Positions 1 through 64,000 of a DNA stretch of 64,000 bases are shown one piece after another. The notes under the pieces were generated by a model, which saw nothing but the letters and a program-made list of their open reading frames with translations, was not told the DNA's origin and searched no databases. Source of the stretch: Stegostoma tigrinum (taxonomy: Eukaryota); assembly GCF_030684315.1 (NCBI RefSeq), contig NC_081356.1, forward strand, positions 33,071,197 through 33,135,196. Direction: 5' to 3'. How positions within the stretch are numbered: position 1 is the first letter of the stretch; every line of letters starts with the position of its first letter. Both the position numbers and the translations under genes were made by a program.

Positions 1-360
1 AACATCATTGATAAGGTGAAGACAAGATTTACCAGAATGGTAAATCAATGACTATAGACTGCAGTGATGTATAAAAGGTTCGAGAAACTAGTGATGCTCT
101 CCTTCAAGCAGAGAAGGTGAAAGGGATATTTGACAGCAACGTTCAAAAATCATGAAATATATGAAGTTAAATTGTGTCCAATAACAGGAGAATCAGGAAC
201 CGGGGGACACAGATTTAAGGTAACTGGCAGAAATGCCCAAGGCAACAGGAGGAAAATAAATTCACATGAAGTTATGATCTTGAATGCACTGCTGAAGGGG
301 CTGGTGGAAGCAGACTCAATAATAACCTTCAAAAGGGAACTGTATGAAAGTGTCGAGTAG
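1..360 (+). mobile_element. Degraded 3' fragment of a CR1-type LINE
   Basis: Decayed ORF2 C-terminus (ITGESGTGGHRFKV ... NALLKGLVEADSIITFKRELY) resembling the CR1 copy at 41671-42000. Confidence 0.7.
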
Positions 361-631
361 AATTTGCACACTATTACCATACTGCAGAAACAACGCCATT
401 GACATAAAGAAATAATTCCAAAATTCCTTGTTAGGATTGTCATCTAGAATTTTGAAAGAAGTTGATTTTGAATGCAAAATGTTGAAACAGAGCATTCAGC
501 AGAATGTGTTTATGATTTTAAGCAGTCAAATTTAATGGATGTTTGATCAATTAGATCATTAGATCAAAGCGGGAACTCCATGCTTATAGAAGCATGCCCT
601 GTCAGTCACGTTCAAAATGAATTCAGAAAGT

Positions 632-906
632 CCTTGACCTGTCCGTCTTCCCTGGACTGACCTATCCCCTCCCTACCTCCCCACCTACACTCTCTCCACC
701 TATCTTCTTTACTCTCCATCTTCGGTCCGCCTCCCCCTCTCTCCCTATTTATTCCAGTTCCCTCCCCCCATCCCCCTCTCTGATGAAGGGTCTAGGCCCG
801 AAACGTCAGCTTTTGTGCTCCTGAGATGCTGCTTGGCCTGCTGTGTTCATCCAGCCTCACATTTTATTATTTTGGAATCTCCAGCATCTGCAGTTCCCAT
901 TATCTC
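632..906 (+). mobile_element. Penelope-like element 3' end (pLTR/3'UTR fragment with tail)
   Basis: Near-identical to 61690-61965. Flanked by AGTCCTT at 629-635 and 907-913 (probable TSD, partly microhomology). Confidence 0.9.
780..807 (+). ncRNA. Minimal hammerhead-ribozyme-like core in Penelope 3' end
   Basis: CTGATGA-A-GGGTCTAGGCCC(stem II)-GAAAC-GTC. Matches the CUGANGA/GAAA/UH core with a loopless palindromic helix III, as described for PLE hammerheads. Confidence 0.65.
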
Positions 907-1157
907 AGTCCTTTTATACATGGACAATTCATTTCAAATATCTTACTTGCAAGGTGAATCACTGTTGCAACAAATGGCTGTGATTGACTGACAAATAATT
1001 TTACTAACTGTACACCAGACTCAAATTAACTTATCATGTCATGAAGAATTCAGCTATGCAGGGCCACTGGTGTCCATTGCTGTATGAGTTCTTTGGAATG
1101 CATTGAAGTTATGCCTGTGCTATAAATAGAGAATTCAAATTCACAAGGTTTTAAAGA

Positions 1158-1290
1158 TGTCAGCTGTGACTCTGTGGGTAGCACTCTCACCCCTGAATCT
1201 GGAGGTTGTAGATTTAAGTCTCGCGTGAGCACAAAAAGCACAAGTTGAAATTGCAGAGCTGCGCAGACAGAGGTTCCACATTTTAGGTTT
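1158..1290 (+). mobile_element. tRNA-headed SINE fragment (SacSINE1/DeuSINE-like)
   Basis: TGTCAGCTGTGACTCTGTGGGTAGCACTCTCACC...GGTTGTAGATTTAAGTC is a decayed A/B-box head. Related decayed pieces near 11640-11920, 15560-15950, 16635-17060, 34700-34900 and 52960-53100. Confidence 0.5.
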
Positions 1291-1379
1291 CTGCTTTCTG
1301 AAGTGAAATCTCAAGGATGTGATCCCTGCTTTGCAGCACAATATTTATTTTTCAATTATAAGTACAAAACAGCTTATTT

Positions 1380-1520
1380 GGTAGTTGGTTTAACCCAAGA
1401 CTCACCATGTCTCAAGTGAGGGGGAAGGTTGAGAATGAGCACCCTTCATAGTAACCTCAGCTGGAAACTAAACTCGTGCTGTTGGCATCACTCTGCATTG
1501 CAAACTGACCATCTGGCCAA
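1380..1520 (-). mobile_element. tRNA-derived SINE (family also at 38418-38623)
   Basis: Reverse complement of the 38418 copy (GTTGGCATCACTCTGCATTGCAAAC...CCAA). Its head is hit by the adjacent Penelope insertion. Confidence 0.6.
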
Positions 1521-2348
1521 GATAACAAAGTGTGGAGCTGGATGAACACAGCAGGCCAAGCAGCATCTCATGAGCACAAAAGCTGACATTTCGGTCCTAG
1601 ACCCTTCATCAGAGAGGGGGAGGGGGAGAGGGAACTGGAATAAATAGGGAGAGAGGGGCAGGTGGACCGAAGATGGAGAGAAAAGAAGATAGGTGGAGAG
1701 GAGAGTATAGGTGAGGAGGTAGGGATGGGAGAGGTCAGTCCAGGGAAGACGGACAGGTCAAGGAGGTGGGATGAGGTAGTAGGTAGGAAATGGAGGTGCG
1801 GCTTGAGGTGGGAGGAAGGGATGAGTGAGAGGAAGAACAGGTCAGGGAAGCGGAGACAGGCTGGGCTGGTTTTGGGATGCAGTGGGGGGAGGGGACGAGC
1901 TGGGCTGATTTTGGGATGGAGTGGGGGAAGGGGAGATTTTGAAGCGTGTGAAGACCACATTGATACCATTGGGCTGCAGGGTTCCCAAGCGGAATATGAG
2001 TTGCTGTTCCTGCAACCTTCGGGTGGCATCATTGTGGCACTGCAGGAGGCCCATGATGGACATGTCGTCTGAGGAATGGGAGGGGGAGTTAAAATGGTTC
2101 GTGACTGGGAGGTGCAGTTGTTTATTGCGCACCGAGCGGAGGAGTTCTGCAAAGCGGTCCCCAAGCCTCTGCTTGGTTTCCCCAATGTAGAGGAAGCCAC
2201 ACCAGGTACAATGGATAGAATATACCACATTGGCAGATGTGCAGGTGAACATCTGCTTAATATGGAAAGTCATCTTAGGGCCTGGGATAGGGGTGAGGGA
2301 GGAGGTGTGGGAACAAGTGTAGCACTTCCTGCGGTTGTAGGGGAAAGT
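1518..2348 (-). mobile_element. 5'-truncated Penelope-like element (GIY-YIG endonuclease + 3' end)
   Basis: ORF 1842-2273 (VVYSIHCTWCGFLYIGETKQRLGDRFAE) is a GIY-YIG domain, highly similar to 61140-61613. GCCAA occurs at 1516-1520 and 2349-2353. The element stops at CAAGATAA with no tail. Confidence 0.93.
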
Positions 2349-5039
2349 GCCAATTTACTTTATTACAACAGTGACACTTAAAGTGCGTTATTGGCTTCAA
2401 AATCCTGTCCCAGCATTAGAAAACTGTGATATAACGTCAAGTTTCAATTTATAGTTTTGCTGGTTGTCATTCCCTTCAAATTCAATGTTCAAGTCTCTGT
2501 TAACTTATTTCTTGTTACGCAATGATTTTCATAGCTACATATAAAAGGGAAGTTAGATTAACACATGAAAAGAAAGGAATGGTAAGATATTTTGATAATG
2601 GTGAGTTGTCATGAGGAATAAGGAGGCTTGCGTGAAGCATAAACACTACCATGGACCTGCTGGGTTGTAGGCCATTTCTGTATTCTAAATGTTACGCATT
2701 TCTCAGTAAAATGAAAACAAACTCTGATCAGCAAACTCTTATGAATTGTAAATAAATTGTTTGCCACATTTTCCACAGAGAGAGATTTCACCTGATAAGC
2801 TTTGTTATACACCCCCACCGAGTTAATGCTAGATTTTATCAGTACCAGGAAAGTAGTTTAGTTAATACATTGCTATTTCATCTCCTTTACTCTGAATTGC
2901 AAACAGAATTTAAAATGAGTACTCAAGATTATTCAGGATTGCAGTAAGCATGGTGATAAAGTAGTTGGCTTCTTTTCATTGCGACTCGCAGGTAGTTTCA
3001 TAGCAACTCTTAAGGTGTTAAAATATACTGTTACTTAACTGTTGGTAAAGCTATCCTTGAACACTTGATAACTTATCTTCAGAGGAAATACTTTAAAAAA
3101 AACAGACATCACAGATTCTGTTCATGCACCAGCTACAGTAGATAAATGACTTAAGCATATATCCATTGTATCATATTTTACTGTTGCAGAAACTCCCTGC
3201 TGAACCATTTAGCAGTATTACATCTCACTATGAGCAGGCAGACTCCAATACTTTCTCATTATTTCACATTTATATTAGATTAAATGTAATAGGCTAGATA
3301 TTATAGAATTTGTGCTGATCTGCAATGCTTCAAACATAGGAATATGAGTAGGCCATTAGCCTTTGGGACCTGTTCTTTCATTCAGTTAGATCACTGATTT
3401 GTATCTTAACTGCATCCTCCAATCTTGTGTCGGTAACCCTTAATTCCTTTGTATAACACAAATGTATCAAATCTGTCAATCACCATTTTGGTAATTTCCA
3501 TTGATTTACCAGCCTTAACAGCTTTTAGGATGCCCACTGCACTGTGTAGATGAATGTTTCCTGATATTCCTTGAACAGCCTGGGTATAATTTTTCAGGTT
3601 CTGCCCTGGTCTCCTAAACACCCAACCTCCTCACACAGATGAGTATTTCTTTATCAACTTGATGAATGTGATGTGACACCCCTCTGTGGCTGTCATTTTG
3701 AGACTAGAACCCAGAACTTCTGGCTCAGGGATTACCATTGCACCCACAAGATCCTAATGAGACAGCATGAGAGTCTTTAACAATGCATCAATATGCATAA
3801 AATATGTACGGAGAGGGTGACACAGTGGTCTTGTCACTCCTGTGGGTCCACAGTTTCAAATCCCACCACAACAGTTGAAAGTTAAATACATTTTAATACT
3901 GGAAATGAGAGATAGTTTTACATATGCCTTACTGAGACTATCATTTGCTTACTTGTGTACTTTCAGAAGGAGCTCTGTCTTTACCTGGTCTAACCTACAT
4001 GTGGCTACAAATACACAACGTGATTAACACTTAACTGCCTCTGAAATGGCCTAGCAGTGCAATCAGTTCAAGGGCAATTAGGTTTGGGCAAATTTGCACT
4101 TTTTAATGCAGGTCTTTCTCCATGTGGCTTGATGTCATTTTTGTTTATAATGCTCCTGTGTAATGCCTTAGAATTTTTTAATACACCAAAAGAGTTAGAT
4201 AAATATTAAGTTTTGTAAAAGAATAACAACAATAACAAATGAATGGGAAACATCTCCCCTCCAAATTACTCAAACATATATTGTTATCTTTATTAATTGT
4301 CTCTGGACAAACTCCTGGAACTCCTGCAACAGGAACAGCCTCACCACATGTAGCATATCGTTTCAAGATGACAGTCCAGTGCCTCCACCTCTCGGACACT
4401 GGGGATGCATACTGGCATTGATAAGTGTACAATAAGACTGGGTTACAAAAGCACTCTTGCCAGCTATTCTGCTCACTTTAGCAGAGAAGAACTACACCCA
4501 TTTGCATATATAAAAGACATTGTTAAGACAAATCAGGAAAAATGATTGTCTGATCCAGAATGCTGCTAATAAACAAAATGTGCAATTATTACTGTCCACA
4601 CAAATGAAGGATTTCTGCTTCAAAGGAACATTTCTATTGAATGAAGAATCTATAGCAGGATCACCAAAATCAGAAAAAATAATCTATTGTGTTACCAAAT
4701 AAATGAAGGCATATGAATAAAGGAGAACAGGGGTTACTACAGCAAGACTAGTTTTATTGTCTCGTCTTTATAACTACTGAGGCCATTAAATTGTATTCTC
4801 TCCTACGTGGGATTGATGTGCAGATTTTACCAGAAATAAATGTTTGCTTAATTTGACACTGGTAACAAAGGTCTTTTCATAGCAGGAACACTGAAAATGA
4901 CTTTTCATCTTAAGTGACCTGGGGTTTTAGTCATGAATATTTTAATTTTCTGGCTGTCACACCAACAAACTAAATAGCTTTTGCCAGAAAGACTGCCATC
5001 TGTGCAACATAGTGCTGCTAACATATCTTTGAGCCCTTT

Positions 5040-5600
5040 CAGAATTTTTGTCATATAGCAGGGCAGCATGCAGATGAGAAAGAGAAAGGGGTCAAGGATC
5101 AATTTTCGAAGGACACCTAAGGTAATGGTGCAAGGGTACGAGAGAAGCCATTGAAAATAAGCTGTAGTTATGAGATAGACAAGTCGGAATCAATTTAGAG
5201 TAGTTCTGCCCAACTGGACTACAGCGAAGGGATGTTGGAAGAAGACAGTGGCGTGCAATTTTATGTCAAAAGGCTACAGGCCGAGAGAAAAGCATGAGAA
5301 GGGAAAATTCAAGTCCGTCAATGTCACGTAGCATGTATATTAAGACTTTAGTAAGAGCTGTTTCAGTACTGTGCTGCTGAGGCAGAAGCCTGGTTGGAAG
5401 TATTCTCATATGGGCATAGATTTGGGAGACAAAGACTTTGGAGAGGGAAAGATAGGTGTGGAAATGATACTGCACTGAAAGGAGGCACGTTGTTTTTCAG
5501 ATAAAGGATGATGGAAATTTTGAAGGACAAAGAGACAATACCAAAGGAATTGGAACACTTAACATGTTAGCTAACATGAGAGAGAAGAGGAGAAAGCTGA
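5040..5600 (-). mobile_element. Decayed L2-type LINE RT fragment (may extend to ~7400)
   Basis: Minus-strand HSTETALTKV...FSLLML and ILDPFLFLICMLP resemble the L2 RT motifs HSTETALxKV and GSILGPLLFLIYMLP. Confidence 0.7.
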
Positions 5601-6317
5601 GCAATAAAGAATTTAATTAGTTTTGTGTTAAGGTAAATGGGCATGAGTCTCATGTTCTCTCCGAGCTCATCTTGTCCATAAGAGGAAATAGAAAAAAACT
5701 AGAAAATGATTCTCGGACAGGATTCTTTAAAGAGAGGTTCAGAGAGGATGTTTGATCAAGTGAGCAAATGGAATGAAAATAATGAAAATCATATGTCACT
5801 AATAATTTTTCAAGGGCAAGTGATGGGAGATATAGTCGAAAAGGAAACTTCATTTAGGGGATCACACATCAGCCAGATTTCCATCAAGGCCATTATGTCA
5901 GTACAATCAATCATTCATAATAAGCTTTGTTCACAAAATGAACAAATGCTCACAAGATACATAAAGCGATGTGACAGCAGACTGCGCAGGGTCAGCGAAG
6001 GGCCAGTTGGGTGGGAGAGGGATCTACAGGATTACTCCCCAGTGGACAACAGCAGCAAGGAAGGCCAGGCAGAGTGGGGTCAATTGCTTATTGTGAGGAG
6101 ACAGCAATGAGCCCATCAGTGGCCCCTTTGGAAGCAAGGATGGAAGCTGCTGGCCTTTCTGGATGAGAGTCAAAATCGGGAGCATCATGAAATGAAGAAA
6201 GTCAAAGTGTACTGAAAGGAATTTGAGAGTAGAGCATCTGAGAGAAGAGCAAGGAGGCATCATAACAGGGGACGGTGACAATTAAAACATGCTGGCAAAT
6301 GGAAATGCAAGTTTTGT

Positions 6318-6672
6318 TTTATTCATTAATAGGATGTGGGCGTCACTGGCTAGGCCTGTATTTGTTGCCCATCCCTACTTGTTCAGAGAGCAGTTAAGAG
6401 TCAATCATGTTGCTATGGGTCTGGAGTCGTATGTAGCCCAGACCAGGTAAGAATGGCAGTTTTCTTCGCTAAAGGACATTAGTGAACCAGATAGGATTTT
6501 CCAACAATCAACAATGGATTCATGGTCACTGTTAGACACTTAATTCCTGTTTCTTTTCATCAAATTCAAATTCCACTATTTGCCATGGTGGATTTGAATC
6601 CAGTTCCCCAGAACATGAGTTGAGTTTCTGGAGTATTGGTCTATTGATAATAGCACTAAGCCATTGCCTCCC
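6318..6672 (-). mobile_element. tRNA-derived SINE with LINE-derived 3' tail
   Basis: Minus-strand head GGGAGGCAATGGCTTAGTG...GGATTCAAATCC. The tail (GGATGTGGGCGTCACTGGC...TTGCCCATCCCTA) is shared with the LINE end at ~31665. Related copies near 3825-4095, 22460-22740 and 46150-46400. Confidence 0.7.
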
Positions 6673-7799
6673 CAAAGTTATGTAACCTGGGTTATGCAGC
6701 AGTTATTAAGATGTGTGAAAACATGATAATTATCAGGTAAATGAGAAAATAATGAGGAAATCCAGAGTTAAAACTAGAGATTGTATGACAGGGTAAAAAA
6801 AGGTGGCCGTGAGGGTGAAGTCAACATGGAGTGTCTATAAATAATTGCCCACATTCAGAGACAGATGTGGTGGGTGAGTGAGGTCCTGAAGATATTTGAA
6901 AGTAGAATATCGGAACATCAAATGATTAAAAAAAAATGTTTCCAAGGGAGTATAGCGTCTGCAAGATGTAGAGAATTGGTGGTAGATGCAAATAAAAAAA
7001 TGCAAGTTGGAGCTAAGGTCCTGCATCAACATAAGAAATTACTCCAGCCCAGGTACACGAAACTGATCAAGAACCAGATGGTAGCTAAAAATTTTCAGAA
7101 CAAGAAATAAAAAGCAGGACACTCACGGTCTTAATAAGAAATAACAGTATTGTGGTGGCTTTAAGCTGATTAAAGTTACCACAAAAATTAAAGGAACAGA
7201 CCAGCAGATCAGACATGTAATAGCTTATACTGCAATCCAGAGTAGTTCAGTACAGAAATGTAGTCTTGATGTCCAGAGGCATTCAGGAATTTGGAAGACG
7301 AGTTTGAGGAAGAGTTTTGTGCTCACTGAGGAAGCTTAGAGCAGTTATGGTTGGGGGATTCAGCAGAGATAGTTTAAACCAATAGTTAACTTATAATTAG
7401 AACTGAAATGAGCCCACTATTTGAGCCAGGACTGATATAACAGGAAATTAAAAGGGAGAGGACTAAGCGAGGCAATGGATGACCAATAATTGAGATGCAT
7501 AGTGAGCAGCAAGCTACAAAGTTGACAGCTTAGGACCTCATTCTGATTCATGGCAACAAAGTTATACCCACATCACCTGGTGAGAGAACGCCTCGAACAG
7601 ATAACAACAACCCCTTTTCTCAAAGATTTTTTTAAAATCCCAAACAGATGTGCATTGTTGCACACAAGTATGTGTCATCAATTGATTAATTGTAAAAAGG
7701 GGTAAAACAAAATTTACAACACTAACAGTTCAAAATTGAAAGTAATGATTGAGGTTCAACAGTTTATCCTGGCTGGTGATTGAATGTATTTCTGGAGAA

Positions 7800-10700
7800 G
7801 TATATGTTGTTTCTGCTGCACTCAATTAACAACTTAGTTGTCTTGCTGCTGGCTATTGTCACATATGGATTGGAATGTTCTTCCTCAATATGTACATGTC
7901 ATTCTTGATCTGAGCTCATTTCCCTTCCTTTACAATGTCACAATACTGACTTTGTGTGATCTGAGCATGTTGCATATTCTAGAAACCTTGCAGGTTTCCA
8001 AATATTTGTCTTTATACTTCTCATTCACACTCTTTGCTCAGTGCAGTTATGTGCTCATTATTTCTTTCATTTTCCTGTTTTACAAAAAAGAATGTCTTGT
8101 GTTTCAGAGTGATTAAAGCAGTTGCTTAGTAGTTGCACCCCACATTTGCCTTCCAATTATTATGGGTACTGGGTATTGTAATATCTTCCCTATTGCAACA
8201 AGCCAGTGTAAAAATCTTGCTTTGTTGCTCAACACCCAATAACGAATCAATCATTTTTAAGTACATACGTTCCACTAGACCATGTGAACATAGATAGTAG
8301 CATGATGTAATAGGATCACTCCTCAGCTAACTCCTGCAATGTATTGGTTTGTGCACTACAGTCCATTTTCAAACACTATCCATTCTGGAATACTGAATAA
8401 ACTGGAGAAAGTACTCAGCCTGTCAGTGACAGCCACACTTGTTATGCTGCTATGTCGAGCAATAGGAAACACTGGGGAGTAATCCGTCAGGAGGATGTAG
8501 TCTTCCCTATCCCCTGTAATTATGTTTTCTTTTTGTCTGTGGTATGGATAAAATATGTGGTTGCAGAAACTCCTTACATTGCTGGGGTTGATACATTTGG
8601 AATGCCTCACATGTATTCAGAAGTTGTTGAATATTCTGATTCGTCCCTTGTCAGAACACAGATTAATGTACTAGTCACCTTATACGTTCAATACCCGTAT
8701 ATCCCCTGTCATAACAGATGGGATATCTTGGCATATTGCTTTTGATATCAGGGCATGTTTGCCCTTGAAAATGACTTGCTGTGATACACCAATTTCATTC
8801 AGATATTTAAATTCATTTTTATAAGGCCAAAATAAACCAATGTTCTTCAGTCCAGGCCATCCCTGCACGATGATTTCTTGCAACTCTGGTTGTCGTTGCA
8901 ATTGACAACTGCTGAAGGTGAACAACTGTGGACATTGGCTGTGGCCACAGAATAACAAATTAAACTTGAGAACATCTCCCACTTCATTGTCAAAAACACC
9001 AAATACGTAGAACAAGAGAAATATCTTATTCTGTGTGGGTTGGGTAATTTGCTGAGGGTTAGACATAACCATCCTGGTATCTAGCTTATGTCGAACTTCA
9101 AAGTCAAATCCTTTTGAAAATGTCGACTGATTCAATTGCATCAAGTGGCTTGTTCCAGTATAGAGGATATCATTTGTAACTCATCAATTCTAACTACGCA
9201 GTGGTCTCTGTGTATTTGTAATGTTGCCACATTAGCATTAGTGTCTGCCAAGTGGAAGATTTCAGGAATCTGAAATGATCTGGCATATTGGCACTGCAGC
9301 ACATTTCTGCTAATGCAAAGAGCAGGTACTGAGACACACTTTCACAGGCTGTACTACGGAACACCATTTGCTAAAGTATGTCTCTTTCATGATGTGTCAT
9401 TGGCACCAGCTCCTGGATCAATTTTATCTTTCAGTGTGCACTGTCCTTCGTTTTCAGAGTATATACCCGTTATTGCCAATCAAAGCTTCTGATCACTTAT
9501 ACAATCAACGTGGTCTGAGAGGTTAGCATAATGGAAAGCTTGGTAATCTTCTGAAATTTGCTTTTTACTTGGTTAGCTGTGAACCTCTGTTTGTATTCCT
9601 GTACCTTCTTAGCACTTCCCGTTCGGTCAGTGTGTGACTTTGTATTGTGTTGTTGATCACCTTTATTTTGTTCTGGATTGGGTTTGGGAAACAGATTTCC
9701 TGAATGTGAATGCCCAGTGTCTGTTGGCGCCACGTACTTTACAGGTATCAAGAAACTCTGAACAGCTGCAGGCCGAGTGCAACAAACCTATAGATTTTGT
9801 TGGTTTGGTATGCCTAGTTGAACCTTGCAATGGTGTTGGTTGCATCTGAATCTGTTAACATTGTTGCCCTACTGCTATTGCTTCAAAGTTGTGTCGATCC
9901 TCCAGTAATGTGTCAATGATATGACCCCTTTTCTTGACCTAAGAATCCTTTCTAAAGGTTTTAATTGGTGTACAAGTGATGACTAATTCAATGAGCCTCT
10001 CTGGCATTCATGTCCTTTGCTACAATGTCTTCTGACAAACTGGTCAATACACTCTTGGGGTTTCTGTCTGTAGAACATGACGTGGACCCTGTTAGTTATG
10101 AAGTTAATTCTTACTTTGAGCTGATCATTGCAAACCTTCCAGATGCCTGGATGATCAGAAAGATCCAGGAAGCAAGGCCAGATGTATTAATTCTGCAAAG
10201 CCTGAATTGCTGATGGAAAGCAAGTTTTTAGAACTCTTATCATGGGTCTATCATTTGATCTGTAAAATATAACTGCATACATTGTTTAAACACTGGGGAG
10301 TAATCCGTCAGGAGGACGTAGTCTTCCCTATCCCCTGTAATTATGTTTTCTTTCTGTCTGCATTTAAACAGTTGTCATTCAGTAAGCATTCCCAGTCCAT
10401 AATGAAGTTTCTACTTGACTTTGCATTAAAAAGAATGCATTGCCACCTTAAGCTGTGAATCCCTGAATCTGCCAGTGCAAATGAAAAATTTTGCTTCCTT
10501 TATAACAAGGATTGAAGTAATAATCTCTCAAAAGCACTTTATGTATCGATTGTCAGAAACAGAGAATGTCCAGCTTTCCGTACTGCACCACACTAGCATA
10601 GTATCCAGCTCATGACTGCGCTCCAGCTTTTTTTTTGAAAGTAAGGGATTTTAAAAATATATTTTACCTTCAAAGAACTTATATCCTAATCATTAAAAAA

Positions 10701-11200
10701 AGCTGGTTTCTTCATGGCCCGTGCCCTAGCTCCAGGTCTGCAAAAGGTGTAGAGCTGGATGAACACAGCAGGCCCTGCAGCATCAGAGGAGCAGGAAAGC
10801 TGATGTTTCAGGCTTGGACCTTTCTTCAGAAAAAAAAATTTTGCTTCCTTGATAACAAGGATTTAAGTAATAATCTCTCAAAAGCACTTTATGTATCGAT
10901 TGTCAGAAACAGAGAATGTCCAGCTTGCTGTACTGCACAGCACTAGCTCTGAACACAGCTCTGAAACAGTTCCTGCTATCTCCAGGTCTGTACAGCTGTC
11001 CGTACTCGAGGGATCTCTTGCTGCTTAAAGGTGCGAAACTCTTTGTTTAAAATCATTGTTGTCAGGTTCATCATCAGTTGGTTTTCTGAACATCTGCCAA
11101 GATAGTGGAAAACCACCACCACGGCCACAATTGAGAGTTTGTCTCCAGTGGCTGTTTTATTTGATGCTGCGATGGTAGTTATGTCCTGAAACATAAACTG
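7800..11200 (-). mobile_element. Highly decayed Gypsy/Ty3 LTR retrotransposon internal region
   Basis: Minus-strand remnants in gag-PR-IN order: gag FYRQKPQECIDQFV (~10030-10080), degenerate Zn knuckle CKVRGANRHW (~9710-9750), protease KIDPGAGAN (~9400-9430), ELQEIIVQGWP, and integrase DYILLTDYS..FP / LFSIPEWIVFENG / ITSCYYLCSHGLVER (~8260-8500). LTRs not confidently found; right boundary uncertain. Confidence 0.8.
10745..10831 (-). mobile_element. Short Penelope 3'-end fragment
   Basis: GGTGTAGAGCTGGATGAACACAGCAGGCC...CTTTCTTCAGAAA matches the family 3' end. Confidence 0.8.
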
Positions 11201-12668
11201 GGTGAGGAGAACATGATATTGAAGGATTCAACCGACATTTGTTATAACTAACTATTTATATAGAAACATTACATTCTTCAGCCACATAAGTACCAGGACT
11301 AACATTAAGCTATTAGGTTACAAAAGAGCATCATGCCTCAAGTGATCAAAGGTAAAATGGCAATGAGACACATATCCTCAGGTCACATACAGTGATGATA
11401 TCAAAAGCATATCTCTTAAAAGGTGAACTGACGTTAAACATGATGATACTACCCCTCCCTGGGCAAATTCCTATCTCCAAGTATGGGATATGCTCATTCA
11501 CTATCTGTTCCAGCACCCCACACTAGCTGTGTTGGCGTGTGTATGCCGTGTGTATGTGAACTAGCAACTGATGCAGACTGCAGGACTAATCCACCTTGCA
11601 AAGGCTAAAAGTGTACATTTATATATACAGACAACCTCAGGTATCTTAAAATGCCTTGCAACAAACAAACACTCAATGTGGTTGCTGTTGCGACATAGAA
11701 ATTCAGTAACCACGCACAGAATCCCACAAACAACAATGAGACTTGTTTAGAGAGAGATGTTGGTTGAAAGATAACTATTGGTCAGGAAACTAGGGAGAAC
11801 TCTCTGCTCTTGTTTGAACTATTTCATAGGACAATTTACATTGGGCTGAGGGGAAAGATTCAGTTCTAGATCTAGGTATTTCTGACTCCCAACAGTATCA
11901 TACTGAACTGTCAGTCCTATTTGTGAGCCAGATTTTGCTGAGTGATGGGGTTGGTTGATGGCAAACCGTCTACATTTATTGTCATGAGTTCTTCGAAATG
12001 GACCTTAACTTCAGGAGGTCAAATGTGCCTAGATTAGCATAAAAATCCTGAAGTTGGGATCTGTTGCTCAGGGTGAGCATCCTTCAGAACCAATCATTAA
12101 AATTAGCACAAACCTCAACTGCTTGTGCCCTCACAACACTTAGCAATCTTTTAAAAACGTTACTCTTTTATTCAATCAGGAATACCTGGTTTCTAACAAC
12201 ACTTTTAAAATTACTCACATCCAACAAGTCATCGCTGGCTGGACCAGCATTTATTCTATTCTAACTGGCATTGAGAAGGTGGTAGTGAGCCGCTTTCTTG
12301 AACCGCTGCAGTGCATGTGCTGTAGGTACAGCCACAATGCCATTTGGGAGGGAATTCTGGCATTTTGACATGGTACTGAAGGAGTGGAGATATGTTTCCA
12401 AGTCAGGATGGGGAATGTGAAATTACATGTGATTAATAGAATCTAATATCTAACAAACAGAAAATCAAATTCTAAAAAAAAAATCTTACATGAGGCTTGT
12501 TATTAAAGTCTATGTTATGATTATTTGGTTTTTAAAAATTGATTGCGTAAGTTTACTTAAAAATCTTTCATGATATTTCAACTTTTAGCATCACTTCATG
12601 TGTATGCACCAAACTTTAATAATATCCTTGCAGCAAAAACAGAGAGAGAAAAGCGGTTGTGCACTTCT

Positions 12669-12855
12669 GAGATAGTAGGAACTGCAGATGCTGGAGAATC
12701 TGAAATAACAAGGTGTAGAGCTGGATGAACACAGCAGGCCAAGCAGCATCAGAGGAGCAGGAAGGCTGATGTTTCGGGCGTAGACACTTCTGAAGAAGGG
12801 TCTAAGCCCGAAACGTCAGCCTTCCTGCTCCTCAGATGCTTTTTGGCCAGCTGTG
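12669..12855. mobile_element. Miniature palindromic Penelope derivative
   Basis: Minus arm with tail (GAGATAGTAGGAACTGCAGATGCTGGAG) joined at CTTCTGAAGAAG to a plus arm. Hammerhead core at 12790-12817. Degenerate TSD TTGTGCACTTCT / TTATGCATTCCT. Confidence 0.85.
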
Positions 12856-13199
12856 ATTATGCATTCCTGTTCTTTTTTTCCTGCTTGGATATCTGTGAAA
12901 ATCCTTTTTCATGTGATCAGCTGCTTCAATAACGTTAACTTTGAGATCACTCCAGCTTCATGTTAGGAATAGCCAGTAAAGGATCTGTGTATCACTCCAA
13001 TACAAGATACACACCAAAGAGATTGCGAGACCTCAAAAGGCTTTTTCTGTGTGATCAGTAATAAGCACCCTTTCTTCATAACTGACCACAGCCCCTGGGC
13101 TATTGTGTTTAGGTCTGTTGAAGGAAACCTGAACCCATTAATTTCTGGCTCTCAGGTGTGACCACAATTGATACTCAGCGTGCTGTTTACATTTCCAAA

Positions 13200-13400
13200 C
13201 TGCTGCCAAGGAAGGAAGCTCATCAAGTTTTATCTTGATTGTTTGTTGCACATTCTGGGTATCTCATGGATGAACACAATCACAAATATGGCAGTCAGCT
13301 TAAAGTGCATATTTCCCCAAAATGCTGGTGCTCAAACAGAGGTCACATGCTGAGCTGGCTAGTGTCAAAAGACTATTACACTGCTTAAAAGGCTCCCTTT
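13200..13400 (+). mobile_element. Decayed RTE-type LINE fragment
   Basis: RKLIKFYLDCLLHILGISWMNTITNMAV resembles the RTE C-terminal motif FHLRCLRxILGIxWQDxITNxEV. Confidence 0.6.
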
Positions 13401-13570
13401 CAAGCATGCTTACAAGTGTGACACGAAAAATGGAAATATTGATTTTCACACCTAGGAGTCGCTGGGGGGAAATGGTGACGTCACCTTTGGCCTGATGCAT
13501 GTTACCATGTTGATTAGTGGTTACAACAGTTCGGTAACAGCCACCAACACTTAAAACAAGAACCCGAAAT

Positions 13571-13670
13571 GATTTCTGAAGAAGGGTCCCGACCCGAAAC
13601 GCCATCCTTCCTGCCACTCTGATTTTGCCTGGCCTGCCGTGCTCCTCCAGCTCCACACTGTGTTATCCCA
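13571..13670 (+). mobile_element. Short Penelope 3'-end fragment
   Basis: TTTCTGAAGAAGGGTCCCGACCCGAAACG...CCAGCTCCACACTGTGTTATC. Confidence 0.8.
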
Positions 13671-14017
13671 AAGTGATATCCAAGAACTACTCAAATGCAA
13701 TGCTTGTGGAAGAAAGAGCCTGTCTTTCACAGATTGGTCTCTTCAGCCATCCACAAAGTGTGCTTTTATGAAGGCCTCCTCCATCCCCAAGGGATTTGCT
13801 TTGACGCTTTTATATCTTTGAAAGAGGGAAGGATATTACCATGTGAATCCACTGGTGTTTGATGACAGCTAGTCAAAACTATAGTGAGTACTTGTCCACA
13901 GCTTGATTTAAATATCAAAATGATTGTTGGAAGGATCCTTCTCTCTCAAAAGTGCAGTGTGTTGATTCTAGCTGAAGCAGTATGTACTAAAAACAGCAGT
14001 CATAAGATCAGAGATCA

Positions 14018-14517
14018 GAGATGATGGGAACTGCAGAGGCTGGAGAATCCAAGATAACAAAGTGTGAAGCTGGATGAACACAGCAGGCCAAGCAGCATCT
14101 CAGGAGCACAAAAGCTGACGTTTCGGGCCTAGACCCTTCATCAGAGAGGGGGATGGGGAGAGGGTTTTGAAAAAAAAGGGACAGAGGGGGAGGCGGACCA
14201 AAGGTGGATAGTGGAGAAGAAAGGTGGAGAGGAGAGTACAGGTGGGCAGGTAGGGGGGGGATAGATCAGTCCCGCCCCCTTGACCTGTCCGTCCTCCCCG
14301 GACTGACCTATCTCCTCCCTATCTGCCCACCTGTACTCTCCTCTCCACCTATCTTTTCCACTATCCATCTTCGGTCCGCCTCCCCCTCTCTTCCTATTTA
14401 TTTCAGAACCCTCTCCTATTCCCCTCTCTGATGAAGGGTGTAGGCCCGAAACGTCAGCTTTTGTGCTCCTGAGATGCTGCTTGGCGTGCTGCGTTCATCA
14501 GCTTCACACTTTGTTAT
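14018..14517. mobile_element. Palindromic Penelope derivative (two inverted 3' ends)
   Basis: Minus arm 14018-~14272 with tail; plus arm ~14273-14517 without tail. Hammerhead cores at 14117-14144 (-) and 14428-14455 (+). ATAAGATCAGA on both sides. Confidence 0.92.
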
Positions 14518-14526
14518 ATAAGATCA

Positions 14527-14627
14527 GAGATAGTGGGAATTGCAGATCTGGAGAATCCGAGATAACAAAGTGTGGAGCTGGATGAACACAGGAGGCCAAG
14601 CAGCAGTGTTCATCCAGCTCCACACTT
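14527..14627. mobile_element. Second, minimal palindromic Penelope derivative in tandem
   Basis: Tail plus minus arm, then a short inverted GTGTTCATCCAGCTCCACACTT, followed by a third CATAAGATCAGA at 14631-14642. Confidence 0.85.
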
Positions 14628-15189
14628 AGCCATAAGATCAGACATACACGGGCAATATTGAGGAACATGGAATGGTCACTAAGCACTTTATTGGTAAATA
14701 ATCCCACTGGCCTATCCCTTGCTCAAGCATTTATATTGTACTCACCACAGCTCAATTGTTGTCAAATTATATCTCCAAAGAGATATAAATAAAGACTATA
14801 AATAAAGGACAATTGCCAGCTGCAAAGTCTACAAGGAAAGAAATCTGCTACAACTATAGCTCTTGACCTGTGGACATGCAGGTCCTACACTTCATATTGA
14901 GAACTGATAGCTAAATTAACTTCCTCCCTCTTTTAATTTAATGTACTGCTGTGTATTATTAAATAAGATTCCTGCTAATCATTCTGGGAGCTGAGCTCTG
15001 GACTGGGTTGCATTTGACTGCAGAAGTTGTCTTGAGATCCAGTACAATGAGAATTTAGACTGAAATTTAAAATCATCTTGTTAGTGGTTTTTAGACACTC
15101 ACACAGAGACAACCACTGTCTTTATTAAATCCGCATTAAAAAAACCTTACCACGTTTGCAATTTTAGTACTCACATTATAATACTATAC

Positions 15190-15252
15190 TTGTGAAAAAA
15201 GTAATAAATTTGGACAATGCTGTTTTGTGAAAAAGGTAATAAATTTGGAGAA
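15190..15252. repeat. Short tandem duplication (~35-bp period)
   Basis: TTGTGAAAAA(A/G)GTAATAAATTTGGA occurs twice. Confidence 0.8.
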
Positions 15253-15289
15253 ATAAGGTGTATAATCTGAACACATCTCATGGTAGATA

Positions 15290-15500
15290 AAGGTAAAGTT
15301 GTCATAGTCTCAGAGGGACCAGTCTCTGGTGAGAGAGAGAGATGACTGGTGGTAGCTTAACCTCAGGGTCACCACACCTCAGGTGAGGGGACAGATCGAA
15401 GAAGGAGGGACCTTAACAATAGTTGGTACAGGAAGTAAACCCACACTGTTGGTCTTACTCTGCAATACAAAACAGCTATCTAGCCAACTGAGTTGACTAA
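15290..15500 (-). mobile_element. tRNA-derived SINE (38418 family)
   Basis: AAAGTTGTCATAGTC...GAGAGATGACTGGTGGTAGCTTAACCTCAGGGTCACC...AGCCAACTGAG. Confidence 0.7.
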
Positions 15501-16329
15501 CTGCCACACCACCTGTCCCCACCCCCTGAAATGGAGACGACATAAAATCAAAGATTTGAATTTATGTAGATCGCTTCATTAGCTTGGTATTCCCAAAGTG
15601 CTATACAGTCAAAGACATACATTTGAAATGTGATTAGTAATGTAAAATGTGATACAACCAATTTGTTAACAGCAAGATCCCACAAAGAGGAATGAGATGA
15701 AGACCAGATAAGTGTTTTCAGAGCGCCAGATAGGGGATCAGAGATAAAATTCCAATTTTTTTTCTAAAAAATGAGACTCTATTGTTCTGCAAGGGAAAAT
15801 TCGATTCAATATTGCAACTGAAAGATGCTGCCTCCAACAATGTAGTCTCTCCCACCTCAGCTTTTGATTATTTCAGGAACAAAGACTCGAACAAAATCTT
15901 CCAAATCAGAGGTACAAATGCTGCCTACTAGGATGGAAGTGACATAATTAACAGAGTGACTGGAAACATTTTCACAAAATATATTTTCCAGTTTTAAAGT
16001 GTGTCACATGCCGTTATGGATTCTCTCCACAAAGCTGCAATATCAGTTATGAAGGTAGCAAACCACGTAGGTTTGCTCTTTCCAACCAAAAAGAAGTCTT
16101 CAACGCCTTTTTATTTAAAACTCAGTCAACCTTAAAAAGAAGATTTTAATCATTTAGGTTTTGAAACTTTGTGCATATCTGATCCTGCCAACTGACTATT
16201 GCATTATCTAATGCAATTAAATTAAACTTTTTTAAAACTTTGATGTCACATTATGAAACAAAAAAAAATAGAATCAGTTGCTCTGCTATTTAATTCCACT
16301 TTAATTCAGAAAACCCCTCTTCCAGGTCC

Positions 16330-16604
16330 TAGAATCATAGAATCCCTACAGTGTGGAAACAGGCTCTTCGGTCCAACAAGTCCACACTGACCCTCAGAGC
16401 ATCTCACCCAGACCCATCCCCCTGTAACCCACATAAATCTACACATCTCTGAACACTACGGGTAATTGAGCATGGCTAATCCACCTAACATGTGCATCTT
16501 TGGACAGTGGGAGGAAACCCTTGCAGACATGGGGGGAACATGCAAACTTCACACATTCAGTTGCCCGAAGGTGTAATCAAACCCGGGTCCCTCGCACTGT
16601 GAGG
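16330..16604 (-). mobile_element. HE1-like V-SINE
   Basis: Reverse complement of the 19191 element, with a CR1-type tail (TAGAATCATAGAATCCCTACAG) and a V-domain-like GGAGGAAACCC...TGCAAACT. Confidence 0.8.
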
Positions 16605-17235
16605 TCAGTAAGTGTAGAAATTTGTTCTCCTTTTAAACCACTTACTCTTACCTCCCAAGTCAGAAGGCTGTTTCCAAATTGCACTCTAGAATCTGAGTTG
16701 ACATTCCTGGTGCAGCATTGAGGAAGAGCAGTACCATCAGAGTTGCCGACACCTTGAAGATTTATTATATCGAAACCCTAGCTGTCGTTTTGGGAATGAA
16801 AAAGATCCAAAAAGGTACTAATTTTGAAGAAGGCTAGTTGTGTATTTCTCCTCAATTTTCCTGGTTGATGTTCCTCCATGAAATGGCATCACTAAAAATG
16901 GATGAGCTTACGATTTGCCATGTTGCTTTTCACAGGATCATGCTGTGTACAAATAGGTTCCTGGTTACTAATGTTACCTGAGGAGTTACAATTTAGTCAG
17001 GACATTGGGGACAACGCACTATGTTTCTCAATGGTGTCAAAGGATTTTTTTTACATGCACCTCGTGGAGGTGGGGGTGAGCTGTATGGAAACACCAGCCT
17101 TGCATTTGTTTGGCACTTCAGCATAGCTAAGACACCCCTAGGTGCTTCATAGCATTGTCACCAGACTGCAGTTTGACATGGAGTCACAGAAGGATGCTTG
17201 ATGTTTAGTGACCAAAAACTTAAAAACTAAGAGTT

Positions 17236-17855
17236 GAGATTGATTGATTGATTTATTGTCATGTATACCAAAGTACAGTGTAAAGCTTTGTTAATGAGCG
17301 GTACAGATAGATCATTGTAAGCAATGGATGTACAAATCAAACAAACTTAAACAAAGGCATACAGATTACATTGCATAGGGTGTGTGCTAGGTGAGATCAG
17401 CATTACTTGAAGCTAGAGAGCCTGTTCATCAGCCTAATAACAGCTGGGAAGAAGCTGTTCCCGAACCTGCTGGTGTGTGTGTTCAGGCTTCTGTATCTTC
17501 TGCCTGATGGAAGAGGTTGTAGTAAATCATTACAAGGGTGTGATGGGTGTTTGGTGATGTTGACAGCTTTTCCATAGTGGCGAGCTGTGTAAGTGGAGTC
17601 CATGGATGGAAGGTTGGCTTCCATGATGATCTGGGCTGTGCACACCACCTGCTGTATCTTCTTACGGTCCTGGCCAGAGCAGTTGCCATAGCAGGCCGTT
17701 GTATACCCAGACAATATGCTTTCAGTTATGCATCTTTAGAAGTTGGTGAGGGGCCTTATGGACATGGCACATTTCCTGAGCTCTCTGAGAAGGAGAGGTG
17801 TTGCTGTGCCTTCTTGACTGTCGCAACTACGGGGGAAGTCTAGGACAGGTTGTGG
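17236..17855 (-). mobile_element. Rex1/Babar-type LINE 3' fragment
   Basis: ORF 17403-17714 (GYTTACYGNCSGQDRKKIQQVV...HPSHP...LPSGRRYRSL...NSFFPAVIRLMN) is a typical Rex1/Babar ORF2 C-terminus. AATAAA and an (AATC)n tail lie at ~17237-17257. Confidence 0.85.
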
Positions 17856-19190
17856 AAAGGTCGATGTTGTAGGTTATGTTTCTTTAAGGTTCATATTACA
17901 TTGGTTCTGCCTATTCTGCTGATGTTACAGGGTGGAGACAAGGAGTTCTATGCCAGCTTTCGGAGACAGCAGTGATACCTGTCCCAGCTCTCTCAAGTCC
18001 CAGAAATCCTGCTTGACCAAATGTAGATACATATTGTTATCCAAGAACAGTCTTGAGGGGAGAACCGTATTTAAAAAAAAGTCTCTTGTAAATTAACATA
18101 CTAGTCACATTGAATATCCACTTTAAAGTATACGAGATTAAATTCAGACCAGTATGTCATTTGCAGGTTTAACTCTTTTTTGTTGCAGTGTGCCTCTTCT
18201 GTAAAATATTCTACAGTGGCGTACTCTTTACCACTAATCACTAGATAGGCCCAAGACAAAGCAAGAGACAAAAGAGGATTTGTTACAGCAAGATACCTTG
18301 AACAAACCCTTACCTGGTATCACTTCCTGGTAGAGCTGGCAAATACACAAGGTGCCAGAAGTGGTCATCTGAATGGAAGTACTTTATTGGAAAGCTTTAG
18401 GGAGGGAATTTCAGCACTTAACTGAACCTCCAGCTCGTCCCTCTCTTTGGTGGAGCAGTGAAAATCTCAGATGCCAAAGAAGTCAGAGTGGAATGTTTCT
18501 GAGGTGGGATGTAGGCCTGGTGGTGAGATGACTCACGAAGGCCATGGTAGGATTTAAACATTAGGATACAATTTGCAGCTTTTGACATCAAATAAATTGC
18601 TGTCTGTTAGAGGAAAAGAACATCGTAAACTGCAGTTCCAAACCAAACCTAGCTTCAAAAATGATTTATCTTTCCTCTCAGTTACAGACTACTCTCATGG
18701 CATTTTTGTTGCTTTTCTTTTAAATCTTAGAGTTTGCTGTGATTATCCACCTCTATCATTAACAGCAGCAGGAGATTTTGTCCTTTGCAGGTCACAGGCT
18801 TTGCAAGCTGAAGATGAACTCAGTACATTTTCACAACAAATTTTCAGTGATCCTGACAATGTTGGCATTTTGATGGCAGTGTGTTAAGTAGAAATTCCTA
18901 TGATGTCTCATGAATGCCTACATTTAACATTATGAATGAAGATGTTTGTGTTATAGATTCTGCACGTACAGTCAAAAACGTAACCAAAGATTGAATGATT
19001 AGTGAAATTGAAGTGACAGCGATTCATGTCTAATATCTGCTGAAGGCAGCTGGGTAAAGATAACATAGCTTTTAGGTGGGAAAAACTATTTTGATCTTGC
19101 ATTTATACTGCATTTTCAAAATGTGTCCTGGCCACATTACAACAAGAAAATGTTTTTTTGTTGAAACGTAGGTGGCACAGTTGAAATTTA

Positions 19191-19579
19191 GGGCAGCATG
19201 GGTAGCTCAATGGTTAGCACTGCCTGGGACCTGGGACCTGGGACCTGGGACCTGGGACCTGGGAAGTGCAGCTGGCTCAGTGGTTAGCATTGCTGTCTCA
19301 CAGCGCCAGGGACCTGGGTTTGATTCCAGCCTCGGGCACCTGTTTGTGTGGAGTTTGCACATTCTCCCTGTGCCTGCGTGGGTTTCCTCCTGGTGCTCCA
19401 GTTTCCTCTCACAGTCCAAAGATGTGCAAGTTAGGTAGATTGGTCACGCTAAATTGCCCGTAGTGTTCAGGGGTGCTTGGGTTATTGGGGGATGGACCTT
19501 GGTGGGATGCTCCAAGGGTCAGTGTGGACTTGTTGGGCTGAAGAGCCTGCTTCCACGCTGTAGGGATTCTATGATTCTA
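19191..19579 (+). mobile_element. HE1-like V-SINE with duplicated head
   Basis: TGGCTCAGTGGTTAGCA (A box), GGGTTTGATTCC (B box), GTGTGGAGTTTGCACATTCTCCC...GGGTTTCCTCC V-domain-like core and a GATTCTATGATTCTA tail. A second partial copy follows at ~19596-19830. Confidence 0.88.
19223..19264. repeat. (CCTGGGA)6 heptamer tandem repeat
   Basis: Six perfect units, read directly. Confidence 0.95.
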
Positions 19580-20144
19580 GATTCCACCCTCTTGCAGTTG
19601 TATGTGGAGTTTACACATTCTCCATGTCTGCGTGGGTTTCCTCTGGGTGCTCTGGTTTACTCCCACAGTTCAAAGATTTGCAGGTTTGTTGGATGGCCAT
19701 GCTAAATTGCCCATGGCGTCTACAGAGGCGCGGGCTGGATGGATTAGCCGTGGAAAATGCAGACATACAGGGACTGGGTAAGGTGCAGTGGGTCTGCGCT
19801 GGATGCTGTTTGCACAGTTAGTGTAGTCTCGAGAGGCTTCAGCTGGATATTTGAGTGAGCCTGGGAGTCAAATATCCTCCCACATTAGATAGGGTTTATG
19901 CTGTGACAAGGGCTAAAGGAAATGGAGAAAGTAGATTCAGAAGCAAATAGAGCAAGGAAAGCAATTTGACCTGTCTTATCTGCACCAACCCATTGAAAAG
20001 TAATTTTCTCCCAACTTTTCCATCATCCTTTAAGTTTACACCCCCCCCCCCGCCAAGTAATTATCCAATTCTCTTTTGAAATTTATTAAATCTGCTTCCA
20101 CCCTTTCATGAAGGACACTTCATAAACAAATAATGACTATCATA

Positions 20145-20387
20145 CAGAGTTTGGTGAAGTACTTGGCAGGTCTGGCAGCATCGGAGGATAGAGAGAGAGA
20201 GAGAGAGGATTAACACACGTAGGCAGATACGAATCCAAGTTAGTCCTGAAGAAATCATATTAGACTTGATGTTAACTTAAATTGCGAATTCTGCTTCAAT
20301 ATCCATAGATGCTGCCAGAACTGCTGAGTTTTTTCCTGCATTTTCTGTTTTTATTTCAGCTTTCCGGCATCTGCAGTTTTGCTTTTT
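20145..20387. mobile_element. Older palindromic Penelope-type derivative (second family)
   Basis: GCAGGTCTGGCAGCATC on the left is inverted relative to GATGCTGCCAGAACTGC on the right, which ends in a TTCCGGCATCTGCAGTTTT tail. Confidence 0.65.
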
Positions 20388-21623
20388 GATATTAAAGTTT
20401 CATGTGTTCTCCCGCTCGCCCATTATATCCCACTCTCTCACAATACCTCCTTGCACAATCTGGGAAAGAAAGAGACGGTTTACAACAGATGCTTTTGGAA
20501 ATTGTTTGAAATTTATGCCACCTCAATAACCTTGCTGCATCAATTTGAATATTGTTTCAACACAAACGCTCGTGAGATTCTTTTTTTCCGTTGCTTCCAT
20601 TTTGCGTTCCATGCTCTGCAAGCAGAGAAAACTCTGCGCTAAGTCAACTATTGAAACTCCTTTGCCTTAGCTATCTCTGTTCCTCCTTTAAGATATACTT
20701 TAAACCTATATCTACCATCAGTCCTGGTATCACCTCTCAAGACTTGGTGCCAAAAGTTTGATTTGGAGGTGCTCCAACAAAACAGTTTGTTATGTTAAAT
20801 CTACCATATGAATACTATTGTTGCTGTGAACAGTTAAGAATCACCTGTAGTTTGGTACTACCTCCCAGCTCATTGACCTGACTAGTGACCTTGGGAGCAA
20901 CCATGCCGATGCTGAGCAAAAACCAAAATTTGCACAGTGCTTTGGAGGCAGGGAGAAACATAGTCCCTTTAAATCAAGAAACAATCGACTTGATAGGGTT
21001 GCTACAGTTTTCCTTTTCTGACATTCTTGGACAGGGTGTGTGGGCTTGGTGTAGTGTTTCAGTTTAGGGGATTTCCAATTGAAATGCAGATGACAAGGAA
21101 TTTCTTCTGTCAAAGGTCATTCATCCTTTGAATTTGGTCCTTCAGAGACCAGTTACTGCGCATATTCAAGACTGAGTTAAACAGAGGTTTGATCTTTTGT
21201 TTGGGGGGAGAGGGTGGTTGGTGGGGGTAGGGAGGGGTCAAAGGTTATGGGGGCAGGCCAGAAAAGGCTATACTCAGATTAGGCGTGATGTGATTGAAAG
21301 CCAAGTGAGTCAAGGGGCCTGCAAGTTTTCCATATCCTCTTATGATCTACATATTATTTGCAAATCCAAGTATGCCTCCCTGCTAAAACAGACTGCAGCC
21401 TAGAGTCAAAATCAATAGGCATTTTTCATTTTTTCCACAGCAAAATGAAATAGAAAATAGATAACACAAATCAATCCCACTTGTTACAAGAGTCCAGGTG
21501 TGATGGACAAGGAAGTGATCCAGGTCATTGCCATTTTGACCAGGTCTTCTAATGCCACATTTACAACCAATCTCAGATATCTGTAAAGATTCTGAAGGGA
21601 TTTGATAGAGTAGACATTGTTTC

Positions 21624-21634
21624 TGTGTGTGTGT

Positions 21635-21676
<42 letters not shown>
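21624..21676. repeat. (TG)n microsatellite inside a decayed CR1 3' fragment (~21570-21960)
   Basis: About 26 TG units with one interruption. Confidence 0.95.
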
Positions 21677-21677
<1 letters not shown>

Positions 21678-24104
21678 GGAGAAGACCTAAGCCAGGGGCC
21701 AGCAAAAATGAAAGACATTGATAAACTCAGCCAGGAACTCGGGAGAAATGTCTTTACACAGAGTGGTTAAAATGTGGAACTCACCACCACAGGCAATTGT
21801 TGAAATGAATTGCATAGCTGATTTGAAGGGGAAGCTACAAATATTAAAAAAAATCATGTAGACCAGATTAAAAGAAGAGTGATAGGAGCAAGTCCAAATG
21901 GAGCCAAAACACTGCATGGGATCTGGTTGGCTGAATGGTCATTTTCTATTCAGAATGTATATGTAATTTTATATAGTGCATTGTCGAAACTATGACTGTA
22001 CACCTCTGAAGTTTTCTGCTGGTCAGATGATAGTTGTATTTCAGCATTTAACAAGTATATCCTACTATATAGATTTTCTTTTCCACACAGCCTGAGAATT
22101 AGAATTTTTTAACAAATTTCCAGGGATGATATGTTTACTCATTTTAAAAATTACCAGTAGTTCTCCCCCGATGCTGCCTGGACAGAAAATAAAGTGCCCC
22201 TCTTCCTGCAATTCTCTTTTTACTGCACCCTCTGAACACTTTGACTCTCAGTATCCCTGTCTTTCTGCTTGACCATTTCCAGGCTTTTTTTGTTGTCCCT
22301 CCTTCACATCTACACCTCATACTTGCTCCCATGCTATGTTTTTGTTTTCAACTTCAGTGCATGCATTATGAAGTGGCAAATAGAGGAGTTGTCTGTTCTT
22401 TATAAATGTCACACAATTTGCATTCCAAGCATTGTTGGCAAAGACAGCGTTTGTTTCCCAATGTTGTTAATTGCTCTTGAGCTAGACAGCTTGGTCTGTC
22501 CCTTCAGAGGGCAGTTAAAAGTCAACTATATTGAGAGCCTGGGGTCGCACATTGGCCAGACTGGTTAAGGATGACCGAGTCTCCTCTTTAAAAGGGCATT
22601 AGTGTACCACACCATTATTTGATGAAAGAAAATTGATGTAAGTTTTTCAGTCACTTCGGAGACCATCTTTCAATCCCAGCTTATATTGATGGAATTTAAA
22701 TTAGTTGCTAACTAACAATATTACCGCACTACCACTATGTGTATCAACTTTTCTTCATTGATTTTCTCGCTGTCATTTCTCTGCTGCATTTTTCCTGCTC
22801 TGAATGGCTGTTAGAATGTTTCACTAGTCATTTCTCTTTATCTGTTGATTCCCCTTTCAAGTCTGGCACTTTGTCTTTTACATAATTGCTTGCCATTTGT
22901 CTCTTGTGTTTACACATCTATTAATTTCTTTTGTCTTGGCATGTCATGCTGATGCAGAGGCAGGTTACATCGGTTTCAAACTCATAACCATGATGTGGTT
23001 AATTTTGAAATGGCCTCTAAAAGTGGCCTAACAATCTACTCAGTTGTAGATATTTTCGAACTTGTTCAGAGATGCTAGTACACACTTCTGGATCAGGTGG
23101 GACTTGAGCCCAGGCTTCCTCATGTGGGAGGTAGGATCACTACCATTGTGTCACAGGAACTCTCTCAACTCAACTGCATTCAAGAAGGCAATTCATTGTC
23201 ACTTTAAGGGCAATTAGGATGGATCTTCTAACAACACCGATGCCCTGTGAAATAAGGATTTGAGAGAATGTGCTGTTTTCAATTATTCTGTGTTTAATGA
23301 TGAGAGCCTTGTTACTACTGATGCAGATTATGCTTGACTTATTAAGCCTGGGTATGGACTCGGGGAAACTAAACAAAGCTGTCAAGGGAACTGAAGCATG
23401 TGAGTGGGCATTTTAAAACATTGTGAATAAACACGTCACAAATATGGCAACTTCTCAGCAGAGTTCTAAAATATGAAATAGATAACATGATCTTGACTGG
23501 GCACTACCCTGTTTGCTTTACAGTGTATTGAATAGGAACATTTTAAACAGAGACTGAAAAAGATGAGAATGAGTTTGACAGATAGTGCCAGCTTGTATTA
23601 AGGTTTATTTTAAGAAAATGTGATGGCCAGGCACTGAGTACAAAGTAAGAGGAGATGATAATTCTTTTATGGACTGGCGATCTGGATTTTTAAAAATTAA
23701 TTCATATGCGGGATGTGGGGTGACTGGCGGGCCAGCGTTAATTGCCCAGCCCCAGTTGCCCTTGAGAAGGTGGCAGTGAGTTGCCATTTTGGAATTGCTG
23801 CAATCCACCTGCTATGGGTTGACCCACAATGCTATTAAAGAAACTTCCACTGCATTCAAACGGGGAAAAGAGAGAATGAGAGAAAGAGATATTAGAAAGT
23901 ATCTTTGAAAGGAAGAGTGCAGTGTCTTTGGGAGACAGGCAGAGGGTGATTAAGTTAGTCTCAGTGAACAATGGAGCAGCCAATCAGTCCAACAAAAGCC
24001 GTACAACACAGAACTCAATTCCAAACAGCATTGATTGCAAAAATAAATTTATTGCTCAATACTAATTTCAGGAATAAATACAAATATTTGTTTGAAGGTG
24101 GTCT

Positions 24105-24310
24105 GCAGAGCCTATTAGCAAGGTCACTACAGTCCAAATGGTGCTCCTCTCAAAGAGAGATGAGTGGTAGTGACTTAACCCGAGGGTCACTGTGCCTCAG
24201 GCAAGGGTGAGAGGTTGAAAGGAGTGTTCTCATGGTAACCTCAGCTGGGCTGGGAATTGAACCCACACCGTTGGCATTACTGCATTGAAAGCCAACTGTC
24301 CAGCTAACAA
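24105..24310 (-). mobile_element. tRNA-derived SINE (38418 family)
   Basis: GAGAGATGAGTGGTAGTGACTTAACCCGAGGGTCAC...GGGAATTGAACCCACACCGTTGGCATTACTGC. Confidence 0.72.
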
Positions 24311-27300
24311 AAAAACTGACTTCCAATATTTGATCATTGGTACAGGGAGTGATTGTGAAAAGCAAGGGGGATTATCAGCATTCAACTGAAGGATAATTTA
24401 TTCTGAATTTGATTGAAATTATGCTGGATTTGAAAAGAATTGGCTCAAACATGCTATAAGGCATTTTTTAATAATGTTAATTAATATTCACTTCTCAGAA
24501 TAATAGATTAGCTGATACTTCTGGGAAGAGAAACCTTTGTAAAATTTGAAGAGTGAAGCTCCATCGGATAGATAGAGAGTAGTTTTCGATAACGCCAAGT
24601 TAGGGCCCCTTAGATATTAGGTAATTTTATGCCCAAAGTTATTCAAATCTCCACAATGCTGGAAAACAGAATTGAATAAATTTATTTTGCCTTTAATGCT
24701 TGTGCACTTATTTAGGGCTTTTCTTTCAGATTGTTGATTCATTTTTTCTGAAGACTTTAAGAAATGTCGAGTAAGTTCACAGTCCAATTACAAACCATTG
24801 CATTTGCAGTGTAAAGGCATGTTGTTACAGGCCATGGTCTTATCTTTTGCAGCCACTTTTCACTAAAGACCTTGGGAACAATTTCATGAACCACTATGTG
24901 TTTGCAAGCAGGCGGAATAGCCTATGAAATTTACTGCTTGGTCTTCCCATTGTCTTCCTGCCCATGCCAGAACTTTTTATATGGCCATGTGAATGGCCTG
25001 ACCTGATCCCAATGAGACCTTTGGGTGGCTAGTTAGTGGCCATTGAAGGATTAGTCTCTGCCTCATCTCAATTTTGAAGAATGTTGGAAGACTTCAGGGA
25101 CTGGGAGATGCCCATCAGGACATCCCACACACTGTGAAAAAGGTACAGTTTCAGAGTTTGGATAGAGGAGGAGTGCCTCATTTAAAGGCCTCTTTCCATG
25201 CCCGGTATCTCCTCCCCATGTTCTGCCCTCAATTCCTCCCATTTCAGGGATTCCTGTCCTTTCTCAGCCTTTCCATCAAGAATTGCAATACTCTTTCTCT
25301 ACCACAATTACTGAACATCCCTGCTCCTCCATATCTAACTTGCCTCTGGGACTCTAAAACTTAGAATACATCAAAGAGCTGCCAACTTCAGAGCATTAAA
25401 AGGCTGTGGGGGCTATACTTCCTACCCATATTACAAATTATTAGTTAGCTTTCACCAGTTATCTAGGTTAGTCTATGCATAGGAAGTATGGTATTTTCTA
25501 AGATGACCATTCTGATATTTGTACTATTTGCCAATCCTACAATATGTGGCATTAGGTAAGGACTGAGAGAGGTTATTGCCTGCCATCAATCTTCTTTGGT
25601 GTCTCTGCTTTGTCTTTAGCCTATCTAGTGCTTAGTGGTAGAGGATACATCATTGTAGAGCAAAGAGGCACTTAACTTGAATACCAAGATGACGTACTTG
25701 CATGATAACATCAAGTCCAATGATAGTAGGTCAGGCCTATTTATGAGGACCTGAAGGAACCGGAGCAGATACATCTGCTTTCTCTAGAAGTTCAAGAATA
25801 ACTCCTTGTTTCCACCCAAAGATGGTGTGGCATCATTAGATTGGTTTCAACAAATGCAACAGGAACGTGGAGAGGTGGACTTTTAGATGATTAGAGCTCC
25901 AACAACAAAATACTTAACACTATCCAGGACATAAGGAGGGCACATGAATGACATCCCACATTGCCACTAGTGTGCAATGATGGAGGAAGTGAATATTGCC
26001 AGTGTAGTGCGTACCATCTACAAGTTGCATGAAAACAATGCTCTGATCCTCCTCATACAGAAAATGTTAAACTCATGACTTGTACTACGTAAAAGGACAA
26101 GGGCAGTAGACATGTGGGAACGCCATCAATTTCAAATCTCACACCACCCTAACTCGGAATTATGCTACTTCATTGACCCAATGGCAAAGTCCAGGAATTC
26201 CCTTAAAAACATGCTTGTCGATGTAGCTACAGCACATGGACTGTAACAGTTTTGGAAGCAGCTCATCAGCACCTTCTGAGGGCAAAGAGGAATAAGTGAT
26301 AAATGCTGGCCTAGCCTACATTTCTAAAATTGATTCATGGAATTTGGGTAAAGAATTTGGCTACAACTGACATTGTGCTGTTGATCGGAGTGATGGAACA
26401 CCCTGAAAAATCACACGATATAGACAGAGAACATCATAGCTCATTGTTTTATGCTTGATAAGTAGTATGTTATTTTATAAGAGCCAAGAGCTTTACACCT
26501 TGAAACAGACATCAATCATTCCACAGTCAGGGTGCATCTCAAACCTATTCTGTTTGAGGCACCAAAATTAACCGAGACTAGACAGAAATTGAATGATATT
26601 TGATGTGCAATGCTTGCAGTTTTGAAGACTTCAAACATTGCAGTAACTGTCTGCATGAGTGTTGTGACAGTTCTATCAAGTCCTTGTACTGAAAGTTTAA
26701 TGCTGAAGATTCACATCATTGGATTGGGTGAATCTTAAGGCAGAGTCTTGGGAAGGGAAATGATGAAAATAGCTCAAACATTCCATGTTGAACTCGCTCA
26801 TGTAAATTGTACCTAATTGAAATCATATAATAACTACATTTTGTTAAGACAAGAGCCGCTCTGCCACGATAAACCAAATAAGCTCTTAGACCCCCAGTCA
26901 AAGAAACAAGGATTAGTAGCAGCGTCCTTCAAATCCACAAATATCACATGACCATGCCTTTCTTCTCTCTCCCTCTGCTCCTCTGCCCCCCTCCCCTCGA
27001 GCAATATTCTAGTTCTGTATGACAAAGCGACTGTAGTAAATACTGATAAATGTCTAGTAAAATTTTACACAGCAAATCTGTCTTTTGAAGATGATTGCTG
27101 CTGTATGGAAAAACTACAAATCTCTGACCTGTGACTGAGGTTTTGGCACTCGTGTTTTGGAAGTGTGCTACAGCTGGTCTTTAGAAAAGTGCAATTTAAT
27201 TAGCCTGGCAAATGTTGAGCATTGCAATTGCAAGTCTTCCAGCAGTTCATCAGACTTAATATCTGCAGAAACAGATGGGGTGATAAAAATAGAGTCTATT

Positions 27301-27618
27301 TTGTGTTTAACTTCAAGACTTTGTGCATTTGCCACCAACATTGATCACAATGATTAGTGACACCGCTGTGTCCTTTGATGAATTTGCGACTGAAAGCATC
27401 AGTTCTCTTGTGTAACAGGCTCCAGCCCCTAGCTCCAAATGGGGCATTTATTAATGTCATCTGCCAAAAGAATGGCTTAAAAAGGAAGATCAAGGGGGAG
27501 AGCACATTGGTAAGTAGAAGAATAAGTGGGTTGATGGAGGGATCATACAGTCTGGGATCACATAATCTGAGGCAATTAATGACCGCTCATCTCTGTGTTA
27601 ACTATGCTATACTTTCAG

Positions 27619-27807
27619 CTTGTCATAATGTCTGGGACCGTGCTGCTCGCCTACTACTTTGAGTGCACAGACACCTTCAAGGTGCATATCCAGGGGTTCT
27701 TCTGCCAAGACGGTGACTTAATGAAGCCATACCCAGGACCAGAAGAAGACAGCTTCATCTCTCCACTGGTCCTGTACTGTGTGCTAGCAGCTACTCCAAC
27801 CATCATT
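27619..27807 (+). CDS. PLPPR1: PLPPR1 internal coding exon (189 nt, phase 0/0)
   Basis: TTTCAG|CTT...ATT|GTAAGT. Encodes LVIMSGTVLLAYYFECTDTFKVHIQGFFCQDGDLMKPYPGPEEDSFISPLVLYCVLAATPTII, nearly identical to vertebrate PLPPR1/PRG-3 as I recall it. Confidence 0.96.
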
Positions 27808-28129
27808 GTAAGTAAAATAAATTACACTGTATGGTGCTCTCCCAGTTTTGAACACATTTTCCTCTAATCATTCCTCTGCTAAGCTCTCCTCGTGTTTCAC
27901 TTGCTGTTGCTCCCCACCCCACCTCCCCATGCCAGTTCTCCTTTCCTTCTTCATTTCGGGCACAGTTATGACTGTGTCCTATTTTGATGCCAGGTTTTTT
28001 TTCCCAACTTTCTTGCTCCATCTTTAATCTGTTGATAAATTATATTGTTTGCAACCTCTGAGTGTAAATAAAAAATAAATCTAGAGTTTTCACAAGAAAC
28101 ATCTAACATTCAGATAGCATTACTCTCAA

Positions 28130-28191
28130 CGAGAGAGGGAGAGGAAGAGGAGGAGGAAGAGAGAGAGAGAGAGAAAAAGATAGAGATAGAG
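28130..28191. repeat. GA-rich microsatellite
   Basis: Mixed GAG/GA/GATAGA run. Confidence 0.85.
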
Positions 28192-29419
28192 CGAAGGATC
28201 AATTCATCTTCTGTCACGGGATTTCTGCAATTTTTAATAATTTAACTCGAGAACAACTTATTTAAAAGGCTTTCGTTTTCCAATCTGATACATACTCAAA
28301 ATTCCTCCATTATCATCCTTATGGTAAACCTTAATCTCATTTGATCAGTAAAGGCCTAACACATGTAGAATAATGTGACTTATCAGTCATCTTCGATGCA
28401 TTCCTGCTTGTTGCAACATCCATCTTTGGCACCCTCCAGAATTACAATGGATTAATTGTTAGCAAATTACATAAAACCTAAATTGAACAATTTCTGTACA
28501 TGAATGGTATTTGGTCCCAGTATAGCACTAATTTATTATCTAGAGACTTTTTAAACAAACTTTGTAATTTTAAAATATTTTGGAAGTAACGTGTGTTGTG
28601 AGAGCTGTGGTTCATTTCATTGTTGTTCAAAAAAAAATTTCCAACTTATCTTTTCCACTGAGTAAGAATTGGCAGAAAGTACTGTTAGTGTTCTGCAAGT
28701 TCCTTCAATAAACACATCTTTCAAAATACAGGATTTTTGGATGCACAATATTCTGTTGAAGTTTGAAAGCTAACAAGGAGGTAATGGAAAATCAAAGGTC
28801 ATTTTGTCGTCCAGATCCCATGTCTTTGGAAAAAAATAGAATTACCCGACATGGGATCTTCTGAAAAGTTTAAACTAGAGCTGTAAGGTTTTTAGCAAGA
28901 AGGATTCATAGCGGTATTAGATGTTCTCCAGGACTTTGGGAAATTGAAAATTTATTTTGGTGGTAGGCATAGCACCACTTCTACAAGGGCAATAAGAAAT
29001 GGACAATAAATGCAGACTTATCATCGGCACCCATATTCTATGTATGAATTTAAAACAAAAAAAATCACATTTGGGAAGTGTGCAAAATACTTGAACCCTC
29101 TCTGTCTATGTCATCCATGTAATTAATGACACAGTACCAACAAATCCATCTCTCTCCTCCCCAAACCCCCTCCCCCACCTCCGCCATAGTCAGGGACAAA
29201 CAGAAACACTGCAAAAGGTTGGAGACTTCTTTATAGAGACTCAAAACTCAGAGGTCAGATTGGGGAATAAGATGTACGTGCAAAAAAGGCAGGGCCCTTC
29301 ATAACTGAGATCTCAGATCCTCATTCTGCTGTGATTATCAACAACTGACAACTGTGGTCGGACATAAAAAGCAAGATACTGCAGATGCGGGGAATTTGAA
29401 GTAGAAGTGCAAAGTACGC

Positions 29420-29621
29420 AGAGAGTAGTAAGGGAATGCAAGGCTTTGCCTGCAACGGTGGTAGATTCGCCAACTTTGGGTACATTTAAGGCGTCATTGG
29501 ATAAGCATATGGACGTACATGGAATAGTGTAGGTTAGATGGGCTTGAGATCGGTATGACAGGTCGGCACAACATCGAGGGCTGAAGGGCTTGTACTGTGC
29601 TGTAATGTTCTATGTTCTATG
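29420..29621 (+). mobile_element. Relatively young CR1 3' end inserted into an older Penelope-type tail
   Basis: Ends in GGGCTGAAGGGCTTGTACTGTGCTGTAATG(TTCTATG)2 and retains CpGs. GTACG(C/G) on both flanks. Confidence 0.75.
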
Positions 29622-30549
29622 TACGGGAGAAACTAGCAAATCACAGAATTGATGCCTCCTTCTGTGCTGCATTCAGTCCATTGTGCCTACACAGGCTGTA
29701 TTATCGAGTCTCATGTTATCATCTCCTGCCAATTTCCTGCCTTTTCCCATATGCAGTGCATTCCATGTATTATGACTATGTGAGAAACATTTCTCACATC
29801 ACCCTTGCTTCTTTGCAAATCTGCACCTTCTTGATCTTAATATGACTGGGAACCACTTCTCCCCATCTACTCTGCTACCCACTTATGATTTTGAAAACCT
29901 TTAACAATTCTCCTGTCAGCCTCATCATTCAGTTAGTCTCAAGAAGAATGGTTCCATTTATTCAATCTATCCTCATAACCGAAGATCCTCATTCTTGGGA
30001 ACACCCTGTCTCCAATGCATTCACATGAGGTGCCCACAACTGAACACAACACTCCAGCTGAGCCTAACAAGTGTCTTGTACAAGTTCAACATTCCTCACC
30101 ACCTCCTTCCTCTTGTACTCTGTGCCTCTATTAATAAAAGAACAAGGCACTATATACTTTATTCACTGTTCTCTTCATCTGCAAACCTGAAAATTCAGGA
30201 CTTTTTTTGGATACTTCCCAGCTCTGTGAACCTGATTTGAGACAACGTGTCCCAGAACTTTGTAGGAGTGCGTTGCTGGCTGGACTGGGAGGCAGAAACA
30301 GTCCTGACCCAACCAGGATTGTCAGTAGGCTTGTCGGAAAGCCTGCCACTGCGTACCCACACTTTGTTAAAGATTTAAATCAAAAATAAAATAATTCTAG
30401 CCCTCTGCACCTCCATTCCTGGCCTCCATACCAACCTTTGCCCAGCACCCCCCAATGACTCCTCACCCTCATCCCAATCAATGGTCTCTATGTAAAAGGT
30501 GTTTCATTGCTATGGAAATTCAGGCCGGAATGAACATTGAATCGGTTAA

Positions 30550-31160
30550 AAGCTTCTTCTCTGGAACTGAAGGAGGGCAGGAATACCATGGGTTATCAGC
30601 TGTTGAAAAATGAGAATTGGAGGGAAAACCAAAAAGGAAATTTTGGGGTGCAGTAGAGAGGGTGGAAGAGGTTGAATGCTAAAGGCATATTTCTTTTTCA
30701 GCACAAAAGGTAAAACATTGGTAGTCGTTGCAAAAAGGCAAAGCATTTAGCCAGAGCAAGCGTGAATGATAGAATAACGCACAGTTGTTAGAAAATTTGA
30801 GAACAATTCAAATTGGCACACGCCAAAAATTACGAAACGATAGAAGACAGTGCTTGTGATCTGAAGTTGTGTAATCCAAGGAGTGCGTGCTGACATTTGA
30901 TACAGTACTGATCTTCACTGGAACATTGCAGGTGGTTAAGGACAGAAGTACGAACATGGGACCAAAAGGTGGAGAATTAAAATGTTAAGCAACCAAAAGC
31001 TCAGGAATATGTACTGTGCACAGTGTTGTTCTGCAAACCAGTTACCCAAGGTGTGCCTAGTCTCCACTATGTAGAGGAGATTGGTGTTCACAGTTCACAA
31101 TGAGGACTGGATTGAAAGCAGTACATCACTGCTTCACTGTGAAGGTTTGGTGCCTTGGAT
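30550..31160 (-). mobile_element. Decayed Penelope-like GIY-YIG/3' fragment
   Basis: Minus-strand NLLYIVETRHTLGNWFAEQ (~31025-31085) aligns with FLYIGETKQRLGDRFAEH. Confidence 0.65.
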
Positions 31161-31664
31161 GGCAGTCAGACAGAACTTCCATCACGTAACTTCCTGCCTG
31201 CTGTCTTCTCTGTCTTGGAAGGCAGGAAGACTATGAACAATTCTTGACTGTGTCAGTCAAATGACTTTTTAAAATTCTAATTAATTCTTTTAACTAAATA
31301 AGCAGAAGAGTTCAAAGGAAACTACACTCCAAATGGACTTTTTATTTTCCAGACAAGTGTATCTGGTGTTCAATTGTTGGAGACACCAGACCAGGATTGG
31401 AGGGTCAGCAATCCTTGTTTCAAGCACACAGATACAGGGAGTTCCAGTATGTGACGTTCTTGGGACAGGAAGGAGTTATACATTCAGCCAGCGACACTTA
31501 AGAATTATAACTGCATGAGCTGTGAAACATTGATCTTTTTTCTCTCTCTTCCCAGCATATGCTGACTTCTAGCACACTTGCATGATAGCTTCAACTTGGT
31601 AAAATTCATACTTTTCAAAATGCTGCTTACGGTTTACCTTTACATCCCCATTTAGATTTTGTAT

Positions 31665-32760
31665 TTTTAATCATTCGAAGTGGCGTCACTGACTTGGCCA
31701 ACATTTATTGTCCATCTCTAATTTCCTTGGAGGTGGCAGTGCTGTTCATGGGGTCTAGGGACACTACCAGTGCAGTTAGGAAGGAATTTCTAGAATTTTG
31801 ACCCATTAAAAGTGAAGGAAAAGCAAAATAGTTCTCAGGCAGGCTGGTGCTTAGCTTGGAGGGGAATTTGCAGCTGGTGTTCCCATGTGTCTGCTCCCCT
31901 TGTTCTTTTTTGGTGGTAGAGGTCAGTTTTCTAAAATGGAAGGTATAATTGAAATAGCCCTGGTGAATTTCTGCAGTCCATCTTGTCATGATAGTAGAAG
32001 CAGTATGGATGCTAAAGGGAGTGGACTTCAAATGTTGCCAGTGTGGTGCCAATCAAGTCAGCTGCTTTGTCCTGGAAATGTTTTGAGTGTTGTTGGAATT
32101 GCACACATTCAGGCAAGTGGAGAGTAGGGTATTCTATCAAAGTCCTGATTTGTCTCTTGCAGTGGACAGACATTGAGGAGACAGGATGCAAGTTATTTGC
32201 TGCTTAACCCTTCGCCTCTGACTGGTTCTTATATCCGCTGTATTTATACTGTTATTCTAGTTGAGTTTCTGGGTGGTCAATAGTAAACCCCAGGTCGTTA
32301 TTAGTGGGAGAATTCAGTGATAATGATGATACTGTCAAATGTCAAGGTTAGCAATGGTTAAATTCTCACTTGTTGGAGACGGTCATTCCCTGGAACTTGA
32401 GTGATACAAATGCTACTTGCCAGACATTCGCCCATAGGTGGTTTATTGGCCAGGTCTTGCTGCGTGAGGACATGGACTGTCAGATGCCTGTCAGTGGTGC
32501 TAAACATTGTGGAGTGAATATTGCCAGTTTGATTTTATGGCAGAGGGTCGGCCATTGATGGTGCAGCTGAAGATGGTTGTGCCTAGGACACCCCACCAAG
32601 GAACTCCTGCAGAGGTGCCCGAGAACTGAGATGACTGACTGCCATCAACCACAACCTTCTTTTTCTTGTGCCAGGTTTGAGTCCAACGAACAGAGCATTT
32701 CACCCGATAACCACTGACTCCAATTAGGGCTCCTCGGTGTCAACACTTGGTCAGATTCTG
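31665..32760 (-). mobile_element. Decayed CR1/L2-group LINE, RT to 3' end
   Basis: VVVDGSQS...SAGVPWWGVLGTTIFSCTING resembles the RT motif GVPQGSVLGPxLF. 3' pieces of the same family lie at ~12230-12420, ~25900-26330, ~47040-47490 and ~56250-56400. Confidence 0.8.
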
Positions 32761-33127
32761 CCTATTTACTAAAACAGGACTATTTAGCCTTGTTGCTTCT
32801 TCCTGATTAACATTTAGTGACAACCTGCGCGGAATAAAAACTTCCTGGACTCAAAACGTTAAGCATGCTTTCTCTCCACAGATGCTGCCGGACCTGCTGA
32901 GTTTTTCCAGAAATTTATTTTTGTTCGATTTCCAGCATCCACTGTTCTTTTGTTTTTGCAATAAGAATGCATTAGCCTTCAGTGTGTTGGTTCCAGCAGG
33001 CAAATGGAATATTACCACTCCGAAAGGAGAGAGCAAAAATTTAGGGTGATTATGGGCGGACTCCTTATGTGAGTGTTCCTGGTAAACTGCTTCACTATCC
33101 TAAATGACATCATATCAATCTTGTTCA

Positions 33128-33325
33128 GAGGTGGTAAGAACTGCCAATGCTGGAGTCTGAGATAACACTGAGTGGAGCTGGAGGAACACAGCAGGCCAGG
33201 CAGCATGAGAGGAGCAGGAAAGCTGAACATTCTGAAGAAGGGTTCTGACCCAAGACGTCAGCTTTCCTGCTCCTCTGATGCTGCCTGGCCTGCTCTGTTC
33301 ATCCAGCTCCACACTGTGCTATGTC
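33128..33325. mobile_element. Miniature palindromic Penelope derivative
   Basis: Tail-bearing minus arm (GAGGTGGTAAGAACTGCCAATGCTGGAG...) followed by a tail-less plus arm starting TTCTGAAGAAGGG. Confidence 0.85.
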
Positions 33326-33539
33326 ACTCCTGTTCTATGATTAACATGGTAGCAGAAATTTTAAAATTTGAGACATTTAAAAAAAGAGATCTGTACATAG
33401 TGGAAACTATGTACAACTGGGACATTTTAAAAAGGGGAATACAGCTTGGTACTTGGGAATAAATTGTCCTTGATTTTCAGAAGAGATAGGGAGCAAACTG
33501 AATAAGAGGAGGGTGGTGAAAGTTGGAGATATTCATCAA

Positions 33540-34300
33540 GCCAGAATCGCCCAGCAGAGTAACAAAACGCTTTGGTCCAACTCGTCCATGCTGACCAGGT
33601 TTTCCAAACTAAACTAGTCCCATTTTCCTGTGCTTGGCCCGTATCCCTCTAAACCTTTCCTATTCATGTACCAATCCAAATGTCTTTTAAATACTGTAAC
33701 TGTACCTGCATCTACCGCTTCCTGTGGCAGTTCATTCTATATACAAACCACTGTGTCAAAAAATTGCCCCTCAGGTCCCTTTTAAATCTTTTCCCTCTCA
33801 CCTTTAAATTATGTCCTCTATTTTTGAACTCCCTTATCCTAGGGAAAGGCCTTTGCTCTCCATCTTATCTACGTCCCTAATGATTTTATAAGCCTTCATA
33901 AATATCACCTTTCAACCTCAAACTCCAGTGAAAAATGTCCCAGCCTCTCTTTGTAAATCAGTACTCCTCAGTCCCAGTCACATCCTTGTAAATTGGACAG
34001 GGTGAGGGGTGACCTTATTTTGGTTTATAAAATCCATGTAGACAGCATCTACCACTCTGCCCTCAATCTCACTGAATTTTCTTTTGAGGGTCCGACCAAT
34101 CAAGTTTGAGACAATTTCTCAGGCACAAAGCCACGCTGACTATCCCTACTCAGTCTTCACTTTTCCAAATGCGTATGAATTCTGTCTCTCAGAATCCCTT
34201 CCAACAACTCACACCACTGATGTCAGCCTCACCAATCTGTAGGGTTTTCTTTGGAACCTTTCCTAAATAAAAGCCACAACATCAGCCACACTCTGCCACA
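33540..34300 (-). mobile_element. CR1 fragments
   Basis: 33560-33950 is the reverse complement of the CR1 3' end seen at 42150-42350. Confidence 0.7.
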
Positions 34301-37018
34301 ATGTGAATATTAAAATATTTACACTCTCCTTTCCTTGACAGTGCCACCTCAGCTGAGGATGCCTGTGACTACCCCACAACCATTCCAAAATGGAAGCCCA
34401 AGAGCTGTTTTATTAGTCTTAGTCTTCCTTGTGAGAGAAGGGGCTTTCTAGATCATTAACATTTTTATGGGCTTGATATTAATGGAGCCTGCAACGGCAG
34501 AGATTAAACCAGTGGCACTTTACCAATAGACACAATGACACAAGACAAGTCCATTCTCTTTGCGTTTCTCAGCAGAATTTTGGTTCTCAGGTGGTCAACA
34601 AAAGAAGAGTGAATAGGCCTCAAATTGGCCTGAAATCTGGTTTCACAGCACGTCCTAATGCTAACAATGTTAACTGAGCTTGGCCTGGGCTTTTCCTCCT
34701 TTCTACATATAGCATCTCCATAACGTAAACATACACCCTACCACTAACAAAGCAGATTATCTGGTCACTTATCCTGCTGTTTTGTGGGGCCTTGCTTTAT
34801 ATAAACGAGTTACTGCATTTCTTATATCAGTAACTGCATTTCAAGAATATTTCATTGACTAGAAAATACTCATGCTGTATTGAGGTGATGAAGGCACTCT
34901 CTTTTGCAAGTCTTTTCTCAAGTCATTGAACTGTAAAAACTATGCTTTTATGAATGAATGGACAGAAAATGATGGACTGGAAGTGTATGACTTACTGATT
35001 TAGATAAAGTTTTGTCATCAATGCATCTGCAAATTCAGCAAGTTTTCCTTTTTTTAATTTAGTGATGTTATAGAGAAGAGGAGGTTAAATAAAAGAAAAT
35101 ACCTGATATTAAATTTATAAGTAATAAGTAACTATCTATTTAACCCTAACAGTGGACAAATGAACAGAATTACTAACAAACTGATCAATTCCCCCTTAAC
35201 TAACTAACTGTTCCCGAACTGAACTAAATTCTACTGGTATGCCATTCTTATAAATAGAAGTCCCACTTATATAAACCAAGTAATAAGAAAATAAATTAAG
35301 AAAACTTAGTCTACCAAAGACTTCATGCCTTCCCTCTGCTGTTCAAGTCATAAACATCTTTTTTTCTGCTGATTCGGCTGTCAGAGATGTTTTCTCTGAA
35401 GTCTTCTGTGAGGACTCTTAGCTGGAAGTGCTGTGATACCTTTTGTAGATAGATGATGATTTCTTAGACAGCTTAGTGATTTCTTGTGAGTGCTAAGTGC
35501 TTATTTCTCAAATGGCGGTTCACTTACACCAATTTTCAGAAACCCCCTCCTTCTATGCCTTGGATGACATATCAATTTTCTTACAATAGCATTGGACAGA
35601 GGTTGACAAAACCATCAGATTTGTATTCATTGGCTTTCAATCGCTGAGTGCTTGGTTTAGATTGATTAGCTGATTCCAACATGTTGACAAAACAAGCTTA
35701 AGGTTTCCAATCACACAGCCAATTGATATATTTCAATTTCAGAACTAGCGTACACTTTTAGCTACAAACAGACTTTTTCCCCCTTGTGAATCTAAGTTTA
35801 GGAAAGCACTTAATCACTTAAAGGAACCGCACAATTTTTTTTACACAAACAAATTCTAGCTTCCTTCCTTCCAATTTATGATTACTCTACACAATTTCAT
35901 AACACTAAAAACCATGTCCATGAACATAATGTTCACATTTATAGTTTTAGCAGTCTTCAAATTCTTATATTGTAAAGCATGAAAAATTCCAGAACTACTT
36001 TTTAAAAAAAACAATAAATCTAGTCGAAAGGAATTAACAAATTCTGTTTACATCAAATAAACAAACCAAAACAAATCATTTTGTTTTTGAACCAGCAGTA
36101 ATGAACTCAGTGTAGCAGCTGTAACTTCTCAAATATGCTGCTTCTGAGAGAGTTCATAGCACAAAAACATAATTAGAATACATTTACCTAAAATCACCAT
36201 TTGCTTAAGAAAACTTTGAGAATTTTGTTTCCAGGTTCTTTCGTGGAACTTTAAACTTTGATAGAGGGGCATGAAGTGGACAATAGTCTGTAGAACACTG
36301 TATTGCATTTTTATAGGAGCTATAGTGATCCATTCATACTGCTGCCTGGATAAGGGCTCAGCGACGTTGGACTTAAAAAAAGGAAAATGTTCTTCAGAGG
36401 TTGTTGGATCTTTGGGGTTTCCCTCAGAATTCCAGAGAGTTGCAGCTGCTTAATCAGTGAGAATGTTCAGTTGCGGGTGGGGTGGGGTGAGGGGGTGGGG
36501 GGGGGGTGGGGGGGGAAGCGGAAGTGGAGAGGAGGGAGAGAGAGAGAGAGACCTCAACAGATTTCTGGGCTATAAAGGAATCAAGGAATGTTGAAAAAGG
36601 GCTGCAAGTTGGAATTTAGACTGGTCAACCAGGGTTAAATGGTAGAATATGTCGCAGGGTTTGATATACTCTTGCACCCATATCTTTTATGATTAGCATT
36701 TCAATTGCCAAACTCTCATGATGTTCTATGAAAGTGTTAAATACACTGTTAGCTCTTGATCCTCTTTGATGTAGAGATCACACATTGCAGAATTTCCAAA
36801 AATCTTCCCAATCATTGCACATTTCAAATTAACTGCCGTGAAGTAAATTGCCCAGTAGGAGTCTAATTAATAGATTAAATTTAATCACATTGGAAAGAAA
36901 TTAAACATTTCATGGCTAAAGAAAAATGTTTTAAGTTTTTATTGTGGGTGTTGCCAACCTTCAATACAGGAGGAAAAAGATCAAAACTTTTCAGATGAAA
37001 ATTTACAAACCTGTTGCA

Positions 37019-37053
37019 CAGCACCACCTAGTGGCCTGTTTGTAGAACCGCAA
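37019..37053 (-). promoter_or_regulatory. Candidate CTCF site (core plus upstream module)
   Basis: Minus strand TTGCGGTTCT-ACAAAC-AGGCCACTAGGTGGTGCTG is close to the CCACYAGRTGGCRC core with a TGCAG-like upstream motif. Confidence 0.55.
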
Positions 37054-37071
37054 CAGACTCAAATTAAGGAA

Positions 37072-37271
37072 GAGATCATGGGGGGAACTGCAGATGCTGG
37101 AGAATCCAAGATAACAAAGTGCGAAGCTGGATGAACACAGCAGGCCAAGCAGTATCTCAGGAGCACAAACGCTGACGTTTCGGATGAAGGGTCTAGGCCC
37201 GAAATGTCAGCTTTTGTGCTCCTGAGATGCTGCTTGGCCTGCTGTGTTCATCCAGCTTCACACTTTGTCAT
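37072..37271. mobile_element. Miniature palindromic Penelope derivative with 14-bp TSD
   Basis: CTCAAATTAAGGAA at 37058-37071 and 37272-37285. Tail on the left arm only; arms join at TTTCG|GATGAAG. Confidence 0.92.
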
Positions 37272-37343
37272 CTCAAATTAAGGAACACAGGAACGGACAG
37301 ACCATTCAGTCCTCAGCTTACTCAATTATTCAAATATATGATG

Positions 37344-37427
37344 ACACCTGAAGAAGCGAGACTGCAAATGCTTGTATCTCCAAATAAACATGTTGGACTA
37401 TAACCTAGTGTTGTGTGACTTTTGGCA
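37344..37427 (+). mobile_element. Probable 3' end of a third Penelope-type family
   Basis: CACCTGAAGAAG...AAATAAACATGTTGGACTATAACCTAGTGTTGTGTGAC, with a decayed CTGANGA motif. Recognised from memory only. Confidence 0.4.
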
Positions 37428-38227
37428 ATTATATCATAGGTGAGTTTGGCTTAATTATACAATCGAAATAACACAATTAGTACACTTACAACATGGATGC
37501 AGACCATTCATCCCAACCAGATGATGTCTGTTTTTACTGTCAGACCACATGAGAAAATTGCTGTAATGACATTAGCCAGCTGTTTCCGTGTTCTTTCATG
37601 CATTTAGCTGGAGTTCCAATATAGTTCCTGCTTATGCCACTAACCCAGGCAAAAAAAAATTCACAACCTCAAATTTTTGTGACGAGTCACTTCTGCTCCT
37701 CTCTCCAACTCTTGCAGCTATCACATCTTGTCCTAGCCTTCTTAATTGTTGGACATGCTTCTGTCTGGCTCATCCCTGTGCCTATTTTCAATACTTAGCA
37801 AGCTGTTCCCTAATCTCCATGATACAGCGAAAAAAACCCCACAATTTCCGAGGACTGTCTTTACTAGTTAATTGCTTATTAAGTATTGCCTGCAGTATCA
37901 GTTGAAGCAGAGCCTAAACAGTCGTTAAATTTGATTTCTGGTTGGCAGAGAACACCCATTCCTGTGGTAAGAACACTTCTGAATTTTAAAAAGCGGAGAA
38001 AAAGCTGATTAAAATAAACTCTGGGGTTGGGAGAGATGCCCCAAAAACAAAAATCAAAGTTCCCACCTCTGTAATCACTTCCAATTGACAATCTACTGGA
38101 GCTTTCTGTGCTCTATCTTCACCCCAACAATAGCAGTTAGGCCTTAGGCTGCAGAGGCTGTTAGCTGCGATGTTTCTTCTGTAAACCATTGTACCTGTCT
38201 TTTCAGGTACACAACACCTAATTTGGA

Positions 38228-38373
38228 ATAAAATCAGAAATTACTGGAAAAATTTAGCAGGTCTGGCAGCACACATGGAAAGAAAGCAGAGTTAATGTTT
38301 TAAATCCAATGACTCTTTGGAACTGAGCAATATCTATTTTTGTTTCAGATTTCCAGCACTCTCAGTTTTTTTT
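38228..38373. mobile_element. Older inverted Penelope-type derivative (second family)
   Basis: Minus arm (AGCAGGTCTGGCAGCA) followed by a plus-strand tail (TTTCAGATTTCCAGCACTCTCAGTTTT). Confidence 0.6.
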
Positions 38374-38417
38374 ACCTTACTTTGGTTCAACTTGTTGTCA
38401 CCTGCTCTAATATCACA

Positions 38418-38623
38418 TTGGCTCAGTTGGCTGGAGTGTTGGCTTATGAAACAGTGTGATGCCAACAGATTGGGTTCATTCCCTGTACTGGCTGGGGATA
38501 CCATGAAGGACTCTCCTCCTCAACCCTTCCCCTCTCCTGAGATATGATGGCCCTCAGATTAAACCACAACCATTTGTCTCCCTCAGAGAGCAACCCCATG
38601 GTCTGGTAGGACAATGGTGACTT
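38418..38623 (+). mobile_element. tRNA-derived SINE
   Basis: TGGCTCAGTTGG A box and GGGTTCATTCCC B box. Four reverse copies elsewhere in the window (1380, 15290, 24105, 50925). Confidence 0.75.
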
Positions 38624-39544
38624 GACACCTCATTATGTGGTACAGAGTCCATTTTGTTTTTCCTCATAACACTCTAGTTTAGCACTTTTGGTCACTTTGC
38701 TACGTTAAAAGCGCTATATAAATGGAAGATATTTTTATTGTCAGTGATTCCACCGCACCAATGTTGAAGAATTGCCAACAAAAGATAAAGCAGGAGAATA
38801 CACCTAAAATTTGCTGGGTTAGATGAAGATAAATTGGATGAAAGGGGAGAAATGAAGTCAGGAGATGACCTAATGATTAGAAGGGTCATTGCTTTAAGTG
38901 TCTGTGAATTGCTGAATCAGTGTTTGTGTTTACATCAAACACTGTACTGAACTGCCACAGTAACTTAGAAAAGCTGAAGTTTTGTTTAAAAAAATGGAGT
39001 AGATGTGATGTGGACTAATCATCTGCTGAACTGGAGATTGCTGTAGAATTGTGCTGTGTAAATATCACACTGCTTATTCGATGACATAGAAGTGATCAAC
39101 AGCAAGTGCAAGTGGAGGCCAACGTTCATTAAGAAGAAACGATAAGCCCCTTTCCAGGGAGGCATGAGCAAGTCCTACTCAGTTAATTGATTGGACTGGC
39201 CATGGTAGATGACTCATTTGTGATGTTTAACTACTGATCAAAATTGATCATTTGCTGGACAATGTACAGCTGTGAATGTACAGTTTCTTTGCAAGGAAAA
39301 TGTGTAATCACTTTTGCCTCACAACACAATTAGCTAGCTTGGGGAAAAAGTCATCAGGTCAATGGCTGGTAGTTGAGACAGAGCAGGCTGATCACTTGTA
39401 CTTGGCTGATCTTTCAACAAATCCACATCGAAAAGGGCTCACTTGTCATTGTAAGTAATGGGTAGGATTTTTATTTAAGATTTTATCATTTTTTGTCAAA
39501 TGTTACATTAATAAAGTTCTATTGTTGGAACTAACTTAGGTTAC

Positions 39545-40919
39545 TGGTATCAGGAGGACAAAAAGGAGACATGAGATAGCTTTGGCAGATAAGTTTAAAG
39601 ATAATCCAAAGAGATTCAACAAGTATATTAAGAGCAAAAGAGCAATTAGGGAGACAATAGGGACCTTTAAACATCACCAAAGTCATCTATAGCATGCAAC
39701 CTCAGGAGATGGAGCGAAACTAAAACAAATATTTTATGTCAGTTTTTACCGTGAGAACATGGATGCTAGGGAACTTGGAATATTGATGTTTCGAAAACAG
39801 TCCATGTTACAGAAAAGGTGGCACTGGCGGTCTCAGAAAACATAAAGCTGGATAAATCTCTGGGACCTGATCAAGTGTATCCTAGGATGTTGTGGGAAGC
39901 TAGGGAAGAATTTGCAGGGCCCCGAGCAGAGATATTTGTATCATTTACAGTCAAGGGTGAGGTGCTGGAGGGTAGTTAATGTTGTGCCATTGTTTAAGAA
40001 AGGCTGTAAAGAGAAGCCTGGGAACTATAGACCAGTGATTCTGACATCAGTAGTGGGTGTTGTTGGAGGGGATTCCGAGAGAAAGGATTTACATGCATTA
40101 GGGATAGTCAGCATGGCTTTGTGCAAGGGAAACAGTATCTCAAACTTGATTGAGCTTTTTGAAGATGTGACCATGGCAGATGAGGACAGAGCAGTAGATG
40201 TCTGCATGGACTTTTGTACAACCTTTGACAAAGTTCACATGGTAGATTGATTGGTAAAATTAAATCTCGTGGCATTTAGGAAGACCTTGCCATTTGAATA
40301 TAAAATTGGCTTGACGGTAAGAGACAGAGAGTGGTAGTGGGCGTGTTGTTTTTTGGACAAGAGGCTTTTGACTAGAGGTTCCACAGAGATTGGTGCTGTC
40401 TCCACTGTTGTTAGTCTTTTATATAAGCAATATGGATGAGAATGTAGGAGGCATGGTTAGTAAGTTTGCAGATGACACCAAAATTGGCAGTATAATCAAC
40501 AGTGAAGAACGTTATCTAAGATTACAAAAGGCATCTTGATTAATTGGACCATCAAAGAAGGCAGATAGAGTTCAATTTGGATATATGTGAGGAATTGCAT
40601 TTTGGAATATGAGCAAGGGCAGGACTTATGCAATGAACAGTAAGGACCTGAGTGATGCTGTCGAACAGAGAGATCTAGAGGTTCAGGTACATATTTATTT
40701 GCAAGTTGTGTCACAGGTAGACAAGGTGGTTAAAGCAGTGTTTAACACGTTTGCCTTCACTGCCCAGTCCATTGAGTATAGGAATTGTGACATCATGTTG
40801 GAATATATACAGAATGTTGGTGAAGCCTCTTCTGGAGTACTGTGTCCAGTTCTGGTCGCCCTGCTACAGGAAGGATATTATTAAATTGGAGAGGATTCAG
40901 AAATGATTTACCAGAATAT
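39545..40919 (+). mobile_element. Older CR1 LINE ORF2 (decayed), interrupted by a younger CR1
   Basis: WRVVNVVPLFKKGCKEKPGNYRPVILTSVVG, DFCTTFDKVH, KFADDTK; many frameshifts. Confidence 0.9.
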
Positions 40920-42084
40920 TGGTGAACAAAATTAGGGCACAGTGGTGAACAAAATTAGGGCACACGGTATTGGGGACAAAATACTGAGTTGGATTGAAAA
41001 TTGGCTGGCTGACAGGAAGCAAAGAGTAGTGATAAACGGGTCCCTTTCGGAATGGCAGGCAGTGACCAGTGGGGTACCACAAGGTTCGGTACTGGGACTG
41101 CAGCTGTTTACGATATACATTAATGATATAGACGAAGGCATTAAAAGTAATATTAGTAAATTTGCTGTTGACACAAAGCTGGGTGGCAGTGTGAAATGTG
41201 AGGAGGATGTTATGAGAATACAGTGTGACTTGGACAGGCTAGATGAGTGGACGGATGCATGGCAGATGCAGTTTAATGTGGATAAATGTGTGGTTATCCA
41301 CTTTGGTGGCAAGAACAGGAAGGCAGATTACTATCTCAATGGAGTCAAGTTAGGTAAAGGGGAAGTACAACGAGATCTAGGTGTTCTCGTATATCAGTCA
41401 ATGAAAGCAAGCATGCAGGTACAGCAGGCAGTGAAGAAAGCTAATAGCATGCTGGCCTTCACAACAAGAGGAATTGAGTATAGGAGTAAAGAGGTCCTTC
41501 TGCAGCTGTACAGGGCCCTGGTGAGACCACACCTGGAGTATTGTGTGCAGTTTTGGTCTCCAAATTTGAGGAAGGATATTCTTGCTATTGAGGGAGTGCA
41601 GCGTAGGTTCACAAGGTCAATTCCCAGAATGGCAGGACTATCATATGTTGAAAGATTGGAGTGACTGGGCTTGTATACACTTGAGTTTAGAAGGATGAGA
41701 GGGGATCTGATTGAGACATATAAGATTATTAAGGGATTGGACACTCTGGAGGCAGGAAGCATGTTTCTACTGATGGGTGAGTCCAGAACCCGAGGACACA
41801 GTTTAAAAATAAGGGGTAGGCCATTTAGAACAGAATTGAGGAAAAACGTCTTCACCCAGAGAGTGGTGGATATATGGAATGCTCTGCCCCAGAAGGCAGT
41901 GGAGGCCAACTCTCTGGATACTTTCAAGAAAGAGATAGATAGAGCTGTTAAAGATAGTGGAATCAAGGGTTATGGGGATAAGGCAGGAACAGGATACTGA
42001 TTGTGGATGATCAGCCTTGATCATAATGAATGGTGGTGCTGGCTCGAAGGGCTGAATGGCCCACTCCAGCCCCTATTGTCTATC
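40920..42084 (+). mobile_element. Young 5'-truncated CR1 LINE nested in the older CR1
   Basis: ORFs 40942-41664 and 41671-42000 share one frame, split by a single TGA. Motifs VTSGVPQGSVLG, KFAVDTKL, LVRPHLEYCVQFWSP; 3'UTR GGCTCGAAGGGCTGAATGGCC. Confidence 0.95.
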
Positions 42085-42351
42085 CATGAGACTAGAGAGT
42101 CTGAGTTATAAGGAGAGGCTGGATTGGCTGGGACTTTTTCACTGGACCGTAAGGGGTTGAGGTAGGTAGAATGAACTGGTACATGCAGGTAGAGTGAAAT
42201 GTAATAGACATTTGGACAGGTACATGAATAGTAAAAGTTGAGAGGGATATGGGCCAAACACAGGCAAGTTGGACTAGTTTAGTTTCGGAAACCTGGTCGT
42301 CATGGACGAGTTGCGCCAAAGGGTTTGTTTCTGTGCTGCATGACTCTATAA
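42085..42351 (+). mobile_element. Resumed 3' part of the older CR1
   Basis: GAGAGTCTGAGTTATAAGGAGAGGCTGGA continues the sequence broken at 40919 and ends TGTTTCTGTGCTGCATGACTCTATA. Confidence 0.8.
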
Positions 42352-42499
42352 TACCGAGTGTAAGCCTGGTGGACTAGGGCAAATGGGAATAAAAGCCTAT
42401 ATGTTGGGCTGAATTTTACTAAAAACATTGGCTAAGTGTCAATTTTGGCAAATTTAATGGATAGGTTATTTTTGTGTCCTAGTAAAACTTCTCCCAGTA

Positions 42500-43855
42500 T
42501 GGGGCTTCTGCTATAGCGCATGTTCCAGCATTGTGAATTGGCTATAATGTGACTGACAAATAGGGGATTGTCTTTTCTAAAATACAAACTTATGTTAGCT
42601 ATAAACATGATTCCATCAGTGACCTTATTGATGATGATGTTTTGGAAAATGTTTTGGGAAAATATTGCAGGAAAAAAAATGGATTTCTAGATTGTCCTCA
42701 TCCTGGATAATGTGCCAAGCCATCCTGCCCCACTGGCGAGCTGAGCTTTCTGAAAACAAAGTGCTATCTCTACGCCCAAACACAAACTCTCTCCTTCAAC
42801 CCATGGACCATAGTGCAATAATATGCTTTAAAAGCTATTATTTAAGGTGCACATTTAAGGGCTGATTGCAGCCACTGAGGGGGATAATGACAATGTTCTT
42901 CGATTTTGGAAGAGCTTTAACATCAAGAGTGCAATTAATATAATCATGAAGGCCTGCAGCGATGTCAGTAAGGACTGCTTGCATGCAGTTTGGGGGAAAT
43001 TTCTCCCAGATTTTTTAAGATTTTAAAACGTTTGATCCATCAGAGGAGCTCCCAAGAATCAGAGAACATTGTATTAATCTTGCAAAGCAAGTTGGATTTG
43101 AAGAAGTGCAGAGTGAGGATGTTGAAGAGCTGCTTGAGTCCCACTGTGAAGACCCCTCTACAGCTGGTCCACAACAACTAGTCGCTGAAGGGGAAGTGGA
43201 GGCTGGAGATGAAGAGTATCATGTCCAGGATACAGCACCATGAGAATCTTCCACTTCTGTTTTGTCTTCTATCCTGAGGGACACTGAAAAGCAGTTGCAG
43301 CTCTTAGAAGACAATGATGAACATTGCAGAATGCAGCAGGGTAGCAGTTTGTGGAATAAAATCTTAATTGACACTCTGTGAATAGTTTCTTCATGAAAGA
43401 AGAAAAAGGGCTAAGCAGCAGAAAACTGCAAGTCTTTTTTAAGCCACCCTCCAAGAAACAGTCAGAAGACAATGAACCACAGCCATCCACTTCTGGATTA
43501 ACTATGTTTCGCCCTAATGTTGCAACTACAACTGCACCTGAAGGTAATGTTGATGATGGTAATGATCCTCAGCCCCTGAATTAACAACAGAGCAACAACA
43601 AAACCTCCTCCCCCGTTAAGTCACCTTGGCATTTTTTTCAAGATAAGGTGTTAAATTTACTTTTATTTCATTATTAGATATGAATCAAACATTTATTCAA
43701 ATTGTGCTGTCCTTTGTGTTAGGCTTTGAGTGATATCTTTTGGTGATCTGCCCCAACTCCACTTTTCCCATAGGCCCTGTTATTTCTACAGTGAGATTTT
43801 CTATGATGTGATGTCATGCAGGAATGCAACTATCGCATTATGGCAGAACCCTCTG
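42500..43855 (+). mobile_element. Tigger/pogo-family DNA transposon, internally deleted and decayed
   Basis: DDE remnants (IVLILDNVPSHP; LRPNTNSLLQPMDHSAIICFKSYY). Imperfect TIRs GGGGCTTCTGCTATA / TATGGCAGAACCCTCTG with TA on both sides. Confidence 0.82.
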
Positions 43856-46044
43856 TATTCTTCAAAATTCACTCCATGACTGATGCACCATGCTCATCCC
43901 ATCTTCCCTCTCATCAGAAGAAGCAGAAATACTGCCAGGACGTCCCACAGCTCCCAGCACTGGTGCCGTTTAAAGCCCAGCCGTGCATCAGGTCAAGTGC
44001 TGCTAAGCCAATTAAAGTTGCCCTTAATCATGCATTTAGTAGTGGAAAACGAGAAAATGAAAGCTTTTAAGGGCGCATGGCTGACACTTCAATGCAAATA
44101 CAAGTGCACATTTATAAATGTTTTGCTGTTTTGGGACCAAGCAACACAGTTTACCCATACTTAGTCTCATCTTTTCTTAGAATTCCAAGTGAATATTACT
44201 GTCTTCCTCAATGTCCAGCATAATTTACAGCTTCATCATACCAACCACCATTTTGCATTATAGGTCCAACCCAAACTCAGGTTGGCTGTGACTATTGATG
44301 GTTTACTGCAGAATGAGGGCCATGTCTTCCAACATATTCTCCCTCCCACCTTGGATGTTTCCACCCTACACAATCATTGCCCCCTCTGCATTCCTGTGTG
44401 CTACCTCCAGTCCCTACCATTGACCTCCCCAACTTTCTTGGGACAGCATTGGCTGCTGATACCCCCTTTGATTGAGCTGATCCCTACATTTGATATCTCC
44501 CAAATAATCACTGACCTGGCTCTCTACTGATGTTCATGTAGCTTCTTGACCGACTTCCTATGAATCTCCAACCTGATTGCATAGGACTAACCATGACCCC
44601 TTGCCCAAACTGCAGAGCTATGAACCATCTGGCCTGCATGCCAAGTGGCCAACTGATCATTTCCAAGCCCAGAATAGATGGATGATTCCCTTTTCTTGGT
44701 GTACCATGACTCCCTGACTGAAGGCTTTTGGCCTTGGCCTTATTGACACTATTCCATAGACTGAGACAAGGTAGTTTGGCTGAAGCATGTGCAGTATTCA
44801 TCATGCAGGCTGCTGGCAGATGGTGCTGATGTGAAATTGGCGGAGCACAGTGCTGTACAGCAACATATCTACCGATTTGACTGATGACTGCCGACAACCG
44901 TGACAAGCTGCGTCTGTGCTAAAAACAGGAAACTCTGAAGTACTAGAAGACTAAGTCTTGGCTGAGGGAGTGAAGTGCAAAAAAAGGAAAAATAAGAGAT
45001 GCCTGTGCATCCAAATAGGTGCAAATTGAGTGAGATCTAAGAGAACACGTGAGAACTCCGAGACATTGCCCAATCCATCCCATGAGCAGGGTGCCTGTCC
45101 CTGTGTGCATAGTATCCTGGCAGCAGCATGATGGCGGGTGTCAATGCAGCAGTATGGGTGGGACCTACACCAGGAGCTGCAACAGTTCAAGGATGCAGCT
45201 TACCAGCTTGCAAAGGATATTAAAGGATGAGCAATAAATGTTGTGCGCAAAAATGATGTGGAGGAATAATGTACCAGAGTCATTAGTCAGAGTAACAAGA
45301 TGTAATTCATGACTTTGGTAAATTTCAGTTCAATGCTGTATTAGGCCATGGTAGGTGGGGGAGGGACCTGATTGCAGGCATTCAAGCATGGAATCATGGG
45401 GAAAATGGGCGGTTATTTGATGGGTGACAACAATTCAGGAACTTTGCCGGGAGAAAGGAGTTTTCATTAGGCAAGGATTAGGGTTAGTGTTAAGGATAGA
45501 GAGGCAATGATGCTCATATCCAGAAGTTAAATTTAAAAATCGCTGCCCAAGTGGTTGACCTTCTAAGACCCAGCCAAGTTTTTTACTTGACCTTCATGGT
45601 TTTGTTTTCATATTTCAGCATCAGACAAAAAAAACCTAACTAAATCAAAGCCATCACACAAACCCACCACTCTACTGAAATGAGCATTATTTCTTTAGAC
45701 CAGATTAAATTTACATCCATTTTGGTAGAGAAATTGGCTGGGATGCCAGAATTGTTTTAATACCTTGTATCGTGTCATCTGATATGTCATCTTTTATACT
45801 TGTGTTGGGGAAGTTTGTTGACATGATGCTAAAATCTGGGGTCAGCTGGTGAGAAACCGTACAAAGATTTAACTAAAACAGAAAGGACCGGCAAAGCTCA
45901 GCCTGCCAGAGTTAACATAGCGAGTCGAGTGGCCCTTCCTTAGAAAACCAAGATTTAGTTTGTTATCCAAGTTGTAGTTTTTTATTGCTTTCATGAGATG
46001 TAGGTGATGTTCACACAGCCAACAATTGTTGCACATCTCCAATT

Positions 46045-46145
46045 GTTCTGAGGAAGTGTCACCGGACCCGAACTGTTGACTTTGTTTTTTTCCTTCACAT
46101 GCTGCCAGACCTGCTGAGCTTTTCCAGCAACTCTGTTTTTGTTCT
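46045..46145 (+). mobile_element. Second-family Penelope-type 3' end fragment
   Basis: TTCTGAGGAAG...GACCCGAACTGTT...ATGCTGCCAGACCTGCTGAGCTTTTCCAGC. A similar piece lies at 32845-32960. Confidence 0.65.
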
Positions 46146-46869
46146 AGCTGCCCTTGGTCTGATTGGCAGATCGAGGGCAGTCCACATTGCTGGAGATGAT
46201 GGCAGATTTCCTTCCCTGAAAAAGGCAAAGAAAGGAAATCGGATAGACTTTAAATATTTTCATGGTCACCAAAATGGAGACTAGCTTTTAATTCCAGGTT
46301 TTTTTTCCTCCCGAGATTGGAATTTAAAATTCCCATTAACTATGAAGGAATTTGAAGCCACACTGCCTCTCCTTGATGGTTAGCCTGGATCATTACATTA
46401 ATACTGGCAGATGTGTGCTGGTAAAAAGTGAAGGTATCATAAGGACGCCTAAGTATAAAACCCAGCCAACCAAAACTGGACCCTGACCTCTGGCTGAGGT
46501 GGTGAATTACTTGACATCTTGAGACCTCCTACAAACACCCATAACTAACTTTCACACTGGGACTAATTACACATTCTGCCCTTGCTTCACAATGTTATTT
46601 TTGTGTTACTCGTCTATTGCCTAAAGTTCTTTAATTTATGTAGCTACAGTCTTATCCTGTTCATAATGAGGAATTTCACGTGCTTACTGGGGGTTTTACA
46701 AAAGCATTTTAGCCTGTCCCCAGCAGGTAGAAAATAAACTGTCTGATATGCACTGTTTGTTCCTATCTGCCTTAATATTTTTGACAGAACAAACACCATC
46801 TATTTAGTTTGCATCATATTGTTTGCACCAATAGTATTCTGGATTTTTGTTTTTTTTTTAAAACTGCAG

Positions 46870-47002
46870 ATATTCATCGGTGAGATATCAATGTATTTTA
46901 TAAAATCAACAAGAGAAAACCTCCTCAATCAAGAGAAGACCATTGTAACCGGAGAGTGTTGCTATTTGAGTCCTCTTTTTCGAAGAGTAATAAGGTTTAT
47001 AG
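46870..47002 (+). CDS. PLPPR1: PLPPR1 internal coding exon (133 nt, phase 0/1)
   Basis: CTGCAG|ATA...ATAG|GTGAGT. Encodes IFIGEISMYFIKSTRENLLNQEKTIVTGECCYLSPLFRRVIRFI(G), in frame with the previous exon. Confidence 0.96.
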
Positions 47003-50000
47003 GTGAGTCAGTATACAAAGCTACTTTGATATTTGCAAACAGCGCTCAAGGAACTTGACACCATCCAGGACAAAGCAGCTCGCTTGATCAATGACTCATT
47101 CGCAAAGATTCACTTCCTCCAGCACCTAAGCTCCGAAGTACATAACGCTTCTATCTACAAGATACACTGCAGAAGTTCAAAGATTCTTAGACTGGATTCA
47201 AAGGATTCTTCAAACCCATGACCACTTCCATCTGGAAGGACAAGGGCAGCAGATACAGATGAATATCACCACCAAGCCACTCACCACCCTGACTTGTTCC
47301 TTCACTGTTATTGGGTCACAATCCAAGAATTCTCTCTCTAGTAGCACTGTGCGTCCATGTAGAGCAAATGGACTGCAGCAGTTCCAAAAAGCAGCTCAAC
47401 ACCACCTTCTCAAAATGTCACCTGGGGATGGGGAATAAATGGCGACCCAGCCAGCAACATTCACATCCCCCAAGTGAATTTAAAAAAAACTCAGTTTTGA
47501 TCCCATCTAATGACAGAAATGATAATTGAAATCCATTTTCTATCTTATAGTAAAGGTGGTTCAGGGTAGTTTTATTTGAGTAATTCCAAATTAGTTGGAT
47601 TGGGAAAGAGAAAATTAAGGAGAAACAGTTTCCTATGGCAGATGAGTCAGTAGTGAATGGTCATAGAATTATAGTAATTGGTAAAAGAACCAGATAAGAG
47701 ATTTTGTTTTGAAAAACAAGAGTTATGATGATCTGCAAGGGAGGTGGAGATTTAAAAGTAACTTTCAAAAATAAAGAAGAAAATTAGATAAATATTTGAA
47801 GGTAGAAAATTCACTGGAATTTGGGAAGCAACTGATTGCTTTGCACTTTCAAAGAGCAATCACACAAATACAATCGGCCAAATGGCATCCACTTGTGCTG
47901 TGAGATTCTTAGATTCCAGGTATTGCTGACCAAACTCCATGATACAATTATCTGCAATTCTGCCAAAGCAGAGGTAACAAAGATGGTCATGTTGACTCCT
48001 TGAAATGATGTAAATGGGGCCAAATCAGCTCAGCTGCACTTTGTACACCTCTCCCAATTGCTACCTCTCTTTTGGTCAAAAAACTAAAAAAATCAGTGCA
48101 GAAGGAACATAGGTTCAAAAGGAAACCATTCCATCCATTTAAGCCTATTCTGCCATTCAGTAAAATTGCTGCTGATCTGTGTCTTAAGTCCATCTGGCAC
48201 CCTGTTTCCAAAACACCGAATCAACAAATCTGTAAAGCTAAGCTGTGGAGTTCAGGATAACCTTTTGTCTCAATCACTTTATGATGGAATAATTCCAGAT
48301 TCCAAGTACCCAGTTTTATGTGACATAAAATTAGAACCAGATCATTCAAAGTTATGTTATCTCTACTCCATTGTTTTCAACCCTTGTCAAAAATTATCAC
48401 CCATCAACTTCTTTCATCAACTAAAACACTTATTAGATAACCCATAAATATTTCATTCTTGACAGAATGCCAAAATGGTTGCAAAGTCCTCATAATACAG
48501 GGTAGAACACAAATCAACATTGGCCATCTGCTGTTATAAGTGTGCAGCCTGACCGGTGAAATATCAAGAGTGACGAGATGAACTGGAAATCTCAACATAG
48601 ACACACCTTCTCAAAAGCAGATCAAAAACTTGCTCAAACCCCGGTTGTGCGTTGTATTATCAGATGTTTCCTTTATGCACTTACTCCTTCTGGAAGAAAT
48701 CAATTAAACGAAAAGAAGCTGTGTCACAATTTCACAGTTAGGAGTGACAGAATGCATTTGAAGATCAAATCTGTTGATCTTTTGAAGGGAAGCTGTGTAG
48801 GTTCAGCCTGTCAAAGTCCATCTGTTCCACAGCATGTGTCTTGTAATACTCTGTACACAGCTACAAGAAAATAGTCTCATTTGTAATTAAGGAGATTATT
48901 TATTACTTTTAAAAGAAGTCTTTCCATTGCCCAGCATTTTCCAACTTTTCAGAAAGTGCTGCTGCAATGGAGCAGTGTGTAGTAACTAGACTCCCATATA
49001 CAAGACATCACGTTTGCAGCTTTTCATCCTTGACTAACTCTTGCAGCAAGGACACAATTTTAGACTGCGGCTCTGGTCCTGGTGGACTGGTTATATCTAA
49101 ATATTGCTATCAGCTATAGTTCTCAAATAAAAAAAATTCCCAGTTTGTAGTAAACATCCTGAGGCACATTATGAGAAATGTAAGCAAACACATTTGATGT
49201 TGAACAATCTAAGAAATTAGGACGACTAACCAAAAGTACAGAGTAGGTTGTTTTAAGGAGCACCTTATGGAGGTGAGCGTGATTTGGCAAAAGAAATTCC
49301 AAAATTCAGGATCAAGGCAGCAGAAAGGTCAATTGCTGATGATGGATCATTGGAAATTGGTTCTCTGAATGAGGCATGTTTTGGAGACCAGGAAGGATTG
49401 GGAGTTTGGAGGAAGTTGTAGACATCAGTAATTAACACTGTAGTCTGCGCTGAACTTTTGTAATCACCAGGATTGTCACAGTAAGACCTACTCATGCAAT
49501 GAAGTGTTTAAAAAAAAGGCACGAGGGTCCATTTTGAAGACTAAGTCAAGGCACTGTTTATGGTGATAGAAAAAGCACTCAACCCAGAGTTGGCTCTGGT
49601 AATTTTTCAGGCAACTTTAATTAAATTGCACCTGGAAAAAAGTGATGGGTCAAAATGGGGATGTCAGATGCCACTAAGTTAAGCAAAGCAATGAGACAGT
49701 GCCACTAAATACAAATATACATATATACCAGGAACTGAAAGCATATTGTCATTTGGCCCTCCAATAAGATCACGGCTGATCTGCTTAAGAAATAAAATTC
49801 ACACTCCCATTACCTTTAACTTTTTATTCATTTGCCAAACAGGAATTTCCTGTCACCTTGAAACTATCTAGTGATTCTTGTCGCCAACTACTGAGGCTGA
49901 GAATTCTAAAGGAGCAGAACACTCAAATTTCCCCTCAACTCTATCCTGAGAAAGGGAGCCTGTAAATTTTACAAACAGATTTCCTCATGAATACCAATGA

Positions 50001-50924
50001 ATATTTACTAGCAAATGCACACTTTTCTCCATTGCTTTGTTGCTTATTATAGCTTCATTAAATGCATTAGGGGAAATTGTCCAGAATTCAGACCCCTCTG
50101 TTGCCACATGACTCAAAACAGGGTTTTACTCAAGTATACAAGGGATCAGGCACTTCGGTAAACGTAATGCACAAACTTCCATAACAAACAAATGCAGAGA
50201 ATATAACAAGTACAGTGGTTATCTTAATATACCTGCCAGGAGTCGATCATTGAACTGACACTACCACCAGTTCTTTGGTGTCTCCAATTGAGCTTCTTTT
50301 GTTGTACATTTAGAATACTGACCTTACCTTCCTGCAATCTGGACCTGAAATTTTGGTTATTCACTTCATTTGAGCCAACCTATAGAAGCTTAGTGTATTC
50401 TGGCATGAGTGTCCATCAAGACCATTAATCTCAGGAGTTATATACAACTTTGATGGATCCCATAGTGATTATAATGATTTGGACTTCCTGGTTCTAGCTA
50501 ACCCATCTGATACCAGTCTCACAGTATGAAGATATTGTCAGTATTTGGTATCTAAAAGTGCTCAAGTTATAACGTTCCATATCTTCATTGTCAAGTCTAT
50601 CACATATTTAAACAATTCTTGACAATAATGACTGTCCAATACACCTGGGGAGTAGATCTCTGCAACAGCAGTTAAAAGGTGATCTTTGGCCCAAGAAGTT
50701 AATCAAATTGAGGTGTAGAAATTCTGAGGGGCATAGACAGGGTGGAAAGAAAGTAGCTGCCTCTTTAAGTTGAAGGGTCTGTGATAAGGGGTCATAATTC
50801 TGAAGTGAAAGACAGGAGATTTAAAGGGGATTTGAAGTAAAATCTTTTTAACCCAGAAGGTAGTGGGAACTTGGAACACACTAGGAGTCTAGTTGAGGTA
50901 GAAAGCTAAGTGACGGCAAATTAA

Positions 50925-51113
50925 AAATGCCGGTAGGTCACCATAGTGACAATAAGACTACTCTCAGAGAGAATGACAACTGGTGGTGGTTTAACCAGAG
51001 GGGAGAGACTGAGAAGGAGAGTTCTTCATGGTAACCTTAACCAGTGTGGGAATTAAACCCATGGTGTTGGTGTTACTGTGCGTCACAAACCAGCTATCCA
51101 GCCAACTGAGCTA
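50925..51113 (-). mobile_element. tRNA-derived SINE (38418 family)
   Basis: GAGAATGACAACTGGTGGTGGTTTAACC...CAGCCAACTGAGCTA. Confidence 0.72.
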
Positions 51114-51361
51114 AAATCAGTGCCTTAGTATATAATAGATGATGTTTTGTTTTTTCAGTGCAGGCTCTGTCTCCTCTACACCATATAACCTAATTCTATG
51201 CCTCCAATTACCACAAAAAACAGATTGTCTCCTCTGAACCTCCTGCCCGTCTCTTAAAATTATGCCCACTTGTTACTGACTCTTCAACTAAGAAAAACTG
51301 GTGCTTTCTATCCACCCTGCCCATGCCCCTTCAAATCTTATACACCTTCAATCAAGTCCAC

Positions 51362-51488
51362 TCTCAAAAGGGTCGAGGCCTGAAGCATCAGCTTTTGTGC
51401 TCCTAAGATGCTGCTTGGCCTGCTGTGCTCATCTAGCCCCCGACTTTGTTATCTTGGATTCTCCAGCATCTGCAGTTCCCATTATCTC
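51362..51488 (+). mobile_element. Short Penelope 3' end with tail
   Basis: AAGGGTCGAGGCCTGAAGCATCAGC...CTCCAGCATCTGCAGTTCCCATTATCTC. Confidence 0.85.
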
Positions 51489-51917
51489 TCCCCTCTCAGT
51501 CTTCTCAGGTCTAAAGAAAAAAGAGATTATCTCCCCATTCTCACTTTGTTTCTGGAGGAGGTTTGCTGTACACTAATTGGTTATTGTTTTCTGTATTATA
51601 GTTGAGCCTACATTTCAAAATTAGTTCATTGGTTGCTGTGAGATATCTGATTGTTGTATAGATTATGATATAAAACAAGCCCTTCTTATTTCATTGCACC
51701 CCCAAAGACATTTTGCAAGACAAACATTGCTCATTTTAACATAGCACAAAGGACAATGAAATAAACAAAGTGAAGATGTTAAATGGCAGGAGATTCCATT
51801 ACTGTATGGTTTGTGCCATTGTTGGTTTTCTATTAAAGCAAATTATTTAGCCTGGTGTTCATTTTCTTCAAGCAAAACCTGCATTACAGAGGCAACGTGA
51901 ACAAAAACGATTGTAAA

Positions 51918-52642
51918 TTTCCCAGCAACCACAGGAAGTGCTACAGCTGCCTTATAGCTCCTACCTCACCTCCATTCAAGGCACAAAACCAAACCTTCCA
52001 TATCCGACAGGTGTTCACCTGCACATCTGTCAACTTGGTTTACCGTATCTGCTGCTCCCAATGTGGCCTCCTGTATATCAGTGAGACCAAGCTTGGACTC
52101 GGAGGCCGCTTTGTAGAGCATCTGTGCTCTGTACACAACAAACAACACCACCTTCCAGTCGCCAACCATTTTAACTCCACCTCCAACTTTCTGGGTGGTA
52201 TATCCATCCTGGGCCTCCTCCAGTGTCACAATGACACCACCTGCAAACTGGAGGAGCAACACCTCATATCTCACCTCGGGACCATATACAGCCCAATGGC
52301 CTAAACATGGAGTTCATGTTTTAAAACCTCCCCACCTCCAGCCTCATCCCGTATCCAACCCTCCCTCTCGTCTCAGACAACTTGACCTGACACAACCTGT
52401 CCATCTTCTGTCCCACATATATTGCCCCACCCATCTTACTGCTCCATTCCCACCACTCCCTACCTACACTCATCTATCACCATCCTGCCTACTTTCCCCA
52501 GCCCCACCCCTTCTCTCTATTTATTTTTGAGCTGCCTTCCCCCTCCCCATTTCTGAAGAAGGGCCCCGACTCGAAATGTCAACTTTCTTGTTCCTCTGAT
52601 GCTGCCTGGCCTGTGTGTTCCTCCAGCTCCTCACTGTATCGT
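51918..52642 (+). mobile_element. Older 5'-truncated Penelope-like element (GIY-YIG + 3' end)
   Basis: TFHIRQVFTCTSVNLVYRICCSQCGLLYISETK...HHLPVANHFNS; decayed hammerhead core near 52553-52580. Confidence 0.88.
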
Positions 52643-54007
52643 CAATTGACGCCATTGAGTTAGTCAGTGGATGTGGGGTGGGAGTCTTAGCAATATGCAC
52701 ATCAGCAAGTAAATCCTAATTACAAACGAATTGAATCCATTTAAACCAATCACTACAGCAGTGTACATAGTTTGGTTGAAATTTGCACTGCAGTCCATAG
52801 AGAGTTTAAAGACAGACAGTCTTTAAAAACTACAGCAAAAGAGAACTTACAACCGACTTCCCTCAAGTATAACAGAATGACTTGTCCAGTAACAAAACAG
52901 CTTGTGGAGAACAGTCACACAACAATGCATCTCAATAATCTCAAGGCCAATTTTTAACCCTCAAATAACACTACCATGCAAAAGCAAAACAAATTGTCTG
53001 GTCATCATTGCAGTTTGCTGAGTTCAAATGAGCTGCCACATTCCCCAGACTATAACAATAACTACAGTTCAAAAGTACTGAGTTAATGGTAAAGCATCGA
53101 GATGTATGCTGATCATAAAAGATGGCATATATAGGTAAGCCTTTTTCTCTATTCCAAGATTTCAAGTCCACAGCATTGCCACTTCAGTATGATTGCTGAG
53201 ATATAATTGTTTTCCAGGTTTTATCATTTTCCACTCTCAGACGTGCTCCCAAATGTGACTTTGACCCACCTCTAATTCTACATTACCGAAATAAACCACC
53301 GTAGGAACATAGGTGTGTATTATTCACATCATACAGCCCCTCACATCTGCTCTATCAGAGTAGGCCATAGTGTTGAGGTTGATGATCGGCTATGTTTCTG
53401 TGCTATCCCCGTATTACTCACGTCATTGATAGATTTTTAGATTTCTAATCTGTCTTGAACTTACTTCATAGGAATGAATTTGCAGAGCCCTCTGTGGTAA
53501 AGAATTTTTAAGATTGTGAAGTAGGGAGAGGGGAATCATCCATTCCTGTTTCTACTCTGTCCCTTGAGGACTTTTGCACGTCTCTATGAAATCACTGCTC
53601 ATTGTTCTAACCTACAGAGGATACAAAGGCCCAGTCTCCCCAATCTCTCCTCAGAACAAATTTACCATCCTTATCTTCTAAACTTTTTTGTGACTCCAGG
53701 CCCTGTCAAGATGGCTGACTTTTCACTGAGCTCTAAAGTGGCCTAGAATGTTAGTTGTACCTACACTATAAACAACAAAGAGAATTTAAAAAGTAGTAAG
53801 TCGACTGTAAAGCATTTAGATATCTGGTGGTCACATAATATGCTATATTGTATTAAAAAGTTTCTTCAAATTTTCCAACTTACAATTTTTCCCTCTCAGA
53901 CTTCCTCCTAAATGTAAATGACCTTGTGTGCCCCCATCAGACAATTGGGAATTGTCAACAAATGTGCACATCCTGAGCATGAAGAAAACAAAATCAGGAG
54001 GCATCTT

Positions 54008-54120
54008 GCTGGATGAACACAGCAGGCCAAGCAGCATCAGAGGAGCAGGAAAGTTTGATGTTTCGGGTTGAGACCCTTCTTCAGAAATGGTTCTCCAGCA
54101 TTGGCAGTTCCTACTATCTC
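54008..54120. mobile_element. Minimal inverted Penelope derivative (minus arm plus only the tail in plus orientation)
   Basis: TCAGGAGGCATCTT at 53994-54007 and 54119-54132 (12-14 bp TSD). Confidence 0.88.
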
Positions 54121-54192
54121 AGGAGGCATCTTTTTGTTTCCACACTGGGTTTCGCACATTTAAAAAGGGTGGTGTCCCAAACTTTATTCCCC

Positions 54193-54485
54193 AGAATCCC
54201 TACAGTCTGGAAACAGGCCCTTCAGCCCAACATGTCCACACTGACCCTCTGAAGAGCATCCTACTCAGACCCATCCCCTTGCCATGTCCACTCCCTGTAA
54301 CCCTGCATCTCCCATGGCGAACACATCTAAATCTACAGATCCCTGAATACTAGAGGCAATTTAGTGTGGCTAATCCACCAAACCTGCACATCTTTGGAGT
54401 GGGACAAAACCGGAGCGCGCACGCGCACGCACACGCACACACACACACACAAAGTCACCCAAGGGTGGAACTGAGCCCAGGTCCA
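54193..54485 (-). mobile_element. HE1-like V-SINE containing a (GC/CA)n microsatellite
   Basis: Matches 16330-16604; microsatellite at ~54415-54450. Confidence 0.78.
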
Positions 54486-55774
54486 TCACAAATTTGTCTT
54501 CAAAATTTCAATGAGGAGTGTGATGGGGTGAGGGAGGGAGAGAGGCTCAGGTAGAGGGCTTAATACTTTTGAAAACAGGAGCTTGAAAATTTGTGAGGAA
54601 GAATTTTTGCATGGATTGTTGCTTTTTTTTGAATGCAGGCTGTTATTTTCTTGCATGGTGAGGGTTTACAAAATGCTGTTATTTCAAACTTTGGATACTA
54701 AATGGGTTTTTGTTTTCAATTCTATGAGGAAGACCCCCTATCCCCCACAAAAGTTCAGAAACATTTTAAAATCAGTAGATGAAAATGGCATTTCCAAGAA
54801 ATCAATGTGAATTCAGCTATATAACTAGATAAGCTACCTGGGGAGATAACTTGGTAAACACTGAGTAATTAAGCTCTTACAACCCTGAAAGTGAGAGAGG
54901 CCAGAAAGTGGTTCAGATCAGAAGAACATATCCATATTTGACGTGCTGTTACCAGCCTAAAAATAGTCAAAGTAATTGAAAAGAATTCTCTATAGAGTTT
55001 GGTGAGAAATGTCAGTGAATTAGCTTGTGTCTGTGTATCTCTGAAGCAAAGAATCACATTTGTGCATTTGCCAAAGTCACCAAAAAGAAACACTTACAAC
55101 TTCATCAACTGAATAAAAGGTTAAAGAGTTAAGATAGGAATAATGCTTCATTGGGCTTGTGTGACTGTAAAGGACAATGCTGGGGCAAATAATAAAGATT
55201 AAATTTTTTTGATGTTTATGAAAACATTTTTAGAAAGTGTCTCATATATATTTGTAAGTTTATTACACGCAAAATCTGCGCATTTGTTAGAAAGCACATT
55301 GGCAGCCTCATGAATATTTTGATTGACTGACCACGAAAACTAAATTGCAAAAGCAAAACTTCTGGTCTACCAAGCTAGGTTTCACTGTGGAATCTGACAT
55401 CTCCAGTATCACCATCAGCTGGGATCATAACATTTGTTTAGGTGACCTATTTGTGTGCAGGTGGGCTTGGGATTCTGATGACTTTGCAGATTTGAACGGA
55501 TTTGATTCTGGGGAACTTGCAGACTTTAGAATTGGGGTTTGAATGCTGTACACATGTTCTCATATGACCTATTTCATTGAGTATGACAGAGGTTGTGTTT
55601 TCCTATTTTAATACATAGGCCTGAACAATGGGAATGCCTTGAAAAGCTATTAGGAAGCTGGGTTTAGATAACTAGCAGTGACTGCATGAAGCAATGTTGT
55701 GGTTGAATCTCAGCTCACCAAAACAAGAGAGTAATGATTTTTCACTGGTTTTGTGTTTCTTTCTTCCCCAATAG

Positions 55775-56025
55775 GTGTGTTTGCCTTTGGACTGTTTGCA
55801 ACAGATATATTTGCAAACGCAGGCCAAGTGGTCACAGGGAGCCTAACCCCATACTTTATAACCGTTTGCAAACCCAATTACACAGGAACAGATTGCCGTT
55901 CCCACTCCAGATTCATTACTAATGAACACATCTGCACTGGGAACCCTGAAGTCATTGCAAATGCACGAAGATCCTTTCCATCTAAAGATGCATCTTTGAG
56001 CATCTACTGTGCCTTGTATGCTACG
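55775..56025 (+). CDS. PLPPR1: PLPPR1 internal coding exon (251 nt, phase 1/0)
   Basis: Polypyrimidine tract, then AATAG|GT GTG...ACG|GTAAGA. Encodes (G)VFAFGLFATDIFANAGQVVTGSLTPYFITVCKPNYT...ARRSFPSKDASLSIYCALYAT (PAP2-like domain). Confidence 0.96.
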
Positions 56026-56558
56026 GTAAGAGCATGTTTCATCAAACTGGCTGCTCATGAGGCTTAGCGGCTGGGCCTCATACATTTTTACAGAAAATTT
56101 ACTGTCCCACCCAGCGCCTTTGATTCGCTTGTGGCATTCTTCATGTAATGTAATAAACTGAACTTATATGGTGTCCTTAATGCAGTGGATGGTCCCCAAT
56201 CAGTTCACAGTAGTGTTTCAATGGATTTCTATCACTGTTCGTTTACTAATTGCTGGGAACAAAATCCTGGAACTTCCTTCCAGGCAGCACTGTGGTCTCC
56301 TTGACACCCCAAAGGCTGTAGTGATCCAAATGGCAGCTCATCAGCATGTTCAAGGGCAATTAAAGACACATTGTAAATGACGACTTTGTTATTGAAAGCC
56401 ATATTCTACTAACAAATAAGTAATCAGATATAATTTGACACAACTGTGTAAGGAGATGTAGTACAGGTGACAAGAAAAGCTTTGTTCAGAGGCGTACTTT
56501 AAGGATTGTTGTATTGGAATGGGCGACATGGTTGTGAAGTTTAGTAGGAGTAATGGGG

Positions 56559-57100
56559 ATCATCATCATCGGTAGTCCCTCACAGACGAGGAGGAAACTC
56601 TTCCACTCTGGAGGTGAATCTGTAAGTGGCTGTCCAGACCATGCGGCTTCTCCACATTCTGTTTACATTTGGGGCAGCAGGTGGTCATGGAAAGGGGTGG
56701 GCGGGGCATTGCTGTGGCAATGCACTCCTCTTATGCCTAGCTTCTGCTTCTTCCCCTCCGATGGCAAGTCTAGGAGATTCTCTACATCTTCCTGGATGCT
56801 CGTCCTCCACTTAGCTTGGGATCAAATATTAAAATTTGTATCTCTTTGAAGTTCCTTGGAATTTCAACTCAAAAAAAAATCCAAATGGTCTTGGGCCAGT
56901 AAGTTCTAGTTGGCGGTGGAAATGTCACACTTTGCCAACAAGGCCTTAGGGGGATCAGTGAAGCATTTCCTTGTCCACCTGGGCCTCACCTGCCATTTAG
57001 GAGCTTAGGAGTAGAGTACCTGCTTGGGCAGTCTCGTGTCGGTCATGTGGATGACATGCCCAACTCATCACAGCTGATCGAGGGTAGTTGGTGCCTTGGT
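56559..57100 (-). mobile_element. RTE-type LINE 3' fragment
   Basis: Minus-strand LDQL**VGHVIHMTDTRLPKQVLYS (RTE motif LRWxGHVxRMxDxRLPKQxLY), with a (GAT)n tail at ~56559-56570. Confidence 0.78.
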
Positions 57101-57254
57101 GCAATTTAACATAGGTAAGTCTGAGGTTATCAATTTCGGTTGGTGGAATAGAAAAGCAACTTATTACTTAAATAGAAAGAAGCCTCAGTGCAGAGGTATA
57201 CATGTGATTGCAGGAAACTAGTACGCAGGTTTAGCCAGTAATAAAAGAAAGCAA
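57101..57254 (+). mobile_element. Old CR1 fragment, left part (host of the Penelope insertion)
   Basis: QFNIGKSEVINFGWWNRKA resembles the CR1 motif QFNVDKCxVIHFGxKNRKA; continues at 61966. Confidence 0.75.
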
Positions 57255-59905
57255 GATAATAAAATGTGAGGCTGGATGAACACAGCAGGCCAAGCAGCAT
57301 CTCAGGAGCACAAAAGCTGACGTTTCGGGCCTAGACCCTTCATCAGAGAGGGGGATGGGGAGAGGGAACTGGAATAAATAGGGAGAGAGGGGGAGGCGGA
57401 CCAAAGATGGAGAGTAAAGAAGATAGGTGGAGAGAGTATAGGTGGGGAGGTAGGGAGGGGATAGGTCAGTCCAGGGAAGACGGACGGGTCAAGGAGGTGG
57501 GATGAGGTTAGTAGGTAGATGGGAGTGCGGCTTGGGGTGGGAGGAAGGGATGGGTGAGAGGAAGAACCGGTTAGGGAGGCAGAGACAGGTTGGACTGGTT
57601 TTGGGATGCAGTGGGTGGGGGTGAAGAGCTGGGCTGGTTGTGTGGTGCAGTGGGGGGAGGGGACGAACTGGGCTGGTTTAGGGATGCAGTAGGGGAAGGG
57701 GAGATTTTGAAACTGGTGAAGTCCACATTGATACCATTACGCTGCAGGGTTCCCAGGCGGAATATGAGTTGCTGTTCCTGCAACCTTCGGGTGGCATCAT
57801 TGTGGCAGTGCAGGAGGCCCATGATGGACATGTCATCTAGAGAATGGGAGGGGGAGTGGAAATGGTTTGCGACTGGGAGGTGCAGTTGTTTGTTGCGAAC
57901 TGAGCGGAGGTGTTCTGCAAAGCGGTCCCCAAGCCTCCGCTTGGTTTCCCCAATGTAGAGGAAGCTGCACCGGGTACAGTGGATGCAGTATAACACATTG
58001 GCAGATGTGCAGGTGAACCTCTGCTTAATGTGGAATGTCATCTTGGGGCCTGGGATAGGGGTGAGGGAGGAGGTGTGGGGGCAAGTGTAGCATTTCCTGC
58101 GGTTGCAGGGGAAGGTTCCAGGTGTGGTGGGGTTGGAGGGCAGTGTGGAGCGATCAAGGGAGTCACGGAGAGAGTGGTCTCTCCGGAAAGCAGACAGGGG
58201 TGGGGATGGAAAAATGTCTTGGGTGGTGGGGTCGGATTGTAAATGGCGGAAGTGTCGGAGGATGATGCGTTGTATCCGGAGGTTGGTAGGGTGGTGTGTG
58301 AGAACGAGGGGGATCCTCTTAGGGCGGTTGTGGGGGGGGGGCGGGGTGTGAGGGATGTGTTGCGGGAAATACGGGAGACGCGGTCAAGGGCGTTCTCGAT
58401 CACTGTGGGGGGAAAGTTGCGGTCCTTAAAGAACTTGGACATCTGGGATGTGCGGGAGTGGAATGTCTTATCGTGGGAGCAGATGCGGCGGAGGCGGAGG
58501 AATTGGGAATAGGGGATGGAATTTTTGCAGGAGGGTGGGTGGGAGGAGGTGTATTCTAGGTAGCTGTGGGAGTCGGTGGGCTTGAAATGGACATCAGTTA
58601 CAAGCTGGTTGCCTGAGATGGAGACTGAGAGGTCCAGGAAGGTGAGGGATGTGCTGGAGATGGCCCAGGTGAACTGAAGGTTGGGGTGGAAGGTGTTGGT
58701 GAAGTGGATGAACTGTTCGAGCTCCTCTGGGGAGCAAGAGGCGGCGCCGATACAGTCATCAATGTACCGGAGGAAGAGGTGGGGTTTGGGGCCTGTGTAG
58801 GTGCGAAAGTGGGACTGTTCCACGTAGCCTACAAAGAGGCAGGCATAGCTGGGGCCCATGCGGGTGCCCATGGCCACCCCCTTAGTCTGTAGGAAGTGGG
58901 AGGAGTCAAAAGAGAAGTTGTTGAGAGTGAGGACGAGTTCAGCTAGGCGGATGAGAGTGTCGGTGGAGGGGGACTGGTCGGGCCTGCGGGACAGGAAGAA
59001 GCGGAGGGCCTTGAGGCCATCTCCATGCGCAATGCAGGTGTACAGGGACTGGATGTCCATGGTGAATATGAGGTGTTGGGGGCCAGGGAATTGGAAGTCC
59101 TGGAGGAGGCGGAGGGCGTGGGTGGTGTCACGGACGTAGGTGGGGAGTTCCTGGACCAAAGGGGAGAAAATGGAGTTCAGATAGGTGGAGATGAGTTCGG
59201 TGGGGCAGGAGCGGGCTGAGACGATGGGTCGACCAGGGCAGGCAGGTTTGTGGATTTTGGGAAGGAGATAGAAACGGGCCGTGCGGGGTTGGGGAACAAT
59301 GAGGTTGGAGGCTGTGGGTGGGAGGTCCCCTGAGGTGATGAGGTCGTGAATGGTGTTGGAGATGATGGTTTGGTGCTCGGGTGTGGGGTCATGATCGAGG
59401 GGGCGGTAGGAGGTGGTGTCGGAGAGTTGGCGTCTGGCCTCGGCGATGTAGAGGTCAGTGCGCCATACTACCACTGCGCCACCCTTGTCTGCGGGTTTGA
59501 TGGTGAGGTTGGGGTTGGAGCGGAGGGAGCGGAGGGCTGCCCGTTCTGCGGGGGAGAGGTTGGAGTGGGTGAGAGGGGTGGAGAGGTTGAGGCGGTTAAT
59601 GTCTCGACGGCAGTTAGGGATGAAGAGTTCGAGGGAGGGTAGGAGGCCTGGGGGTGGTGTCCAGGAGGAGAACTTGTGTTGGAAGCGGGTGAAGGGGTCA
59701 GTGGAAGGAGGGTTAGGTTCCCGGTTGAAGAAGTAGGCATGGAGGCGAAGACGGCGGAAAAACTGCTCTATGTCCAACCGTGACTGGTATTCGTTGATGT
59801 GTGGTTGTAGGGCGACAAAGGTGAGCCCCTTGCTAAGGACTGACCGTTCGTCCTCAGTCAGTGGGAGGTCTGGGGGGATGGTGAAGATGCGGCAGGGCTC
59901 AGTGT
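57255..59905 (-). mobile_element. Penelope-like element (Neptune-like), left inverted arm; 5'-truncated, one frameshift
   Basis: RT motifs (KPADKGGAVVV, GVAMGTRMGPSYA, FLRYIDD) in ORF 58038-59936. The GIY-YIG (ORF 57571-58041) is in another frame because the G run at ~58332-58341 has 10 G versus 8 in the other arm. Hammerhead core at 57319-57346. Confidence 0.97.
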
Positions 59906-61613
59906 GGCTCGTTTCTATCTCCTTCCCAAAATCCACAAACCTGCCTGCCCTGGTCGACCCATTGTCTCAGCCTGCTCCTGCCCCACCGAACTCATCTCCA
60001 CCTATCTGGACTCCATTTTCTCCCCTTTGGTCCAGGAACTCCCCACCTACGTCCGTGACACCACCCATGCCCTCCGCCTCCTCCAGGACTTCCAATTCCC
60101 TGGCCCCCAACACCTCATATTCACCATGGGCGTCCAGTCCCTGTACACCTGCATTCCGCATGGAGATGGCCTCAAGGCCCTCCGCTTCTTCCTGTCCCGC
60201 AGGCCCGACCAGTCCCCCTCCACCGACACTCTCATCCGCCTAGCTGAACTCGTCCTCACACTCAACAACTTCTCTTTTGACTCCTCCCACTTCCTACAGA
60301 CTAAGGGTGTGGCCATGGGCACCCGCATGGGCCCCAGCTATGCCTGCCTCTTTGTAGGCTACGTGGAACAGTCCCTCTTCCGCACCTACACAGGCCCCAA
60401 ACCCCACCTCTTCCTCCGGTACATTGATGACTGTATCGGCGCCGCCTCTTGCTCCCCAGAGGAGCTCGAACAGTTCATCCACCTCACCAACACCTTCCAC
60501 CCCAACCTTCAGTTCACCTGGGCCATCTCCAGCACATCCCTCACCTTCCTGGACCTCTCAGTCTCCATCTCAGGCAACCAGCTTGTAACTGATGTCCATT
60601 TCAAGCCCACCGACTCCCACAGCTACCTAGAATACACCTCCTCCCACCCACCCTCCTGCAAAAATTCCATCCCCTATTCCCAATTCCTCCGCCTCCGCCG
60701 CATCTGCTCCCACGATAAGACATTCCACTCCCGCACATCCCAGATGTCCAAGTTCTTTGAGGACCGCAACTTTCCCCCCACAGTGATCGAGAACGCCCTT
60801 GACCGCGTCTCCCGTATTTCCTACAACACATCCCTCACACCCCGCCCCCCCCACAACCGCCCTAAGAGGATCCCCCTCGTTCTCACACACTACCCTACCA
60901 ACCTCCGGATACAACGCATCATCCTCCGACACTTCCGCCATTTACAATCCGACCCCACCACCCAAGACATTTTTCCATCCCCACCCCTGTCTGCTTTCCG
61001 GAGAGACCACTCTCTCCGTGACTCCCTTGATCGCTCCACACTGCCCTCCAACCCCACCACACCTGGAACCTTCCCCTGCAACCGCAGGAAATGCTACACT
61101 TGCCCCCACACCTCCTCCCTCACCCCTATCCCAGGCCCCAAGATGACATTCCACATTAAGCAGAGGTTCACCTGCACATCTGTCAATGTGGTATACTGCA
61201 TCCACTGTACCCGGTGCAGCTTCCTCTACATTGGGGAAACCAAGCAGAGGCTTGGGGACCGCTTTGCAGAACACCTCCGCTCAGTTCGCAACAAACAACT
61301 GCACCTCCCAGTCGCAAACCATTTCCACTCCCCCTCCCATTCTTTAGATGACATGTCCATCATGGGCCTCCTGCACTGCCACAATGATGCCACCCGAAGG
61401 TTGCAGGAACAGCAACTCATATTCCGCCTGGGAACCCTGCAGCGTAATGGTATCAATGTGGACTTCACCAGTTTCAAAATCTCCCCTTCCTCTACTGCAT
61501 CCCTAAACCAGCCCAGTTCATCCCCTCCCCCCACTGCACCACACAACCAGCCCAGCTCTTCCCCCCCACCCACTGCATCCCAAAACCAGTCCAACCTGTC
61601 TCTGCCTCCCTAA
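59904..61613 (+). pseudogene. Open but N-terminally truncated Penelope RT + GIY-YIG ORF (569 codons)
   Basis: FYLLPKIHK..PGRPIVS, YIDD, thumb region KNSIPYSQFLRLRRICS, CxxxxCxxC linker (PCNRRKCYTC) and VVYCIHCTRC..LYIGETK. The start coincides with the inversion junction and there is no native ATG. Confidence 0.9.
61485..61600 (+). repeat. In-frame 39-bp tandem repeat (3 units) at the Penelope ORF C-terminus
   Basis: TASLNQPSSSPPP / TAPHNQPSSSPPP / TASQNQS. The copy at 1842-2273 has only two units. Confidence 0.85.
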
Positions 61614-61837
61614 CCTGTTCTTCCTCTCACCCATCCCTTCCTCCCACCCCAAGCCGCACCCCCATCTACCTACTAACCTCATCCCACCTCCTTGACCCGT
61701 CCGTCTTCCCTGGACTGACCTATCCCCTCCCTACCTCCCCACCTATACTCTCTCCACCTATCTTCTTTACTCTCCATCTTTGGTCCGCCTCCCCCTCTCT
61801 CCCTATTTATTCCAGTTCCCTCTCCCCATCCCCCTCT

Positions 61838-61865
61838 CTGATGAAGGGTCTCGGCCCGAAACGTC
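61838..61865 (+). ncRNA. Minimal hammerhead-ribozyme-like core
   Basis: CTGATGA-A-GGGTCTCGGCCC-GAAAC-GTC. Confidence 0.65.
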
Positions 61866-61965
61866 AGCTTTTGTGGTCCTGAGATGCTGCTTGGCCTGCT
61901 GTGTTCATCCAGCCTCACATTTTAATATCTTGGAATTCTCCAGCATCTGCAGTTCCCATTACCTC

Positions 61966-62460
61966 TAATAAAAGAAAGCAAATGGAATTTGAGCACATAT
62001 TGCTAAAAAAAAATATAAAGCAGAGAGCGTTTTTGCAACTGTACAAGGCATTAATGAGACTGCATCTACAATCTTGTATACTGTTTTAGCGTCCTTGAGG
62101 AGGAATGTAATTGCTTTGGAAGCAGTTCAGAGAATATTCACTTTTGGAGTTTGAGAATGAGGGGCAATCTGTTTGACAAATAAGATGCTAAAGCGGATTG
62201 ACAAAGTAGACATAGAAAGAGGTTTCCTCGGGTAGGGTAATCAAGAATGAGAGCTCATGGTTTTTAGGATAAGACGGGTAGCAGATTTAAAACAGATGAG
62301 GAAAAATTCTCTCAAACAAATCCTGAATCTGTGGAATTCTTTCCTCACCCTAAGTGCAGTGGATGCTGGTACATTAACTGGATGTTTCAGTTAGTAATTG
62401 GTTGAGGGATTCTGGACTTGAGTCTGAGAGGAGATCAGTCATGATCTTATCAAATGAATG
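61966..62460 (+). mobile_element. Old CR1 fragment, right part
   Basis: AFLQLYKALMRLHLQSC resembles CR1 LLQLYRALVRPHLEYC; decayed 3' end follows. Confidence 0.78.
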
Positions 62461-64000
62461 AAATTGAAGTTCCAAAGTTTCTGATGCATAACATAGGCAC
62501 TATGTGGAGCACTTTGGATAGACAGCAGTTGGGGTCTGACCTAGTACCTTCTCAGAGACAAGTCTTACCCAGAGCCTGGCACTAGCAGGGGCAATTAATC
62601 AGGGGTGTGGCGCTAGAGGGCCCAATGTGTTTGGCCCTGACCCCTGCTGCATTGTGTTTGGGCCGGGGGGCATGGTTAATTGTTTTTATCCCTATTGCAG
62701 TCTTACCTACGTCTTATTAGTAATCATTAATATAATAAATTACTGAGATGTAATAAATTACATCTTGTTAATTATTAAGAGGATGACTGTCTTCTGCTGA
62801 CACTTACTTGTGGCTCATCCCTCACCACAGACCACTGCTGAACAGTCCCTAGGCCAGTAGAACAGAAAGGAACAGCAGTGGCAGTCTACCCCACAAATGA
62901 TTGGTGCTCAGAGCTTCACATCACTGTTAGAATAAATGGCATCATGGATGTAATTCTGACTCATTGGACTTGAGTGGCAAAGTCCAATCCAAACAGCAGA
63001 AATAATAACATGCTTTCCAGGAGAAGGAAGTGCAAACAATGATAAAATGTTCTGAAAAATAAATTGACATTTTGAATTAACTGTTATCTTTCAGATGATC
63101 TTCTTATGTGCTCAGACTGCGCTCAAATTGTTAATGGGATGCAAGCATCATTGGCCAGCATTTATTACCCATCTCTGATGCAGGAGATTATTGTGATATT
63201 TCTTCCTCAGCTTATTCAAATAATAGAGGAACCTTTGTTAAACTACATTTGGTTCAATGCATTCATCATTCAGAGGATTACCAGCAAACCTGGACTGTGG
63301 AAAATAGGGTGATAGTGTTGTCTTAAACTGTTTTTTGGAAGGTTTCAGGTTGAACAGACTATTCTGCTGTAAGACTGTCGGGACCATAATGCTTGGTTAC
63401 ACACATTTTCAAATCAGTACTATTGTACTGTAATTAGCAAATTCCCCATGCAAAACATCAGTTCCAAGGATGAAATTAAAGCACTTGATTTATTTGAACC
63501 TGCACATACCCAATTAGATTGGTGTTTCACGTTTATTAGAAATGTGTTTTAAAGTGTTACTCTTGCAACATTTGTATAAGGTTTTATGCAGCATTTCCCT
63601 TCCCAAATTGCCTCTCAAGAATATGCAAGCCTGCTGGACCGCATTCTATAATCCACCTTGGTCACTAGTTAGTAAAATCTTTCAATTTGGAGTGAAATAC
63701 GTCAGCTCCCAGCAAAGTGTGCTGTCACAATATTGCAATTTTTTTTATTTGTCTTTCTGCCAGGCTTTCATAAACAAGATCACACAAACAGGATCCAAAA
63801 GTAATGTTCTAGTCCCTCAGAACAACAATAAAGGTGGTTTTGACTGTGGAAAAAAATCATCTTTGTGGCTTTAGGGCTAAAATATTTTCCCCAAGACTAA
63901 ATCTAGAGTTGCATGTCATTATTGTTAATTCTCCTTAAAAATGGTTTCATCAAGTCCTGTTATGTACAGAGGCATCAAAAACTTTTCTGGAGTGGTTTAT

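Follow-up and report, generated by a model that had tools for sequence, protein, structure and literature searches.

Two-arm Penelope-like insertions with a one-sided tail in the genome of Stegostoma tigrinum

The Penelope-like element and its copies in the window

The window analysed was the whole stretch of 64,000 nt from Stegostoma tigrinum (GCF_030684315.1, NC_081356.1, 33,071,197-33,135,196, forward strand). The element behind its inserts was an EN+ Penelope-like element (PLE) with a reverse transcriptase (RT), a GIY-YIG endonuclease, a minimal hammerhead motif and a tail of about 34 nt. A 4.7-kb head-to-head copy at 57252..61966 consisted of a tail-less arm (57252-59905, minus strand) and a tail arm (59906-61966, plus strand), which were 98.5% identical and were bounded by a 16-bp target-site duplication (TSD). 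Contigs from sequencing runs, which may be of the assembly's own sample, bridged both outer junctions of this copy. The 5'-truncated ORF at 59844..61613 (+), identified by translation and profile matches, encoded RT, a C-x4-C-x2-C linker and the GIY-YIG endonuclease in this order in a single frame, and the RT part of the ORF was also found in the tail-less arm at 58038..59966 (-). The matches to RVT_1 (E=5e-5 and 9e-4) and GIY-YIG (E=3.7e-4) were below Pfam's curated cut-offs, and a PDB search gave no match. The linker upstream of GIY-YIG agreed with the CX2-5CxxC pattern given for the Neptune and Nematis clades in the available text of PMC8557442, a pattern that does not separate Neptune from Nematis.

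The minimal hammerhead core motif (CUGAUGA, stem II, GAAA, GUC) was located by sequence at 61838..61865 (+). An Rfam search for hammerheads gave no match at the gathering threshold, and the fold of this region in a sister copy was not better than that of shuffles; the motif is regarded here as a putative hammerhead. The tail at 61933..61966 (+) was delimited by the arm 3' ends, whose distribution had two peaks, at d~1 and d~31-40 (d counts nt in the 5' direction from where the tail ends), and would lie between two RT start sites. In full-length copies the tail led straight into the ORF start, with a partial tandem placing a pLTR upstream of the ORF, at three of 14 long loci (L212, L215 and L224). 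In the long frame, the first ATG lay about 40 nt beyond the tail.

In all seven two-arm inserts in the window, the left arm was on the minus strand and the right arm on the plus strand, and only one of the two carried the tail. The 5' reach of the arms, quoted as tail arm/tail-less arm, was d2060/2687 in the 4.7-kb copy. The hairpin at 12669..12863 (older subfamily, d120/130) had its tail arm on the left (-) and its tail-less arm on the right (+), and its TSD was not above chance. The young-subfamily hairpin at 14014..14517 (d253/282) had a 14-bp TSD (14002-14015 and 14518-14531), which suggests that it probably inserted at the tail edge of the neighbouring mini-hairpin at 14527..14629 (d81/65). 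The 11-bp TSD unit of the mini-hairpin, at 14518 and 14632, also stood at 14002. Furthermore, the hairpin at 33128..33325 (older subfamily, d102/130) had a degraded 15-bp TSD with three mismatches, and that at 37072..37271 (d110/125) had a 14-bp TSD (37058-37071 and 37272-37285). The insert at 54008..54120 was a non-overlapping one, with a tail-less arm (-, d134-53), the tail only (+, d30-0) and a 14-bp TSD (53994-54007 and 54119-54132).

The first-pass annotation had listed seven inverted two-arm insertions, and all of them exist; the one at 54008-54120 was not palindromic, and the first reached to about 12863. Its TSD range of 11-16 bp, given for preserved cases, fitted the insert that it had placed at 14018, those at 37072 and 54008, the 4.7-kb copy and the 11-bp unit of the mini-hairpin; the TSD was degraded in the copy at 33128 and not above chance in that at 12669. 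The listing was also incomplete, as at least six clear single arms were present. Tail-bearing single arms were found at 629..906 (+, with a 7-bp flanking repeat seen by eye) and 51360..51488 (+), and tail-less ones at 1517..2352 (-), 10744..10832 (-, older subfamily), 13571..13668 (+, older subfamily) and 51918..52639 (+, long, older subfamily).

Pair census, target-site duplications and junctions

A 1.664-Mb sample of the same genome yielded 111 de-duplicated pairs. One arm with the tail and one without were found in 104 of them (neither in 3, both in 1, ambiguous in 3; binomial P=2e-26), and the sole pair with tails at both ends became tail plus tail-less after refinement. The earlier claim of a tail at exactly one end was thus upheld both in the window (7/7) and in the sample. 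Head-to-head orientation was seen 119 times and tail-to-tail once, and single arms were commoner than pairs (229 vs 119). The arms overlapped into a palindrome in 108 of the 111 pairs and were non-overlapping in three. Pairs of at most 300 bp made up 83/111, which extrapolates to about 1.6e5 genome-wide. The older-subfamily pairs were nearly all short, though the references used detect older long bodies poorly.

A TSD of 8-17 bp (mode 14-16) was found in 57 of 64 young pairs, compared with 24 of 88 young single arms, and in 3/300 and 5/300 of the flank-shuffle controls. Its length was not fixed, covering 8-17 bp in the 53 young pairs with at most one mismatch. Single arms were scored in 144 of 229 cases. 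The 64 young single arms without a TSD are outside what a model of priming from both target ends (twin priming, below) accounts for. A distant TSD was absent for most of the 112 single arms scored for it; a score of at least 11 was reached in 6/112 vs 0/150 controls, and some of these were missed pairs. No empty-site joint was seen among 15 of about 1,400 listed joints, from runs that may be of the assembly's own sample. Several of these best-supported joints stopped at the tail boundary, which is a weak hint only, because a local reference indel biases the joint position.

Junction diversity was assessed in the 1.66-Mb sample and by exact-match counts of two junctions. No two of the seven window inserts had the same internal junction, and the junction was unique in 109 of the 111 sampled pairs, while two shared an exact one. 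The earlier statement that all junctions differ held to this extent, but two exact junctions recurred genome-wide, at 20 loci (that of 37072..37271, counted as an exact 31-mer) and at 307 loci (a perfect palindromic centre). Recurrence at many loci together with a fixed-length TSD had been proposed as the mark of a MITE. The recurrence speaks for a MITE, or for a non-autonomous family that copies itself from few masters, as do the 30 best genome matches to one copy, which covered its junction region at 91-100% identity. Against this stand the unique junctions and the 89,060 exact genome-wide copies of the element core. Moreover, the 20-locus junction had the tail on the left in 15 loci and on the right in 5, occurred on three haplotypes (subfamily backgrounds), and had outer ends and TSD lengths that varied between loci. 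A MITE or self-copying family is accordingly highly improbable, and the recurrence was not MITE-like. Symmetric terminal inverted repeats, a fixed TSD length and a uniform size or shared internal junction were not found. The earlier view of independent two-ended products, not one MITE, agreed with the variable TSDs, the unique junctions, either tail polarity and the different subfamilies, and also with arms that often hold sequence their mate is without.

Arm lengths, shared variants and probable priming from both target ends

The 5' ends of short arms were concentrated at d128-136, about 130 nt 5' of the tail and 2-7 nt upstream of the hammerhead motif. In 216 young arms the stop hazard was 0.035/nt at d128-136 vs 0.0016 at d137-160. 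The same mode was found in 150 old arms and in single arms with a TSD, and a C/T run of similar kind at about d163-179 sat in a low-hazard stretch. A candidate peak at d100, where the hammerhead is predicted to cut (4/111 tail-less arms), was rejected because the junctions were ambiguous on inspection. The arms were thus of various lengths, as first described, but not truncated at random. Long inverted repeats are prone to deletion, and the short hairpins might be long palindromes that shrank by central deletion after insertion, which the shortness of nearly all older pairs would fit if older long bodies were not so poorly detected. However, the ceiling at d128-135 was sharp and was also present in single arms with an intact TSD, and the youngest haplotype had short pairs as often as long ones, so this route is very improbable.

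Arm lengths were coupled in 51 of 57 pairs (long-long 20, short-short 31, mixed 6; P=1.6e-9), and also within the youngest haplotype (24 pairs: 10, 11 and 3, respectively; P=6e-4). In addition, mates agreed at subfamily sites in 48/50, 46/49, 44/49 and 40/46 cases, with about 25 expected, and rare variants common to mates numbered 44 vs 2.2 in shuffles. At two CpG-decay sites the mates were no closer than expected (33/44 vs 32.8; 36/46 vs 33.2), and this is evidence against general gene conversion. The variants common to mates would also suit a single cDNA or antisense RNA that folds back and self-primes, as proposed in the accessible part of PMC3846280, and so would the symmetric centres, including the 307 loci with a perfect palindrome, and the 44 of 76 TSD-bounded pairs with an equal or longer tail arm. 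Nevertheless, in 32/76 pairs the tail-less arm extended more than 10 nt further 5', with up to 1.5 kb of upstream sequence that the tail arm is without, so neither arm there is a copy of the other. Fold-back cannot make these pairs and already fails as a general route; the three non-overlapping pairs also oppose it, and it is very unlikely overall. The tail arm was more than 10 nt longer in 17/76 pairs, which indicates no strict leader-follower order; the idea that the tail-less arm always reaches further was rejected for this reason.

These insertions are characterized by the one-sided tail, the 8-17-bp TSDs, the heterogeneous junctions, the coupled arms, the pile-up at d128-136 and the variants that mates have in common. 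They are probably independent Penelope-like insertions, each begun at a staggered cut whose two ends both prime RT and completed by joining the cDNAs head to head. Both target strands would be cut about 14-16 bp apart; one target end would prime at the tail end and the other about 34 nt further upstream. In most cases a single RNA would serve both, although two RNAs of one source locus would look identical to one RNA in the same-template evidence. The two cDNAs would then be joined with 0-4 nt of microhomology or short inserts. The hairpins of about 200-230 bp were most likely primed at the tail site near the transcript start, so that both cDNAs would run off the RNA 5' end after about 130 nt, in keeping with the high stop hazard at d128-136 and with the three long loci where the tail leads into the ORF start. 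Priming at the downstream tail site would account for the long copies.

Alternatively, each active site of a dimer might copy its own RNA, the coupling reflecting one active source-transcript type per cell. A dimer was predicted for PAc in the available text of PMC11167929, the longer arm can be either one, and the subfamily differed between arms at 3 of 17 scorable loci of one recurring junction. Together with the 2/57 pairs having a long tail arm and a partner ending at d131-150, these discordant loci indicate that at least some insertions are made from two RNAs. As the general route it is rather unlikely: the same haplotypes yielded both short and long products, yet mixed pairs were only 6/57, and it leaves unexplained why the two ends always differ in their start, one using the tail site and its partner the upstream one. 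Within the one-RNA reading, we tentatively suggest, at somewhat less than even odds, that twin priming is built in, with dimer cuts about 15 bp apart and starts 34 nt apart, and that loading at the 5' tail site leads to a strong-stop-like run-off at the capped RNA end, so that some 10^5 hairpins centred on the hammerhead would mark in genomic DNA where the transcript begins. The G:A ratio before the d130 start (2796:938, vs 1049:718 at d128 and 1633:1894 at d131) showed a G excess as a copied cap would give, with perfect-palindrome centres (up to 614/2796) and microhomology as confounders.

Comparison with known systems

One RNA was likely copied onto both cut ends, which would explain the inverted pLTR with a one-sided tail, a long-unexplained PLE feature. 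In the parts of the literature available, PMC3846280 proposed self-priming for the inverted pLTR, PMC8557442 pointed to endonuclease cleavage, and PMC11167929 left later integration steps unvalidated. With this very large number of copies, fold-back can be excluded for many insertions, and direct predictions follow for the existing in vitro system, namely the stagger, two start sites, the same RNA and an RNA start near d130. MITE finders would likely mislabel such retro-derived hairpins, and about 10^5 of them could be a putative dsRNA source if transcribed. A literature search found no miniature PLE hairpins in the shark lineage, and one for Penelope with twin priming returned only unrelated papers; such a model may already be contained in Arkhipova 2006 or in Evgen'ev and Arkhipova 2005. 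The available parts of PMC5753468 and PMC8969392 contained nothing further on mechanism.

The two-arm layout is known PLE anatomy and not new: an inverted truncated copy with a one-sided tail is described in the PMC8557442 Fig. 2 legend and in the text seen of PMC3846280. EN+ PLEs with an inverted pLTR and a one-sided tail of 30-40 nt include, in the portions available, Pen2a_Av of Adineta vaga (PMC3846280), the scheme in PMC8557442 Fig. 2 and Penelope of D. virilis (PMC2377424). They share with the shark element RT with a C-terminal GIY-YIG, partial tandems, an inverted 5'-truncated copy, a tail at one end, a TSD and, in the pLTR, a hammerhead motif, which is putative in the shark element. 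Pairs of minimal hammerheads on opposite strands, separated by about 100-700 bp, were also noted in the accessible text of PMC4209133. Unlike the EN+ PLEs as far as described there, the shark pairs were mostly at most 300 bp and had longer TSDs (mode 14-16 vs 8-10), and arm coupling and the 5' ceiling were seen in the shark element but not in the descriptions compared.

In vitro, Poseidon PAc of Anolis cut and extended both strands, with two RT start sites bounding the tail and uncleaved RNA as the template, which supports the proposed priming from both target ends; the available text contained no explanation of head-to-head products (PMC11167929). PAc belongs to another clade than the shark element, and its ORF, in the same text, starts inside the hammerhead, whereas the long frame of the shark element has its first ATG past the tail. 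With MITEs, by the definition in the part of PMC5172404 available, the shark hairpins share small size and high copy number; they differ in being without symmetric TIRs, fixed TSD and uniform size. Animal retrozymes (bioRxiv 10.64898/2026.07.22.740005, as far as accessible) are likewise derived from PLE pLTRs, but consist of direct tandem hammerhead units, while the shark arms are inverted.

The insert at 54008..54120 has the non-overlapping form of LINE-1 twin priming. In that process a single RNA is primed from the two target ends, which results in an inversion inside the TSD. Non-overlapping sense and inverted parts occurred in only 3/111 shark pairs, the arms usually overlap, the proposed second start site has a set distance of about 34 nt from the first, and poly(A) is absent; the shark element would work alike but is not L1.

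Two-arm inserts in the window

A self-BLAST search together with a profile built from the final 300 nt of the element recovered, within the window, all seven two-arm inserts with a one-sided tail listed by the first-pass annotation, and such inserts are a real feature. Each was a head-to-head pair in which the first arm lies on the minus strand and the second on the plus strand, and one of the two bears a tail of about 34 nt. Expressed as nucleotides upstream of the tail end (d), the tail and tail-less arms reached d120 and d130 in the copy at 12669, d253 and d282 at 14018, d81 and d65 at 14527, d102 and d130 at 33128, d110 and d125 at 37072, d30 and d134 at 54008, and d2060 and d2687 in the 4.7-kb copy (57252-61966). 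The insert at 54008-54120, earlier described as palindromic, is not a palindrome because its arms do not overlap. Target-site duplications (TSDs) were clean in four of the seven (14, 14, 14 and 16 bp); one structure had an 11-bp unit, one was degraded, and in one the TSD was not above chance. The window also contained unpaired arms, at least six of them clear and another three degenerate.

At 14002-14642, two consecutive hairpins carried the TSD unit three times; the larger one probably inserted at the tail edge of its neighbour. No other tail-to-tail contact occurred in the genome sample; a locus outside the window (L026) had the same layout. At 10484-10947, a tail-less arm was enclosed by a 114-bp direct duplication, and an inverted 15-bp match suggests a captured or rearranged flank at the arm's 5' end. 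The plus strand at 40936-41664 held a reverse transcriptase (RT) fragment of an unrelated LINE, presumably CR1-like (RVT_1, E=4e-11).

Pairs, junctions and duplications in the genome sample

The genome measures 3.2 Gb, of which the sample covered 1.664 Mb. This sample consisted of seven blocks of 200 kb each, picked by round coordinates, and a 264-kb region comprising the window and its surroundings. Its 467 arms formed 119 head-to-head pairs and 229 singles, and 111 distinct pairs were left after removal of eight copies from a triplicated segment (about 24 kb, 99-100% identity, at about 33-94 kb of the block on contig G000:C14). The rule that only one end bears the tail was borne out in 104 of the 111 pairs, with neither end tailed in three, both in one and three ambiguous; the sole pair with both tails resolved as tail plus tail-less on closer analysis. 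At another locus (L104), the tail was partly inverted within the arm. Pairs of at most 300 bp numbered 83 of 111, extrapolating to about 1.6e5 genome-wide, and core density was 32/Mb in the sample versus 28/Mb in the genome.

TSDs passed the score in 57/64 young and 19/47 old pairs (control 3/300), with lengths of 8-17 bp and a mode of 14-16. Among the 144 singles scored, the values were 24/88 young and 8/56 old (control 5/300); thus 64/88 young singles had no TSD, whereas most pairs had one; candidate causes would be deletion at the target or subsequent loss of an arm. Some singles had a second arm measuring about 9 nt, while a few were missed pairs.

The proposal that the inserts are independent products rather than copies of one MITE holds with corrections. 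The exact junction was common to only 2/111 pairs, and 23/111 agreed within 2 nt. Genome-wide, where exact cores numbered 89,060, identical junctions did recur (20 loci had the junction of 37072 and 307 had a perfectly palindromic centre), but the fixed ends and TSD expected of a true MITE were not found at the 37072-junction loci. There, the tail lay left in 15 and right in five (one partly rearranged), and the loci fell on three haplotypes and differed in ends and TSDs. In the palindromic-centre class, both loci examined differed in haplotype and ends. The recurrence of junctions is therefore the mark of a hot zone rather than of a master copy. Spread as a MITE was rejected on the variable polarity, haplotypes, ends and TSDs and on the rarity of shared junctions in the sample.

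Origin of the two arms

Arm reach was compared in 76 TSD-bounded pairs; the tail itself is, by definition, part of the tail arm. In 32 of them, the tail-less arm reached over 10 nt further upstream, into sequence absent from the tail arm. Fold-back copying of either arm was rejected for these pairs, since each arm holds sequence that the other lacks. As neither could be copied from the other, both were likely templated by RNA, one target end priming each. Arms were non-overlapping in 3/111 pairs, and junctions showed 0-4 nt of microhomology (35/57 without insert) or short inserts.

The lengths of the two mates were coupled: of 57 pairs, 20 were long-long, 31 were short-short and 6 were mixed, and the corresponding counts in the youngest haplotype were 10, 11 and 3 (n=24). 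In 52 pairs, mates were concordant at subfamily sites and had 44 rare variants in common, compared with 2.2 in shuffles, but CpG decay was not concordant. Such a pattern favours a single template and speaks against general conversion afterwards. However, a strictly single RNA is opposed by discordant arms in 3/17 loci of one junction class, and the longer arm can be either one.

The stop hazard was 0.035/nt at d128-136 and 0.0016 just beyond (216 young arms), with the same stop mode in 150 old arms and in singles with TSD. In 3/14 long loci, a truncated direct copy lay upstream of the ORF, the tail continuing into the ORF start. Because the tail site is also near the mRNA start in partial tandems, we lean towards run-off at the RNA 5' end as the cause of this ceiling, the alternative being an RT barrier. 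Cap copying by RT would leave an extra G; the G:A excess before a d130 start was 3.0-fold, versus 1.5 at d128 and 0.9 at d131, which fits a copied cap, yet is confounded.

The element and its published relatives

The 4.7-kb copy encodes RT, a C-x4-C-x2-C linker and GIY-YIG (Pfam scores under curated cut-offs), and by these sequence features the element is Penelope-like (PLE), with a linker of Neptune/Nematis type. A minimal hammerhead core motif was found at d128-101, without an Rfam match. On contig G000:C1, 140329036-140330223 held at least eight core matches on one strand with a 166-bp period, probably a direct array, retrozyme-like or satellite, derived from the PLE terminal repeat. Across the sample, a third, older family formed the same kind of pairs (e.g., C1 block 101601-101812), its ends mapping at about d10 and d52.

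An interpretation of such pairs as twin priming did not turn up in the literature searched, key subscription papers being outside its reach. In previous reports, an inverted truncated copy with a one-sided tail was described (PMC8557442, PMC3846280), the latter report giving TSDs of 8-10 bp and proposing self-priming; both strands were cut and extended, with two start sites bounding the tail (PMC11167929); hammerhead pairs lay on opposite strands (PMC4209133); and a promoter was placed inside the element, which also has a repeat of 34 bp (PMC2377424). With this copy set, the PLE integration mechanism becomes testable. The published anatomy matches, and therefore the layout of these inserts is already known.

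What the first reader, a model, noticed from the sequence alone, without database searches (positions are those of the whole stretch)
57239..61981. 4.7-kb head-to-head Penelope insertion made in one event, both 3' ends pointing outward
Seen: two 5'-truncated copies (2.65 kb minus, 2.06 kb plus) are joined at their 5' ends near 59906-59910 and bounded by one 13-16 bp duplication (TAATAAAAGAAAGCAA) that splits an old CR1. The arms overlap in content over ~2 kb, unlike L1 twin-priming inversions, whose parts do not overlap. Only the right arm has the ~33-nt tail. Established: Penelope-like elements often carry an inverted partial copy and a 30-40 nt tail. Inference: both nicked target strands primed DNA synthesis from the element 3' region, at two different start points.
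Basis: partly seen in the sequence, partly recalled or inferred. Interest (0 to 1): 0.7.

Follow-up and report, generated by a model that had tools for sequence, protein, structure and literature searches.

The report
Two-armed Penelope-like insertion, routine form
Two shortened copies of a Penelope-like jumping gene sit back to back inside one duplicated target site; this is the usual and already described way this family lands in this genome, and it likely arises when both cut DNA ends start copying the same source RNA at two fixed points about 36 letters apart.

Summary
Two 5'-truncated arms (57255-59909 minus, 59906-61965 plus; 98.5% alike over 2,029 nt) lie inside one exact 16-bp duplication, and only the right arm has the 33-36-nt tail. 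A related species has the empty site with the 16-mer once. The insertion is not special: 61 of 114 sampled family loci in this genome look the same. Among 90 head-to-head units with a duplication, exactly one arm always carried the tail (83 short+tail, 7 tail+internally ended, 0 short/short or tail/tail). Arms are each other's closest relatives (14 of 16 pairs), most clearly in young insertions, so both likely came from one source; later gene conversion is not excluded. Fold-back of one cDNA cannot build this copy. Best model (inferred): both nicked strands prime at the two known start sites and the cDNAs are joined by microhomology. The layout is published for Penelope-like elements, two start sites and both-strand extension were shown in vitro, and this scan found the same layout many times on other DNA. 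The element is Neptune/Nematis-type. Score low.

The parts
57239..57254 (+). Left copy of the 16-bp target-site duplication; last 3 nt also match the element (likely priming microhomology)
   Evidence: present once in the related species
57255..59909 (-). Left arm: 5'-truncated Penelope-like element ending at the inner ('short') start site, no tail; RT (DKG motif, YIDD), GIY-YIG, frameshift in a G-run near 58331-58340
57322..57346 (-). Minimal hammerhead-like core (CUGAUGA...GAAAC) of the left pLTR
   Evidence: motif match; no Rfam hit; activity untested
57591..57702 (-). 39-bp x 2.9 tandem repeat at the end of the ORF / 3' region
59281..59905 (-). About 625 nt present only in the left arm (unpaired spacer of the palindrome)
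59906..59910 (.). Head-to-head junction of the two 5' ends; 3-nt microhomology plus one mismatch; no second copy among 40 scored of 73 candidates
59906..61965 (+). Right arm: 5'-truncated element, frame open 59910-61610 (RT core, CX4CxxC linker, GIY-YIG), ending at the outer start site
61482..61593 (+). 39-bp x 2.9 tandem repeat of the right arm
61838..61862 (+). Minimal hammerhead-like core of the right pLTR
   Evidence: no Rfam hit
61930..61965 (+). 33-36-nt tail, on this arm only
   Evidence: distance between the two end sites, median 37.5 nt over 69 measurable loci
61966..61981 (+). Right copy of the target-site duplication
57100..57238 (+). Left part of the old non-LTR (CR1-like, name recalled) remnant that was split
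   Evidence: collinear with the right flank in 5 of 9 other copies
61982..62260 (+). Right part of the same old remnant

Best explanation
This is one dead insertion of a Neptune-type Penelope-like retrotransposon, made of two 5'-truncated arms inside a single 16-bp duplication, and it was likely formed when both cut ends of the target each primed a DNA copy of the same source transcript. Shown: one event, one duplication, the empty site in a related species, a tail on exactly one arm, arms more alike than any other copies. Inferred steps: (1) the GIY-YIG endonuclease, probably as a dimer, nicks both strands about 13-16 nt apart and leaves two 3' overhangs; (2) one overhang primes reverse transcription at the outer start site (giving the tail) and the other about 36 nt further in, often helped by 1-3 nt of pairing (here CAA); (3) both cDNAs run toward the element's 5' end and stop early (2.66 and 2.06 kb); (4) their 3' ends are joined by a 3-nt microhomology, so each cDNA can serve as template for the other's second strand. 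One RNA read twice with strand displacement (about 0.4) is favoured over two RNAs from the same source copy (about 0.3), because each start site is used exactly once.
For: Single exact duplication. Empty site in a related species. One-tail rule: 79 of 90 head-to-head units in 114 loci plus the window had a duplication, 75 short+tail and 4 tail+internally ended; 11 more in 20 further loci, 8 and 3; none short/short or tail/tail. Duplication 13-16 bp in 63 of 75. Microhomology above a two-sided blunt-join null at both ends: short end mean 1.55 vs 0.79 (60 templated of 71 scored), tail end 1.84 vs 0.70 (64 of 74); no null run of 2,000 reached either value. Either arm can be the longer: short-ended 31, tail-ended 14, within 20 nt 11 of 56. 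Same source: arms differ at 66 of 1,013 family-polymorphic sites where 366 are expected (50 pairs; this locus 2 of 36 vs 12.1). Arms are sisters in 14 of 16 pairs in a 107-sequence tree, this pair at 0.986. In the youngest third, by an age gauge outside the paired region, discordance is 7 vs 72.8 expected; arm-only variants rise with age (rho 0.67) while shared rare variants do not (rho 0.05) (31 loci). In vitro a Poseidon protein cuts and extends both strands, starts at two sites that delimit the tail, and is predicted to be a dimer (PMC11167929).
Against: Many ends show no microhomology (18 of 60 short ends, 14 of 64 tail ends), and the in-vitro paper says the start site is not homologous to the cut DNA and saw no strand difference. 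11 of 56 simple units are near-perfect palindromes vs 1.9 expected, which also fits a hairpin route. Signs of gene conversion between arms: this locus's rare shared variants cluster in the 3' half of the overlap and were not found together in 40 scored of 487 candidates or 20 fetched copies; shared private variants are not richer in synonymous changes than arm-private ones (p 0.13); duplications differ by 2.25% vs 1.48% for arms (inflated by a mismatch-tolerant finder). 4 of 50 pairs are at least half as discordant as random copies, and L056 fully so. One duplication-less short/short unit and one tail/tail unit occur. About a quarter of long copies are single arms with their own duplication (13 of 39), so the second priming is optional.
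Confidence: 0.72

Rival explanations
1. Fold-back or self-priming: one cDNA (or a copy of an antisense transcript, as proposed by Arkhipova et al. 2013) turns back on itself and copies the element a second time; the hairpin is then resolved to leave the tail on one side.
For: Published interpretation of palindromes at the inverted junction (PMC3846280 section 11). It explains same-source arms at once. Near-perfect palindromes are in excess: 11 of 56 vs 1.9 expected, and 5 of 42 vs 1.2 among longer arms.
Against: A cDNA folding on itself makes the second arm a subset of the first. Here the longer arm lacks the tail and the shorter arm lacks 625 nt, so neither contains the other; this is so in 31 of 56 simple units. 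Microhomology with the target at both outer ends. A version that uses a separate antisense RNA is not excluded by sequence.
Confidence: 0.13
2. Two unrelated family RNAs primed the two ends, and the arms became alike later by gene conversion within the inverted repeat.
For: Clustered private variants shared by this locus's arms. Shared private variants lie slightly farther from arm differences than chance (median test p 0.015, mean test p 0.15). L056 arms are as discordant as random copies (7 vs 7.2).
Against: The youngest insertions are the most concordant, and shared rare variants do not accumulate with age. With independent RNAs the strict one-tail rule would need a separate cause.
Confidence: 0.09
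3. The palindrome was copied whole from an existing head-to-head master element.
For: It would explain why the arms differ at a few family-polymorphic sites (2-3 here).
Against: The centre junction has no second copy among 40 scored of 73 candidates. Junction positions vary widely across 56 simple units.
Confidence: 0.03
4. Assembly fold-back artefact, or two independent insertions at one spot.
For: Long inverted repeats are known assembly traps (PMC8557442 passage). The centre junction was not tested with reads. The contigs over the outer junctions reach only 19 and 23 letters into the element, short of the tool's 31-letter bridging rule, and may come from the assembled sample.
Against: Arms differ at 29 sites plus an indel and are unequal in length and ends. 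There is one duplication only, an empty site exists in a related species, and the same layout with its own duplication recurs at 82 other sites.
Confidence: 0.02

Closest known systems
Insertion unit of endonuclease-bearing Penelope-like elements: inverted 5'-truncated copy, 30-40-bp tail at one end, TSD (Adineta vaga Pen2a_Av, PMC3846280; general scheme in PMC8557442 Fig. 2)
   Same: Head-to-head inverted copy, tail on one end only, whole unit inside one duplication, RT plus C-terminal GIY-YIG, hammerhead-like motif in the terminal repeat.
   Different: Here both arms are truncated and the inverted arm reaches 2-2.6 kb into the ORF rather than being a short pLTR; the duplication is 13-16 bp against 9-10 bp in the rotifer examples. 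The passages read call the tail optional or often at one end; they give no count of a strict one-tail rule.
Poseidon of Anolis carolinensis in vitro (PMC11167929)
   Same: Two reverse-transcription start sites that delimit the tail; both target strands cut and extended; predicted dimer; AT-rich targets.
   Different: Different clade (this element has the CX2-5CxxC linker that Penelope/Poseidon lacks). In the parts read, the paper does not link the two start sites to the two strands of one insertion and reports no homology to the cut DNA, whereas a weak 1-3-nt excess is seen here.
L1 twin priming with internal duplication (bioRxiv 10.1101/2024.08.27.596794, passages)
   Same: Both nicks prime on one RNA; the cDNAs are joined by microcomplementarity; overlap arises when the 3'-primed cDNA runs past the internal primer site (17% of inversions).
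   Different: L1 primes on poly(A) and at a random internal site, with a median overlap of 22 bp. Here the second site is fixed about 36 nt from the first, so almost all of the shorter arm overlaps (2 kb). The endonuclease and RT clade also differ.

Membership tests
EN+ Penelope-like element | Single ORF with RT and C-terminal GIY-YIG endonuclease | tested here: met
   A full-length sister copy (L014) has a 1,085-codon frame with RVT_1 (E 1.8e-5) and GIY-YIG (E 0.0019); the right arm has GIY-YIG at E 1.4e-4; all are below Pfam's curated cut-offs.
EN+ Penelope-like element | DKG motif before the RT core; two cysteines between GIY and YIG (CCHH motif) | tested here: met
   DKG in the left arm; CIHCTRC just before YIGET; definitions from PMC8557442 passages. 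The two histidines were not assigned by alignment.
EN+ Penelope-like element | Pseudo-LTR from partial tandem, inverted copy, 30-40-bp tail | tested here: met
   Partial tandems in L014, L022, L026, L047 and others; inverted arms and tail throughout.
EN+ Penelope-like element | Hammerhead ribozyme in the pLTR | tested here: inconclusive
   The core motif is present in both arms, but Rfam gave no hit and the fold is not better than shuffles (z -0.47). Minimal PLE hammerheads are described as such (PMC4209133 passages). Cleavage is untestable here.
EN+ Penelope-like element | RT phylogeny within the PLE clade | not tested
   No named reference PLE proteins were fetched; the PDB sequence search found nothing.
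Penelope/Poseidon clade (strict sense) | Absence of the CX2-5CxxC linker between RT and EN | tested here: not met
   CNRRKCYTC is present upstream of the GIY-YIG core (definition).
Neptune/Nematis clades | CX2-5CxxC linker with C-terminal EN | tested here: met
   Neptune and Nematis were not separated by a tree; Neptune is preferred from recall of its vertebrate range.
L1-type twin priming | One primer on a 3' poly(A), the other at a variable internal site | tested here: not met
   No poly(A); both ends fall in two narrow windows (reference positions 3597-3611 and 3637-3647). It works like twin priming but is not an L1 inversion.
L1-type twin priming | Both cDNAs from one RNA molecule | tested here: inconclusive
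   A same source is supported; one molecule versus two from one locus, and later conversion, cannot be separated by sequence.
CR1 (target remnant) | APE endonuclease plus CR1-clade RT | tested here: inconclusive
   The flanks are one old high-copy repeat; Pfam gave only a weak Exo_endo_phos in one neighbouring frame. The name rests on a recalled C-terminal motif.

The most novel reading that the evidence does not exclude
Two-ended priming is the normal integration route of Neptune-type elements. A dimer holds one RNA, assigns its two start sites one to each cut strand without exception, copies kilobases of that RNA twice by strand displacement, and solves second-strand synthesis by annealing the two cDNAs. 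The long-unexplained inverted repeat plus one-sided tail of Penelope-like elements would then be the direct footprint of this reaction, not of antisense self-priming.
Probability: 0.4. Interest if true: 0.55.

Novelty: new member of a known kind. Interest (0 to 1): 0.27.

Why it matters
The locus itself matters little: it is one dead copy among many. The family-wide counts do sharpen an open question, since the PLE literature read here calls the origin of the inverted repeat and tail unresolved and offers antisense self-priming. The counts (exactly one tail in 90 of 90 duplicated head-to-head units, same-source arms, either arm longer, about 14-16-bp stagger) make specific predictions for the existing in-vitro system. 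Practically, such kilobase palindromes in this genome are real, not assembly errors. I found no paper stating two-ended priming for PLEs in three searches (open-access library only), but this scan's earlier notes reached the same reading many times.

Tried and rejected
Rfam scan of 57000-62200: no match. RNA fold of the pLTR/tail: not above shuffles. PDB sequence search: none. Phage search with the right flank was mis-aimed and empty. A search for inverted tail remnants at the 5' junction of 28 single-arm copies with a duplication showed none by eye, so single arms are not hidden two-armed units; one tail-only inverted arm exists (L095). Test of whether the inverted arm resembles the distal tandem copy more than the adjacent one: 9 loci, 0-6 informative sites each, mixed, inconclusive. 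Search for sibling copies carrying this locus's rare alleles: none. The first microhomology null was one-sided and used a faulty continuation; it was replaced. The tree step failed on a duplicate name and was redone. Arm lengths are not correlated among long arms (rho 0.20, p 0.21, 42 units). The centre junction was not tested with reads. The original L1 twin-priming paper was not held. Dropped rows: L063 (near-duplicate of L062) in the variant analyses; pieces under 90% (88%) identity and chains under 70 nt; chains at locus edges; pairs with under 400 nt overlap, loci with under 450 nt of spacer (31 of 50 kept). L001-L010 and L145-L154 were not part of the architecture counts.
Full report
1. 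Observation. The window holds an inverted repeat with arms 57252-59280 and 59906-61932, 98.47% identical over 2,029 nt. The 16-mer TAATAAAAGAAAGCAA occurs only at 57239 and 61966. Between the two copies lie 4,711 nt: a minus-strand arm of 2,655 nt and a plus-strand arm of about 2,060 nt, joined at their 5' ends. The arms differ by 29 substitutions and one 2-nt indel, which frameshifts the left arm. The right arm runs 33-36 nt further at its 3' end. At the centre, GGC fits both templates, followed by one base that fits only the left template.

2. One event, real DNA. The flanks are collinear in 5 of 9 other copies of an old repeat. In a related species (coded organism A, about 8-10% different in the flanks), contigs of 255 and 295 nt cover the left flank up to 57254. 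Contigs of the same length, depth and strand cover the right flank from 61966, sharing exactly 16 letters. That is the empty site with the target once. Contigs from the window's own species match both outer junctions with no differences, but reach only 19 and 23 letters into the element, short of the tool's bridging rule, and may be from the assembled sample. The centre was not tested with reads. Unequal, diverged arms and the recurrence below make an assembly fold-back very unlikely.

3. What the element is. A full-length sister copy (L014) has a 1,085-codon frame with weak RVT_1 and GIY-YIG matches. [quoted passage not shown] By the definitions in PMC8557442 (passages) the linker places it with Neptune/Nematis, not Penelope/Poseidon in the strict sense; no tree was built against named references. 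A minimal hammerhead core lies in each terminal region (no Rfam hit). Both arms lack the 5' part of the ORF, so the copy is dead. The genome is 3.2 Gb, and searches drew 594-2,382 candidates each, lower bounds.

4. How common. I fetched 114 loci from three searches and 20 more. At the searched position, 61 of 114 were head-to-head units with one short end, one tail end and one duplication (17 of 39, 26 of 39, 18 of 36). This over-counts two-armed units, because each offers two arms to a search. One search found 90 head-to-head units (window included): 79 with a duplication (75 short+tail, 4 tail+internally ended) and 11 without (5 short+tail, 1 short/short, 1 tail/tail, 4 with an internal end). 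One search added 11 with a duplication (8 and 3) and 2 without. So in 90 of 90 duplicated units exactly one arm has the tail. Duplications are 13-16 bp in 63 of 75. Single arms with their own duplication also occur and end at either site (19 short, 9 tail).

5. Mechanistic tests. (a) Ends: microhomology with the target averages 1.55 nt at the short end and 1.84 nt at the tail end, against 0.79 and 0.70 for blunt joining; many ends have none. (b) Arm length: of 56 simple units the short-ended arm is longer in 31, the tail arm in 14, and 11 are within 20 nt (1.9 expected) (31 vs 14, p 0.016). A cDNA that folds back on itself can only make a subset of itself, so the 31 cases, this locus among them, need two separately primed copies or an extra template. 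(c) Source: at family-polymorphic sites the two arms disagree 66 times where random copies would disagree 366 times (50 pairs; this locus 2 vs 12.1). They are sisters in 14 of 16 pairs. Using rare variants in the unpaired spacer as a clock, the youngest third disagree 7 times vs 72.8 expected; arm-only variants grow with age and shared rare variants do not (31 loci). The arms therefore start alike and drift apart. (d) Against a clean reading: this locus's rare shared variants cluster in the 3' half and have no sibling among the copies examined. Duplications look more diverged than arms (2.25% vs 1.48%, an inflated estimate), and 4 of 50 pairs are notably discordant. Some gene conversion, or an occasional second template, is likely. 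(e) The centre junction is unique to this locus among 40 scored of 73 candidates.

6. Mechanism. Inferred: a staggered double nick with 3' overhangs, priming of each overhang at one of two start sites about 36 nt apart, two truncated cDNAs, joining by microhomology, and mutual second-strand synthesis. I put two-ended priming at 0.72, split roughly 0.4 for one RNA and 0.3 for two RNAs of one source. The one-tail rule favours one RNA, since each site is used once. The excess of longer short-ended arms fits a leading enzyme at the inner site and a trailing one that must displace it.

7. Known work, and what I saw of it. PMC3846280 (passages and Discussion): inverted pLTR, 31-bp tail at one end, 9-10-bp duplication, self-priming on an antisense template proposed. 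PMC8557442 (passages): inverted 5'-truncated copy 'often' present, 30-40-bp tail, mechanism open. PMC11167929 (parts 1-2 of 4, that is the main text and start of the methods): both strands cut and extended, two start sites equal to the tail ends, predicted dimer. PMC4209133 (passages): minimal hammerheads in PLEs. bioRxiv 10.1101/2024.08.27.596794 (passages): L1 twin priming with internal duplication in 17%, median 22 bp. bioRxiv 10.1101/2024.12.14.628481 and 10.64898/2026.07.22.740005 (passages) added nothing decisive. Searches found no paper stating two-ended priming for PLEs; subscription papers are mostly not in the library. This scan's earlier notes report the same layout and the same reading in at least seven windows of other genomes and many pieces of this one; they are not independent evidence.

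8. Verdict. Real, single-event, ordinary for its family, architecture already described. The added value is a quantified one-tail rule and a same-source test on long arms. Interest 0.27.

Noticed in passing
window 14002-14531 and 37058-37285: Two small head-to-head units of an older (87-91% alike) subfamily, each inside an exact 14-bp duplication.
   Followed up: partly
window 12666-12863, 33125-33326: More decayed mini-palindromes of the same terminal region; no duplication found.
   Followed up: partly
window 631-906, 1517-2351, 51368-51489, 51918-52361: Single-arm fragments of the same or older subfamilies, no duplication detected in the three tested.
   Followed up: partly
window 55738-56067 (+): Open frame with a weak PAP2 match (E 0.00083); looks like an exon of a phospholipid-phosphatase-related gene (name recalled), so the insertion may be intronic.
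   Followed up: partly
L056 1500-3783: Short+tail unit with a 13-bp duplication whose arms disagree at 7 family-polymorphic sites (7.2 expected for random copies): a candidate for two different templates.
   Followed up: partly
L014 3750-3846, L019 9487-9583, L057 1374-1467, L109 1107-1199, L124 2425-2526 and others: Many mini copies begin at reference positions 3512-3528, right at the hammerhead core, suggesting a preferred stop or RNA 5' end there.
   Followed up: no
L021 3859-4076; L013 9239-9413: Mini head-to-head units nested in, or abutting, a long arm of the same family.
   Followed up: no
L061-L063 (G000:C53) and L075/L076 (G000:C5): Copies with identical coordinates in the element at nearby sites, probably segmental duplicates rather than separate insertions.
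   Followed up: no
L095 4835-4964: A 91-nt short-ended arm joined to an inverted piece of about 38 nt that is the tail alone, inside a 12-bp duplication.
   Followed up: no
family alignment, 107 arms: Haplotypes look mosaic across copies, pointing to recombination, template switching or ectopic conversion in this family.
   Followed up: no
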